Assembly: GCF_004010195.1 (NCBI RefSeq)
Contig: NC_057716.1
Span: 19,437,396 to 19,501,395, forward strand
DNA length: 64,000 nucleotides
Direction of reading: 5' to 3'
Source of the DNA: Chiloscyllium plagiosum
Lineage: Eukaryota
Part shown: positions 1-64,000 of the stretch, piece by piece
How the letters are laid out: each line of letters begins with the position of its first letter
Position numbering within the stretch: the stretch's first letter is position 1
Translations under genes and position numbers: made by a program
The notes under the pieces: model-generated
What the model was told of the DNA's origin: nothing
The model's input: the letters and a program-made list of their open reading frames with translations, nothing else
The model's database searches: none

Positions 1-236
1 TCTTCATCCAGAGAGTGGTGGCTGTGTGGAATGCTCTGCCCCAGAGGGCAGTCGAGGCCCAGTCTCTGGATTCATTTAAGAAAGAGTTGGATAGAGCTCT
101 CAAGGATAGTGGAATCAAGGGTTATGGAGATAAGGCAGGAACAGGATACTGATTGAGGATGATCCGCCATGATCATATTGAATGGTGGTACAGGCTCAAA
201 GGGCAGAATGGCCTGCTCCTGCACCTATTGTCTATT
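1..236 (+). mobile_element. 3' end of a young CR1-clade LINE
   Basis: Encodes the RT C-terminal 'FFIQRVVAVWNALPQRAVEAQSLDSFKKELDRALKDSGIKGYGDKAGTGY*', then a 3' UTR ending in a CTATTGT-type tail. Nearly identical to the minus-strand copy at 21433-21840. Confidence 0.9.
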
Positions 237-394
237 CTCCCCACCTCAATCCCATTAGGTTACTATCCCCACAGCTAACCCTGCTGTCTTACCTCCATCA
301 CCAAATCAGCCCAATTTCCTACAGCAAGCTCTACAAAACAACTTTGTAGGATTATGATCAATTGCAACTTGACCTGCAGTATTGTTGTGGATTT

Positions 395-700
395 AAGATA
401 GACATTTATTTATACTGCACCTGTCAACACCTCAGACCGTTCCAAATAACTTTACAGTCCGTGAAATACTCTTGAAGTGTAGTGACTGCTGAAATTGTAG
501 AAAACACAGGGCAGTTCGCAAACAGCATAACACACAAAAAGCCAGGTGATAAAAGCCGGATAATCTGTTTCAGTGATGTTGGTCTTAAGGGGCTGATATT
601 GACCAGGAAGAACTCCCTGGGTTTTTGTAATAGGCCACACAATCTTTTACATCCACATGAGTGTGCAGATAGGATCTTGGTTTGATGTCTCAACTGAAAG
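395..700 (-). mobile_element. Deu-domain SINE (SacSINE1/AmnSINE-like)
   Basis: Reverse complement resembles the recalled Deu-SINE core and tail (GGAGTTCT..CCTGG, AAACAGATTAT, ACTACACTTCAAGAGTATTTC..TGTAAAG..TATAAAT). Confidence 0.7.
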
Positions 701-1544
701 ACAGATTTCTGGCAGTCCCTCGTTTGGACTAAAGGGTTAGGTCTTTCAGAGAGAGCTGTGGGATAGTAACATAATGGGACTGTGGTGGGGAAGAGGTGGA
801 CTTCAAAGGTGGCATTGAGGAACTCAAGAAAAACTGGAGCCTATAAAAATTGGGGACAAATTATTGTACTGATTGGAGTCTGCCATAATTTTGAGAATTC
901 TATTTGAGGGAAGGTGGTGTTGCTAGCTAGACCAGCTCTTACTGTCCATCCCTTTTTGTCCTGGATAAAGTGGTGGTGAGCCATCTTCTTGAACCATTGC
1001 AGTCAATGTAGTGCAGATACATCCACAAACCTAGCACAAGGTATCCTCACATCATAGCTCCACCATGTGCATTTCACACAAAAATAACAGAGATTGAATT
1101 ACTCTGCCATATCACTTCATAGGATGGATGCTAATTCTGTAGCTCGCCCTAGAAATCGGAATTGAATTACTGAATGTTAAATTCAAATCAGAAAGCAGAA
1201 TAAAGTCTGCAATATAAACAGGGCCTTGGACACAGTACAAAAAAAAACTTAACCAACAGTACCAACCCAGGCTCAGTGGGGAGCATCACACCTGAATGAG
1301 AAATCTGTGGGTTGGCAGGATAACAAAACAACAGGAGCTGTAGGCCATTCAACCCCTCTGCCATTGAATAAGATCACGGCTGGTCTGATTATAGCCTCAA
1401 ATTCACATTCCTCCCTGCTGTTCCTAGCCTACAACTCCCTTGACAATAACACAACAATTAAGCCACGCTTTGTAGTCTCAATCACATAACTAAGCTAACA
1501 CTGCCAATGCAGCTCTGAAGGGGCTGCAAGAATTCTATTTTTCA

Positions 1545-1832
1545 GATGAGGGGCCTGATCTACTCTCTCAAGCGGATGGAAAAGATTGTGTGACAGTATT
1601 ACAAAGAGCCATGGAATTCTGCCTGGTATCCTGGCTGATAATGCCCTTAAGGTCAAACAGATGACCCAGTTTTTATCACACTGCTTGGTGGGACCTTGCT
1701 GTGTGCAAACTGTTTGGCGCTTTCTCCAATTTCAGCAGAGACTACGCTTCAAGAGTATTTCACAGACTGTAAAGTTATTTGGGATGGTCTGAGGTGTTGA
1801 AAGGTGCAATATAAATAAATATCTATCTTTAA
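1545..1832 (+). mobile_element. Deu-domain SINE, inverted partner of 395-700
   Basis: GTGGGACCTTGCTGTGTGCAAA...ACTACGCTTCAAGAGTATTTCACAGACTGTAAAG...AAAGGTGCAATATAAAT. Confidence 0.7.
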
Positions 1833-2087
1833 CAGATACATTCTCCACCTGATAAAACACTTTCCACAGCTTCTGTTTGTTGGGGTCTGCAACCACATGC
1901 AAACACACCCCAAAACTGCACTACACCATATTCCCCAAACACCATCAGAATGCCACCTTGCACTGTGCTGTCCCTCTCAAATGAATGAAGAATTTGAAGT
2001 AACACATACTTTAAGCTTTAAAATAAACCTTAAGAAACCCCCCCAGCACCACACACACACAAATCTGTACTTTGCTCTCATACTTTA

Positions 2088-2210
<123 letters not shown>

Positions 2211-2619
2211 TTACACATCTGTATCAACTGCACAATGTGAGAAATACATTTATCTCATAAGTATATATGACACTACTGCATCAATAATGGATTCAATTCC
2301 ATTCAGCCTGTATGAATCTCTCCATGGGCCTCTGATATTAGTTAAGCAAAGACTGGCAATGGATAATACCCCTCCAAAGGGTAAGGAGAGCTTAAAGACC
2401 TACTAATTTCAGGTAATCAGCCACAGTCCAGTCAGAACAATGGTTGTACAGCCTGAGGGGCACTGCTCTGCAAACAGGGTCAGGTGAGAGTCTGGGAGGG
2501 GACCTTCATGAACTCTCACAGTATGGGAAATGACTAGTCATTGGCATCATTGTGAGCTAGTCAGCACTGGCCCTCACCCCTTCCACCTGGTGAAATCCTC
2601 ACTTCCATCTCAGAAGGAG

Positions 2620-4070
2620 AAAATACAATCTATTTTAGGAGGCTTTAATTACAGGGTTGACCAAGACTCTGATGTCTGGAGGATATTCAATGTGAAAACA
2701 GGAAACTGCAGGCCAGGTAGCTTAACATCTGCCAAAGGGAAATTGCTGGAATCTGATATTAAGGATTTATAGCAGGAACTTAGAAAACTTCAGTACAATC
2801 AGGCAGAGTCAACATAGCTATTTGAAAGGGCAATGATGCTTGGCCAATTTATTAGAGATCTTTGAGGAAGTAGCAAGCAACGTGTATAAAGCAGTACCTT
2901 TAGATGTGGTGTCCAAAAGGCATTTGACATGGTGCAGAGAACAACATATGGCCATGGTTAGAGAACCGGCTGGATAACAGGAAGCAGACAGGAGGCATAA
3001 ATGGGACGTTTTGGTTGTCTAAGAGTGATGAGAGAAGTGCCAGAGGGATCAGCACTGGGGACAGAACTATTTACAACTTATATTAATGATTTGAATGAAG
3101 GGACCAAATGTATGGTTGCTAAATTTGCTGATGACACAAAGATAGATCGGAAAGCAAGCTGTGAAGATCACATAGGAATGTGAAAGGAATATGGTAGGTT
3201 AAGCAAAAGATTACCAGGTTGAATTTAATGGTGGGAACATGTGAATGTATCCACTTTGGCAGGAAGAATAGAAAAGCAATATATTTAAATTAAGAGAGAT
3301 TGCACAACATGAGATGGAGGTTATCTGGATATCTTGGTGCATGAATAATTAGAGATTAAGACAAATGGATTTTTTTTGTTTATTTGAAAGGGGAATGGTA
3401 TATAAAGCGGGAAAATGGGGTTGAAAAACCTATCGTCCATGATCGAATGCCGGAACAGACCCAATGGGGTGTTTGGCCCATGGTCTTTAAAAGTATGGTC
3501 CTGTGGTCTTATAAAAGTAGGAAAGTTTTGCAACAGCGTTTAAATGGCATTGGTAGGATCACATCTAGGGAGTTTTGTGTATAGTTTTAATCGCCTCATT
3601 TAAGAAAAGAGATAATTACATTAGAAGTAGTGTAGAAAAGGTTCATTCAATAGGAGTGTTAGAAAATTAGGGCCTCTATTGATTGGAGTTTAGAAGGATG
3701 AGTCGTGATCTTATTATAGAGATCTTGAGGGCACTTGAGGGGGTGAATGCTGCAAGGACACTTCCCTTTGTGGGAGAGACTTGAACTCAGGAACACAGTT
3801 TAAAAACATGGGACCTCCCATTTAGGACAGAGATGAGGAAGATCTTTTACTCTCAGAGGGTCACGCGTGTGTGGAATTTTCAAACTCAAACTGGGGGATG
3901 CAGTGTTGTTAAGATGTTGTTAAAATCTTAAATATTGTTAAGATTTTTAGATTCTTGATTAACAAGGACCTCAAAGAGCAGTAATGTGGAGTTGAGAGGT
4001 CACAGTCAGATCAGTTAGTCTTACTAGGTTGGAGGGGCCAAATGGACTATATTTCTACTTACTTGTATAT
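2620..4070 (+). mobile_element. Decayed CR1 LINE, RT and 3' part
   Basis: Broken RT motifs 'VPEGSALGTELFTTYINDL..AKFADDTKI' with many stops and frameshifts. Confidence 0.8.
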
Positions 4071-4513
4071 GCATTTAGATCATTAGAAAAACCAGTGGAA
4101 ATGATTACTTCCAACTAACTTGGTGTGGCCAGATTAAGAACAAGAATTGCCACAGTGCATCCACTGACCCTACACTCTGGGATTTGGACAACACCAGTCC
4201 TGATAGCCATTGTCTGGTATGTGAACTGAAAACAGGATGCTAGGGGCTCAGGAGCCCAGTGGGCCTGTTTGGCCATTTTTCTGATCAGAAGCCCACATTT
4301 TATATTTTCTTCATAACAGAATGGGAATTGAACAGAGGCACCGGATGGACTGGCCGTGGAATCAAAAATCTTATAAGAGTGTAGAACATAACCCTAGATC
4401 AGCTTGGAGGAAAGTGGGAGGGATCAGTCTGAGATTACGGAGTTGAGGCGGGGAGGGAGAGGAGTCAGCAGAAGGGACAAGAGCGGAAGACCTAGTTTCA
4501 GCTGCTTCACCTA

Positions 4514-4831
<318 letters not shown>

Positions 4832-5279
4832 TCACTGATTAATGGCCTTCAGCGAAGTAAACCTTACCTGGTTTGGTTGACACGTTACTCTGGATCCACA
4901 GTAACATGTCCAAGTGTTAACTGCCTTCTGGAAAGGCCAAGCGAGCCACTTCAATAAATGAACGTTTTCAGGGCAACTAGGGATGAACGATAAATTCTGG
5001 CCACACGAATGACGCTCATATCCCAAGATATGAAAATAAAATCTTCCCAGTGTCCTATTCATTTTCCAACACCTCAGGTTCCTCCTCTTTGAAGACTCAC
5101 ACAGAGCTATCAACAGTAGCTAACCTCAACTGATGGAGGCCGTTACAGACTGTATGTATACAAGGCTATGGGCCAAGTGCTGGAAAATGGGATTAGAAAA
5201 GATAGATATTTAATGACCAGTGCAAACATGATGGGCCGAAGGACCTCCTTCCACACTATTAAGAACTCGGTGAGTTTAA

Positions 5280-5700
5280 ATCCAATTCTGCTCTCACACA
5301 GCAATTTTATTCCGAGTCAGAGGGTCATGGGTTGAAGCCACATTCCATAGAAACTAGAGTCCATAGTCAAGGCCAACATTTCAGGTGCATTACTCACAGG
5401 GTGGGCTGCACTGTGCCTTTTGGTTATGGCGTCAACTGAGTCCATCTATTCTCTCAGATGGACTAAAAACAAAACCCAAGGCACTAGTTGAAGAGGAGCA
5501 AGGGGGGGGGGTGGGGTTCTACCTGGTACCCTGGCCAACTTCCATCATTCAACCAACTGCAGAAAACAGATGAAGCTGTGTATGCAGTGGGCAAACAGGG
5601 ATGCCAGTTACAACTCAATAATTACACATCAAAAATAATCTGGTTGTATGGCTGCAAAGTATTGTTTAACATGTACAGTAAATGCTTTTATTTTTATGAA
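5280..5700 (+). mobile_element. Old Deu-domain SINE
   Basis: GAGTCAGAGGGTCATGGGTTGAAG head, GGCACTAGTTGAAGAGGAGCA..CCTGGCCAA core; diverged. Confidence 0.55.
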
Positions 5701-6499
5701 CAGTATTCTAAAGGAGGTAACACCTAAGTCAATCACAGAGTGCAGTGACTGAGCGACCCACTGAGGTGTGACCCCTTCACCATCTGACTGTTTAAGAGAA
5801 AGCCCAGCCTTCAGTCAGGGGAGCTGTAACCAATGGTTGAGAGGGTTAGGAGGGACAAAATTTATTTGGTCAGTCGGCTCACAAATGTACTCATAGATAA
5901 ATGATGGCGGTGGACACTGAGGCTGAACAGGGAAAAGGATCGGAATTTGAGAGGTGGTAGATGAGACTCAGAGTTGAGAAATGCAAAATATTTCCAGACC
6001 CCGCAGTGCTCAAATCCAGCAGGATGGCAGAGGCAGGTGGGGGAAAGGAAAAATCATTTGTTAGAAAAGCTAAGTGCCAGGATAAATTTGGCGACAATAA
6101 GTGAAAGCCTCAGCAAGAAGTTGTGGAGGGGGTGGAGTGACCTTCCACAAAAATCACTGGGCTCCCTTCAAACAACAGGCATGATGCAGGCTCTCTGCCA
6201 TATTCCAAGGTGCCCCTGACGCGTGACATCCTGGCTAAATAGCTGATGCGTTCAACCAGCCACTATGTTTCACAGTCAGCACCATAAACAATCACAAGCT
6301 TGTAAGATGCTACTGAAGGCTGGAATGATCATCAGGCAGAGACAATAAGGAATGGGATGGCCCCCGGACTCAAATGAAATAACCACCAGCGAAAACAAAC
6401 GAGGCTGAGGTACAGAGGCCACTCACTGTCAGAAAAAGTACAAGACTGAGCGACCACCTTGAACTGCTCCTCACCAACACAGCAGTGAAAAATAAAGGC

Positions 6500-6920
6500 A
6501 CATTTCCATAGCACATTCCACTGTCCTCTGTACCCCCAAAAATGCCTTCTAGGCAACAATATACTTCTGAAGTTTAGATCCCAATGCTATGCAGGAAACA
6601 CAGTGGCCAATTTGCGCATAGAAAGACCCCCCAAAGTTCCTGAAGATAGTGAGCAGACCATCCGTTTCTAGTGACATGGGTGAAGGGGTGAACATTGGGC
6701 CAGGACAGTAGGCAAAACTCCCCTGCTCTTCCAGGTAGCGCCATTGGATTTTCTACATCCAGCTGGGAGGGCAGGCAGGGTCCCGATTTAACATCTCATC
6801 TCCCAGGCCTCTGCTTGAACGGTTCATATTCCTACAGAGTACCACACTACGAGCATCAGCCTAGATTGTGTGTTCAAGTCTCTCTCGAGTGGGGTGGAAC
6901 CCACAGTCTCCACATTAGTA
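6500..6920 (-). mobile_element. Old Deu-domain SINE
   Basis: GTGGCCAATTTGCGCA, TTGGGCCAGGACA..AAACTCCCCTGCTCTTC on the plus strand = reverse complement of the Deu core. Confidence 0.55.
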
Positions 6921-8016
6921 CTGACCTCCAAATTGGAGATTGAAACTTTATTGCTGGAACAGCACAGCAGGTCAGGCAGCATCCAGGGAACAGGAGATTC
7001 GACGTTTCGGGCACAGGCTATAAACAACCATTTACTAATCTCACACAGCATTATTTCTAGGGATACCCCCAAGGCCAGCTGTGTAACACAAACATCTTGT
7101 TGGCACGTGCCTGTTATTAGGGGGGAAAACCTTATTCTAATCTCAATAATCTTATCAAATGGTACACGTTCCACAGCTCTAGTTTGCTGCTGCCTGGTCA
7201 CAGGACAGTTGTAATCTTAGAGGTATTCAACCACAAGTTATTGACAAAGTTTTCAAGATATTTATGGAACTGCAAGGCTAGCTGGAGAGAAACAATTTCC
7301 ACCGGTTTGGACGACTAGAGGACAGGTTCTAAAATTAAATTAAAACCACAGGAAGGAAATTAACAAACACTTTGAATAGGTAAAAGTTCCAAACTTTCCT
7401 TTTGTCATTCACAGACTTGTGTGCCATTGGCCTTAATTGTCCGTCCCTAATTTGCTTTGATATGGGGTTGGTCAGGCACCATCTTGAATGCTGCCGTCCA
7501 ATATTGCTTCTGCAAACACAACTGACGCTGCAACAATTGTTAGTTTTAATTGAGACGGATAGATGTCAACAAAAACATGAAAGGCTATGGGGAAAATGCA
7601 AACAAATGCAGCTCACTCAGAGAACAACTTCAATAGCGTAGCAGACTCAAGAGGCTAACTGACTTGCTATTCTTCCTCTATTTAGGATGAATTCCTAAGA
7701 ACCTTCTCCCCACCCCACCCTTTCCACAGCAGCTCTCCAGATAGTGAGTATCTGCAGAATGCCCAACACAGGACCAGACCTTTCTTGAAACCCCAGTTGT
7801 GCTGACAGGCCCACATTAGTGGATGGGGTTAGATGCTCTTCCAGAATTTGTTTCTCCCTGTAGCTCAGGGTTTGCAGAGATTCCAAAAGTTGCACACACT
7901 GTACTAGCCAGGAACAAATTGGGATTTGGTGATCATCACTGCTAAAAAAAACAGAATGGCCTTTCATTTGAAGTCACTCACTGATTTTAAAGGGTGAAGC
8001 TGTTGCAATAATATCA

Positions 8017-8196
<180 letters not shown>

Positions 8197-9109
8197 TTAT
8201 TTGCTCCCATTTCAACAAAAACAATTTTGTTTAACAACTTCGTCATTTTTTCTCATTACTTAAACAAGAGAGTTTGCGTTGATATTGAACTGACTGCAGC
8301 AAATCAACAAACCTCAGAAACCTGTCTGACAGTGCCATTAATCACGCATTAATCTTGAGATGATCACAATCTGCCACAATAGTGTGAAACCACTGAAAGC
8401 AACTGGAGAGTAGCCAGCCACTCAAACCCAGCCTAACTCAACCTCAAACTTCAGACACCCAGAATCACCCCATCCTGACTTACAATTTTACCAACCATTC
8501 CTTCACAGTTGCTGGAATTCTCCCTGACAACACTGTGGCTATACCTACACCACATGGTAAAATAATCTGTTTTTAAATATAATTACACTTTTTTTTGAGG
8601 CAGGCCCCAACTAAGACAGAAACCGAAACAAAAAGAATCGTTAAGGGAAACATAGGTTAACATAGAAAGGAAACTGAAACTTGCAGTTTTTAAGGAAATA
8701 GAAACAAACTAATTTTGGAAACCAAACATTTTGGGGTAAAATGACCCTGGTTAGATACGAAAGGACACAGATCAATCCAAGCTGGGATACTGCAATTGAT
8801 CAGTCCAGTGAGGCAGAATTGGGAAGACTTAATAAGTCAAAATCTTTACCCACAGGCTCCAAACAGGTTTCTGCAGCTTCTAACAGTTTGAGATAACATT
8901 AGTGAATCTATTTCATCCAGACCACTTTTAGCACATTCTGCATGCGTGTGCCATTTGCGGTGAAGCCTGTACCCACGGAACTCGGGTTGGTTGCTTATTG
9001 CTGTGGGCTAGGGATCAGACTCTCTTCGGAGAGTTTGAAGGATTTTGTGACAATAAGATCAGCAAAATGTGAGCAGACTGCAAAGCCAAAAACACAAGGT
9101 ATGTCTTAG

Positions 9110-10500
9110 TTGTACCTGCCATCTAATGGGCAATATATAATGCATATTCAACAGCAATGTGCTTGTCAGTAGGATTAGTTAGGCAATGAGACACATTGGG
9201 TAGGCATATGGTGTCATTTTCAGTTTGACAAAATGTAACAAGTGGAGTGCCACAGGGATCAGTGTTGGAGAGTTAACCATTTACAATCTGTATCAAAGAC
9301 CATATTGCAAGTTGATGCCACAAGGATAGATGAGAAAGTCAGTTATGAGGCAGATATAACGAACCAGCAAAGGGATATAGGGAGTTAGATGAGTGGGCAT
9401 TGTTTGGCAGATGGAATATAATGGGAGAAAATTGTCCATTTTGACAAGAAGAATAGAAACTTATTATTTAAATGGAGAGAGATTAAATGGAGGAGACCAG
9501 AACTCTCCTGCAAAGTGAACCACAAAATGGGATTACAGAAGAGCAGCAACATATTGGAAAGTGGAAAGTTGTTGTTTGTTACAAGGTAAACAGAAGATAA
9601 AAGTTGGAAAGTTTATTACAGATTAAAGGTCATTGATTAAATTACATCTACAGTACCATGTACAATATTGATCACCTTATATAAGGAAGGGCATAATTGA
9701 ATTAAGCAGCTCCCAGAATTTTCACTCAACTCATTCCTCGGTTGAAGGGATTATTTCATGAGGAAAGGTTAAGTAGATTGAGCCTATATCCCTTTGGAGT
9801 TTACAAGAATGAGAATTGAAACATAAGATCCTGCAACGACTTGTCAGTGTAGATCCTGAAAGGATGTTTCCTGTTGAGGGAGAGACTAGAACTACAGGAC
9901 ACCATGTAATATGAAGGGTTTCCCAGTTAAAACAGAGATGAGAATATCTATCTTTTAGTGGATTGAGAATCTGTGGAACTCTCTTCCCTAGAGAGTGGAG
10001 AAGGCTCGATCATCGAATATTTTTAAGGCAGAATCATACAGCACAGAACAGACCCTTCTGTCCAAATAGCCCATGTTGACCATAAACCCAAACTGAACTC
10101 GTCCCACCTGCCTGCACTTGGCCCATATCCCTCCATACATTTCTTATTCATGTACTTATCCAAATGTCTTTTAAATATTATGACCTGCGTCCATTGCTTC
10201 CTCTGAAAATTTCAGTCCATGCATGAACCACACTGTGTGAAAAAAAGTGCCCCTTGTAAATCTTTCTCCTCACCTTAAGAACATGCCCCCTAGTCTTGAA
10301 ACCCCCGACCCTGGGGAAAAGACACCTACCATTCACCTTATCTATAGCCTTCACAAATTTATAAATGTCTGTAAAGGGGGTGAAAGGATTCTGAAAGTAG
10401 GCAGAAGAGTGAAGTTGAGGTGGCAATCAGATCATGATTTTATCAAATAGTGGAGATTTTGAGTTGAATGACCTCATCCTACTCCTAATTGTTACATTCA
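9110..10500 (+). mobile_element. Decayed CR1 LINE with a nested minus-strand CR1 3' fragment (~10030-10372)
   Basis: AGTGGAGTGCCACAGGGATCAGTG RT motif; the nested minus piece encodes 'LFPRVGGFKTRGHVLKVR..FFSHSVVHAW'. Confidence 0.7.
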
Positions 10501-11537
10501 TATGATAATTCATATTTAACTTATGCTAATTCTGTATTTTGTGTAAAGGTTAGATAGAACTTAGTGTTTGTTTTGTTGAGATTTTTTGAATTGTGGAATT
10601 TTGTGGCTTCATTCTTTTAGTAAATTTTGTATTTCTTCCATTTTAAAATTCTGGGATCATAAAATTGTGGATTGCAGCAGTTCAAGAAAATATCTGACCA
10701 ACTCCTCCTTGACAGCAATTAAGATCTTGGCTTAAATACAAAGAACAAAGAAAAGGTGACTCTTATTTTTATTCTGCAGATTAAGGACAGCTGCAATTTG
10801 CCAATATTGTAAATATTTGTATAATAAATAGCTTAAAATTGCACATTTAAAAAAATATATACATTCTATTTGAATGTCAATCTATAATTATCTTATGAAT
10901 TATGATTATAATGAGAAACAAAATACTGGAGACACTCAAAAGGTCTGGCTGCATCTGTGGAGAGAGAAACGGAGTCAATGGTTTGAATCCAATATGACCT
11001 CCTGGAATGAGCAGGAATATGGTGGTTTTTATGCTGTTGACAGAAGGGGAGGAGGATAAAGTGGAATATACGATAAGGGTGTCCTTATCCCCTAAAGTCA
11101 AGGGGAGTGCCAAAAGTGGAAAAGGAGGGATAGTGATATCAAATAGGTGTAAACCAAGATGTGAAAAGGAGAAAGGATCCAGTCTATTTTACTGTATTAT
11201 CACAATGCTTCCCTTACTGCAATGATGATTGCTCAATAAACCAACTGTCTAATTAAAGGAGGGACAATAAATGCCAGCCTTGTTTCTGATGCTCACATTC
11301 AGTGCGTGAATAAAAATAAGACCTGATCCTTGTTGCAAGTATCCAAACCCTGTCCACCCCAAACTGGAACATGTACATTGAAGAATGGTGGTCAATGTAA
11401 AGAGAATAACATGGGGTAAAGGAGAAATAGGAAAAGATGAATAAAAAGTAGAGTGATAGCGATAAAACATTGAGAGAGAAAGAGGGTGAGCGATAGGAAG
11501 ATTGGGAATGTAACATCATGTCAAAGCTTTACTAAAG

Positions 11538-11902
11538 GAGTGACTGACTGATGGCTGACATGATACTGAGTATATCTGACCCAGTAATGGACAGTACAGG
11601 GCATCTAACTTTGAGAGAGAAGAATTATTTTCCCAGAGGGGAAGACTTAATTAGGAGAGAAAGTGAGGACTGCAGATGCTTGAAATTAGAGCTAGTTGGG
11701 CTGAAGGGTCTGTGTTCATGGTCACCTGAGAATCTGTGAATACCAGTACTCCCCATTCAGTGAGTGACTGACTGATGGCTGACATGATACTGAGTATATC
11801 TGACCCAGTAATGGACAGTACAGGGCATCTAACTTTGAGAGAGAAAGTTGGACAGTTTGTGTTCATGGTCACCTGAGAATCTGTGAATACCAGTACTCCC
11901 CA
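11538..11902. repeat. Local tandem duplication (A-insert-B / A-B)
   Basis: An ~84-nt block (11538-11621) recurs at 11762-11846, and an ~45-nt block (11711-11755) recurs at ~11858-11902; both essentially identical. Confidence 0.9.
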
Positions 11903-12339
11903 GTGAGTAACATAAGCAGAAATGCTCATTCTGTGACCTGGAAGCTGAAACTTCAGATTTTAAATCATGGAAATAAAGGTCTCACATTAATCCTGAGACA
12001 AGCACCAGTTGTGGAATTGTGCCAGTCTGATGGTGTGGGCTTATGAGACAGAATGGCGCTTTGAATCCACATGGCACCTAATCCAACTGTCAGGTGTCTG
12101 CACAAGAATGCCACGCTAACACAATTGCATCAGGATATCTAGGAGTCTATACAGACAGCACTGATGTAGGATTGATGCCAATTATTTTTTCTTTCTCAAA
12201 TGGTTTTCTAATATGCTTTCAATACGTTAGCAATAGCCTTGAGAAGCATTCACTGTTCTAATAGCTCTCTGAGAATAGTTCTTCTAATTTTCCATATTCA
12301 TCATATTGGATGTTGGTCATTGATCAGTAGTAGGAAGTC

Positions 12340-12700
12340 AATATTGTAGTTTGCTCTCTAGAGACTTGAGCACATAATCGAAGCTGCACTGAGTGTCAGC
12401 CTCGAGACAGTGGAATGAACTAATAAACCAAGGTTTTGCCTGCCTTCAGGCAGACCATAAAAGGTTTCATGGTCACCATGCAAAGAAGAGCAAGAGTTCT
12501 CCCTGGAATCGTAGTCAATATTTATCAACCAACCAATATCACTAATACAGAACAACTGGGTATTTTCAGCAGTGTTGTTTCATGGATCTTGCTGTGCATA
12601 AGCTGTGTCCCATTTCCTACAGGGAATTGCATTGTGGTGATGGTGGTGGTGGTGGGATCCGTGATGAGGTTGAAAGGCACAATATGAATGCAGACTCCTT
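12340..12700 (+). mobile_element. Deu-domain SINE
   Basis: AAGAAGAGCAAGAGTTCTCCCTGG..CAATATTTATCAACCAACCAATATCACTAA..GATCTTGCTGTGCATAA. Confidence 0.6.
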
Positions 12701-13467
12701 ACTGCAGATGAAGCAAAGGCTTACTGGAATGAGGAATGACCACTTAGGATTGCAGCTGGTGGGTGGGGGTGGGATATTGTGGAACTACATACAGCAGCCC
12801 TTGCTGAAATCAGTGAGGAGACAGTTACATGAAAACAGGCTGATCTTTAGAAATGGAGTCAGAAATACTTGCTCTTGTGTTACCTCCCTGTACATGCCGT
12901 GAACAGGGCTGGGTGCTGTGGACATTCTAAAAATGATGCAGTTCAGAGCAGCTTTTCTGATCAAAAGATTGATACCCATGCTGGCTTCCCAGGTTTATAA
13001 CTCTGGCTCTCAACCTGCGAACACAGAGCCCTGAAATCTCTGGCAGGACAGTTAGTCACGGGGCAGTGTAATCCCCAGCAACCAATGGCCTTGAGTTGTT
13101 TCTCAAGCTGCTTAACGACTCAGACATTTAAATCATTTTAAACCTGAACTTTGAACCTAATTGCACTCAAGTGAACAACAGCCTTCCAGTAAAGTACTGG
13201 CCTCACGTGTCGTTCATTATCTGTGGCACATCCTCTCTCCACTTCCTTCGAACACTAGCTTTAACAATGTATTTATAGCAATCTTTTGTAACCCTAAACA
13301 AGTGAACATGACCAAATCACAGGGTAGCGGGCAAGGAGCAAAGAGTCAAGTCCTATTCATTAACCCAGAGTATAACTGGGGTCTCAATAATGCAGTTGCT
13401 CAAGCTCTCAGAACAAGATGGGGTGGATGCGAAATAGAGGGGCAACAGGAAGCAGCAAACAGATGGT

Positions 13468-13900
13468 GAATCAATTTGTTTCTATTGTAACAGACTGTGA
13501 ATACATTTGTTTCTGTACTGTATCAGACAGTGAGTCACTTGTTTCTGTACTGGTTCACAGCCTGTTACACTGTTACAGTAAAGGCTAAATTGTATCAATT
13601 TATTTCTGTACTATATCAGACAGTGAATCATTTGTGTGTATCGTAACAGGCTGTGAATTAATATATTTCTGTATTATAACAGGCTAGGAATACATTTGTT
13701 TCTATAGTGTAACAGACAGTGAATCGATATGTTTCTGCATTGTAACAGGTTGTAAATTTGTTTCTGTACTGAAACAGACAGCAAACCATTTACTTCTGTA
13801 ACAGGCTGTAAATCAACTTGCTTCTGTACTGTAACAGAGTGAATTAATTTCTGTACTGAAAATGAATTAAGTTTATTCTACTATAACTGACTGCGAATTG
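13468..13900. repeat. Degenerate minisatellite, ~30-33 bp unit
   Basis: Recurring TTTGTTTCTGTACTGTAACAGACAGTGAAT-like units, about a dozen copies. Confidence 0.85.
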
Positions 13901-15074
13901 GAAGATGGCTTGTAACATTATAAAAGCAGGAGTGTCTGAGATCTGTATAAGAATATGCACCTCCACTTATCTGGTGATGTTTAACACAAGGTATGGCCTA
14001 CCCAGTTCGTAACTGATGATGTTGTGCCTGAGATGGAGAGCTGTAGGTGTAATGAAGTTACAGGAATTGTATCATACACTGCCAGTATACCATTCACATT
14101 GGAGCTACAGGACACACTGAGGTTACCACAAAGGTCCTACTTTCTCAACCTACCCTCTCGCCCGAGGTCTGGTGACCCTCAGGTTAAACTCACTACAGTC
14201 TACTCTATTCACAGTGAAGCGACAGGATTTAATTGTACATTGAATATGTCCTGCTCAAACCAGTCATTTAAGTGTTGAAGTGAGAGGGTTTTGTTTGCTT
14301 TGTGTGCAGGAACAAGCAGGGAGGTGACAACTGTCTCTAAGCTGATCCCACGAAGGACAGAGATGAACTCAAGCGGAGAAGCAAGGAATCTGCATCCTAT
14401 AAATCTCTCTCACTAACCAAACATGGTGAAGCCTCAGAAATAAGAATTGTTCACTCAAGTCTGGAACTTGTCATTGCTGAGCCTTTCCCCTCTGGCAGGA
14501 TCAATATTGTTTGTAGCTGTACCACTCACACCTGCTGTGGTGTTGCTGACACTGAATCAGAGCTCCTGACAAAATGGTAAGACAGTGGCAACTGACCCCA
14601 CATCAAACCCCAATCAGCAGCAATTGACAACTCTGTCTTGTTACAGGCTGGCCTGAATAGGCAGTGACTGTTCATTCAGTGCACCTGCCAACGCGGTGAC
14701 ATTCTATTCATATTTAATGATATTAATTATTTAAGTGCCAGCAGTTCTCTATATTTTGTTTACAAATATTCAGGTATCATATGTTGTTTTGGACACAAGT
14801 TTTCCAGCAGTGCTTGTGTGAATTGTGGCAATCTGCATTAAAGGTTATTAAAGGTGATACATGTTATACGTGTTCTAGGCCAACAATTAGCAGACCTGGC
14901 TGCACCTACAATGACACGCACCACCACCTGCACATTATCCTCTGAGGGACTTACAATCCTGACTTGGAATGATATTATCTCTCCTTTTGTGTTGCTACAT
15001 CAAAAATCCCTCCCTAACAGCAATGTAGGTGTAAGTGCAACATATGGACTGCAGTGGATCAGGAAGGCAGCTCA

Positions 15075-15446
<372 letters not shown>

Positions 15447-15664
15447 TTATGCAGATGATGTATAAACAGAAAATGTCACAACTGCTTCACAGCAACAATG
15501 CACCAAGTAGGAGATGTGACAATGTGCCAGGATTGCCATCATTGCATGGAGTTTACGCTATGAAACTACACTGAAGATCCCTCTACATCTTGGCACACGA
15601 CGCAAGTAGGACAACTAAGTTCATCAAACACCCCGTGTGTTGGGCATCTGTTCTTGATTCTCTT

Positions 15665-16010
15665 TTCAGGGACTAGTTTGCAGCTAGCAAGGCTGGCATT
15701 TGTTATCCCATACCTTGAAATCAGAGGCTTTTTAGTCCATAGCAGAAAAGCAGTTCAGAGTCAACTGCGCTCCACAAGTCACGTGCAGGTCAGAGTGGGT
15801 AAGGACGGCAAATTTCCTTTCTAAAGGGCATTAATGAACCAAGGGGGTTTTTGCAACAATCAATGATAATTGCCCTGGTCACCATTATTGATAGTTAGCT
15901 TGAGATTCCAAAGTTATAAAATGAATTAAAGTTCTGGTGGGATTTATACCAATGTGCCCAAAGCCTCTGGGTTACTAGTCCAGTGATATAGCCACTACAC
16001 CATTCTTTTC
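15665..16010 (-). mobile_element. Shark SINE with GGGCAATAAATGCTGGCC-type tail (related copies ~4840-5040 +, ~28690-29100 +, ~43930-44165 -)
   Basis: Shared motifs GGTTCATTAATGCCCTTTAG..GGAAATTTGCCGTCCTTACC and AAATGCCAGCCTTGCTAGC across copies; family name not assigned. Confidence 0.6.
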
Positions 16011-16331
16011 CGCCTCAAAAAGTAAAGTAGCTTATAAATTCCCATGCAAACAACTAAGCTTCAAAATATTGGTCACATCCGATTCTTCTGCATAGTCTGC
16101 CCAACAAGGTGTGCTGGAACTATACTTAACAAGCTCATTAAGATAAAACCTACACCAAATACAACCTGAAAAATCAGAAAATGATAGTCAGTACAAGTAG
16201 GCTAACTCCAAGAAGCTACAATGTGCAGGTCATGACTTCATCAGCCAAGATTTCTGCAGTACAGTTAATGAGGGTGAGGATCCAGACCTTCAGTATCCAT
16301 TACAGGCTGAGAGATTCACCTCCCTGAACTA

Positions 16332-17180
<849 letters not shown>

Positions 17181-17291
17181 ACTGTGAACAGCGTAACTGA
17201 ATAAACATTTCCAATATACCAGACAGCATTCCCAGCACAACTTGGAAAAACTGCAAATAGTCTTGGCCTATCGCAATTATAGCAGTGTTAC

Positions 17292-17342
17292 CTTGAACTG
17301 GGAGAGCCAATCCTCCACCACCTCTATGTCAGAATTTAGCAT
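17292..17342 (-). CDS. HYCC2: HYCC2 first coding exon (start codon; exon extends to acceptor at 17367)
   Basis: aaaATG CTA...TTCAAG|GTaac; MLNSDIEVVEDWLSQFK, cf. hyccin VVEEWLSEFK. Upstream acceptor ttttttttctcAG at 17368-17369. Confidence 0.93.
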
Positions 17343-18903
17343 TTTCTTACTGTTCTCTCTTATTCACCTGAGAAAAAAAATTTCAATTTTACAACTTTCA
17401 GAAGCATCATGTTACACATATCACAACCTTAAAAAGTACATGGATGAGCATTGAAATGTTATAACATTCAAGGCTATGGGCCTGGTGCTATAAGGTGGGA
17501 TTAGTGGAAGTAGGTTGGCGCACACTTGATGGGTTGAAGGGCCTCTTTCTGTACTGTATGACACTATAACATGAGACAGTAGCGAGAGGCGTATCCAGGC
17601 TTGCTGAGGTCATTTAAGTGGCATAGCAAATACTGTCAATGGGTACAGAATGTTGCAAAGAGACATTCAGTCAGTGGGCAAACAGTGACAGATGCAGTTT
17701 GACTTGGGGATGCAAGTGAAAATACGAAGACTAGGCAGATCAAAAAAAAAAGTGGTTTGATCAGCAAACCTTATTTTGGAGATGATTGAGGCATCGATTG
17801 TAGGGAGTCATGCCAGGCTGCAACCTGCAGAAGCATGAGCAGGAGCTGCAGAGTGTCCAGGAGTGAGTGGAAGAGGTCGAGCAGTGGACCGCGACATCAG
17901 AGACTGCAATCGAGTCCTCGGTGGGACAGAGCCAGACCCTGGAGAAGCAAATATGGGCCTTAGTAGAACAGGTCGACGACCTCGAAAACTGAGGTCGAAG
18001 AAAAATCATCCAGGTGGTCGGGCTGCTGGAGCGAGAGGAAGGCGAACAGCCAACCAGTTTTTTTTTTCCAAAGAATGGCTGCTGCGATTCCTGGGCTGGG
18101 AGGCCGAGACAGGTTGGGTGCGGATTGAGAGAGCTCACTGGGTGGCAGTGCACAGGCCCAGTTCGGACCAGTGTCCCCGCCCAGTCCTAGTGCAATTCCA
18201 GTACTACAGGGACAAGAAAAAGGTACTGGAAGCCTCCAGATCACTGGGAAAGGATCCACAGATTTACAAAGGATCAAAGATTATGTATTTTCAGGACTTT
18301 TCTGCGACCGTGATCCGCAAGAGGAAGTCCTTTGATGAGGTGAAGAGGAGACTGAGGGATCTGGAGATTTCATATTCCATTAGGTACCCAGCAGTGCTCC
18401 GCTTTACTCACAAAGGGTCTGCGCATGTATTTGACTCCTCAGACAAAGCAAAGAACTTTCCGGACACTTTGAAATAGACCAGGTGGTCCAAGAACATGGA
18501 CAATGTTCTCTTTTCTTTTCCCTATTCTTTTTCTCTACTTTGGGACTTCTTTTACTTTATTATTTTATTACAGAAAGTGTTGCTTTTTTTATATAGTGAT
18601 AATTGAAGTCAAGGTAGGCTTGGGGATGGGTGAAGTGCTCCCTTTTAATTTTTTTGTCCGTAATACCTATTTTTGTTGTTTATCCTTCGCCTGAGTTTGG
18701 GGCACGGCTCAAGCTAGGAGTAGCTATGGAGGTGAATGCGGGAAGTGGGCTGGGGGAAAAACAGTCTCCCATCAAGTGTTTTTTGTATGTTGTAATCGGT
18801 TTAGTTTGCTAGCTTTTAGTTTTCTTAATGTAGCTTGAATGTGTGTATTTTTAGACTCTATGGGTCTTCATTTATTTACATTCAACATGCTGTGAGTAGG
18901 GTT

Positions 18904-19212
18904 TGATTAGATTAGATTCCCTACAGCGTGGAAACAGGCCCAACCAGTCCACACCGACCCTCTGAAGAGTAACCAACCCAGACCCATTTCCCTCTGACTA
19001 ATGCACCTAACACTATAGGTAATTTAGCACGGCCAATTCACCTGACCTGCACATCTTTGGACTGTGGGAGGAAACCGGAGCACCCAGAGGAAACCCCTGC
19101 AGACACTGGGAGAACGTGCAAACCCCACACAGACAGTCACCTGAGGCTGTAATTGAACCTGGGTCCCTGGTGCTGTGAGGCAGCAGTGCTAACCACTGAG
19201 CCACCGTGCTGT
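18904..19212 (-). mobile_element. HE1-type V-SINE nested in the L1 inter-ORF spacer
   Basis: tRNA-like head GCACGGTGGCTCAGTGGTTAGCACTGCTGCCTCACAGCACCAGGGACCCAGGTTCAATT, V-domain GGTGCTCCGGTTTCCTCCCACAGTCCAAAG, (AATCT)n tail. Confidence 0.9.
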
Positions 19213-21432
19213 CCTTGGGTTCTTCCTCTTGGGGATTCAAGAGTAGTTATAGAGGGATATGACTAAGTGTCTCCTCAAATGGCGCACCTGGAATATTAAG
19301 GGGAGTCACTCGTTGGTCAAGAGAAAAAAGTACTTCCAAGTCTCAGGAAGGAGGGCTGATATTGCCTTGTTGCAAGAAACCCATCTTAATGATAAGGAGC
19401 ACCTAAAGTTACAGCAAGATGGGGTTTGATTTGGTGTTTTTTCATCTTTTAACACTAAGAGCAGGGGAGTGGCAATACTTGCCCAGAAGAGTCTCCCATT
19501 TAAGTTATTAGATCAAGTTAAAGAAGAATATGAGCGGTTTGTAATTCTTAAAGCTTAAATACATGGTGAAGAGTATGGCATTCTAAATGTTTAGAATTTG
19601 GCACACCCCTCAAATTCCTGACAGATGCACTTTCTAAGTTGATTGCCCTTGGAACATGACACAATATCATAGGGGGAGATTTTAATCATCTCATGGACCC
19701 CATAGTGGACAGCATGCCCAAGGTCCCCCAAATATTTCAAAGCAATCCAATGAATTGGTTGCCTTATGCTTGGAATTGGGCCTGGTGGACATTTGGAGAT
19801 GTCTCAGACTGGTAGGGACTTCACCTTTCTCTCTAACCCACACAAGTGTCATACCAGGATTGACCTTTCTTTAGCTTCGATTTTTCTGGATTCGGTGATG
19901 TCGTGTAAAATTGGGAAAATCCTGATCACTCAGCACTGTATTTGAAGGTTGAGATTAAGGGCAACGGAATAGGTTCCAGCCTTTGGTGGATGGATCCTTT
20001 TGTACTCAAGGACAGTAACTTTGTTGAATACTTGAGTGAGTTCAAAGCATTCTTGGCTATCAATTTGGGTACAGCTAGTAACCCGCCTACACTCTGGGAG
20101 ACTGCTAAAGCCGATGCTAGGGGGAATAGCTATCTCTTATTTGGCTAGCCTGAAGAGACACAAGGGAGAGCAATGTCAGCTCGAGGAATGGTTGAAGGCA
20201 GCTGAAACCTGTATATTTTGATAAGCCATCAGTGACTAAATTGCAGCAAGTCACAGCTTTCCAGGTTGCCTTGAACTCCATGCTCACTCAGACAGCCAAG
20301 AGAGAACTCTCTTTCGTGAAACAAAGGCTGTTTGAGCCTGGCAATAGACCAGAAGAATCCATTACATCAATTAGAGAAGACACGGGGATTCTTACGTGTG
20401 ACTCTAAAAGGATCAATGCGGTTCAGAGTTTTTACTCTGAGCTATATTGGTCTGACTGCTGCAAGGATTGGTCGGCTACGATACAGTCTTTTGTTAAGAA
20501 CCTGGATCTTCCAGGTTTGACCTCAAAACAGGCATCTTGTCTTAATGCCCCCTTGACAGTGCGAGAGATACAGGAGGCAGTAATACAGCTCCAAAGGGGG
20601 AAGGTGCCAAGCCCCAATGGTCTCCCGAGTGAATTCTACAAAGAATTTATAAATATCCTGTCAGGGCTGATACTGGACATGTCCAACTATTCGTACAGTC
20701 ATGACTGCCACTCCGCCATCTGAGAGAGGCCAACACTTCTGATTCTCAAAAATGGGAAGACCTTGGAGGACTGTGCTTCATACAGGCCCATTTCGCCACT
20801 AATTTCGGACTTTAAAATTTTATCCAAGACTCTTGCATTGAGATTGGAGAAAGCGTTGCCCTATTTTGTTAAGGAGGACAAGATGGGTTTTATAAAGGGC
20901 CGTAGGTCCTTCAATAATATTAGAAAATTACTGAATATAGTCCAAGTGTGTCAGCAACGATTGGTTCAGGGTTTGGTCATCTCTTTAGACACAGAGTAGG
21001 CATTCGATCGGGTGGAGTGGCCATATTTTTTAATACTCTGGAACAGTTTGTCAGATGGGTGGAGGTCCTGTATAGTGACCCTCTGGCTGAGGTTCTCACC
21101 AATGCTGTAAGATCCAGTAATTTCAGTATCAGTTGAGGCAGTCAGCAGGGTTGTCCCCTTTCATCACTACTCTTTATGTTGGTGATTGAGTCACTGGCAG
21201 AGGATATCCATAAGGACCCTAATATAGCTGCCCAGGAAGTGGGATCAAGGGCATATAAGATTACGTTATATGCAAATGATGTTCTCCTCTTCTTATTAAA
21301 CCCGGCAGTTTCTGTGCCCCATTTCATACAATGTATTAATTTATTTGGCTCTTTTTCAGGATTTAAGATCAATTTTGAAAAAGCAGAGGCTATGCCGTGG
21401 GGGGGTCTTAGGGGAATACCTGATATTGAAAG

Positions 21433-21840
21433 CAATAGACAATAGGTGCAGGAGTAGGCCATTCTGCCCTTCGATCCTGCACCACCATTCATTATGATCA
21501 TGGCTGATCATCCTCAATCAGTATCCTGTTCCTGCCTTATCTCCATAACCCTTGATTCCACTATCCTTGAGAGCTCTATCCAACTCTTTCTTAAATGAAT
21601 CCAGAGATTGGGCCTCCTGAGGCAGAGCATTCCACACAGCCACCACTCTCTGGGTGAAGAAGTTTCTCCTCATCTCTGTCCCAAATGGTCTACCTCTTAT
21701 TTTTAAGCTGTGTCCTCTGGTTCGGCACTCACCCATCAGCGGAAACATGTTTCCTGCCTCCAGAGTGTCCAATCCTTTAATAATCTTATATGTCTCAATC
21801 AGATCCCCTCTCAGTCTTCTAAACTCAAGGGTATACAAGC
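21433..21840 (-). mobile_element. Young CR1 3' fragment nested in L1 ORF2
   Basis: Near-intact frame 'YTLEFRRLRGDLIETYKIIKGLD..RGHSLKIRG..FFTQRVVAVWNALP..GYGDKAGTGY*'. Confidence 0.92.
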
Positions 21841-22106
21841 GAATTATGATTCCTCTTTAAATGGTCACAGGGCAGTTTTCTTTACTTACGTATTTTTGTT
21901 ACTCCCACCTTTGATCATTTATTTAAGGCTAATTTTGCTCAGTTGCTTGACAAGATTAGACAAGACCTTCAAAGATGGGAGGCCTTTCCGATCTCTTGGT
22001 TAGGTCGAATAGCCCTTATCAAAATGCATGTCCTTCCTCATCTGTTATATCCCATTGGAATGCTGCCTCTGATGTTTCCCAGGCAAAGGTTGTGGAGACT
22101 CACTGG

Positions 22107-22387
22107 TTGTTGTGGTTCTGTTCGCCGAGCTGCAAGTTTCTGTTGCATTCGGCATTCGTGTAGGAACCGGAGTTGTTCGTATGTGGCGCTTAGTCGGTTA
22201 GCGCAGGATTCCCATTTCCTGGCTTGTCTCAGCGTTTCTCGTCCGTAAGTGTTCAAAGTTTGTGCGAAGATTTGTAGCTCGGGTGCTCGTTGTTGTGGTT
22301 CTGTTCGCCGAGCAAAAACTTCCATTTCAGCGAACAGAACCACAACAACGAGCACCCGAGCTACAAATCTTCGCACAAACTTTGAAC
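22107..22387. mobile_element. Penelope-like element terminal-repeat remnant nested in L1
   Basis: Same termini as the 54883-56118 element. Minus frame 'YGRETLRQARKWESCANRLSATYEQLRFLHECR' resembles a PLE ORF N-terminus. Flanked by duplicated ACTCACTGGTTG. Confidence 0.8.
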
Positions 22388-24399
22388 TCACTGGTTGGTT
22401 TAGTTATTTTATTTGGCATCACAGGCAGCCCTTCATTAAGCTTGCCAACTTGCAGTTACCCCCAAGGGTTGTGGGGAGTAGACTTTTCAGATATTAAGAG
22501 ATACCAGCTAAGTCCCCTTCGTCCTTTGTGAGCGACTGGGCTTATGAGGACCCGAGATCAATATAGTTGGATATTGAGGCTTCCCAGGAAAAGTGTCCCC
22601 TTACTAGGCTGTTGTTTATGGATAAGATGGGGACAGTTACGGAATATTGTCAGAATCCAACCAGCATTAATACGGTCAAAGCAGAGAGAGCAATGTGACA
22701 GAGCAAGGGCAGTTTATCTGAAACTTCCTTTCTTACCCCTATAGTTTAATGCCAGAATTTTGGCCAGGGATAATGGACCCTGGATTCAACCTGTGGGCAA
22801 CTAGGGGAGTGCCCTGTTTGGGAGATCTATTTAAGGGGGGGATGTCACAATGTTCCTTGACCAAATGAGCCGCACTTATGGATTGCCCAGCGCAGATCTT
22901 TATCAGTACTTTCAGGTTGGGAACTTCTCCAAAAAACGACTACGCTTTTGACCAACGAACAACATTGAGCGACTGTGTGAGGTCTGGGAGCAAGAGTGGG
23001 AGTGGAGATTCCCTCAGAGACATGGAGGACATTTGAGAAAATGCAAGAAAGGTCTCGAAGTGCAACAGAATACACACCATGCTGTTGAAGGTTCTTCATT
23101 GGGTTCATTTGGCCCCAGATCGTCTTGCAAAATTCAAAAAGGGAGCATCGCCAATGTGCCCCAAGTACAAAAAACGCATTGGTACCCTCACTCATTGTTT
23201 GCAGTCATGCCACAAGCTTTGTAGGTACTGGAGCACTGTGGCAGGAGTAATAGAGAGGGCCCTGGGGACTGAAGGTAAGGTAGACTCAGTTTCTCTGGTC
23301 TTGGGCCTGCCGAATTTATTTTCCTTAGACGCACGTGGGAAAAAGCTATTTAACATTCTCTCTTACAGTGCGAGGAAGACCATTTTGATGAGCTGGGTGT
23401 CTGAGAACCCTCCAGGCCTGTTGGAGTTGCACAAGTTAATTATGGAATACATCCCTTTGGATTTCCTCACAAACATGAGGCACCACAAAACGGAACTTTT
23501 TTTTAAATAAGATATGGCAGCCCTCTTTGAATTATCTTGAAGCACATTTGTCTGCCATTTTAATTAGGGCCTTTGTTTAACCATGATGATTAGGTTTAGT
23601 GAGCCTTGTACCCTGGGAAGAAGAGTCCCAAATAAATATGGGTGTAATAATTAATGCTGCTGAAGGTTGGGAGCTTTGGTATGGTTGCACTGAGTGGTGT
23701 TATTTATTTATGTATAGATTTGTTGAGAGTGTAGTTATGATTTTTTTTGTACAGTAGGGTAGTAGCTTATTGTAATGGTTATAATTTTAAATTGTTTTAT
23801 TTTTGTAATTATATAACTTTGTAAAGAAAACAATTTCTCAATATAAATATTTTTTTAAAAAGTCACAACTTACAACAATTGAAGGGGAAAAGTGAACTGA
23901 CTATCTTCAGGTGTCAGCTGCTTTACAGCACAACAGAAACACAGCTCCTTCCTTTCCAGAGGTCCAACTGCTCCAGCTACCTGAGAGCCAAACACCAAGT
24001 TGTCAGCAGGCCTGAGGTCTTTACTATCGCTAACTGAACATTAGACTACAAACCAATCAGCTACTTGTTGTTGCCCAAATCTTCATTCACACAGTGCCGG
24101 GGACCAGCTCACCTATAACGAGGTATCCCCTTGCTGCTTAAACCGACAACTGTGTTAACAATAATTGTTGTGTAACTTGTTTTTAAAAAAGAAATCTGAT
24201 AACAATCCTTCGCTTCTAAACCAGTCCCTTTCCTATTTCAGTTCACAATAAAACACGTGGAACAATCAGAAAGACAAGATGATCTTTACAGAGGGTTGGA
24301 ATGCCACAAGCAGGGTCCACTTGCTGCAGCTGAGCTAAACAGGAGTCAAGGAACAAAAATAGAAAGAAAGATCTGGGGTGGTGAAGCAAGCTATTGGGA

Positions 24400-26100
24400 A
24401 AATTCCAGAGTTATGTCTGTGATTGAGTATTAGATTGCAGTTTTCAAAGTCCAAGGGAGCAGTGGCCCAGGAAAGACATAGGATTTCCGCCTTACCAACC
24501 AGGTTATTTAATCAGACAGACAGAGGAAATTGTAGGGGATTTAGATAAGTTCAAGGTAATCAGGCAGAGTCGATGTGGTTTTGCAAAAGGGAAATCAGTT
24601 TGAACCAATCGATTGGAATTTGTTGAGGAGGTAACCATGGATAAAAAGGAACTGATAAATAGACTGGACTTCAATTTTCAGAAGGCATTTAACAGAGTCA
24701 CACATTAAAAGAATATTGAGGAAAATTAAAACTCATGTGTAGAGGGTAACGTGTTGGCATGGATAGAAGATTGGCTAGACGTGAGGAAGCAGAGAATAAG
24801 TCTAATGAGCCTTTTTCAGGTTGGCACCATGTAACAAGTGGTGTGCCACAGCAATTGGTGCTTGGATCGTTTACGATTTATATAATAATTTGGATGAAAT
24901 GTTAGAAGGTACACGGCCAAATTTGCCAATAATGCAAAGACAGGTGGGAGAGTAAATGGTGAAGATGACGCAAAGAGGGCACAAGATGATGTCAAATGGA
25001 GTATTATGGAGGAAAAATGTGAAACAGTTCATTTGGTGACACGAATAAAAAGTGTACTGTAAATGATGAGAAATTGCAGAGCCTTGAGGTACAGAGGAAT
25101 TAAAATCCTAGTGCATGAAACACAAAAGGTTTGAATATAGGCATAGCAAGTAATTAAGAAAGCTAATAAAATGTTATCATTTATCAAGAAGGGAACAGTA
25201 CATTACATTACCTTACAGTGTGGAAACAGGCCCTTCGGCCCAACAAGTCCACACCGACCCGCCGAAGCGCAACCCACCCATACCCCTACATTTACCCCAT
25301 ACCTAACACTACGGGCAATTTAGCATGGCCAATTCACCTGACCTGCACATCTTTGGACTGTGGGAGGAAACCGGAGCACCCGGAGGAAACCCACGCAGAC
25401 ACGGGGAGAATGTGCAAACTCCACACAGTCAGTCGCCTGAGGCAGGAATTGAACCCAGGTCTCTGGCGCTGTGAGGCAGCAGTGCTAACCACTGTGCCAC
25501 CGTGCCACCCACGGAACAGAATACATAAACAGGAAAATTATGCTTCAGTTATATTGGGCACTGGTTGAGACCACATCTGAAGTACCTTGCACAGTTTCAG
25601 TCACCTTTTTAAGATCAGAAGGATGCAAATATGTTGGAAGCCGCTCAGACACGGTTCACCAGACTAATACCTGGAAACTGCTTTATGAGTAATTATTGGA
25701 CAGGCTATTGCATTTGTTGGAGTTTGGAAGAGTAACAGGCAGTTGATTGAAACAATGAATAACTTGAGGGGTCCTGACAGAATAGGTACAGAGAGGATCT
25801 TATGGAAGAATCTAGAACTATAGGTCACTGTTTAAAAATCAGGATCACCCATTTAAAACAGAAGTGAAACTAAATGTTTTCCCCAGACAAGGTCATGAAT
25901 CTTTGGACCCTTCTTCCTGAAAAGATAGTGGAAGCAGAGTCCTTGAAAGTTTTTATGTAGAGGTAGGTAGATCCTTATGATGCAAAGGACAGAGAGGCTG
26001 TCAGGGTAGGTGGGAATGCAGACTTGAGGTCACAATCAGACTGGACCTTATTGAATAGCAGGACATACTCAAAGGCCTGAATAGCCTCCTCATTTACATT
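24400..26100 (+). mobile_element. Decayed CR1 LINE interrupted by a HE1 SINE
   Basis: TTTCAGAAGGCATTT, AGTGGTGTGCCACAG, CCAAATTTGCC RT-derived motifs. Confidence 0.7.
25199..25512 (-). mobile_element. HE1-type V-SINE, young, with GGAACAG target duplication
   Basis: Full head, V-domain and tail; GGAACAG at 25192-25198 and 25513-25519. Confidence 0.92.
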
Positions 26101-26759
26101 TTGCATGATAGTGTGCATTGAACCTATAGTTCATCAAGGGCCCACATGGACAGAATCTTGTATCCCAGTGGAAGACAGTACATGAGGAATGCGTAACCCA
26201 ATGGTGTCAGTACACGAGGAAGCTGTCCCCCTGTGGCAGTCAGTATGTGAGGAACCCATGTGCACTGAGAATTAGTACAAGGAACCTGCCGTCCTTTGAG
26301 AGTCAGTACCTGAGGAAGTTAATCTTTCATCAAGGAGCTGGAACTCGCAGGAACTTAAGCACTTTGAGTGAAACAGCCAGGTGTACAAAGAGGAATTAAG
26401 TGAGCCATGCTGCAAGAGATCAGTTCCACAGGCTATGGGAACAGGAAGTTACATGGCAAAATGGGGGAAAAGAGGTAAACTCATCAGAAATGGAAAGTGA
26501 TTTTGGAGAGATTCCTGTAAAGAATAGGTTGTAATGTATAAAATGCAGAATAGTGTTGTCAGTCTTATTCAGATTGTTAGCTGCCTACTCAGTAACATTT
26601 ACTTGATGATTTTGTTCGATAAAGTCTTAAAACTTGTAATCTTCTGGCAATGGCTTTGAGTTGGTTAATGGGAATTCAAATGTCTTTTAAAAAACAATTG
26701 ACCTGTGCTCTAACTAGACAGGGATCCAGACAGCAGGTGACATTACAATCTGAAGATCA

Positions 26760-27630
26760 ATGATCGGCTCTCACTGTCACAGATTCCTTTGCAACAGTGA
26801 GAGTAAGAGACTGTGTGGGTTTTCTTTGGGGGGGGTGGTGGTGAGGGATGGAGAGAATGGACCCAACAATGTCTTCCTCTGATGGCCACTTTGGCGTGCG
26901 GTTTCATCATGCTGTGCATAGACCCTTGGTACGTAAACATCATGTTACCAGGTGCTGAAGTTGTACCTTTCCGAGGTTGTGGATCCAGTCGTATTAGTTG
27001 GACTGTACCATAACACCTGTGCTTCATGGAAGAGACTGTACAGAATACCATCTTTGACCACAAGTCCATCAGGCAATGGTTAACACATAACATCCTTGAG
27101 GCCTCGCAGGGAAACGAGAGGGTCAATCCTGTCAGATGGTTCCAGGAGCAGACTGTCACAAGTTATGTGGCAGGATACCACATCACCAGAACTTTCTAAC
27201 CAAGACATAGCTTGACCTTATCAATCAGATCATACAGGCACACGTGGATTCTTTCTGCCACTTTAGAGACTGCTGCTGTGGTAAAGAGACCGGCTCACAT
27301 CTCCACCTCGAATGTGCTTTTGCAAAGAAGGTCTGGAGATGCAGTGGTTTTTGTCAATGTTTACCATGAGCAGGATTGCATAATGCAGAATTCTGTACTC
27401 TACCAGCTGTTACCATGGATGTACACAAAGACAAACATCTACTGCAGCTGAAAGGATGATCCACTCAGTGACAGACACTCTTCAATCTGCTCGAAACGGA
27501 TTGATCTGCCGGTGCAAACAGTTGACTCAAATGAGTGTTGGAGACTGGCACATTCCATGCTGAAGGACACATTAAAAACTTGGGACAGCCATCACAAAGG
27601 CACAGTGAGGAAAACTACTATCTAAAGCCT
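26760..27630 (+). mobile_element. Decayed Tx1/L1-like LINE 3' region
   Basis: Remnant zinc-finger-like C-terminus (CACATCTC..GAATGTGCTTTTGCAAAGAAGGTCTGG, 'HL..ECAFAKKVW'); heavily broken. Confidence 0.45.
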
Positions 27631-29529
27631 TTCTGTCCTGATATCCTGACAGTCTGTAAACTTATAGAATCCCATGTACACCTTATTGGAATTCAAATAA
27701 TTTCAGGTCATAAATGTTCTGCACTACATTTACAAGTCACTTATCACAAAGAAGAAAAAGTGTGATCTTTGGACTGTGACCAGACTAAACCTGTATACTG
27801 GTTTTTCAATTGAGCAGTTTCAGTCCCAAGTACCAAGTCCATTACACTTTGTAAAAATTACATTCAGTCCACCTCAGTTCAGTTATTTCATATGCCATGG
27901 CACTGGGGCAGATAATTATGTTTAAGAAGCTGTATTTCAGAAGTGCATTGTGTCAGGATATACATACTCTCAATTTATTACGGTACACAATCTGACAGAA
28001 AGCAGTGACTCAGAAAGCTCGAGACAAGGTAGTTTGCAAGATTGATAGAGCAGTTAATCATGGTCCCTGATCCTCATGACACACAATGCACTGCTTGAGT
28101 GAGCTGGGGTGTATTTTCCATCAGTACTAGGTTTGAAAACAGTCTGAAGAGCTATTACTGCTGACGATCACAGAAGCGTGACTGAAGCAGATGATCCAAA
28201 TGAACATGCCCTCCAGCATGAGTTACAAACATGCTGCTATCCATAGACAACTGGGCAGCTTCGTGACTTTAAGATGCACAATCACACATCCACAAACACC
28301 AACCGGTTTAACAGCTGCTAGGGTCAGTCATGCAATGCTGAAGGGAGACACTGTAACCAAGCCAGAAAACAAAGGCAAAACCCTGGCAGTGATGAGAATC
28401 ACAGGACCTTACAGGAATGGCAGACAGGTGCTAATGTTACCGGACATGCAATCGGAAACCTGGGCTTGGGCTGCTTAATCCACTGAAGTTATTTTCAGAA
28501 AAGAGTAGACAGCCGGGCTCAAGCTCAGAAAGCATAGCATCACCAAATGACTAAAAGGAGACCATTCGATCCATCACGTCAAAAGGAGGAATTCACCTAG
28601 TGCTACTCTCCCACTTTCTTCCCATAACTTTTCATAAATCGCTTTTTTAGATAATAATCAAATTCCTTCCTGAATGCCTCATTTTAAGTTCAAATCCCAC
28701 CATGGCAGCTGGGTGAATTCAAGCTCAATTAACTAAGATACCTGGAATTAAATTCTAGCCTCATAAGAATCACAAAGCTATCAAACTGTCATTTAAAACC
28801 AGTTGGCTCACTAATTTCCTTCAGAGAGGGAAGGAAGTCTGCTACCTTTATCTATTCGTGCGCATGTGACCCCGGAACCACAGCAATTGTGGCTGGCTCT
28901 TTACTTGCAGTTGCCTTTTGAAATGGCATAGCAAGCCACTCAGTTGTACCAAACTAGTATAAAGAAAGCAATGTGAATGCATCTACACCTCACAGACTGC
29001 AGCTGTTCAAGAAAATAGCTCATGATCAAATGTAATGAGGGATGAGCAATAAATACTGCTCTGGTCAGCAACGTACACATCCTACAAATGGAGTTAAAAA
29101 ACAACTCCTCAAATTGCAATATTGTCCAATAAAACAAGAAGGTTTAATTTCCACTGCACTCTTCCTGCCACAGTTGTTACAGGTGTGACAGTGTTTCCAA
29201 AAAACAATTATTAAATCGAACACCCAGTCTGGAAATTCTGTTGTATCCAACCTCTTCTCTTTTAAATAAACATTAAACAGGTCAGACAGCCCATGGTGAG
29301 GCACTGCAACAAAGTTGTCTACAGAAACTAATATTAAAATCTTATCAAAATGTCATTACCGCAGTGATGATGGACCCTAGCCTCCCCAGAAAAAAATGCC
29401 ACCCTCCATACAGATTAAATATTACACAAATGATCATACAGTGACATGTGACATAGGATTCAATTCACACACAGTTCAACTTCTGATTCACCCTGCATTG
29501 CAGGGTACCACTGAACATTTCAACACAAC

Positions 29530-30200
29530 ATATGTGTATAAATCATTGAAGTTAGCAGGACAGGTTAAGAGCATTATTAATAAAACATATTGGATCTTGA
29601 GAGTTATCATTAAGGGCAAAGAGTACAAAAGCAATAAGGTTATGTTAAACTTGTATAGAATTTTGGTGAGACTTAACTGGAGGATTTTCTCTAAATCTAG
29701 ATCCTGTAATTTAGGAAGAATGTGAAGCAATGAAGAGGTTTCAGAAAGGATTCATTAGAATGAGGACCTTCAGTTATGTTGACAGATCAGAGAAATAGGA
29801 ACCGTTTTCTACAGAGAGACAAGAGATTGAGGATGGAGGGATTTAAAGTCTGACAGAGCAGATAAGGAGAAGCTGTTCCCATTAGTGGAAGGATCAAGAA
29901 CCAGAGAATTCAACAACTTATGGTGTTTGGCAAAAGAAGCAATAGCAACATGGGAAAAATCTTTTTCCACACGGTTGGTGGTTGGGATCTGAAATGTACT
30001 GCCCAAGTATGCATGAAGGCAAATTCAGTCAAGGCATTAAAAAGGGAAGTGAACTATCATCTGAAGAGAAAGAATGTGCAGGGTTATGGGGAGAAGGCAG
30101 GGGACATGGCACAAGGTGAACTGCTCTTTTAGAGAATCAGCATAGAAATGGTGGGGTCGAATAGCCTCCTTATGTGCTATAACCATTCTCTGATTCTGTA
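29530..30200 (+). mobile_element. Old CR1 3' fragment
   Basis: 'EYKSNKVMLNLYRILVR', 'LKRKNVQGYGEKAG'. Confidence 0.75.
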
Positions 30201-31261
30201 TCAAGACACTGGGGATTTAGCTCTGAGTGACACCTGCAGCTGCTAATCTGCCAGTCAATATCCTGAACTAGTGCCTAAGTTTTGCAGAAGAATCAAAAAC
30301 CTCAGCCACTGAATGAGGCTGGTGTTATAGAGAGGGCAGCATGACATCCAAACCCAGGTTTGACACACTGGGAAAATGAACAACGTGCCGCATGTAGCAC
30401 AAGGGTAAATAACTGGCAAGTTGGTAGCAAGCACAGCTCTCTCCCCACTGCTTATGGATTAGCAGGAAGAGAGTTCATTTCATCCCATCAGAAAACTGCC
30501 ACCTCAGCTTCACCATTTAGAATTAACTTCCGACATTAGAAATCTCGGTTGGCCAAAAGGCCTGTTTTTATGCGGTTATTACTCTATGATTCTATTCTAT
30601 CACTCTGAACCCTCACAGAAATTGGAAAAGCAGGCCGATTGTTACAAGATGTTTGATGCCCAATGTTGTAAAGGAATAAGTAAATTCCAAGGGCCTGCAT
30701 TTAGACCAGGACTGAGAGTTGACAAGAGGGGGAAAAGGAGAGGAAACCGGAGGCAAATTACTAGCAATTCTCAAGATGCCTATATAACTTCCAAAGCACA
30801 GCTAGCTCCCTCATTACAAGAACAAACCCATGCAAATGAGAGGTCAACACAATGAGGTCTGGATCATGGAAACAGATGACAGGAATATGTCGATAACATC
30901 ATGTTACAAGCTGCCTGCACGATAGTCCTCCACATCATAGCTGTGGAAGTGACCTCTGTTGCTGCCTCACCACTCAGAGTCCCGAATGGGAATCAATAAA
31001 TCACTTTCAATGTGCAGATTGCAAATGAGAATACAGAGTGTGACAGAGTTAAAATATAAATTATAAACTCAGCAGCACACAGTCACCACAGAAGGGCATT
31101 GAATGTGCACAGTAAACAGGAAAAAGTTGGACATATGTCTTTAAACAATTTAGAAGATTCAAAATCGAGCCCAGATATGTGTAAGTACATACCTACACAT
31201 ACAGGACTATAGACCTGTACTCGCAAGATTACAGAGCTGTACTCAGACACACACAATTACA

Positions 31262-31531
31262 GGTCCACAGAAAGTCTCGTACACAGGATTACAGGCAGAT
31301 GCTCTCTCTCTCTCACACACACACATGCACTACTGCACACACGCTGCAGACAATACATACAAATGACTTCAGACCGCAAAGTTGACAAGGTTCCGGTCCA
31401 CAGAAAGTCTCGTACACAGGATTACAGACAGATGCTCTCTCTCTCTCTCTCACACACACACATGCACTACTGCACACACGCTGCAGACAATACATACAAA
31501 TGACTTCAGACCGCAAAGTTGACAAGGTTCC
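31262..31531. repeat. Near-perfect tandem duplication of a ~133-bp unit containing (CT)n(CA)n
   Basis: GGTCCACAGAAAGTCTCGTACAC...GTTGACAAGGTTCC occurs twice, differing mainly in microsatellite length. Confidence 0.92.
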
Positions 31532-32615
31532 ACATAGTAGACTAATTAGCCAAGTTAAAGCACATGGGATTCAGGGTGAGCCTGCCAATTGGATACAAAA
31601 TTGACTTGATGGTAGGAAACAGAGTGTGGTGGTGGAGGATTGTTTTTTGGACTGAAGGCATGTGACCAGCGGTGTTCCAAAGAATCAGTACCCCGTCCAC
31701 TTTTGTTTGTCATTTATATAAATGATTTCAATGGGAATATAGGAGTCAAGGTTAGTAAGTTTACGGATGACACCAAAATTGGTGGTGTAGTGGACAGTGA
31801 AGAAGATTATCTAATATTACAAAGAGATCTTGATCAATTTGGTCAATAGGCTGAGGAGCGACAGATGGAGTTTGATATTGCATTTTGGTAAAACAAACAA
31901 GAGCAAGACTTATACAATTAATGGCAGGACCCCGGGTAGTGCTGTAAAACAGAGAGACCAAGGGTCTCAGGTACATAACTCTTTGAAGTTTGCATTATAG
32001 TAGACAGGGTGTTTAAGAAAGCATTAGCACACTTGCCTTCGCTGCTCAGACTTTTGAGTATAGGAGTATATGGAGTCATGTTGAGGTTGTACAGGAAATT
32101 GGTATGGCCACTTTTGGAGTACTGTGTACAGTCTGGTTGCCCTGATATAAAAAGGATATTACTAAATTGGAGAGAGTTCAGTAGACATTTATCAGAATGT
32201 TGCCAGGAATGGAGCATGAGTTATAAGGATAGGCTGGGATTTTTTCCGCTGGAGGGAGGAGGCTGAGGGGTGATCTTATAGAAGCTTATAAAATCATGAG
32301 GGAGTCTTTTCTCTAGGTTGGGGGGAGTTCAAAACTAGGGGCCATATTTTTAAGATGACAGGGCAAGTTTTAAAATGGACAAGGGGGGGCAACTATTTTC
32401 CCCACAGTGTGGTTTGTGTGTGGAATGAATTGCCAGAGGAAGTCGTGGATATAGGTACAGTTACAACATTTAAAAGACATCTGGAAAAGTACATGAATAG
32501 GAAAGGTTTGGAGAGATATGGGCCAAACGCAGGTAAGTGAGACTAGTTTAATTTGAGAAGGGTCAGTTTGGACTAGTTGGACAGAGGATCTTGTTTCCAT
32601 ACTGGATGACTCAAT
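31532..32615 (+). mobile_element. CR1 LINE 3' part
   Basis: 'PLLFVIYINDF..VSKFTDDTKIGGVVDSEE', 'VWNELPEEVVD..FKRHLEKYMNRKGLERYGPNAGK'. Confidence 0.88.
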
Positions 32616-32834
32616 GCACACACAAATGCACTAAGAAGTCCAGACCAACACACAGACACAGGATTTAGAAGCATGAGGTGCACAGAGTGAATACAGACAT
32701 GCACACTATATTACAGTTCAGCACATGTGCATGACTGGATTAGAGCTACACACTTCCAGATTACAAAAGAAACACACACACACCCATAAACATGATTACA
32801 GACCCAAGGTCACACATATATACTAGACTTCACA

Positions 32835-33280
32835 CCAACACCTCATCTCCAGCAAATTCCTAGATGATTCACAGAACAGATGGCAAACTGGTTAATGAAT
32901 ACCACATTTAAAGCAAGGCCACGCCAACATCATTGAGCTCCAATGTGCAAAAGACACCTGTCTGTGCACCCACTCAGAGCCTGAGCTCCAGGTCATTGGG
33001 GACTCCATCTCTGAAGCACACAAGAAAATGGGTCTTTCACTGAACATCCATAAAACTAAAACCCCACTTCCAAACAGCTCCAAAAAGCATAAGAACACCC
33101 ACATTTGGTTAAGGCCAACTGCGACAGATTGGAAAATGTCATTTTCCTTATGTCTGGAGCCTTCTCTCCATGATAGAGGCATGGACGACCAAGTCAGTCA
33201 TCACCTCCTATGTGCCATCTCAGCCTTTGACTGACTTGAGAAAGAGTATTTGAAGACCAGGATCTGAAGCCAGAGACACA
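32835..33280 (+). mobile_element. Probable decayed RTE-clade LINE fragment
   Basis: 'MGLSLNIHKTK' and 'AISAF' resemble RTE RT segments; very degenerate. Confidence 0.45.
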
Positions 33281-33379
33281 CCATATAGAAGCATGGGATT
33301 ACAGACCCCTGCAAACAAACACGCTATGTGTTAAACATAGTGTATACACAGACAGTCCCACACAGGGGAATCCTTTCCC

Positions 33380-33930
33380 TCGCCGTCCTTGTCCCACTCA
33401 CCTCCAGCTCTAGGCCCGAACCTTCTTTCCGAAGTCTCTTAGCCCACGCCTTCCCTCGGCCCGTCCCCCGGAATCTACCTGTACTGCCGGCAGCGTGTGT
33501 CCTCCGTTGCGCGGGGTTACACCCTGACTCCTCAGGCCCGGCTCCGGGCTCCTGGCTTCATTCCCCTCCTTCAATAACATCCAGGAGCCGGCCCCTTCCA
33601 CTACTCCATCCGCCTCTCCCATTGGCCCTCCACCCGCCACCATCCGCGCCGCCCATTGGTCAGGGGCGCGGGTGTCACATTCTATACCCACCGGCTACCA
33701 GCCGGCTCGGTGTCACACGCTAAGCCCTCCGGGTCTGCAGGTTTCTCGGCGTCCGCTGGCTGTATCGAGCTCCACAACCGATACAAAGACCTTTTTTGAT
33801 GTCTCCGGATCCCCCCACTACGCTAGGCATGTCTTTGCCATTTCTCTACTGTATTTCCAGTTTGAAACGGTGGTTGTAATGGAGGGGGAGTTATCCCATT
33901 ATCCACCGCGGCTGCGGACCCTCGCCATTG
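33380..33930 (-). promoter_or_regulatory. HYCC2: CpG island: probable HYCC2 promoter and non-coding exon 1 (donor after 33402)
   Basis: CpG-rich; minus-strand consensus donor GGAG|GTGAGT (33396-33401); two CCAAT boxes (ATTGG at 33621 and 33655) and GC boxes upstream of it. Confidence 0.7.
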
Positions 33931-34121
33931 AAGCCCAGGTTCCTATTGTATCAACAGGGGAGTTTCACCAGCGCTCTGCATGCTGGGACCTCAGGATTGC
34001 CATCATTGGCAGCTGGCGCAAATGGATACATGACAGCTGGAAAAAAACAGGAGAAATACACACTGTCGTGTAATTCCCACTTCTGCACTGCCATGTCTCC
34101 ATCATTTGCAGACTTTTCAAA

Positions 34122-34433
34122 AGGTGGCACAGTGGTTAGCACTGTTGCCTCACGGCGCCAGAGACCCGGGTTCAATTCCCACCTCAGGCGACTGACTGTG
34201 TGGAGTTTGCACATTCTCCCCATGTCTACGTGGGTTTCCTCCGGGTGCTCCGGTTTCCTCCCACAGTCCAAAAATGTGCAGGTTAGGTGGATTGGCCATG
34301 CTAAATTGCCCGTAGTGTTAGGTGAAAGTGTAAAAATGGAGGGGAATGGGTTTGGGTGGGTTGCGCTTCGGCAGGTTGGTGTGGACTCGTTGGGCCGAAG
34401 GGCCCGTTTCCACACTGTAGGTAATCTAATCTA
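34122..34433 (+). mobile_element. HE1-type V-SINE
   Basis: GGTGGCACAGTGGTTAGCACTGTTGCCTCACGGCGCCAGAGACCCGGGTTCAATTCC head; V-domain; (AATCT)n tail. Confidence 0.92.
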
Positions 34434-34720
34434 ATATTAACAGGTATCACTAGAGAAGGACATGCACCCTCTGTGACCTGAGGATGTACGACAGATTGAT
34501 TATTGCACAAAAGGACCCCATTTGGCCTGCCTGTCTGTAATGCTCTCAGAAGAAGCAATTCTTTTAGTAGCTTTGCACATTCTTTCTTTTTCAGACAACA
34601 GTCCAAATCCCTCTTAAATGCTTTGATTGAACTTGCCCCCATCACACTCTCAGATCTTAACCACTCAATATGTGAAAGGGCATTGCCTCATATTGTTTTT
34701 GCCAAACATTTTAAATCCAT

Positions 34721-35133
34721 ATAGAAAGTGAGGACTGCAGATGCTGGAATACAGGATCGAGAGTGTGGTGTTGGAAAAGCACAGCAGGTCAGGCAGCATC
34801 CAAGGAGCAGGGGAATCGACATTTCAGGCATGGTTTCTGATGAAGGACTTATGCCCGAAATGTTGATTCTCCTGCTCCTCGGATGCTTCCTGAGCTGTTT
34901 GCTTTTCCAGCACCACAATCTCAATTTTAAACCCATGGAGAAACTCAGCAGGTCTGGCAGTATCTGTGGAGAGAGAAGGCAGGGTTAATGTTTCCAATTC
35001 CTTGGCCCTTCTTGAGACTGGACCCGAAATGTTAATTCTGCTTTCTCTGTCTGCAGATGCTGCCAGACCTGCTGAGTATCTCCAGCAATTTCTGATTTTG
35101 TTTCAATTTTCCAAAATCTGCATTTTTTAAAAC
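34721..35133. mobile_element. Two tandem palindromic (fold-back) non-autonomous elements, likely PLE-derived, inside a minus-strand CR1 tail
   Basis: 34721-34925 has TGGAAAAGCACAGCAGGTCAGGCAGCATC.. / ..GATGCTTCCTGAGCTGTTTGCTTTTCCA arms; 34937-35133 has CTCAGCAGGTCTGGCAGTATCTG / CAGATGCTGCCAGACCTGCTGAG arms. Confidence 0.75.
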
Positions 35134-35489
35134 TTTAAATCCATGTCTTCTCTTTTATGACGCTTTCATGGATGGGAAATATTTTTCCCTGTCTACTCTA
35201 TCCAGATCCCTCATGATTTTGATATCTCTATCAAATTTGCTCTCAGCCTTTACTTCTGAAAAACAATCCTGACTTCTCAAATCAACCTTCATAACTGAAA
35301 CTGCAAAGCATGTTTTAGCCCATGACACATTTCTGAAGTGCTGCAAGATCCCACAAACAGCAGTATAAGGATCAGATAATCTGCTTTATTTAATGATGTC
35401 AACAGCACAAATATTAGACTGAATACTGGGCAGCACTCCCTTGAATAATACAATGGAATGAGATGTCAAATTAAGTCCCTTTCTGACTC

Positions 35490-35750
35490 TTGGGTGAATG
35501 TGAAAGATAACATTTTAAAAGAAAATCAGGGGAATGCTTGATGTCCTGGCCAATATTTATCCTCAATCAACTTCTCAAAAAAAGACTATTTCCTTATTCT
35601 CACATTTGGTTTGTGGGAATTTGCTATGCACAAAGAGGTTGCCTTGTTTCCTACATTACAGCAAGAAGTACTCTTCAAAACAACTACTGGTTGTAAAGTA
35701 CTTTGTGACATCCCAAAGTTTTGAAAGGCATTACTCAAATGAAAGTTTTT
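35490..35750 (+). mobile_element. Deu-domain SINE, within pieces of an oppositely oriented copy
   Basis: GTCCTGGCCAATATTTATCCTCAATCAAC..TTTGTGGGAATTTGCTATGCACAAA..TTTCCTACATTACA..TGTAAAG. Confidence 0.7.
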
Positions 35751-36199
35751 AATCATTTGCATCTTCCACAAGGAGAAGATAGGGCCTCAGTTACACGTCT
35801 CATTCTCACCTTTGACAGTCCAGCCCTCCATCAGTAATGCACTGGGAGTGGTACTCTGAAATATGCACTCAAACTGCAGAAAATCTTGAACTTATTACCT
35901 CTGACTCAGAGCTGAGGAGGTTACTGCCCAAGCCATGTTTACACTAAGTTGTACAAAATGACAAAATCACTCATAAAACTTGACAGAGATGTGGATAATT
36001 CATATTATAGCTCTAAAAAAAAGTGACTTGGTAATAAAAACATTTTTGCACTTCACAGCACTGGAGAGGATGCTGAAAGTCTATGCATCAGTACAGAAAG
36101 AAAAGTCAGGGTATACTGCACAAGATAGGGGACTGTAGAAAATGACAACATCAGAATGACACCTTAGTACTGTTTCAAACTCTGTGGGAGCTTGTACTA

Positions 36200-38300
36200 A
36201 GGAGATCAACAACTCGTATTTATATAGCAATATTTATATAATAAAATATCCCATGGTGCTTCATAGGGGTATTATAAAACATATTATGACATCCTACAAG
36301 ATGATATTAGATCAAATGACTGCTGCTTTGTTCAAGGAATTGTTTTTTAAAGAATGTCACAAAGATCAAAAGTGAGATGGAAAGGCTTAGAACCCAGGCA
36401 ACTGAAAGCAGAGTGATCAATGATACAGTGATTATATTGTGAATGCTCAACAGGCCAGAATTAGAGGAGTGCAGAGCTCTCTGTGGGTTTTAAAGATAGA
36501 AGAGATTACAGACATAGGGTTGGATGAGTCTGTGGGGGGAATTGAAATCCAGATTTTAACAGGAAGATGTTTAACTGGGTGACACTGTCGATAGCATGTT
36601 CAGGGATTAAAGGGGAAAGGGACTTGATGTCAGTAAGATATAGGTTGAACTTTACAGATGGCCTGAAGTTTATAGAGGGTAGATGGTGGGGACCAGTCAG
36701 AAATAGTCAAATCTGAAGTTAACGAAAGCATGGTTAGGCTTTCAGTAACAGTTGATATGAGGGAGAGACAAAGATTGGCAGGGTTATGCAAGTGAGAAAA
36801 ATGGTGGTCTTGGTAATGCAATGAAAATGTAATTAAAAGTTCATCTTGGGACCAAACTGTTTGTTTCAGCCTCAGGAGTGGAGTTAAATCAGAGGTGAGG
36901 TAGAAGAGTGCCGAGGACTAATGATGTTAGATTTGGTAATTATAATATTGAACTAGACAGAATTTCATCCAGTACTGGATACTGGACAGGCAGTCTGGTA
37001 AAATAGACACAATGGAGGAATCCAAAGACATGGTTGCTGAGGTAGTGCTGGTTATCATTACCTTGTATGGGGAATTTGATGAAGTATTTTTGGACAAAAT
37101 TGTCAAGGGCAGCATGTAAATGAAGGAAACCAAGAACCGATTCTAGTCGGTCACCTCAGAGCATGATGCAGGAGCAGGAAGAGAAACCACTGCTGATGAT
37201 AGTGTGGCTACACTTAGCTTTTTTGAGGAGAAGGCAAATTTAAAGGAGAGAGGTACAACATGTAAAAAGAGATAACTGTTAACAGTATTAACTAATGTGC
37301 AGGTTAGGAGTGTAAGTTGAATGCTCAACAGCCAAGAGAGAACATGATCGAAGGAATGGGGCATGGGTTTGAGGAGAGACAGTAGAAAAATTCAAGAAAG
37401 AATCAAGTTTTGGCTTAAGATATGGGAGTCCTTGCTAGAAATGTATCTTGAAGGGCTGGGGAAAGGATGGAAGTAACAGAGGTGGGAGTAGAATGAATGG
37501 GAACGGAGTTTTAAGAAGTTGGTTTGCAGTAAAATAAAAGACAGGAGTTGTGTTTGCATTCAAGGATATCCTGAAGAAATGGATACTGTAGTTGTATTTG
37601 ACAAAAGCAGAATATGATGGAGCTTTAAGTGATCTAGTCAGATCAGGCAACAAATGGCTGTCCCAGATGTCCACCATATCCTATTAAGTATGTGGTCCTT
37701 TGACTTAAGGGAGTGGAGGTGAGGGCCATACTGAGAAAGCAGCAAACAGCCAGTATGTTATGAATTTTTTGGGGTAACTAGGACACCACGTGTGGAAGAG
37801 AGAGCACAGTTGAGCAAATCAATTGCTACAGAAATCTGATCAATGGAGGGTCAAAGGATAGAAAGTTGGGAATTTGAGAGTACAGCTCAAAGTAAAATTG
37901 GGAGATTGATTGGACCAGGAATGGATATAGAAGGAAGTAGAGTTGGGATGGTGAGGCAGAATATGGGTATTAAGTGATACAAAAAGTTTATCAATGATAT
38001 CTGTACTTGTGATTTACATTATAGGTATAGTGTTGGAAGAAACAAATAATAAATATTGTGTTGGAGGGCATAATGCAGAAGATACAATTAATGAAGGGTA
38101 AAAGGAGTGAACAGAGAGAAAGTGTTGAATTGAGATGGAGATTAAAATCACTGAGGATGCAAAGCTGTCTGGAGCAAAGGTTGAGGAAGGAAAGCAGTTG
38201 AAACATCGGTATAGAACTAGGGAGGATGATTGAGAAGCAGTATTTAATATGAGAAGAGAGAGATAGAACAAAATAAAAACCTAAGGGTCAGAGGAGTAGG
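36200..38300 (-). mobile_element. Ancient L2-like LINE, fragmented
   Basis: 3' tail CTATATAAATACGAGTTGTTG (minus); RT remnants 'LPDCLSSIQYWM' and endonuclease remnant 'LCILSDFNLHLN'. Confidence 0.6.
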
Positions 38301-38409
38301 GGGTTAGACCAGGGGTTGAGTGAGACATAATATGAAGAACATAGTCAGGCAGGGAGCCTATGTTATTGGGAATTGTGTCGTCTCCCCTCAGTCAGATTTC
38401 TACTGGTGG

Positions 38410-38610
38410 AAAATTGCTGGAAGAACTCAGCAGGTCTGGCAGGATCTGTGCTGAGAAAGCAGAATTAATGTTTCAGGTCCAGCGACCCTTCTTCAGAACT
38501 CTTCAGTTAACAACACTTTGTCTCCACAGATGCTGCCAGATCTGCAGTGATTTTTGAGCAAATTCTGATTTGGTTTCTGATTTCCAGCATCTGCAGTTCT
38601 TTGGGTTTTT
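38410..38610. mobile_element. Palindromic PLE-derived element with minus-strand hammerhead-like core
   Basis: Arms CTCAGCAGGTCTGGCAGGATCTGTG / CACAGATGCTGCCAGATCTGCAG; the minus strand at 38467-38499 reads CTGAAGA-AGGGTC-GCTG-GACCT-GAAAC. Confidence 0.65.
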
Positions 38611-39707
38611 GGTTTGGTTCCATTTAGGGCCATGATTTCTATGCAATCATTCATAATAAGTTCATGGTTGGAAAGCGCTTTGTTCACAAGTAAATGAATA
38701 ATGTTGCAGAGAGATGTAGAGGAGATGTGTGCTGATCCACTGGTAGAATCTAAAGGATTAGCAGCAAGTGAGATGAGTGTGACAGGTCAAAATTGGCAAG
38801 GTTAGTCCCCAGTGGGCACACAACACAGAAAGATCAGCAAGAATAGGATGGGGTGGTTCAACTGGCTGTTTATGAGGAGGGAACAGTGGATGCCTTAATG
38901 GCCCATGTGGGGAATTCTACCAAAGACCTAGAAAGAACTGTAGACCGACCAATCAGAGAGTTAAGCCTGTGGCAGCAGCAGAAGAGTAGGAAAGTTCAGA
39001 AATACTGGGCAGTTGGAGTAGAGATTCAAAAGGACAGAATAACTGAGAGGCCAAAGTCGTCATAACAATGAAAGGGAGTGATTGAGGAGGGGCAGAGAAA
39101 AAAATAAAATGAAGGAGAAAGGTAGTAGAAGTTCAACTGAAGTGATACTATTAGGTCAGGAGCAACAGCCAAAGACTGCACAAGAATGGATGAGGGGAAG
39201 CCTGAGTTACATGACAGAATATTTAGTATTAATTAGGATACTTATAGTAGTACTAAAAAGGGAATATAGGGGAACAATAGGAGATAGTTCAGAGTTAAAG
39301 TCAGAATCCCATATTAAAATTGTAGCTGGAATTCGTATGGAGCACTGATGACTTAGTATCCACATTCAGAGACAGATATTGCAGGTAAGTGAAGGCCAGG
39401 CATTATTCCAAAGGGAGACCATCAGTGGACACACTGGATTCTCACTGGATGAATATCAAGGTCAGGAGTGGGGGCACAAGAGCAGAATAGATTACAGAAC
39501 AAAAGATGATGATCACTGGTGGCATGAAAGAACTGGCACCAGTGGATATATTTAGAACTTTCTTTATACATTCTGTAATGTGGACATTGCTGCTTAGGCT
39601 AGCATTTGTTGTCCATCCCTAATTGCCCTTGCAAACATGGTATTGAAGCATGTTCTTGTGTTGCTCAGGAGGGAGTTCCAGTGACAGTAAAGAAACAACA
39701 ATATACT

Positions 39708-39871
39708 GAGTTGAGTGTGGTGCTGAAAAAACACAGCAGGTCAGGCAGCATTTGAGGAGCAGGAAAATCGACACTTTGGGCATAAGCCCTTCATCAGGAA
39801 TGAGGCCTCTGACACTCCAAAATCTTCAGTCCTCACTTTCTCCTAGTTGATTATAACCTTACTGCGGAACT
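39708..39871. mobile_element. Short PLE-derived insertion with 10-bp target duplication
   Basis: ACAATATACT at 39698-39707 and 39872-39881; contains minus-strand CTGATGA-AGGGC-TTAT-GCCC. Confidence 0.7.
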
Positions 39872-40699
39872 ACAATATACTTCCTAATCAGGATCAAGAG
39901 TGGCTTGGAGGGGAACTTGCAACACGTGGTGTTCCCATGTATTTGCTGCCCTTATCCATCGATATGGAAGAGGCCATGGATTTCAAAGGAGCGTTGGTGA
40001 GTTGCTGACGTGCATCTTGTCAATCATACACACTGTTGCTACTGTGCATCCATGGAGGAACTGAATATCTGTGGATGTGGTGCCAGTCGAGTGAGCTGCT
40101 TTGTCCTGGATGGTCTCAAATTTTTCGAGTTTTGTTGGAGCTGGATGTGGGGAACATCCCATCACCATTCAGAGTTGTTTCTTGACAGTGGTGCACAGGC
40201 TTTGGGGACTGAGGTGAATTACCTTCTGCAGCATGGCGGAATGGGTACTGCAGATGCTTGGAGATTAGAGAGGTGCTGGAAAAGCACAGCAGGTCAGGCA
40301 GCGTCCGAGGATCGACGTTTCGGGCAGAAGCCCTTCACCAGGAAAGGGCTGCAGCATTCCTACCCTCCGACCTGCATTTTGTAGGCACGATATTAATGTG
40401 GTCAATCCAGTTCATTCCCTTTGAAGAGAAAATGAGGTCTGCAGATGCTGGAGATCAGAGATGGAAATGTGTTGCTGGAGAAGCGCAGCAGGTCAGGCAG
40501 CATCTAGGGAACCCTACCCTCCGACCTGCATTTTGTAGGCACGATATTAATGTGGTCAATCCAGTTCATTCCCTTTGTCAATCCCACTCCCTGTCATGAT
40601 GAGAATTCCCTGACCCATTCCCACTTATACTGATGATCCCCATTCTTTATCCACCTCCTCATTCCTATTCCTCTCACCTATTCCCGTTCACCATTCGTG

Positions 40700-40949
40700 T
40701 CTTCCTCGCCCCCGGCCCTACTTTAATCCAGCCACCACAGTCTCCCGTCCGGGTCTCCAATCCCTCCCTCCGCCTCTGATCCGATTCAACTGAGTGCGCA
40801 AGCGCGGAGGCGGAATGCTCACGTGGCGGAGGTGGGCGGGGCGGAGCGGCGCGGCGGGTGTGTGTATGCGCGCGCGGGGCGGGTGTGGCGTTTCCGGGGT
40901 CACTCGGTGTGTCGTTGCTTCCGGGTCAGCTGGAGGGCGCACTCTCACC
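40700..40949 (+). promoter_or_regulatory. NDUFB3: CpG-island promoter of NDUFB3
   Basis: NRF1-like TGCGCAAGCGC (40795) and ATGCGCGCGCG (40866), E-box CACGTG (40820), GC boxes, ETS/GABP TTCCGG (40892, 40919). This motif set is typical of nuclear respiratory-chain genes. Confidence 0.75.
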
Positions 40950-41062
40950 ATGGGGACGGGCTCGGAGCTGCCGGACACCCGGAGCTGGAAGGTCGAGGGG
41001 ACCCCGCTGGAACTGGTGCAGGAGAGGTTGCGGAGACGGGGCCTGAGCGACCCGTGGGCCCG
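40950..41062 (+). CDS. NDUFB3: NDUFB3 coding exon 1 (complex I B12 subunit)
   Basis: Kozak caccATGG; [37 protein letters not shown](R), cf. ELPDYRQWKIEGTPL..GLRDPWGR; donor CG|GTGGGT. Confidence 0.95.
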
Positions 41063-42114
41063 GTGGGTGAAGTGGGGCTCGGGGCTGTGGGAGTTGAAAG
41101 CCCATAAATGGTGCTGGGAGCTTAAAAATGACATGACACCAGGTTATAGTCCCACAGGTTTATTTGAAAGTACTATATTTGATGCTGTAATGGTAGTGCA
41201 GTGGTAGCCGTGACTGGTAATTGTGAATTGTTGTTAAAATTCCCGCTGGTTCACCCAGGTCCCCTTCAGGAGGAGAAACCTTCCATCCCTGACCCCTCAC
41301 CCCTGATGTTCCAGCTGTGCTTCAGCTGCCCTCCGAAATGGCTGGAGACAAAAACAATCTGCAGATGCTGGAATCCAAGGCAGACAAGCAGGAGGTTGGT
41401 AGAACACGGTGAGCCAGGCAGCATCAGGAGTTGGAGAAGCCAATGTGTAGCCCTTCTTTACAAACAGATTCACAGGCACCATGTCCTGCTGGTCTTGCCT
41501 CCCGTGAGAGTAATCTGCCCCCCCCCCCCCCCGACTTGGCTCGCTGGGGCAGCACTTTCACCCCTGAATCAGAGGAAAGAAAAAAAGTCCTTGCAACTCC
41601 CTATTTCCAATCTCAATGTCCACTGCACTGTCTTCCAGATGTGGTGTTAGGCTGAAGCCTTATTTGTCTCATTGTAGAAATATAAAATACTGTATCCCCC
41701 AAGGCACTATTTTAAAAGAGAGCAATCCACCCTGTCTTGGCCAATGTTTAGCCCTCAACAACCATTGAGAAAAATAACAGATTCTGATGGTTTAATTGCT
41801 GTAGTGGGGTTTTTTGTTGTGTATAATCTGGCAGTCATGTGTACGTTACAACAGGAGCTACAATTCAAATTTATTTCATTGGCTGTGAAGTGTTTTGGCA
41901 CTGCCTGAACTGCTCTGTGCCAGTGTTTATATTTTACCCAAGTGTCCTCCCACACAATGTTATTCTCACCCCATTATCCGTCTTTCCATTCCTTTCTTGT
42001 GCTTATCTAGCTTCTCCTTAAATACCTCATCCTTTCCCTTTGAAACTGGGTTCCACATTCTTACTGCTCTCTTGGTAAAGATGTTACTCATTAATTCTCT
42101 TTTGGATTGATTAG

Positions 42115-42690
42115 TGGGGTGGCTCCAGTCAGAGGTCCTCTGCTCGCCAGTTCCTTTTCATTTTTTTTTCTCATCTTTATAGCTTTTCTCACCAGCACTG
42201 CTCCCCCTCACTCCCTGCAAACTTTTCACTGCCCCGCCTTGCCCTACCTGGAGAGTGGAGTCAAGGGAGATGGGTCATGGCCAGAACCCGGGAGGGAGCA
42301 GAGCACATAGGCTGAGACAATTGGCAGCAGAGTGAGCACATGTCAAGTCCTGCGGCAGAGCAAGTGGGCTGATTCTGGAGGGATGGCAGAGCAGGCTGTA
42401 GCTAGAGTGGTAGCAGAATGGGCACGGCCCAGGCCAGTCCTGGAAGGAGGCTGGCACGTGGAGGCACTGTGGCCGCTTGTTCTGGGGCCAGCTGGCACAG
42501 ATTCATGTTGGAGAGGAACTGGAGCTTAAGTACTTTATGGTCACTTTCTATTATCATTCTGGACTTTTATAGCTCTGTTCCCATGCTCACCTTTTTTTTA
42601 AACTCTGTAACAATACTTAAAGTATATGTACTTTGTACCTAAGATGATGTTGAGAGGCAACTTCACAAACTTTTCACTGCAGTCATTCTA
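42115..42690 (+). mobile_element. Non-coding LINE-tailed element (same family as 56635-57320)
   Basis: GC-rich body, then GTACCTAAGATG..AAACTTTTCACTG tail shared with the minus copy at 56.6 kb. Confidence 0.5.
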
Positions 42691-44519
42691 TTCTGTTCTT
42701 CTCTTCATATTTCTTAGTTTGGGTCTTCTCCACAGCTAATCAATTAAAATCTTAAAAACATCTTACTTTGATTTTTACCAGTGGTTATTACCCCCTTTTT
42801 GGTAGAATCTTGCAAATCTCTTTTTCAGACTCTCCAGTGCGTCTGTGCCCTTATAACGTGGAGAGCAGAAATCTCTACAGTGGCTTTGTGTAATCTGGTT
42901 GAGGTTCCAATGAAGTTTAGCATACATTCTCTGCTTTTCAATCTTTTTTGGATTCTTTCACAGGATTTGGATATTGTGGGCGAGGCCAGCATTTATTATC
43001 CCTCTTTAATTGCTCTGGCAGAAGGTGGTAGAGAATATCCTTGCTGCAATACTTGGGATGTAGATGCATTCTTAATGCTGTAAGGACTGGAGGTTTGGGA
43101 TTTTGACCCAGTGACAGTGAAGGAATGGCAATATATTGCAAGTCAGAATGATGAGTGACTTGCTGATGGTGGTGTTCTTGTGTGTCTGCTGCTCTTGTCC
43201 CTTTAGATGGTAGAGGTTGTGGATTTGAAAAATGTCAAGAGAATCTTGGTGAGTTGCTGCAGTGCTGCTGCTGTGCTTCGGGAGTGGAGAGTATAAATAG
43301 ATATTGTGGGTGGTGCCAACTGGGGTTCTTTTATTCTGTCAGGTGTTCATGTTTCTAGATTATGATTGACTATAATAATATTGAACTTTTATTTGGAAAT
43401 TTTTCAGTCAGTCAGGGTGCTGATTACTGAGCTGCTGTGAGCAGTTGTTGATGTTTCTATTCCTGGCAGCATGTAATGACCAGCTCTGGTTGCTGATTCA
43501 CTGCTGGCTTGAGAGGACTGAGAATTTCATTTTGCCTCTTGCCAGGCAAGCTGGTGAATTTCTAACCCATGAATGAATTCACCAGCTCATTCTGGTGTCT
43601 CACCCAGGTCAGTCTTGACCAACCATTATCAGTTAGTCTTGACCTCACTCAAAATTTAAGCTTTAAACATGGCATTGCTGCAACAGTCATCAGCACATGG
43701 AACTCCAAATGATTTTCCCTCTTCGAGCTGAGGCCGTTTGGCCAGTTTTTCATTCCTAATACCAGCTAACCCAGCAGAGCCCATGGAGAGCTTTGGCTTT
43801 GATACTCAGGAGTTCCGTGGGCACAGATGTGGATTTATTATTGTCTGTCCCCCCGTTGGAAATGAACAGAGCAACTTTGTACATGTGTGAATTATGAAAG
43901 CTTGGAAGTTGTTTTTTTTTTAAAATAATTTCATGTTCTCGTTGCTGGCAAGGTCAACTTTTGTTGCTCATCCCTAATTTCTCTTGAACTGAGGAGCTTG
44001 CTAGGCCATTTTAGAGGACAGTGAATTACAATGCCATTGGACTGGAACCAGACCAGAGAAGCACTGCAGATTTACTTCCCTAAAGGGCAATGATGAACCA
44101 AATGGGCTTTTAGTGACTGTCAGTGATAGTTGTTACAATTAGTAGTCCAGTGACATTAGACTACACCTCTCTCTCTCTCACTCTCTCACCCACTCACCCA
44201 CTCAATTTTTACTACTTTATGGCAGGATGTGGAAGTCTTACAATCTAAAATCAGAAAAGACAGAAGCCATCCTAGCTAAATCATTAAATGTTTGAGATAA
44301 AATCTCTCCAGTAGTGGTGACTCCTAGAACAGATTCCTGTCAGATTAGTGTTATTGGCAGAGGCAGGTCTCTGCAAGTCCAGCTATTTGATAATCACTTT
44401 GCTAATCATTCCCTGGGTGTTAGAACGTGTGACCATAACAAAGTGGCTTATGTTGCTGCTGTCCCTGACTGCTCACAAACCACTTTGGCCCTGAAGTTAG
44501 AAAGCAAGATTGAGTCACC

Positions 44520-44680
44520 AGTTGACAACCCGAAGCGGCAGATTCAAACCACTATAAATGCCGGAGGAAACATCACAGAAGCGCTTCACAGGAGGCTCCC
44601 AAGCACTGAGGATGTCACCTAGACAGGGGACGAAACGTCTGCAACACAAGTTCCCAGCTTGGCGAACAGAACCACAACAA
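44520..44680 (+). mobile_element. Penelope-like terminal repeat (solo)
   Basis: Closely matches 55920-56080: ACCACTATAAA..GGAGGAAACATC..AAGCGCTTC..GGCGAACAGAACCACAACAA. Confidence 0.85.
44603..44642 (+). ncRNA. Minimal type-I hammerhead ribozyme motif in a PLE terminal repeat
   Basis: GCA-CUGAGGA-U-GUCACCU(AGAC)AGGGGAC-GAAAC-GUC^-UGC: conserved core, stem II hairpin, palindromic ACGU stem III, GUC cleavage triplet. Confidence 0.75.
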
Positions 44681-45864
44681 CTTTGACAAGTGATCTAATT
44701 TTAGTTCAAAATTTTAAAAGGATGTTCTTAAGTTCTCTGCCTGAAGGCAGATTTGACCCACAAAGTCACCATCTCTGCCATGAGTGGAGGAAGGAGGCAG
44801 GTCCTGAATTCACCCCCATCAGAACAGGAATCAAACTCCATTTCACTAGCACAACCATCCGGCTTTCTGAGCAAAGTGGAGTCAGTGCAGCTGTGGCAAG
44901 ATGCACATTTACATGTTGTAGGCTGGAGCTAATGACAACCATGGTTGAGGCTCCAATTTCTTTCCATCCCATGACCAACTAGGTTCACCTCCCAGTCTTA
45001 CTACCTACCATTGGCATGTGTTGGAAGGATTTGTGGGTTGGTACTCATCGTAACTGGCCACGTTATCGGCTCCCCTTTCTTGACAATCTAATCCTGGGGT
45101 GGGAATACAAACTGGTAGCTTCTGGTTCAGGCAGGGACAAGACTGCTGGGATTCCATGGAGTTGACCAGGCAAAACTGTTCCTTGTGGAAATTGAAATGA
45201 GCGCTCTACTTCATTTAGGAGTGAAACCAGTAAGTATATTATCATAATCTCAAAGTGTGTAAACTTGGAGCTCATTCCTCAAAAAAAAATTAATTGAAAT
45301 TGGAGGAGAAAGATTGCTTTTGTGTGTAAAATGATCAAAAGAAAAAAGTTTGTGGAGTTAAGTACAGATTAGGCATGTTCTGATTGAGACTGTTGAACCA
45401 TTCAGTCAGTAGAATCGCTGCTTCCTGCTCCATATATTTTATATAGATCTGTAAACATGATAGCCACCAAGCTGTTCTATTCTATCTCTAGTCTCTAACT
45501 CCATTCCTCTCCAATCTGACTGTGTCTGAACCAGACCATTTGCAATCTTTCTTTCCCCATCCTCTCCTCTCCAAATGCAGAGCCCTCATGATTGTCCCTC
45601 TCCCTCCTGCAACTTCCAGTGAGGTGGATTGTTGCCAGTTCAGACAAATCTGTCATTTGCTTTTTTTATTGACATTCCTTGCCTTGTACTGGTTCAAAAC
45701 CCTGCAATCCCACTCGAATGCCATGTGAGAAATTTGCCTTCAGTTAATACGAGAGACCTGACCATCAGTTGTTCAAAGTACACATGACTGCTTTGTGAAC
45801 TATGCCAGAATTAACAGTTCACATCCAATCTTAAGACCATTTTCTTTGTTGTCTTTTCTAACAG

Positions 45865-46021
45865 TAATGAAGCCTGGCGGTTCAACGGAGGCTTTCGTAA
45901 ACCTATCACCTTCACCAATGTCTTTTCTCGAGGCTTCAAATGGGGATTTGCAGCATTTGTTGTGGCTTTGGGTGTTGAGTATGCACTATTTTCTCCCAAG
46001 AAAAACGGAGGACATCACTAA
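45865..46021 (+). CDS. NDUFB3: NDUFB3 coding exon 2 (to stop; total 89 aa)
   Basis: tctaacAG|T AAT GAA..; [63 protein letters not shown] is diagnostic. Confidence 0.97.
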
Positions 46022-46126
46022 TGAATGAAGACTGAAGACTTTGAAATTATGTACAACTCTCTATCTCTCCTTTCCAGTCAGTGAGCTGTAACCAATGTAT
46101 GAAACAAGAAGCAAATGTCTTTACAG

Positions 46127-46132
46127 AATAAA
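46127..46132 (+). terminator. NDUFB3: Probable NDUFB3 polyadenylation signal
   Basis: AATAAA ~105 nt after the stop codon, followed by T-rich sequence. Confidence 0.7.
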
Positions 46133-47169
46133 ATAATTAATTGAATCAGCACTTATGCTCAGTCATGTTCCTTTTGAAGTCTTTTCACCATTGATATCAG
46201 CTCCTATTATCTGTTTTCACCTGGTGACTGCCCTATACTTGTTTCGTGTGTTCTTTTTGTTGATTGAGAAGCATGTGACGTTTTCTCTGGTGCGCACACT
46301 TACGAGTTATCTTTGGCGCGTTCCTATTTCTCATTTGCCTGCTGCTTCTTGGAGACATCATCAAAAAATAATTCAGGATCCATAATAGGAAGTCTTATCA
46401 CTTTTTTCTTGATTTTTTCACTGTGCCGTCAGGCTGCTTGTTTAATGTCCAGTATTGGATAAGGTACAAGCACCTCCAGTGAAACATTGGGAAGCCTTGT
46501 GGCCATTGCCTCAAGGTGTCTTTGAATCACAAAATATCAAGTAATTACAAAGGCCAATGAAAATATTGGCTTTTATTGCAATGAGGATGGAGTATAACAG
46601 TGGGAAAGTTTTGCCCCAGCTGTACATGTATAGTTTTGGTCTCATTAAGGAATAATACTTGCATAGCAGACTGTTCAAAGAATAATTAGTTTGGGGTTGC
46701 CTTATGAGAAAGGTTGATTGGGTTGGGCCTGTACTGTTTGGAGCTGAGAAGAATGAAAAAGTGATATTTTTGAAACATAAGATTCTGAGAGGGTAGATGC
46801 TGCAAGGATATTTGTGGAGGGAATCTATAACTGGGGGCATGGATTAAAAATAAAGGGTCTCCCATTTAGGAGACAGATGAGGAATTTATTTTCTTGGAGG
46901 CTGGGTTGTCTTCTCTCCAGAGAGTATCATTCAGGACTCTGGGTTATTAGTCCAGTAACACAATAAGTTTGCTACTGTGCCTGAAACAAAAGCAGTAAAA
47001 TTCTGAGCTGGCAGCATCTGTATGAGAAAGCAGAGTTAAAGTTTTGATTTTGACCACTCTTCAGAACCAATCTCTTTTTTTTCAGATCTCCAGCATCTTT
47101 GCATTATGTTACAGTACCTGCTGAGCTCTCCATGTTATGTGGAGGTGAGGGGCATGACTTGGTATTTGA

Positions 47170-47680
47170 AGAGTCTATGTTGGAGGGGATGAGGTGTAAA
47201 GGGGCAGGAAGGATGAGGATGTGAAGGTTGGGAATATATAAAGGGATGGGGGGTATATGAGGGATGTGGATATAGGGGTGGTGGGGGTATATGAGGGATG
47301 TGGATACAGGAGGTTTGGAGATATATAAGGGTGAGGGTATATGAAAGATGGGGAGGGAAGAGAACATATGATGGATGGATGATGGTATATAAGGGAAGGG
47401 GATGTGGGTACAGGAGGATTGGGATTATGTGAGATGAGAATGCTGATACAGGAGGGTTGGGAATATAGAAGGGATAAAGGTATATGAGGGAAGAGGATGT
47501 GGATACAGAAGGGTTGGGGATATATAAAGGGATTGGGGTATATGAGGGAAGGGGATGTGGATAGAGGAGGATTGGAGTTATGAGAGATGGGAATGCAGAT
47601 ACAGGAGGGTTGGGGAAATAGGGATGAGTGAAGGGGATGTGGATACAGGAGGGTTGGGAGTATATAAAGGATGGAGATGT
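47170..47680. repeat. G-rich purine minisatellite upstream of the CFLAR promoter
   Basis: Recurring GGGATGTGGATACAGGAGGGTTGGGAATATATAAAGGG-like units with strong G/C strand asymmetry. Confidence 0.8.
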
Positions 47681-47699
47681 GCTATACACTGCATGTGGA

Positions 47700-48130
47700 C
47701 GGGAATTCTGTGTGGGAAGACAGGGAGTAAGTGGGCCATGGTGTTTAGGAAATACCCCAATGAAGACCGTTCCGAGGGAGAGGAGATGTTTTTACGATGT
47801 TCCTGCGCTCCGTTCAGACAGTCCGCCCGCCCAGAGCCTGTGGTCAGAGAGCGGCGGGGGGGAGCCGGCTCCCGGCCCCGGCCCCTGCCCTGATCATAAC
47901 GCGATGCTTTCACTTTCACTTTCTCCAGGGGACGAGAACAGGTGATCGGGGCAGGTCGGTGTGTGAGGCCCGGAATCCGGCCCGCGATTAACCACTACCG
48001 CAGGAGGAGGGCCTGAGCCTGGGCCTGGGCCCGGGGTTGGAACTGGAACAGAGGCCGGGGACTGGGCCTGGGCCCAGGGCTGGAGGAAAGCCTGGGGTTG
48101 GGCTGGAGCAGAGATCAGGGCCTGGAGCTG
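47700..48130 (+). promoter_or_regulatory. CFLAR: CpG island: probable CFLAR promoter and non-coding exon 1 (donor after 47941)
   Basis: CpG-rich; kB-like GGAAATACCCC (47748), GC boxes, IRF-type GCTTTCACTTTCACTTTC (47906-47923), donor ACAG|GTGATC. Confidence 0.65.
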
Positions 48131-48865
48131 GAGGAGAGGCTGGATGTTTGGAAACCCCACCCCCACACCAGGAGATGGTATTTGTAGGAGATGACGAAGT
48201 TAAATTGATCAAGGTGTTGATGGTTAGAACTTGTGGCAGAGCACAGAGGATGACACCATAAAGTTAGAGTGTCAGGGAAAGGAGGTGGATGGTGATACAG
48301 CACAGAATAGAGGGGGTGAAAGGCCTCCTCCATACCTGGCAACACTGGAATCAGATCAGTAGCAATGAAAGCAACGAGGAGAGTATAGTTTAAGATTACA
48401 CTGACATCCCAAAGGGACAAATGGCCTAGGATGCGAGACAGTTGGTCTCGGAGACATGTCAGCCTTTAGACCTGTTGATTTTCTTTGTGCTGTTTCTCTA
48501 GTGACATTGTTTATTTTCAGTTTCTCCCTCTTGCCCCTTGATTTTCTACTATTGTTGGGATGCTGTCTTCAGCTGCTTCATCAGCGAATTTCCCTCCATT
48601 GTAAGATCAAAAGTGGGAATGTCTGCCCATGATTGCATAATGTTTAGCACCATTCAAGACTTCTGAAATACTGAAGCAGTACACGATCAAATGCAGCACA
48701 AACTAGGCAAGATTCTGGTTTTGGGATGAAAAGTTGCAAATAACATTTGAAATAGATAAGTGCCAGGCAATGACCATTTCCAGCGAGAGAATCTAACAGT
48801 TGTCCCTTGACATTGACACCCCCACTACCAAGTTCCTGTGTGTTACCATTCCAGAAATTGAAGAA

Positions 48866-49823
48866 TCAGTGCTGGGTCCACCGCTTTTTGTCATTTATAT
48901 AAATGATTTGGATGTGGATATAGTAGGTTTGCAGATGACACCAAAATTAGAGGTGTAGTGGACAACAAAGAAGGTTACCTCAGAGTGCAATGGAATTTTG
49001 ATTAGATAGGCCAATGGGCTGAGAAGTGGCAGATGGAATTTAAGTTAGATAAATTCATTCTGGAAAGGCAAATCAGGGCAGGACTTATACATTTAAGGGT
49101 AAATTCCTGGGGAGTGTTGCTGAACAAAGACATCTTGAGGTAGAGGTTCATAGTTTCTTGAAACTGGAGTCGCAGGTAGATACGATAGTGAAGAAACCGT
49201 TTGGTATGCTTGTCTTTATTGGTCAGAGCATTGAGTATAGGAGTTAGGAGATCATATTGTGCCTGTGCAGAACATTGGTTAGACCACTTTTAGAATATTG
49301 TGTACAGTTCTGGTCTACTTCCTATCGGAAGGATGTTGTGAAACTTGAAAGGGTTCAGAAAAGATTTACAAGGATGGTGCAGGGTTGGAGGGTTTGAGTA
49401 TAGGGCGAGGCTGAATAGGCTGGGGCTGTTTTACCTGGGGGTCAGAGGTTGAGCGGTAACCTTATAGACGTTTATAAAGTCATGAGGGGCATGGATAGGG
49501 CAAATAGACAAGGTCTTTTCTCAGGGGTGGGGGAGTCCAGAACTGGAGGCCAAAAGTTTAGAGCAATAGGGGAAAGATATAAAAGAGACCTAAAGGGCAA
49601 CTTTTTAATGCAGAGGGTGGTGCATGTATGGAATGAGTTGCCAGAGGAAGTGATGGAGGCTAGTACAATAACAACATTTAAAAGGTATCTAGATGGGCAT
49701 ACGAATAGGAAGGGTTTAGAGGGATGTGGGCCAAGTGCTGGCAAATGGAACTAGATTAAATTAGGATATCTGGTCGGCATGGACTGAAGAGTCTGTTTCC
49801 ATGCCATACATTTCTATGACTCT
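48866..49823 (+). mobile_element. CR1 3' fragment nested in another LINE (~48560-50435)
   Basis: 'FADDTKI', 'GNLIDVYKVMRGMDR..QRVVHVWNELPEEVMEA..GPSAGKWN'; CTATGACT tail. The flanks continue a different LINE ending AAATGGTGGCCCAGCTAGCAACAC. Confidence 0.85.
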
Positions 49824-50574
49824 GTATAAGTACTGTGGCTACAAGAGCAGGTCAGAGGCTAGGAATCTTACAGTGAGCTACTTACCTCCTGATTCTCAGA
49901 AGCCGATCCACCATCTACAAGGCATAAGTTAGAAACATGATGCAATATTCCCCACTTGTCTGGACGACTGAAGCTCCAACTCAAGCTTGACCCCATCTAG
50001 GACAAGCAGCCTGCTTAATTGGCACCACGTTCACAAAAATCCATTCCATTCACCAGCAACGCTCAGTAGCAGTAGTGTGCACCATCTACAAGATGTACTG
50101 CAGAAATCTACCAAGACTCCTTGGACAACACTTGAAAAACCTACAGCCACTACCATCTAGAAGGAGAAGTGCAGCAGATATATGGGAACACATCTTTGCA
50201 TGTTCCCCTCCAGGCCATTCATCATCCTGATTTGGAAATATATTGCCATTCCTTTATTGTCGTGGGGTCACAGCCCTTGAATTTCTTCCGTTATGACATG
50301 GATCAAATCCTACAGGACAAGGACTGCAGGGGTTCAGGAAGGCGGCTCACCACCAAATTCTCAAGGCAACTTGGAATGAGCTGTAAATGGTGGCCCAGCT
50401 AGCAACACCTACACCTTGTGAATTAATTAAAAAAACTCTTTGATTGTCTTCTACTATGAAGACATATAGTTTACTTGTTATGAAGGAGGAGGCTTATGGC
50501 AATGGATTTAGATGAGAAATGTAGGAAGAAGCTTGAGTGGAGCCATAAACATTGGCATCACTGGTTCGACCAAA

Positions 50575-51230
50575 CAGTAGAGTCACAGCTAGATAGGATA
50601 ATGAAGAAGGTGTTTGGTATGCTTTCTTTTATTGGTCAGAGTATTGAGTACAGAAGTTGGGAGGTCATGTTGCGGCTGTACAGGACATTGGTTAGGCCAC
50701 TTAGAGTATTGCATGCAATTCTGGTCTTCCTATCAGAAAGATGTTGTGAAACTTGAAAGGGTTCAGAAAAGATTTGCAAGGATGTTGCCAGGGTTGGAGG
50801 GTTTGAGCAATAGAAAGAGGCTAAATAGGTTGGGGCTGTTTTCCCTTGGAATGTTGGAGGTTGAGGGGTGATCTTATAGAGGTTTACAAAATTATGAGGG
50901 GCATGGATAGGACAAATAGACAAAGTGTTTTCTCTGGAGTGGGCGAGTCCAGAACTAGAGGGGTATAGGTTTAGGGTGAGAGGGGAAAGATATAAAAGAG
51001 ACCTAAGGGGCAACTTTTTCTCACAGAGGGTGGTACGTGTATGGAATGAGCTGCCAGAGGAAGTGGTGGAGGCTGGTACAATTGCAACATTTAAAAGGCA
51101 TTTGGATGGGTATAAGAATAAGAAGGGTTTGGAGGGTGCTGGCAGGTGGGACTAGATGGGTTGGGATATCTGGTCAGCATGGACAGTTTGGACCGAAGGA
51201 TCTGTTTCCATGTACATCTCTATGACTCTA
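50575..51230 (+). mobile_element. CR1 3' fragment
   Basis: 'IEYRSWEVMLRLYRTLVRP', 'LERVQKRFARMLPGL', 'RVWNELPEEVVEAG'. Confidence 0.9.
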
Positions 51231-53005
51231 ATTGGCCTATTGGTGCCATGTATCTGTGCCATGTATCTGTCTACTGTTAATTATCTTGGGAGGCTGGGGT
51301 TCACGCGATGAGGATGGTAAGCATATGTTGCATAGAATGGGTTTAAGAAGACAGCAGAGAAATGGGAAATTTCAATTGCCAGAGTCTAAAATGTGTATGT
51401 CCCAATAGTGCAGAGACTACAAGGTGAGCAGTGAGGTTGTGAACACCCTGGACCTTCCACACCATAGGCTTTCCCCACACTGCTCCCAGCAGTATAAACT
51501 GGTTGAGTAAAATCTCTTTGTTCTCCAGGCAATGGTTTCCCTTTGAACTGAGTATCAGACCCAAGATAGGTGGACCTACAATTTGTAGCAGATTCAAATG
51601 TGCAATGTCAGAGAAGACGCTGTCACAGAAGTAGTGCGTCATTGAGAGTCCTTGAGCAGAGTGCAGTTAAACGTCAATACCAACAAGAAGTAGGGCAGCT
51701 GTAGGTTTGTCATAGTTCTGAGGAATGAGCTGAGATCAATTACTGAGTTATTGCTGAGAAAGCTGTTAGTGAGAGGAGGAGGAGCTGGGATAGATTTAAA
51801 ATTGTAACAGAAAGGATAACCACACATGAATATTGATGGGGATAAAACAAACCATCACCAAAATGGATAAATGAGGAAAATCTAACTGTTTAAAAGTTAA
51901 GAACAAAACAGGAATGCTGTTATAGTGATAAGGATATTACATTGAAATACAAATTGCGATGAATAGTAGGCCATTTTGCCTCATGGCCTCCTCCAGTTTT
52001 CAGTAAAGTCTTGGTTGATCAGATTATGACTTCAACCCCAGTTTCATGCCCCGTTGATAACCTTAGATTCTGGACTAACAAGGGAGTCACTCTACCTCTG
52101 CATTAAAAGTATTCAATAACTCTGTCTTTACTGTTCTGTAGGAATGTTCTCACTAGGGAGAGACGAGCTTTGGGAGAGGGGTAAGCATTTACTGAATCAG
52201 GGCAGAGGAAATTTGGGAGGAACGGAGATGTGGAGAAGTGTAGGGAGTTAGCACATATTAGATTAGATTGAAGCAATACAAAATAGAGGGAAGGGAGAAA
52301 GATCGAACTGAACAATAGAACATGGTTAAGTATTAATTAAATTTTAACTGTCTAATTTAGGACATGGTAAAGATTTCTCCACAGTGTCTGCATCAAGCAC
52401 TCCCAGGGCAAAAGGTGTGGGAGTTAGGTGCACGGTTAAGCTTGCTCTGTAATGTCCATTAAATAGTCTAACCTAGAATCAAAAATCTTAATGAAGAGTA
52501 TGGAAACATTTATGTATCCCCTTGCTAATGTTCTCCACCTTTGTTGCTCTCACTGGCTGGAGTCTGTGGCCATCATTCAACCTGCTGTACGTCACTCCAA
52601 ATGACCATTATTCCTGACTGTGCTTCAGCAGTGTACGTCGGTCTGAAATGTGAGTGAAGCTTTGATAAGCTAGATGGCTGTGGGCTGTTGATATTGAACT
52701 GCAACCATGACTGAGAGGAGATGAGCAAGAACAAGTTTAGAATGGAACCTACGACATTTCTCTTAAATCTAGAGTTGGTTGTACAACACTTGCACAACAT
52801 TTTGGTGTGTTCTAAACCAAAAAGCATTAGTGATTAATTCATATTTTTCTCCTTGTTTAGATCTTTGTCAGAGTTTCGTTTTGTGCTGGAAAAGAGAAGT
52901 CAATGGCGTCACCAGACATGAGGTCACAGTACAATGTTATAGGCTGGGGAAATCGCAGTTTTCTGTAAGGAATTCTTGGGGCTGCTTCCTTCAATATTCA
53001 ACAAT

Positions 53006-53307
53006 ATGTTCAAGCAAAATACTATGGATATCAGACGACTGGCATTGCAAATAGCTGATAAACTGTCGAAGGATGAAAGTGCCACCTTAGTGTTTTTGTG
53101 CCTTGATATTCTGAAAGATTATTTAAATATTGGGGAAGTGAAAGAGCTGTTTGAGATACTGTCCAAACGGAACCTGCTGAGGATTGAGCTCCTAAGTGAA
53201 CTGCTTTATCGAATAAAGAGGTTTGATGTTCTGAAAGGATTGAAAGTTGACGTGAAGTGTTTGGAGAGACATTTGAACAGTGGTAAAGGATACGTATCTT
53301 CATACAG
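53006..53307 (+). CDS. CFLAR: CFLAR/c-FLIP first coding exon, DED1 (exon starts at 52861; alternative ATG at 53024)
   Basis: MFKQNTMDIRRLALQIADKLSKDESATLVFLCLD..ELLYRIKRFDVLK..YVSSY(R), matching c-FLIP ELLYRVRRFDLLK; acceptor tgtttAG at 52860, donor AG|GTaaa; position next to NDUFB3 fits conserved synteny. Confidence 0.92.
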
Positions 53308-54920
53308 GTAAAATCAATCTCTGTGTAATGGGATGGGAGTATGAATTGCCTGTGATGGAAGTTTGGCTTCTCCAGTTCTTGCTCCCCAGATTTAGCAGAC
53401 AACATTTGGTAACAACTGAATGAAGCAATTTTTTGGCTTTAATCCATGACAGGGTGTAATAAATAACACCTCATAAATCAGCATTGTAGCAAATCTTATT
53501 CCCCAGGCTATGGTACTAAAATGACCTTTTATGTTTTGGCATCTCAATGTCACCTTGTGTCAGCGGTGGGGCCTAAAATGTTATTAATGTTTTTGTTTGA
53601 TGGAGCATGGGACCAATTTGAGGGTCAGTCATTTCGTGGGAGCAGAAATTGGCCATTCAGCCCTTTGAACTTTTTCTACCATTCATTTAAACCATGGCTG
53701 ATCTGTGTCTTAATACTTTCGACCTGCCTTAGTTCCTTATTCTTTATTTCTCTTGGTGAAGTTGATTCCCAGCTTTAAAAGCCATTTTGGAAAATGCATT
53801 CCAGGTTTCTGCTACCCTTCATGTCAAGACGTGCTTCCCCTGAACACCCTGGCTCTAGTTTTAACGTTTTTCCCCATTGCTCTGGATTTTCCCACCAAAG
53901 GAAATATCTTCTGTTTCTGTCTGTACTGTATTAACTCACAGAAATGTGGAAACTCAAGGCAGCAGTAGGCCATTCAGTCCTTCAATCCTGCATCTGCCGT
54001 TCAGTATACTCATGGATGCTTCTCTATCTGAATGCAATTTTCCTGCTTTCTCCTCATATGCCTCGATGTCTTTAAAATCTTTTCAAAATTCTCTTGAATA
54101 TATTCAGTGACTTGGCCTCCGCAACTCTGTGTGGTAGTGAATTCCACAGGTTCACCACTGTTTGCACCCTCATCTCAGTCTTAAATGATCTGTCCTGAGA
54201 CTTAGTCCCCCAGTACTAGGTTCCCCATAATGGGAAATCATCTTCCCTGCATCTCGTCTATCTAGTGTTTTAGAATTTTATCCAAATTTCACGTTTCAAT
54301 TATCTAAGTTTCAATCAAATCCCATTTCTCCCTTTAAAAAGTTTAGTGATTCCAGGCCCAGTAAATCCAATCTCTCCATATGGGACAGACCTACCATCCC
54401 TTATATCAGATGGGTGAACCTCTGCTGCACTTTCTCTATGACAAGTATATCTTTCCGGAGGTAGGAAGATCAAAACTGCATGCAGTACTCCCGGGTGTGG
54501 TCTCACTAAGGCCCTGCTATAAGACACCTGTACTTCTGAACTTAACTCTGCTTGCAGTGTAGGCTAATCTACCATTTGCCTTTGTATTTGCTTGCTGTAC
54601 CTGTCTGTTTACTTTCATTGACTGGTATACGAGGAGAATCAGATCCCTTTGTATATCCACATTTCCCAACATATCATTTAAATAATATTCTTCCTTTCTA
54701 CTTTACACACTGAAATGTATAACTTCACATTTAGCTACATTATACTGCAAATTTATAGCTATATATTGTGAATAGTTGGAACTTAAGTACTGATCCTTGA
54801 AATATCCTACTAGTCACTGCCTGTCACTCAGAAAAATAACCATTTATTCCCACTATCTGTTTCCCGTCTGTCAACCAATTTCTTGTTGTGGTTCTGTTCG
54901 CCGAGCTGGAAGTCTTTGTT

Positions 54921-54960
54921 GCAAACGTTTCGTCCCCTGGCTAGGCGACATCATCAGTGC
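54921..54960 (-). ncRNA. Minimal hammerhead ribozyme motif (inverted terminal repeat)
   Basis: Minus: GCA-CUGAUGA-U-GUCGCCU(AGCC)AGGGGAC-GAAAC-GUU^-UGC. Confidence 0.7.
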
Positions 54961-55085
54961 TTGGGAGCCTCCTGCGAAGCGCTTCTTTGATGTTTCCTCC
55001 GGTGTTTATAGTGGTCTCACAAACCAACAGCCATGCTCAGACAACAACTCACCAGAACGAAGGAACCGATACCCAACATGAGCAA

Positions 55086-55856
55086 NNNNNNNNNNNNNNN
55101 NNNNNNNNNNNNNNNNNNNNNNNNNNNNNNNNNNNNNNNNNNNNNNNNNNNNNNNNNNNNNNNNNNNNNNNNNNNNNNNNNNNNNNNNNNNNNNNNNNNN
55201 NNNNNNNNNNNNNNNNNNNNNNNNNNNNNNNNNNNNNNNNNNNNNNNNNNNNNNNNNNNNNNNNNNNNNNNNNNNNNNNNNNNNNNNNNNNNNNNNNNNN
55301 NNNNNNNNNNNNNNNNNNNNNNNNNNNNNNNNNNNNNNNNNNNNNNNNNNNNNNNNNNNNNNNNNNNNNNNNNNNNNNNNNNNNNNNNNNNNNNNNNNNN
55401 NNNNNNNNNNNNNNNNNNNNNNNNNNNNNNNNNNNNNNNNNNNNNNNNNNNNNNNNNNNNNNNNNNNNNNNNNNNNNNNNNNNNNNNNNNNNNNNNNNNN
55501 NNNNNNNNNNNNNNNNNNNNNNNNNNNNNNNNNNNNNNNNNNNNNNNNNNNNNNNNNNNNNNNNNNNNNNNNNNNNNNNNNNNNNNNNNNNNNNNNNNNN
55601 NNNNNNNNNNNNNNNNNNNNNNNNNNNNNNNNNNNNNNNNNNNNNNNNNNNNNNNNNNNNNNNNNNNNNNNNNNNNNNNNNNNNNNNNNNNNNNNNNNNN
55701 NNNNNNNNNNNNNNNNNNNNNNNNNNNNNNNNNNNNNNNNNNNNNNNNNNNNNNNNNNNNNNNNNNNNNNNNNNNNNNNNNNNNNNNNNNNNNNNNNNNN
55801 NNNNNNNNNNNNNNNNNNNNNNNNNNNNNNNNNNNNNNNNNNNNNNNNNNNNNNNN
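55086..55856. other. Assembly gap (771 N)
   Basis: Run of n. Confidence 1.
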
Positions 55857-56001
55857 AACTCCATCAACAAACACATCGACCTGGACCCAATATACCAACC
55901 ACTATAGCGGACAGCTGAAACTGACAACCAGAAGCGGCAGGGACAGACCACTATAAACACTGGAGGAAACATCAAAGAAGCGCTTCGCAGGAGGCTCTCA
56001 A

Positions 56002-56041
56002 GCACTGATGATGTCACCTAGCCAGGGGACGAAACGTTTGC
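56002..56041 (+). ncRNA. Minimal hammerhead ribozyme motif (3' terminal repeat)
   Basis: GCA-CUGAUGA-U-GUCACCU(AGCC)AGGGGAC-GAAAC-GUU^-UGC. Confidence 0.72.
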
Positions 56042-56634
56042 AACAAAAACTTCCAGCTCGGCGAACAGAACCACAACAACGAGCACCCGAGCTACAAATC
56101 TTCGCCCAAACTTTGAACCAATTTCTTGATCCTTGTCAATGTGTTACACCCTATCCCATCTGCTTTGATTTTGCCCACTAACCTCCTGAAAATCTAAATA
56201 CACTGGTTTTGATTCTCTTCAATTAATGGGATGTTATTTGTGCCATCTTTTGTGAAGACAGAAACAAAGAATGTGTTTAATTCTTCTGCCATTTCTTTGC
56301 TTTCCATTATCATTTCTCTGTCCTCTGACTGTAAGGAACCTACATCGTTCATTACTAATCTTTTTCTCTTCACATATTTATAGACGTTTTGCAGTCAATT
56401 TCTATGTTTCCTAAAATTTTAATCAGAAACTCTATTATCCCCTTCTTAAATAAACTACTCATCCTCTTTTACTTTAACTAAAATACTCCCAGTCCTCAAG
56501 TTTGTTGCTTTTTCTCACAGTTTTTGTGTCTCCTCAATGGATTTCATGCTATCCCTCATTTCTTTCATAAGCATTGTCTTTCTTCTATTTTTGAATGAAC
56601 GATTGTTGTAATTCAAAATTTTCTAATATTAGGA

Positions 56635-57320
56635 TTAAGTTTTATTGTCATTGTACTCAAGTACAGGAATACAGTGAAAAGTTTACAATGTCACCATTCA
56701 CGGCACCATCGTAGGTACCTAGGTACAAAATCTTAGGTAAAAAGTAGAAATGTAAAGATGTCAGTTAAAAGTTTAATATTGTAGTTCTTGTCAGTATAAG
56801 GTAGCCAATAAATAAAGTTAAAAGTCCTAAATTGCACTCTGGTTTCAGCCATGGGCCTGCAGTTGCTCCATGCTGGGCTTTCCCTACGAGGGCTCACTGT
56901 CTCAATCACCATGCTGCAATCTCTCTGTGCTGCAGTCTCGATGCTGTACACCATCCTCTCTCTCCCACATTTGGCTCAATCTCTCAATCCCTGTGCCTCC
57001 GCGCTGCCATCTCGATGCTGACTGCCAGGCTGCCAGAGTCCCGCTCTGGTGCTGCTCTGGGCCCCCAGCCATGTCTGCAACACCACCACCTGACAGAGTT
57101 CTGTCCGGGCACGCCAACCCACCTCGTGGCAGACCGCCAAAGTCCCCGCTCTGGGCCCCCCATCGCTACCACTGCCTCCATGACTGACCTCCCTCCAGAA
57201 GGTAAGTAGAGGAAGAAAAAATCTAAAAAAACTTACGAGAAAAACAAACAAGAAAATAAGAAAGAAAAGGAATTGAATAGATGAGCAGCAGCTCAGGAGC
57301 CCTACTGCACAGCCATCTTG
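56635..57320 (-). mobile_element. Non-autonomous LINE-tailed element
   Basis: Minus strand starts CAAGATGGCTG..GGGCTCCTGAGC, has a GC-rich body and ends AAACTTTTCACTGTA..GAGTACAATGACAATAAAA; homologous to 42115-42690. Confidence 0.55.
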
Positions 57321-58168
57321 GATTCATGCACATGTTCTTTACACATGAACCATTTCTTATAAATTGCCAATCCCTTTAGTAAAGTTCCTCAATCCACCCC
57401 TGCCCAATCTTGCCTGATACCCTCGTCATTCCCTTTAAGTATTTTCAGGAATCTTGTTTTGGATTTGACTACTTTATTCTCTATCTTAATGGAGTGATCA
57501 TAACATGATAATCAAATGTTATCATGTTATGATCGCTCTTCCGTAAAGGACCCCACACAACAAGATTGTTAATTAATTCTTTGTCACTGCATCGTACCTG
57601 GTCTGGAATAGCCTGTTCTCTGATTGGTTCATCAATGTTTTATCTAAAAATTCCATCATGTACACACTCCAGGAAACCCTCCTCCATGGTGCCATTGTGA
57701 CGCTTGTTTGTCCAATGTATATTTAATTAAAATCACCCATGATTATAGTTTACTGTTATTACATGCACCTCTGATTTCCTGTTTAAAGCCTTCCCTTGCA
57801 TCTCTATCAGTGTTTGTTAGCTAAACCCGTTAAATTCCTTTAATCATCTGAATCATTTTAGCTTGCTTATTCCTTAATCCTCAATACTTGAGGGAGTATC
57901 AGGCTAGTCAGTTCCAACCTGTACTTGGAATATGACCCTTTCTGCAATGGTATCAGTCTGGTGAATGTGTGAGGCATCTCTTCTAAGGCCATTATGTACA
58001 GTGCTTGGAACTGAACACAGAACTCTGACTAAGATTATGTACATCTGTAGCCTCTATGACGTGAACACCCACATTCCATTAATTTTGGAATTATTGCTTG
58101 GATTTAAGTCAATGCAATGCCTACACATTTAGGATAACTAACTGGCTGTCTTCACCTTTATAACACAG

Positions 58169-58274
58169 GCAGTTGTTGACGGACATCAGCGAAAATCTTT
58201 GTCAAGAAGATTTGCAATCTATTTTGTTTTTATTACGTTGCCAAGTACCAAAAGGCCACCAGGAAGCAATGAAG
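58169..58274 (+). CDS. CFLAR: CFLAR coding exon 2 (106 nt), start of DED2
   Basis: acacAG|G CAG...ATGAAG|GTaatt; QLLTDISENLCQEDLQSILFLLRCQVPKGHQEAMK; phase 2->0. Confidence 0.92.
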
Positions 58275-60242
58275 GTAATTACAATATGTTAACCCTACAT
58301 TGTGTTTTGGGCTCAAGTCCATTGATTATGGATGCAGCCTGCAGGGAGGTTAATCTGGTGTATGTCAGCTCCACTATTGGAGCCAAATGATGTAAACTGC
58401 AGCTTCCTTTCATTAACAAAACTGATGGATTTTTTTAAAAATTCCATAATCACAGGACAAGGGAGTGCATCTCAGGAGCACTTTAACACCATTCCAAGTG
58501 GGGTCCCAGATGACCACAATCGTAGTTACTGGATAGATGAGTACTGTAGGCATTTTGGTGCACAGTAAAAGAATGTATTGCAATAAGTGGTTGTGTAGTC
58601 TGCATCACAGAAAGCTTTTGTTTTATTGACTAGCTTCCTAGATGGCAGTGTTTGAAAAATCTTTGAAAAGGTATATACACAACATTCACCATGTTGTTAT
58701 TTTCTATGTATCCCTCACTTTGCTAACTTTATATCCTAGAATTAGATCCAGCATTTGCTTCCCCATTTGTTCGATTAAAAATATCTTGATCAAGTGAGCT
58801 ACCTGAGCACAATTCCTTTTTTACAGTCCTTCAAACTTTCGCAGTCTCTTTTTTTCCCTTCAAACTAGTTTCTAAAATTAATATTGTAAGGATCTGGGCA
58901 TCGCTGTCTTTTCATTGCCTATCATTAATTGCCCTCGAGAAGGTGATGGTGAGCTGCTTTCTTGACTTGCTCTAGTGCCAATGGAGCGCATATAGGGAGG
59001 GAATTCCAGGATTTTGATTCAGTGACAGTGAAGGAACAGCAATATAGTTCCAAGTCAAGATGTTATGTGACCTTGTGGGAACGTGCAGGTGGTGGTGTTC
59101 CCGTATTCCTGTTGTCCTTGTTCTTCCAGCAGGTGAAGATCAGAGGTTTGCAAAGGTGCTGTCAAAGGAGCCTTGTTGGGTTGCTGTAATACATCTTGTA
59201 GATGGTGCACATTGCTCTCAATGAGTGTTGGACTGATTGTTTAAGGTGGGGTGCTAAACAAATGGGCTGCTTTGTCTTGAATTATGCATTGTAGGGATTC
59301 TATGGTGCAGGCATATGGTTTGAACAAAATGTTGAAACAAAGTTATTTATTACATGGAAGGTACAGCACAGAAATAAGTTATTCGGCTCAACAGCTCCAT
59401 CCTAGTGTCTTTGCTTCATGTGTGTTTCCTCCCACCTTACTTCATTCTTGTCCTATCAGCATAATCCTCTCTTCCTTTCACTTTCATGTACATATCAAGC
59501 TTCCTCTTAAATGTGTCTACAGGTCATTCTGCTATAACACGTTTTGTTCACACATGTTTGCTGTAATGCCATTGACGAATCAGGGACACTTTTTAAAGCA
59601 CAGACTTTTAAGACGTGTCTTGGCTGTAATGCGATTACATTGCCAACACTTTAAGTACTGTTTCTAAAGCGTGATTTTTCTATAATGTGGGATAGCACAA
59701 GAATGCAACCGTGGAGTTATAGAAGAATGACCTGTATACTATTTACCACAATAGTGGGAATCAGACTGTTCAAAAGAACATAAGGAAGACTGACTTTCTA
59801 CAACAAATCCACTTTTTCATCCTGTTCTTATATCCCTTAATTCCTTTAATGCCCAAAAATCTATCAGTCCCAATATTGAACATATTCATTGACTGAGCAT
59901 CCATGACTCTCTGGGGAAGAGAATTCCAAGAAAAATGCCAATCCTCAGAGTAAAAAAGCCTCTCATTTCAGATCTAAATGGTTTGCTTCGTATCTGAGAC
60001 TGTGATATTCTCTTAGTTCCTACCTTGTAAGTCCATCTCAGAATTCTAATTGTTTCAATTAATTCCTCTGAACTCAAGAGAGTTTAGGCCTATTCTATTT
60101 AACTTCTCCTAATTATTTAACCTCTCCTACCAGGACTGCCCTCTCCTATCACAATTGAGTTATGCTTTTGAGCAGATTTCCTTCTGTCCTTCAGCCAGAT
60201 TGGGATCTGTTACTGAGCTAACAAAGACTTTTTATCTGTTAG

Positions 60243-60378
60243 ACCTTCCTAGATTTAATTGTCGAACTGGAGAAACTTGGCAAGATTGATGCAAATAATT
60301 TGGAATTGGTGGAAGATTGTCTAAAGAACATTGGGAGAATGGATCTGAGAAAGAGGGTCTCTCAATACAAACAAATGA
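60243..60378 (+). CDS. CFLAR: CFLAR coding exon 3 (136 nt), DED2
   Basis: tgttAG|ACC...ATGA|GTgagt; TFLDLIVELEKLGKIDANNLELVEDCLKNIGRMDLRKRVSQYKQM, cf. human SFLDLVVELEKL..CLKNIHRIDL..YKQ. Confidence 0.95.
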
Positions 60379-61781
60379 GTGAGTATAAATAAGCAAAGGG
60401 GATTGGGTAGACAATGTAGAAATGCACACAGGAGGGAGATTCAAGTTATAATGGTTAGATGGAGTTAAAGTTTATTGCTGGTATTATAAAGGTTAAAGTA
60501 GTTATAGTTCATTTCAGGGGTTGGATTACTTAATCAGAGTTACAGTTCACTCCAGGAGTAGCTGATAAATCTAATTTGAAGTTTTAAGACGATAAAGCGG
60601 TGGATGAGAAAATATCAATGGATATTATTTCTAGAAGCCATGCAATAACACTTTTCAGAAGATGCTGCTGCTCGAAGGTGAAGCTGGTGGAGTTGCTGGT
60701 GAATCATTGATCTGATTAGGAGAGACAGAGATTAGGGATAACGGAACTATGAGTCCCGGTATCCTGTAAGAAACTTTATCCGATCTTTGTGCTAGGACTT
60801 CAACTAATCATCATATTTATTACACAAGCGTCAAAAAACTACAAGGAGAAATTGATTGCTTACGTGAAACATCAAATAGATTTAAATGTACACAAATGCA
60901 AGGGCAACCACAATGGATCTAAAATGGATAGAACAAGGTGCTATCTAAATAAAAAGCTAGAAATGGTGAAGATCCAAACAGACTGTTGGTGTGGGTGCCG
61001 GGGGGAAGTAAAGGATGTGATTCCTGTATACACACCATTAAAATGCCCTGAACAGGTATGTAAAATAATCAAAGCCTAATGGAATGCTTCCCTTTCTATC
61101 TGAAGGACTAAAATACAAGGAAGTAGCAGATAAGCTTCAGCCAAGCAGAGTCCAGGTTAGATTGCACTTCAAATTACCCTGAGGATTTCTGGGCACCGCA
61201 CCTTAGGAAGGATAGATTGATCCTGAAGGATGGGTAGTGTACTTTTAACAGAATGATACCTGGCCTCCAAAGGATAAATTCTGAGCATACGTTACACAAA
61301 CTGGGATTATATTTCTGGAACTTGAAAGGTTTCCGTGTCATTTAAGTGACATTTTCGAGGTATTAAAAGAACAGATGGAGGAGATAGCTCTATTGGGTCT
61401 TGGACAAGAAGCATAATTAAAACCTAAGAGCCAAATCTGTGAAATTAAGAATTATGAGAGGTTTAGAACTCCTTTTTTTTTGCAAATATCAGTTGAATCA
61501 AAGTCTCGTTAACAAACTTTTATGAATCATCTTCGGTTTAAAGTTAAAGTTTTTTAATGGAATGGAATAAAGATGGGGGAGGGGCATGCAGAGTTAGATT
61601 GTAGGTTGTTGAGGGCTCACTGAATGGTAGAACAGGTTTAGGGGACTAAATTACTTCCCCCATATCTCTAGTTAGATTGGTTAGAGAGGTGCAGATTATT
61701 GCAGATTGTTAACAGGTATTTTGAGGTAATTATGGTATTAATAAGGTAACTTTTATATTGTCTGTCTCTTCTGATTCACAG

Positions 61782-61891
61782 CTCTAGGAGCTCATTCCAT
61801 GCAAAATTCCAATGCATATCGGAATGTTATCCCAATCACTGTTCCCTTTCAAGAGCAGGGTTCTGGCCATGCGCAGTTTGAACAGAGTCGG
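61782..61891 (+). CDS. CFLAR: CFLAR coding exon 4 (110 nt), post-DED linker
   Basis: tcacAG|CT...AGTCGG|GTaggt; (T)LGAHSMQNSNAYRNVIPITVPFQEQGSGHAQFEQSR. YRNV matches human SYRNVL; phase 1->0. Confidence 0.85.
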
Positions 61892-62189
61892 GTAGGTATT
61901 TCTAACAGTTATGAATAGTGATCAATCAGCAGAGCTTTAGAAATGTTCTTAAATAAATGATCACCTTTACAGCCTCCCAGCGGTGTCCTTGTACTCCTTT
62001 ATTGTATATCACATCTTGCCCTACCTTCCATAATTGAGAAGATATTTTATATCAGAACCAGCACTCTCAAACTCGTATCTGAGCTGTTCATGTTCTGTGT
62101 GGTTAACCAGGGAGTTTTTTTATGTGTGTCTATGTGTGTGGGGTCAGTGGGGTGGGGAGGAAAGACATAGGTGGTAGTGGTCAGGGAGG

Positions 62190-62575
62190 TGCAGGTGCTT
62201 ACAGTGCATAGGGACTGCACATATTCAGCGGGAGTTGTTTACCATGCAGGGTAGGGTCAGCCCAGATGCAAACAACCTGGAGCCCCATGTGTGTGCAAGC
62301 ATATGCCCACATTGACCCCACATGTACCTGCAAACATACATACACCCCACCGACGTGTGCACCCATATACCTACAATGCTGCTGACCGTACTCCCTACGG
62401 ACATACATCTACAACCCTTATGTATAGCCCTGCTGATCCTGTGCATTTGCTTGGTCACCCTTCCATTGCCGACCTTACATTTGTATTTGCACCCAAATGC
62501 CCTTGTTAACTCATTGTGTGCACGCATGCATACACCATCCCTGTCCTGTACCACACTCCATACATGCTGACCCTA
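62190..62575. repeat. Degenerate CA/TG-rich low-complexity tract
   Basis: CACA/TGCA/CATG-rich sequence producing stacked spurious ORFs. Confidence 0.6.
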
Positions 62576-63948
62576 CACCTCCTTCCCTAGATAGAAGGTC
62601 TAAAACTGCTCACAATATTCCAAATGCGGTTTGTCCAGAGCCTCATACAGCCTCAGAAGTGCATCCCTGCTCTTATATTCTAGCACTCTCAAAATGAATG
62701 CTAACCTTGCCTTCCTAACTGCCAACTAAACCTGCATTTTAACCTTACGAGATTCCCAAACTAGGACATCTAAATCCTTTTGTGCTTCAGATTTCCGAAG
62801 CCCTTCCCTGTGTAGAAAATAATCTATGCTCTATTCTTCCTATCAAAGTGCATAATCTCACATTTTCCCAATTGTATTCTGTCTGCCACTTCTTTTCCCC
62901 CACTCCCCTAGCCTGTCCAAGTCCTTCGGCAGCCTCCCTCCTCCTTCAACACTACCTGTCCCTCTCCCAATCAATGTATCATCCGCACACCTGGCAACAA
63001 TATCCTCAGTTCCTTCATCCAGGACAAACTATGAAGGTTGTGAAGCTGGAATATATTGCATGATAGACCGGACAAGGCCATGAAGAGCTTAAAAAAACCA
63101 GGACGGGAATTTTAAAATCAAGAAGTGAATGTTGTTCAGCGAGCACAAGGATGATGGGGAACAGGACTTAGTGTGAGTTAAGATATGGGAAGCAGATTTT
63201 TGGCTATTCTTAGGTTTATGGAAGGCTGGTGTTGGGAGCCATGCCAGGAGTGTGTTGGAGTAATCAAGTCATGAAAAGAGTTCATATTACCCTAAGAAGA
63301 GGAGGTGCTGGAGGTCTTAAAATGTATAAAGGTTAAGACCTGAGCAGGTGTGGGAAGCAAGGGAAGTGATTGCTGGTAACCTTGCTGAGATATTTGTATC
63401 ATCAATGACTGAAGGGTCTGTTTCCATGCTTTGTGACTCTATCAGGTTCAGTACTGTTGAAGTCAGACATCTGGCTGGTCTCCTACCTCCAACTTTCCTT
63501 AAATTTCAGAGTGTCAGCCAAAACCCTGCTCCCCATATTTTAACTGTCAGTACGTCCTCCTCCCCCAGCACTCTCGTACTGAAATCCTGTTACCACAACG
63601 GCCAACATACTCCTTTGTCCTTCTCGTTGCTTGCTGTGCTTGTTTGCCAGCTTTCAGTGCTTTCAATGACACAGGTCCCCTTTGGAGATCAACACCTGCC
63701 AATCTCTCACAATTTAGACACGTGCTGCATCTTTGTTCTTCCTGCCAAAGTGAACGACCTCACATTTATCCAGAACAGCTGTTCCTCTTGGTTGAAGGGT
63801 TAATCATGAGAGGGCATAGTTTTAAGGTAAGGGGCAGGGTATTTAGAGGGAATTTGGGGGAAAAAACTTTTCCATTCAATGGGTTTATGTGTGGTTTTCT
63901 GGTTTTATTTGAAACTTTATGTTCCTGTTATTCTCACCCAACTTTCAG

Positions 63949-63991
63949 CAGGTGAGCAGTTGGATGCCAGCATTTGGAAGCTGTAACACTA
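63949..63991 (+). CDS. CFLAR: Candidate CFLAR coding exon 5 (43 nt)
   Basis: Pyrimidine-rich tract ..ctttcAG|CAG GTG AGC..ACT A|GTgagt; open frame QVSSWMPAFGSCNT; phase 0->1 is compatible with the previous exon; no recognisable homology. Confidence 0.5.
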
Positions 63992-64000
63992 GTGAGTTAT

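Follow-up and report, generated by a model that had tools for sequence, protein, structure and literature searches.

Penelope of Drosophila virilis generates target duplications of 10-12 bp. Among the closest described systems is PAc, a Poseidon element of Anolis carolinensis, which cuts and extends both strands in vitro; its reverse transcription (RT) starts at two sites, one on either side of the tail, and its protein is predicted to dimerise (PMC11167929). Initiation by PAc took place without primer-template homology, the start sites did not differ between strands, and the cut motif was named as 5'-ATT-3' (PMC11167929); the main text gives neither a duplication length nor a nick spacing. 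In Adineta vaga, the accessible text describes Pen2, Pen2a and Pen3a by single examples with duplications of 8, 9 and 10 bp (PMC3846280), and the sections available of two papers attribute the inverted insertions of endonuclease-positive (EN+) Penelope-like elements to self-priming or endonuclease resolution (PMC3846280, PMC8557442). The way in which these elements complete insertion and the reason for their inverted ends and one-sided tail are called open in the available portions of PMC8557442 and PMC11167929. A literature search found no Penelope duplication-length distribution or nick spacing and no paper joining Penelope, twin priming and GIY-YIG; work on Drosophila virilis may contain target data. 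The element family and its layout are already known, and the stagger, target symmetry and microhomology reported here were not found in the literature searched.

In L1 twin priming, both nicks prime cDNA, which leaves an inverted 5' piece inside one target duplication; the internal position at which the second primer anneals varies, and there is hardly any overlap between the two pieces. In the shark family studied here, by contrast, the second start would be at a fixed place, with both arms copied from one stretch of the RNA, and the duplication length is much narrower. The family resembles PAc in its RT with a C-terminal GIY-YIG domain, its candidate hammerhead-type motif over the start codon, its AT-rich targets, its 30-40-nt tail bounded by two start sites in A/C-rich RNA and, on the reading proposed below, the cutting and extension of both strands. 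It differs from the PAc report in that it pairs site 1 strictly with site 2, shows junction overlap in excess and has no dominant cut trinucleotide. It shares the inverted truncated arm, one-end tail and short duplication with the Adineta vaga elements as the available text describes them, and in place of single examples it offers 150 events, from which a narrow stagger of 11-13 nt and a symmetric target bias emerge.

Results

Copies in the window and family assignment

The window is a 64,000-nt stretch of the Chiloscyllium plagiosum genome (NC_057716.1). It contains two insertions and a third copy, with the following parts, where site 1 is the upstream start site and site 2 the tail end.

22098..22109, + strand: left target-duplication copy of insertion 1, 12 bp, last 4 nt also matching the element
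22110..22147, - strand: inverted arm of insertion 1, beginning at site 1 (ORF position ~66-68)
22148..22313, - strand: second inverted piece of insertion 1, with pLTR end, tail and first ORF codons; partial tandem
22313..22385, + strand: direct arm of insertion 1, with the tail (ORF positions 69-106) at 22348-22385, ending at site 2
22386..22397, + strand: right target-duplication copy of insertion 1, first 2 nt also matching the element
44523..44681, + strand: third copy with the same pLTR, older and 5'-truncated, ending near site 1
54873..54885, + strand: left target-duplication copy of insertion 2, 13 bp, last 3 nt also matching the element
54886..55017, - strand: inverted pLTR arm of insertion 2, beginning at site 1, 97% identical to 55945-56079
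55018..56115, + strand: direct arm of insertion 2, with the end of the endonuclease region, an N gap, the pLTR and the tail (56079-56116)
56002..56041, + strand: hammerhead-like motif in the pLTR of insertion 2, over the ORF start codon (56011)
56116..56128, + strand: right target-duplication copy of insertion 2, first 3 nt also matching the element

The second inverted piece of insertion 1 serves as a natural reference for the sequence beyond the tail, and comparable layouts occur at loci L422 and L423. Insertion 2 contains a gap of 771 N (55086-55856), so that its two ends are joined by scaffolding; the 13-bp match and one paralogous target in which the insertion is absent (identity 73%, net indel of -1) support reading it as a single insertion. 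Inspection of the third copy by eye revealed no duplication. The two insertions are ordinary members of an abundant Penelope/Poseidon-type retrotransposon family, with 5,437 exact matches to the element end in the genome.

The family has the telomerase-like RT of EN+ Penelope-like elements, with an RVT_1 match on locus L191 (E 1.3e-9), a YVDD motif and the DKG motif within LPADKGR at L425 and L433. A C-terminal GIY-YIG domain with CCHH lies downstream of the RT (VVYKIPCKDC..HYIGQTGR and HADDKQH), with a weak Pfam match (E 0.059, below the cut-off), and RT and EN are found within one 436-aa frame at L191. None of the 16 loci fetched for an intact full-length ORF has one, owing to gaps and stops. 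The pLTRs are arranged in partial tandem or inverted, and one end bears a tail of 30-40 nt. Hammerhead core words occur in 174 of 255 copies, with a GCA/UGC stem I in 167 and a GUU or GUC triplet. An Rfam scan of 54800-56200 returned no hammerhead and only a chance miRNA match, and an unconstrained fold of the pLTR end is no better than shuffles (z -0.31). Among PDB sequences there is no Penelope-like structure, only weak matches to group II intron RTs. An extra zinc knuckle between RT and EN is a Neptune trait, and none was seen here; together with the domain order and the PAc-like layout, this points to a Penelope/Poseidon-type element, probably Poseidon rather than Neptune.

Duplication length and nick stagger

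The first-pass annotation had described direct repeats of 12 bp (22098-22109 and 22386-22397) and 13 bp (54873-54885 and 56116-56128) around the two insertions. Both are present, and they belong to a class of genuine target duplications: such a repeat accompanies 150 of the 168 comparable site-1 insertions in the genome but only 7 of 1,680 flank pairs after shuffling. The duplication is 11-14 bp long in 114 of these 150, and model fits give an inferred stagger of 11-13 nt with a mode of 12. A plain stagger model assigns 89% to 11-12 nt (bootstrap 76-97%), compared with 25-38% in broad simulations, and a model with pairing and cut-preference terms assigns ~95% to 11-13 nt. Of the clean insertions, 117 of 119 are consistent with a stagger of 11-13 nt, as are 140 of all 150 duplicated ones. 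Nick positions are model estimates and are exact only where neither end overlaps the element (3 of 119 insertions), and every step proposed below is drawn from old copies in the genome. The narrow duplication length is that of fixed-stagger integration. The staggered cut that had been suggested from the window therefore survives the tabulation of duplication lengths as a nearly fixed one, though not as one exact value. Less in keeping with the two-nick reading proposed below, apparently 5'-truncated copies have a duplication in only 36 of 134 cases, with 13 more loci rescued by a farther end, and among 43 targets that have a spanning paralogue, 13 differ from it by a net indel >1 nt.

Junction overlap and target bias

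The overlap between target ends and element is 2.17 nt at one junction (2.05 in a like-for-like comparison) and 1.58 nt at the other, where 0.75 and 0.73 are expected at random and 0.89-0.97 and 1.00-1.16 in composition-keeping nulls. None of 1,000 null sets (permuted, end-swapped or column-resampled) reaches the observed overlap. Junctions upstream of the usual start overlap by 2.38 vs 0.80, and a pairing term improves the fit of the stagger model by 84-88 log-likelihood units. No overlap at all is seen at 16 of 119 tail junctions and at 25 of 119 site-1 junctions. Junction overlap is thus in excess yet optional, and microhomology priming at both ends, as proposed earlier, finds support in the excess at both junctions, but not as an obligatory step. 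The target bias is weak and dyad-symmetric, with T, N, then T or pyrimidines on each cut strand; a sequence preference of the endonuclease is borne out to this extent, without any AC/TTG rule. A strict ATT cut word of the anole type was not seen, the commonest trinucleotide accounting for only 13 of 238 nicks.

Insertion ends and arms

Nearly always, one insertion end stops at the end of the tail (ORF positions 69-106) and the other ~38 nt upstream. Inverted copies anchored at the tail have their other end at site 1 in 168 cases, at site 2 in 4 and elsewhere in 33, and a duplication is present in 0 of the 4 site 2-site 2 copies. When 30 loci were chosen from the site-1 side, 16 ended in the tail and 0 at site 1. 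Site-1 ends with a duplication but without a tail arm also occur, as at L293 (14 bp).

The two arms come from one subfamily in 101 of 101 insertions and have only 9 of 67 rare variants in common. Their lengths are mostly independent (Spearman 0.32) and unequal in 79 of 98 pairs; 61 of 95 pairs have the longer arm on the site-1 side, with a difference of up to ~990 nt. Arm ends lie ≤15 nt apart in 19 of 98 pairs (6.1 expected) and ≤5 nt apart in 8 (2.1 expected), and site-1 arms ending 5-40 nt past the tail arm number 20, vs 7.2 expected. Later deletions at palindrome centres could yield unequal arms, and the near-symmetric pairs (19/98) are expected from fold-back too.

Discussion

We propose, with a probability of roughly 0.65, that copies with 11-14-bp duplications and ends ~38 nt apart arise from two nicks 12±1 nt apart, each priming RT at one of two RNA start sites. 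The nicks would leave 3' overhangs, because the target is duplicated. One overhang would prime at the tail end (ORF position ~106), sliding to 100-105 if a few bases pair better there, and the other at ORF position ~67-68 (site 1), with 1-2 terminal overhang bases usually pairing with the A-rich RNA. The two cDNAs would then be joined mid-element, each serving as template for the missing strand of the other. A putative protein dimer on one RNA would account for the strict pairing of site 1 with site 2. More tentatively, and at somewhat under even odds, the EN domains of such a Penelope/Poseidon dimer may nick 12±1 nt apart while its two RTs start 38 nt apart and move as a convoy, the rear one displacing the cDNA of the front one. 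GIY-YIG homing endonucleases, of the same nuclease family, also leave 3' overhangs, but of 2 nt, according to the accessible part of PMC2761285; speculatively, adding one helical turn to those 2 nt gives about 12-13 nt, a spacing suited to two domains on the same face of the DNA.

A single priming event at the tail end could also build inverted copies. In that case the cDNA would fold back and serve as its own template until synthesis stops, or is cut, at site 1; a short match would then let it jump to the second overhang, and the tail would be a resolution scar. Self-priming has been inferred from palindromic joints in Adineta vaga and endonuclease-mediated resolution has been proposed for the tail (available sections of PMC3846280 and PMC8557442), and such a course directly explains the strict one-tail pairing, the same-subfamily arms and the nearly symmetric pairs. 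We nevertheless consider it unlikely: most arm pairs are unequal, and a single fold-back of a tail-primed cDNA cannot produce arms in which the site-1 side is the longer one, as in 61/95; duplicated but tailless site-1 insertions exist, the arms have few rare variants in common, and RT starts at both sites in vitro (PMC11167929). Two primings might instead take place on separate RNAs, or be carried out one after the other by a single protein, with no dimer on one RNA; this would agree with the largely independent arm lengths and with homing enzymes of the GIY-YIG family, described in the accessible text of PMC2761285 as monomers making sequential cuts. Separate RNAs would, however, permit site 1-site 1 and site 2-site 2 pairs (0/16 and 4/172 seen) and mixed subfamilies (0/101), and the excess of site-1 arms ending just beyond the tail arm also counts against this reading, which we consider improbable.

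The junction overlap itself might come solely from an endonuclease taste for T-rich DNA that resembles the A-rich RNA sites, with no pairing. Fitted nicks do have a primer-terminal T in ~65% and a G in 3%, composition alone raises the expected overlap from 0.75 to ~1, and initiation in vitro requires no homology (PMC11167929). This account is nonetheless quite improbable, as none of the 1,000 sets made by permutation, end-swapping or column resampling matches the real overlap, start sites that shift track the target sequence, and the pairing term is preferred even with a cut-preference matrix in the model. We give next to no credence to a fixed AC-N7-TTG target geometry, which the first-pass annotation had drawn from the two window insertions. 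Both can be written in that form, but the supposed common 7-nt core is 7 nt only in insertion 2 and 6 nt in insertion 1, where the left overlap is GTTG (4 nt), and 0 of the 150 genomic insertions with a duplication fit. Among these, (A)AC starts 30 duplications, TTG ends 3 and a 7-nt core is found in 12. Genome-wide, tail ends comprise 39 AAC-N7-TTG vs 1,700 AAC-N7-notT, a share of ≤2.2% that equals the TTG background of 2.2%, i.e., chance level, so AC/TTG enrichment is absent. Under the two-nick, two-start reading, AC and TTG at the window sites would simply be two of the better-pairing targets.

The thousands of copies in one genome yield numbers testable in the existing in vitro system: a nick spacing of 12±1, one start site per nick, a start that shifts with optional pairing of 1-3 nt, and a symmetric, T-rich context at the cuts. 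If the dimer-convoy reading is true, the inverted pLTR, the one-sided tail and the target duplication would be products of one event, and Penelope/Poseidon elements would have a third integration geometry besides LINE priming and integrase joining.

Element and window copies

The element family is already known. The element is laid out as a Penelope/Poseidon element: a long copy carries a reverse transcriptase (RVT_1, E 1.3e-9) and, downstream of it, a CCHH-bearing domain of the GIY-YIG type, for which the Pfam match is weak, and the start codon is overlapped by a hammerhead-like motif, although Rfam found no hammerhead in the element. A 36-nt word covering pLTR end and tail has 5,437 exact matches in the 3.56-Gb genome. 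ORF positions are numbered from the ATG, the tail being positions 69-106. Two pLTR subfamilies coexist among 101 arm pairs (the inverted and direct pLTR-containing pieces of one insertion), and they are told apart by the hammerhead loop and cleavage triplet (GUU, GUC). The element's endonuclease region has given rise to a 45-bp tandem array at L431:5443-5999 (L numbers are genomic loci of the element).

Copies in the window (forward-strand coordinates)
22098-22109 and 22386-22397: 12-bp direct repeats around insertion 1
22148-22313: inverted piece of insertion 1, our reference for the element's own continuation past the tail
54873-54885 and 56116-56128: 13-bp direct repeats around insertion 2, which contains a 771-N gap
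44523-44681: older copy, no duplication seen around it

Both pairs of direct repeats lie where the first-pass annotation had placed them. It had also given both a common 7-nt core; measured against the element's continuation, this holds for insertion 2 (overlap of 3 nt left and 3 nt right, core 7) and fails for insertion 1 (4 nt left, 2 nt right, 6-nt core), so the shared N7 was a product of the element end chosen.

The piece at 22148-22313 and loci L422, L423 and L426 are short insertions in which the first 100-140 nt of the ORF past the tail are fused to another pLTR end, through either deletions or template jumps between tandem-transcript units. In the older copy, a site-1-like end is fused to the last tail bases, as if the tail interior had been lost between two short matches.

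Duplications and paired ends

We fetched 390 tail-anchored loci (the first 100 contig 1 matches plus subsets chosen by arbitrary letters 50 nt downstream) and removed 20 duplicates, leaving 370. Duplications were called at a score of at least 8.5; called duplications are therefore at least 9 nt long, and shorter ones lie below detection.

Inverted-arm ends and duplications (loci; with duplication; shuffled pairs with duplication)
Site 1, positions 60-76: 168/370; 150/168; 7/1,680
Site 2, the tail end: 4/370; 0/4; 0/40
Elsewhere: 33/370; 18/33; 0/330
5'-truncated in appearance: 134/370; 36/134; 2/1,340
Reaching a gap or edge: 31/370

Several of the 18 site-1 loci without a called duplication resemble mutated 10-13-nt repeats. 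Among 30 loci chosen from the site-1 side, one of which turned out tail-bearing, the other end was the tail in 16, within the tail in one and site 1 in none; 11 were truncated and 2 were other. Fitted start positions fall at ~105-107 (shoulder 100-104) and 67-68. A paralogous repeat spans the insertion site for 43/152 targets, and the target is single-copy (net indel at most 1) in 30/43 and not in 13/43.

Of 117 loci lacking a nearby duplication, 13 (L019, L094, L098, L119, L132, L163, L175, L212, L217, L240, L290, L327 and L369) have a site-1 end farther away, together with an intact duplication of 11-16 bp; in all 13, other DNA separates the arms, either a later insertion or capture at insertion. 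Two chimeric joints linking the element to other repeats were each seen at four loci (L107, L175, L196, L212; and L075, L094, L289, L369), which suggests that chimeric source copies had themselves been propagated. Local repeats of element end plus flank, 113-512 bp apart (contig:position C15:16818344/16818856, C16:19492598/19492727, C21:8723774/8723889, C25:46366739/46366852, C27:47721223/47721358), are either assembly artefacts or local duplications. Upstream of L069, a long short-period satellite adjoins the insertion and is open in all six frames for ~3.5 kb.

Stagger and target

Maximal duplication lengths (n=150) were 9 nt in 4 insertions, 10 in 5, 11 in 14, 12 in 32, 13 in 42, 14 in 26, 15 in 11, 16 in 10 and 17-21 in 6. 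Terminal bases can be assigned either way, to the target or to the element, which places the true stagger somewhere from core length to maximal length. A stagger of 11-13 is compatible with 117/119 insertions of a clean set (31/150 with non-contiguous junctions or poor register were left out). A plain fit puts 89% of the mass at 11-12 (bootstrap 76-97%), compared with 25-38% for simulated broad staggers in the same fit; adding pairing and cut-preference terms places ~0.18, 0.42 and 0.35 of the mass at 11, 12 and 13. In target-primed insertion, a duplication is well established to imply 3' overhangs.

The AC-N7-TTG geometry that the first-pass annotation drew from two insertions is false: it fits 0/150 insertions with a duplication, of which 30/150 start with (A)AC, 3/150 end with TTG and 12/150 have a core of 7. 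Genome-wide, AAC-ending tails are followed by N7-TTG in 39 cases (the window's two included) versus N7-notT in 1,700, a share of at most 2.2% that equals background TTG, and the rule was rejected.

Target bias is weak and dyad-symmetric. Duplications begin with A in 82/150 and end with T in 97/150; just outside them, on both sides, T makes up 41-51% and G 6-8% of the second and third cut-strand bases (far background T 28%). The fitted cut context is a primer-end T (65%; G 3%), any base, then T/pyrimidine three times, with no dominant trinucleotide at the fitted nicks.

Junction overlap and probable pairing

Mean overlap with the element (nt) at the tail and site-1 junctions
Observed: 2.17 (2.05 recomputed on the left copy, like the nulls); 1.58
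Random targets: 0.75; 0.73
Within-end permuted targets: 0.97; 1.16
Swapped ends: 0.89; 1.04
Resampled columns: 0.92; 1.00

The observed values were reached in 0/1,000 null sets. At the 34 junctions upstream of position 106, overlap was 2.38 versus 0.80, and a per-base pairing bonus gained 84-88 log-likelihood units. Pairing is optional, since 16 tail junctions and 25 site-1 junctions of the clean set show no overlap at all, in agreement with homology-free initiation by the anole protein in vitro. Among 238 loci with the tail through position 106, the base that follows is A in 184, G in 30, T in 24 and C in 0; at this register, G is apparently never the last base of the primer strand.

Arms and mechanism

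Arm lengths were compared in 98 simple two-piece insertions, after 21 with gaps and 31 with extra pieces had been set aside, and they differ in most. In 61 insertions the site-1 arm is the longer one and in 34 the shorter; its end lies 5-40 nt further upstream in 20 (7.2 expected), and arm ends are at most 15 nt apart in 19/98 (6.1 expected). The arms of one insertion belong to the same subfamily in 101/101 and are never mixed; divergence is 2.8 per 63 nt within an arm pair and 3.6 between same-subfamily insertions, and rare variants are common to both arms in 9/67.

We favor, at about two chances in three, two nicks ~12 nt apart, each priming a cDNA at its own start site, with the cDNAs joined centrally. 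The target strands would be nicked ~12 nt apart, both 3' overhangs would prime cDNA, the first starting at the tail end and the other ~38 nt upstream, aided by 1-3 paired bases, and the two cDNAs would be joined centrally and filled in; all steps after nicking are read from decayed genomic copies. A candidate dimer holding one RNA would account for the strict end pairing, the same-subfamily arms and the slight lead that the site-1 arm has. In vitro, the anole protein, for which a dimer is predicted, cuts and extends both strands and initiates reverse transcription at two sites that delimit its tail (PMC11167929). Fold-back of a single cDNA, which we consider unlikely, would account for the symmetric arm cases among the mostly unequal ones, and later deletion of palindrome centres would keep it viable.

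Insertions with an inverted arm, a tail on one side and a short duplication are already described in PMC3846280 (duplications of 8, 9 and 10 bp), PMC8557442 and PMC2377424; passages of PMC8969392, PMC9977147 and bioRxiv 10.64898/2026.07.22.740005 contain no target geometry. For such elements, our literature search, made outside the Drosophila work, the 2005-2006 reviews and the supplement figures of the anole study, turned up neither a distribution of duplication lengths nor a nick spacing nor microhomology in vivo. What remains is an insertion geometry that is measured and testable.

Follow-up and report, generated by a model that had tools for sequence, protein, structure and literature searches.

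The introns of NDUFB3 and CFLAR in Chiloscyllium plagiosum contain sequences resembling minimal hammerhead ribozymes, which raises the question of what these motifs are and whether they act on the pre-mRNAs in which they lie. A first-pass annotation assigned three such motifs to Penelope terminal repeats and proposed that the two sense copies could cut or modulate the host transcripts, and that the antisense copy in CFLAR could mask its sense neighbor. These proposals were followed up in the window, i.e., the whole 64,000-nt stretch analysed (assembly GCF_004010195.1, contig NC_057716.1, positions 19,437,396 to 19,501,395). The features are listed in Table 1.

Table 1. Penelope-like element (PLE) insertions, hammerhead motifs, and host introns in the window (pLTR, terminal repeat; TSD, target site duplication).
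Feature	Position	Strand	Remarks
Third, rearranged insertion of the same PLE family	22098..22397	.	No hammerhead core; 12-bp TSD
NDUFB3 intron holding the solo copy	41062..45863	+	GT..AG joint 41061-45864, 88 reads, RNA run X20
Solo, 5'-truncated pLTR fragment, GUC subfamily, no tail	44523..44681	+	Ends at the tail-less 3' end
Minimal hammerhead, GUC	44603..44642	+	Predicted cut after 44639; AUG 44612-44614
CFLAR intron holding the inverted insertion	53309..58168	+	Separates the DED1 exon from the first exon of DED2
Left TSD copy, 13 bp	54873..54885	.	Overlaps the element end by 2-3 nt
Inverted, tail-less pLTR arm	54883..55017	-	97% complementary to 55945-56079
Minimal hammerhead, GUU	54921..54960	-	Antisense to CFLAR; predicted cut at 54924
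Internal part of the insertion	55018..55944	+	Mostly N; readable ends match sister loci and copy L246
Direct pLTR arm with ~36-nt tail	55945..56116	+	Contains codons 1-35 of the element ORF
Minimal hammerhead, GUU	56002..56041	+	Predicted cut after 56038; AUG 56011-56013
Right TSD copy, 13 bp	56116..56128	.	From flank comparison

Architecture of the hammerhead motifs

Reading of the three 40-nt motifs confirmed that all of them are minimal type-I hammerheads with the parts and positions originally assigned to them. The catalytic core (CUGAnGA, GAAA, and UH) is present in all three copies, as are an unpaired U between positions 9 and 10.1 and a stem III formed by the palindrome ACGU (A15.1-C-G-U16.1) without loop 3; in the GUU copies, the palindrome extends to 6 nt. 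The unpaired nucleotide, previously described as an extra U, is the U of the AUG start codon of the element. Helix II comprises seven positions, six paired and one with a purine-purine mismatch, and helix I consists of 3 contiguous bp in the window copies; computed folding predicted an additional distal 5-bp helix for the 54.9 and 56.0 kb copies, but not for the copy at 44.6 kb. The G10.1-C11.1 pair was found in 24 of 24 distinct rows, although for most rows the search patterns already specified the two letters; among unselected partner copies, G10.1 was retained in 64 of 65 and C11.1 in 59 of 65.

The bare pattern CTGANGA..GAAA occurred in the window no more often than expected by chance (9 matches vs. 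6.4 ± 2.6 in shuffles). The stem-aware scan of the window recovered six motifs, compared with none or one in each of 10 shuffles. The Rfam search detected none of the three motifs and returned only two unrelated chance matches; thus, Rfam neither supports nor refutes them. The window also contains three further hammerhead-like motifs, which come from other repeats and had been missed in the first-pass annotation.

The motifs resemble the minimal hammerheads of metazoan PLEs, as described in excerpts of Cervera and De la Pena (2014; PMC4209133), in the core, the unpaired nucleotide between 9 and 10.1, the G10.1-C11.1 pair, the long helix II (7-8 bp in that study, a range that includes the seven positions found here), the loopless palindromic 15.2-16.2 element, and the location in pLTRs. 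Helix I differs, with 3 bp here vs. 4-5 bp there. The excerpts describe mostly single copies, as well as opposite-strand pairs 100-700 bp apart, and name no cartilaginous fish. PLE hammerheads are thus already known, and what is new here is one more Penelope family with the expected motif.

Origin of the motifs in two insertions

Although three motifs were correctly recognized, they do not have separate origins. Those at 54.9 and 56.0 kb form the opposite arms of a single insertion, which is delimited by a 13-bp target duplication and has one tail of ~36 nt. The solo fragment in NDUFB3 shows 85-86% identity to both pLTRs of the near-full-length copy L246; its possible 7-bp target duplication is tentative, since it overlaps letters of the element. 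In L246, two direct hammerhead-bearing repeats, 2,381 nt apart, flank a frameshifted ORF, and both align to the window copies at 85-97%, which bears out the assignment to Penelope terminal repeats. Judged from sequence, the three motifs are therefore pLTR pieces of a very abundant Penelope-like retrotransposon family, left by two truncated insertions.

Reading by eye of this one frameshifted copy, L246, showed a DKG, a YVDD, and a GIY-YIG-type motif, one after the other, and the ORF may thus encode the RT with C-terminal GIY-YIG endonuclease that is typical of EN+ PLEs. The DKG motif is named for PLEs in the excerpted text of PMC8557442. A Zn-finger linker between RT and EN, whose lack sets the Penelope/Poseidon clade apart from Neptune and Nematis, was not seen by eye in L246. 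Pfam returned no RT match in any of five pieces of L246 and a sub-threshold GIY-YIG match (E = 0.0096) in copy L027, and the PDB search gave no match. RVT_1 matches in five flanking frames were discarded, as a link with the element was not evident and one of them looks like a different LINE.

Rearranged copies aside, four further copies have the start of the ORF at the AUG of the hammerhead. The pLTR includes this ORF start. The ORF begins at the base of stem II and is overlapped by the hammerhead, as in the Anolis Poseidon element PAc (Frangieh et al., 2024; PMC11167929, excerpts). In PAc the cut lies ~26 nt past the start codon, and the predicted cut here lies 25 nt past the AUG. Likewise, the ends of insertions fall at two sites, which delimit an A/C-rich tail region of 30-40 nt; the PAc initiation sites are near ORF +111 to +118, while the ends found here are near +70 and +106.

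The two-armed structure recurs in the family. In divergent pairs, exactly one arm was tailed in 31 of 31 cases, and at least 7 flank letters were shared in 23 of 31 (36 of 930 in mismatched controls); of 29 sister loci, 18 had an inverted partner no more than 1.5 kb away. The same arrangement, with an inverted 5'-truncated pLTR, one tail, and a flanking TSD, is described for the EN+ PLE Pen2a_Av (PMC3846280; scheme in PMC8557442; both in excerpt), which also has its first ORF codons in the pLTR and caused assembly trouble in the middle of the element. The duplications are mostly 11-13 bp in the present family, compared with 8-10 bp in the rotifer examples of PMC3846280.

Host introns and the CFLAR fold-back

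Exon mapping, together with the 88-read joint in NDUFB3, confirmed that the insertions lie in introns of NDUFB3 and CFLAR and that the 44.6 and 56.0 kb copies are in the sense orientation. The NDUFB3 coding exons end near 41061 and resume at 45864, the last exon matches PF08122, and a poly(A) site is found at 46148-46151. In CFLAR, the DED exons, all on the forward strand, lie at ~53006-53308, at ~58169-58274, and from ~60243; the intron borders were derived from splice-site letters and reading frame, not from RNA reads. The identity of the gene is supported by the best PDB match, cFLIP (E = 1.5e-13), with caspase-8 at 1e-4.

Over 135 nt, the two arms in CFLAR differ at four positions, and the computed duplex has an energy of -269 kcal/mol. 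The antisense arm can thus pair with the sense arm, as had been proposed; the masking role does not follow, since the inverted arrangement recurs in sister loci and is described in print, which makes the antisense copy an ordinary by-product of insertion. The pairing would hold whichever direction the host gene crosses the insertion.

It could be argued that the fold-back matters as long dsRNA, a substrate for editing or small-RNA production, and not as a ribozyme. This is favored by the length of the duplex (135 bp, 97%) and by the placement of both arms in the same intron at a distance of 927 nt, and inverted Alu pairs form comparable fold-backs. However, the sole A>G RNA difference listed over the family stretch (16 of 117 reads) is equally frequent in DNA (16% of contig depth), and any effect would be a side effect common to thousands of insertions; we therefore consider this explanation unlikely.

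A second possibility is that the NDUFB3 and CFLAR copies have been co-opted as regulators and that the antisense arm serves to switch them. Both sense copies lie in spliced introns with intact cores, the arms can pair, and domesticated intronic hammerheads of RECK type exist in amniotes (PMC6155905, excerpts); these are likewise type-I motifs in a host intron. However, the RECK-type motifs are canonical and conserved across species, whereas the copies studied here lack helix III, belong to young repeats, and give no indication of being selected once inserted. Contigs of run X1 did not span the site. Most copies of this family retain an intact core (56 of 65 partner copies), an exact family match is expected once per 295 kb, the inverted arm is a standard insertion product, and a duplex of such stability is not a switch. 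Co-option is accordingly highly improbable.

Abundance, decay, and covariation

The 33-nt family pattern had 12,054 exact matches genome-wide (none for the reversed control), and a second hammerhead-bearing repeat had 70,490, which gives at least 82,544 exact-core motifs in two classes with the common palindrome ACGU. The highest counts in the excerpts of PMC4209133, obtained by different methods, are ~4,000 (coelacanth) and ~9,000 (Xenopus). With one exact-core motif per 43 kb, the genome is a good test bed for the role of PLE hammerheads, which is left open in the excerpted texts of PMC8557442 and PMC11167929. Non-LTR retrozymes (bioRxiv 10.64898/2026.07.22.740005, excerpts), also present in one chondrichthyan genome, carry PLE-related type-I hammerheads as well; they consist of at least two head-to-tail units, in contrast to the solo stub and inverted pair found here.

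The family copies are young, with ~4-6% difference between arms. The GUU triplet replaces GUC in 8,390 of 12,999 matches (65%), while all 19 diverged relatives have GUC. A younger age of the GUU subfamily was considered but not supported: the arm-to-arm difference was 4.9 per 100 nt in GUU (8 pairs) and 5.8 in GUC (22 pairs, not picked by likeness to the window), with p = 1.0.

Non-CpG changes in 65 partner copies, which were not chosen for their core, were as frequent in the core (7 of 650, 1.1%) as in the flanks (26 of 2,015, 1.3%, excluding two subfamily-diagnostic columns; 2.2% with them), with p = 0.84. Since the copies are young, this neutrality test has little power, and it says nothing about any single locus.

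Stem covariation, which the first-pass annotation had suggested examining, was found between families and not within this one. In an ungapped alignment, the outer pair of stem I is G-C, C-G, or U-A in different families, and such compensatory variation would fit selection in active elements. Among the matches listed within the family (100 of 340 with a changed 10.2), position 11.2 was nearly always unchanged, with one compensated case found by eye.

Search for traces of cleavage

The rearranged insertion piece at 22.1 kb starts exactly at cut+1, suggesting that cut RNA had served as the template. Genome-wide, 18 matches fit such a boundary, at least five of which are deletions with core sequence still upstream. 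Among 92 boundaries of insertion 5' ends (90 loci, among the first 100 of 316 matches), six fell at cut+1 (p = 0.66 vs. even spread) and 13 at +10; positions -2 to +1 were mildly raised (23 of 92, p = 0.07). The reading as fossil cleavage was rejected on the basis of the deletions and of this distribution of boundaries.

Family RNA is abundant and mostly sense (mean depth 81 vs. 10.5), so trans partners exist in principle. Family reads ran through the cut site, with a depth of 123 upstream and 115 downstream of it, and their ends did not accumulate there; this is a weak test, as run X20 comes from a single-cell library made from poly(A) RNA, a type ill-suited to capturing 5'-OH or cyclic-phosphate ends. 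In the same run, no depth was obtained over unique intron sequence next to the copy in NDUFB3, so that RNA of this copy was not seen.

Predicted effect on the host transcripts

In excerpts of PMC4209133, the minimal hammerhead is inactive as a monomer and cleaves at a low level as a dimer, and the view that the present motifs would require a dimer is in line with these relatives. In the element's own RNA, two copies would, by analogy, pair through the ACGU palindrome and build stem III; the element's protein would probably help, and cutting would be slow. In excerpts of Frangieh et al. (2024), PAc showed no hammerhead cleavage without protein, cleavage was dispensable for insertion in vitro, and no RNA-seq reads ended at the cut site. 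A lone intronic copy in NDUFB3 or CFLAR would be unable to close stem III, and the sense copy in CFLAR would also be tied up in the 135-bp duplex with the antisense arm, which is transcribed earlier. The stem-aware scan found no second same-strand hammerhead in either host intron within the window, beyond which CFLAR extends. Given the open stem III, the absence of such a partner, and the CFLAR duplex, cleavage of the host pre-mRNA is expected to be rare or absent.

The alternative is a low rate of host pre-mRNA cleavage by sense copies in introns, which would pair with other hammerhead RNAs in trans or be helped by the element protein. Such cleavage would serve no function and would instead burden the genome as a whole, so that active sense copies would be selected against. 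The shared palindrome in so many exact-core motifs and the expression of the family are consistent with it, as is the prevalence of GUU over the GUC of diverged relatives. GUU is a slower hammerhead triplet than GUC. In addition, a single broken-core variant is expressed, accounting for ~17% of the RNA reads at two positions of the core and for <0.1% of DNA depth, and Xenopus retrozymes are reported to avoid introns (bioRxiv 10.64898/2026.07.22.740005, excerpts). However, the ACGU duplex alone is worth only about -1.7 kcal/mol, decay is no quicker in the core than in the flanks, read ends do not pile up, GUU copies were not shown to be younger, and the broken-core RNA may come from a single locus; low-rate cutting is thus decidedly unlikely. 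We give equally little credence to its broader form, in which over 80,000 hammerheads with intact cores and a common pairing palindrome lead to in vivo cutting of sense copies such as that in NDUFB3 by pairing with element RNA or protein, and in which fold-back ends and the spread of GUU reflect genome-wide pressure toward quieting the ribozymes in host transcripts. If intronic copies were cut in vivo, retrotransposons would have a new means of burdening host gene expression throughout the genome.

Regulation of the host genes by these hammerheads is unsupported: for the proposed cutting or modulation of NDUFB3 and CFLAR pre-mRNA, neither intron offers a same-strand partner, genomic copies decay in a neutral-looking manner, and the activity of published relatives is weak or protein-dependent. 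The motifs are, with high probability, minimal hammerheads of two truncated PLE-family insertions, and they are likely mere passengers in the introns of NDUFB3 and CFLAR, without activity there.

Hammerhead motifs and their host introns

The first-pass annotation placed three minimal type-I hammerhead motifs in Penelope terminal repeats inside introns of NDUFB3 and CFLAR. A sequence check bore out all three, with the parts described, and the introns likewise: both genes lie on the forward strand, as seen from spliced NDUFB3 reads and the DED exons flanking the CFLAR intron. A loose core pattern was no commoner in the window than expected by chance (9 matches versus 6.4), and a scan that also required stem II returned six motifs against 0–1 per shuffle in 10 shuffles. 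An Rfam search of the window did not detect the three hammerheads.

Hammerhead motifs, gene features and other repeats, in window positions
Feature	Position	Strand	Remark
Hammerhead, 44.6 kb	44603-44642	+	GUC, predicted cut after 44639
Hammerhead, 54.9 kb	54921-54960	-	GUU, predicted cut at 54924
Hammerhead, 56.0 kb	56002-56041	+	GUU, predicted cut after 56038
NDUFB3 intron	41062-45863	+	junction covered by 88 RNA reads (single run)
NDUFB3 transcript end	46148-46151	+	RNA run
CFLAR intron	53309-58168	+	DED exons on both sides
Third insertion, same family, rearranged	22098-22397		12-bp duplication
Second-class motif	34837-34864	+	stem or core change
Second-class motif	40314-40341	-	stem or core change
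Second-class motif	38467-38496	-	stem or core change
Degenerate tandem array	13474-13847		~31-33-nt units
Degenerate tandem array	47220-47680		17-nt units

Layout of the insertions

The three motifs belong to two insertions rather than three, those at 54.9 and 56.0 kb being enclosed by one 13-bp duplication. This duplication stands at both bounds of the CFLAR insertion, whose arms show 4 differences over 135 positions; a tail (36 nt) is present on the + arm alone. In its middle part the window sequence is N, with readable element sequence at either end; the readable-end spacing in L246, a near-full-length copy elsewhere in the genome, disagrees with the N length. The copy at 44.6 kb stands alone, a stub of 159 nt that lacks the tail. 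An inverted partner was found at most 1.5 kb away in 18 of 29 sister loci. Exactly one arm was tailed in all 31 divergent pairs, and 23 of these shared at least 7 flank letters, versus 36 of 930 mismatched controls. Because the inverted arms are symmetrical, a gene crossing the insertion either way transcribes the antisense arm first. The third insertion contains a piece whose first letter is the predicted cut+1, linked to ORF sequence from beyond the tail and then to an inversion. At another locus (L093), a family fragment from the cut site onward is bordered by an unusually long host-sequence duplication.

The motif, its placement in terminal repeats and the inverted ends have all been published previously, and the inverted-arm and tail layout is described for Penelope-like elements (PLEs) generally in PMC8557442 and PMC3846280. 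Our literature search on Penelope ribozymes in sharks turned up a single paper, which uses 'shark' solely for a shape; hammerhead retrozymes have been reported from one chondrichthyan in a 2026 preprint (bioRxiv 10.64898/2026.07.22.740005).

The element family

A genome-wide search with the terminal 191 nt of the copy at 56.0 kb gave 1,799 candidates, the best 40 at 97–100%. A 33-nt hammerhead pattern gave 12,054 exact genomic matches, or one per 295 kb, and its reversed control none. L246 carries the hammerhead in both of its direct repeats, which lie 2,381 nt from each other and enclose a frameshifted ORF with DKG, YVDD and GIY-YIG-type motifs identified by eye; profile support was weak, with no Pfam match on any of five L246 pieces and a GIY-YIG match at E 0.0096 in another family copy. 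The ORF starts at an AUG made of A9, the extra U and G10.1, an arrangement also reported for Anolis Poseidon (PMC11167929).

Selection on the motif

Sequence comparison between families indicates that the motif is a selected RNA structure. In this genome, diverged relatives preserve pairing at the outer position of stem I, with U-A in 8, C-G in 6 and G-C in 5 of the 24 distinct rows compared. The covariation score over these rows was 0.229 versus 0.136 after shuffling, with core letters fixed beforehand by the search patterns, few events (three families) and both-side change in only 2 of 10 pairs; paired cells made up 79% versus 32–38% in a slid alignment. The first-pass annotation had proposed covariation of stem II across copies as a test; covariation was found between families, at the outer stem I pair, but not within the family, where the differences, at N7, the mismatched pair of stem II, one letter of the loop and position 17, are uncompensated.

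In 65 partner copies, picked without regard to the core and with two subfamily-diagnostic columns excluded, non-CpG changes numbered 7/650 in the core versus 26/2,015 in the flanks (p 0.84), a comparison of little power that says nothing on any single locus. The core was intact in 56 of the 65, and the near-intact state noted for the window motifs reflects young copies (~4–6% between arms).

Older related Penelope-like families (L232-L245, L190, L194, L199 and L208) combine the same core with different stems, and L194 has two identical copies in tandem, 312 nt apart. Positions 55990-55994 and 56050-56054 could form a distal 5-bp helix lengthening stem I across an internal loop. This helix is present in predicted folds of GUU copies, with similar letters in diverged relatives; no covariation was shown for these letters.

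Activity and possible cutting of host RNA

Some results lean towards cutting of host RNA: the expression of family RNA, the excess of GUU copies, a broken-core variant in RNA and the abundance of a second hammerhead repeat (below). Family RNA is expressed at a sense:antisense ratio of ~8:1, a bias for which A-rich priming could account. GUU copies outnumber GUC copies genome-wide (8,390 vs 4,609, ~65% of intact copies), and all 19 diverged relatives have GUC; the change to GUU, the slower-cutting triplet, is derived and synonymous within the ORF, and it makes the palindrome 6 nt long. A broken-core variant, with its two core-breaking letters at the equivalents of 44634 and 44636, contributed ~17% of family reads in one RNA run (X20) versus <0.1% of DNA depth, and possibly, even probably, represents one highly expressed dead copy.

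The proposal that the sense copies cut or modulate NDUFB3 or CFLAR RNA was not supported. To judge from the motif, stem III would be impossible in a monomer because it has no loop, and pairing of the palindrome was computed at about -1.7 kcal/mol. A stem-aware scan found no second same-strand motif in the NDUFB3 transcript or the window part of CFLAR. For the 44.6 kb copy an alternative shape is predicted to be 8 kcal/mol more stable, and the CFLAR sense copy is predicted to form a duplex with the antisense arm at -269 kcal/mol. Family reads crossed the cut site at depths of 123 and 115 with no end pile-up, a weak test in a poly(A) single-cell library of which ~2% was read and whose depth was zero on the unique intron beside the NDUFB3 copy. 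Insertion 5' ends were not enriched at cut+1 (6/92, p 0.66), and 23/92 fell at -2 to +1 (p 0.07). Among published relatives, PLE hammerheads showed no activity in monomeric form and weak activity as dimers (PMC4209133), and that of Anolis Poseidon cuts only with the element protein, with no RNA-seq ends at its site (PMC11167929). The copies in the NDUFB3 and CFLAR introns are most likely passive.

A second hammerhead repeat

In a second class of short repeats, the hammerhead has a stem II of 4 bp, an extra A and GUC. Its 70,490 exact genomic matches, frequently in inverted pairs, exceed the counts for PLE hammerheads in the part of PMC4209133 available, although the counting methods differ. 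About 12 fragments of this class lie in the window, at 6.9, 11.7 and 34.7–40.5 kb.
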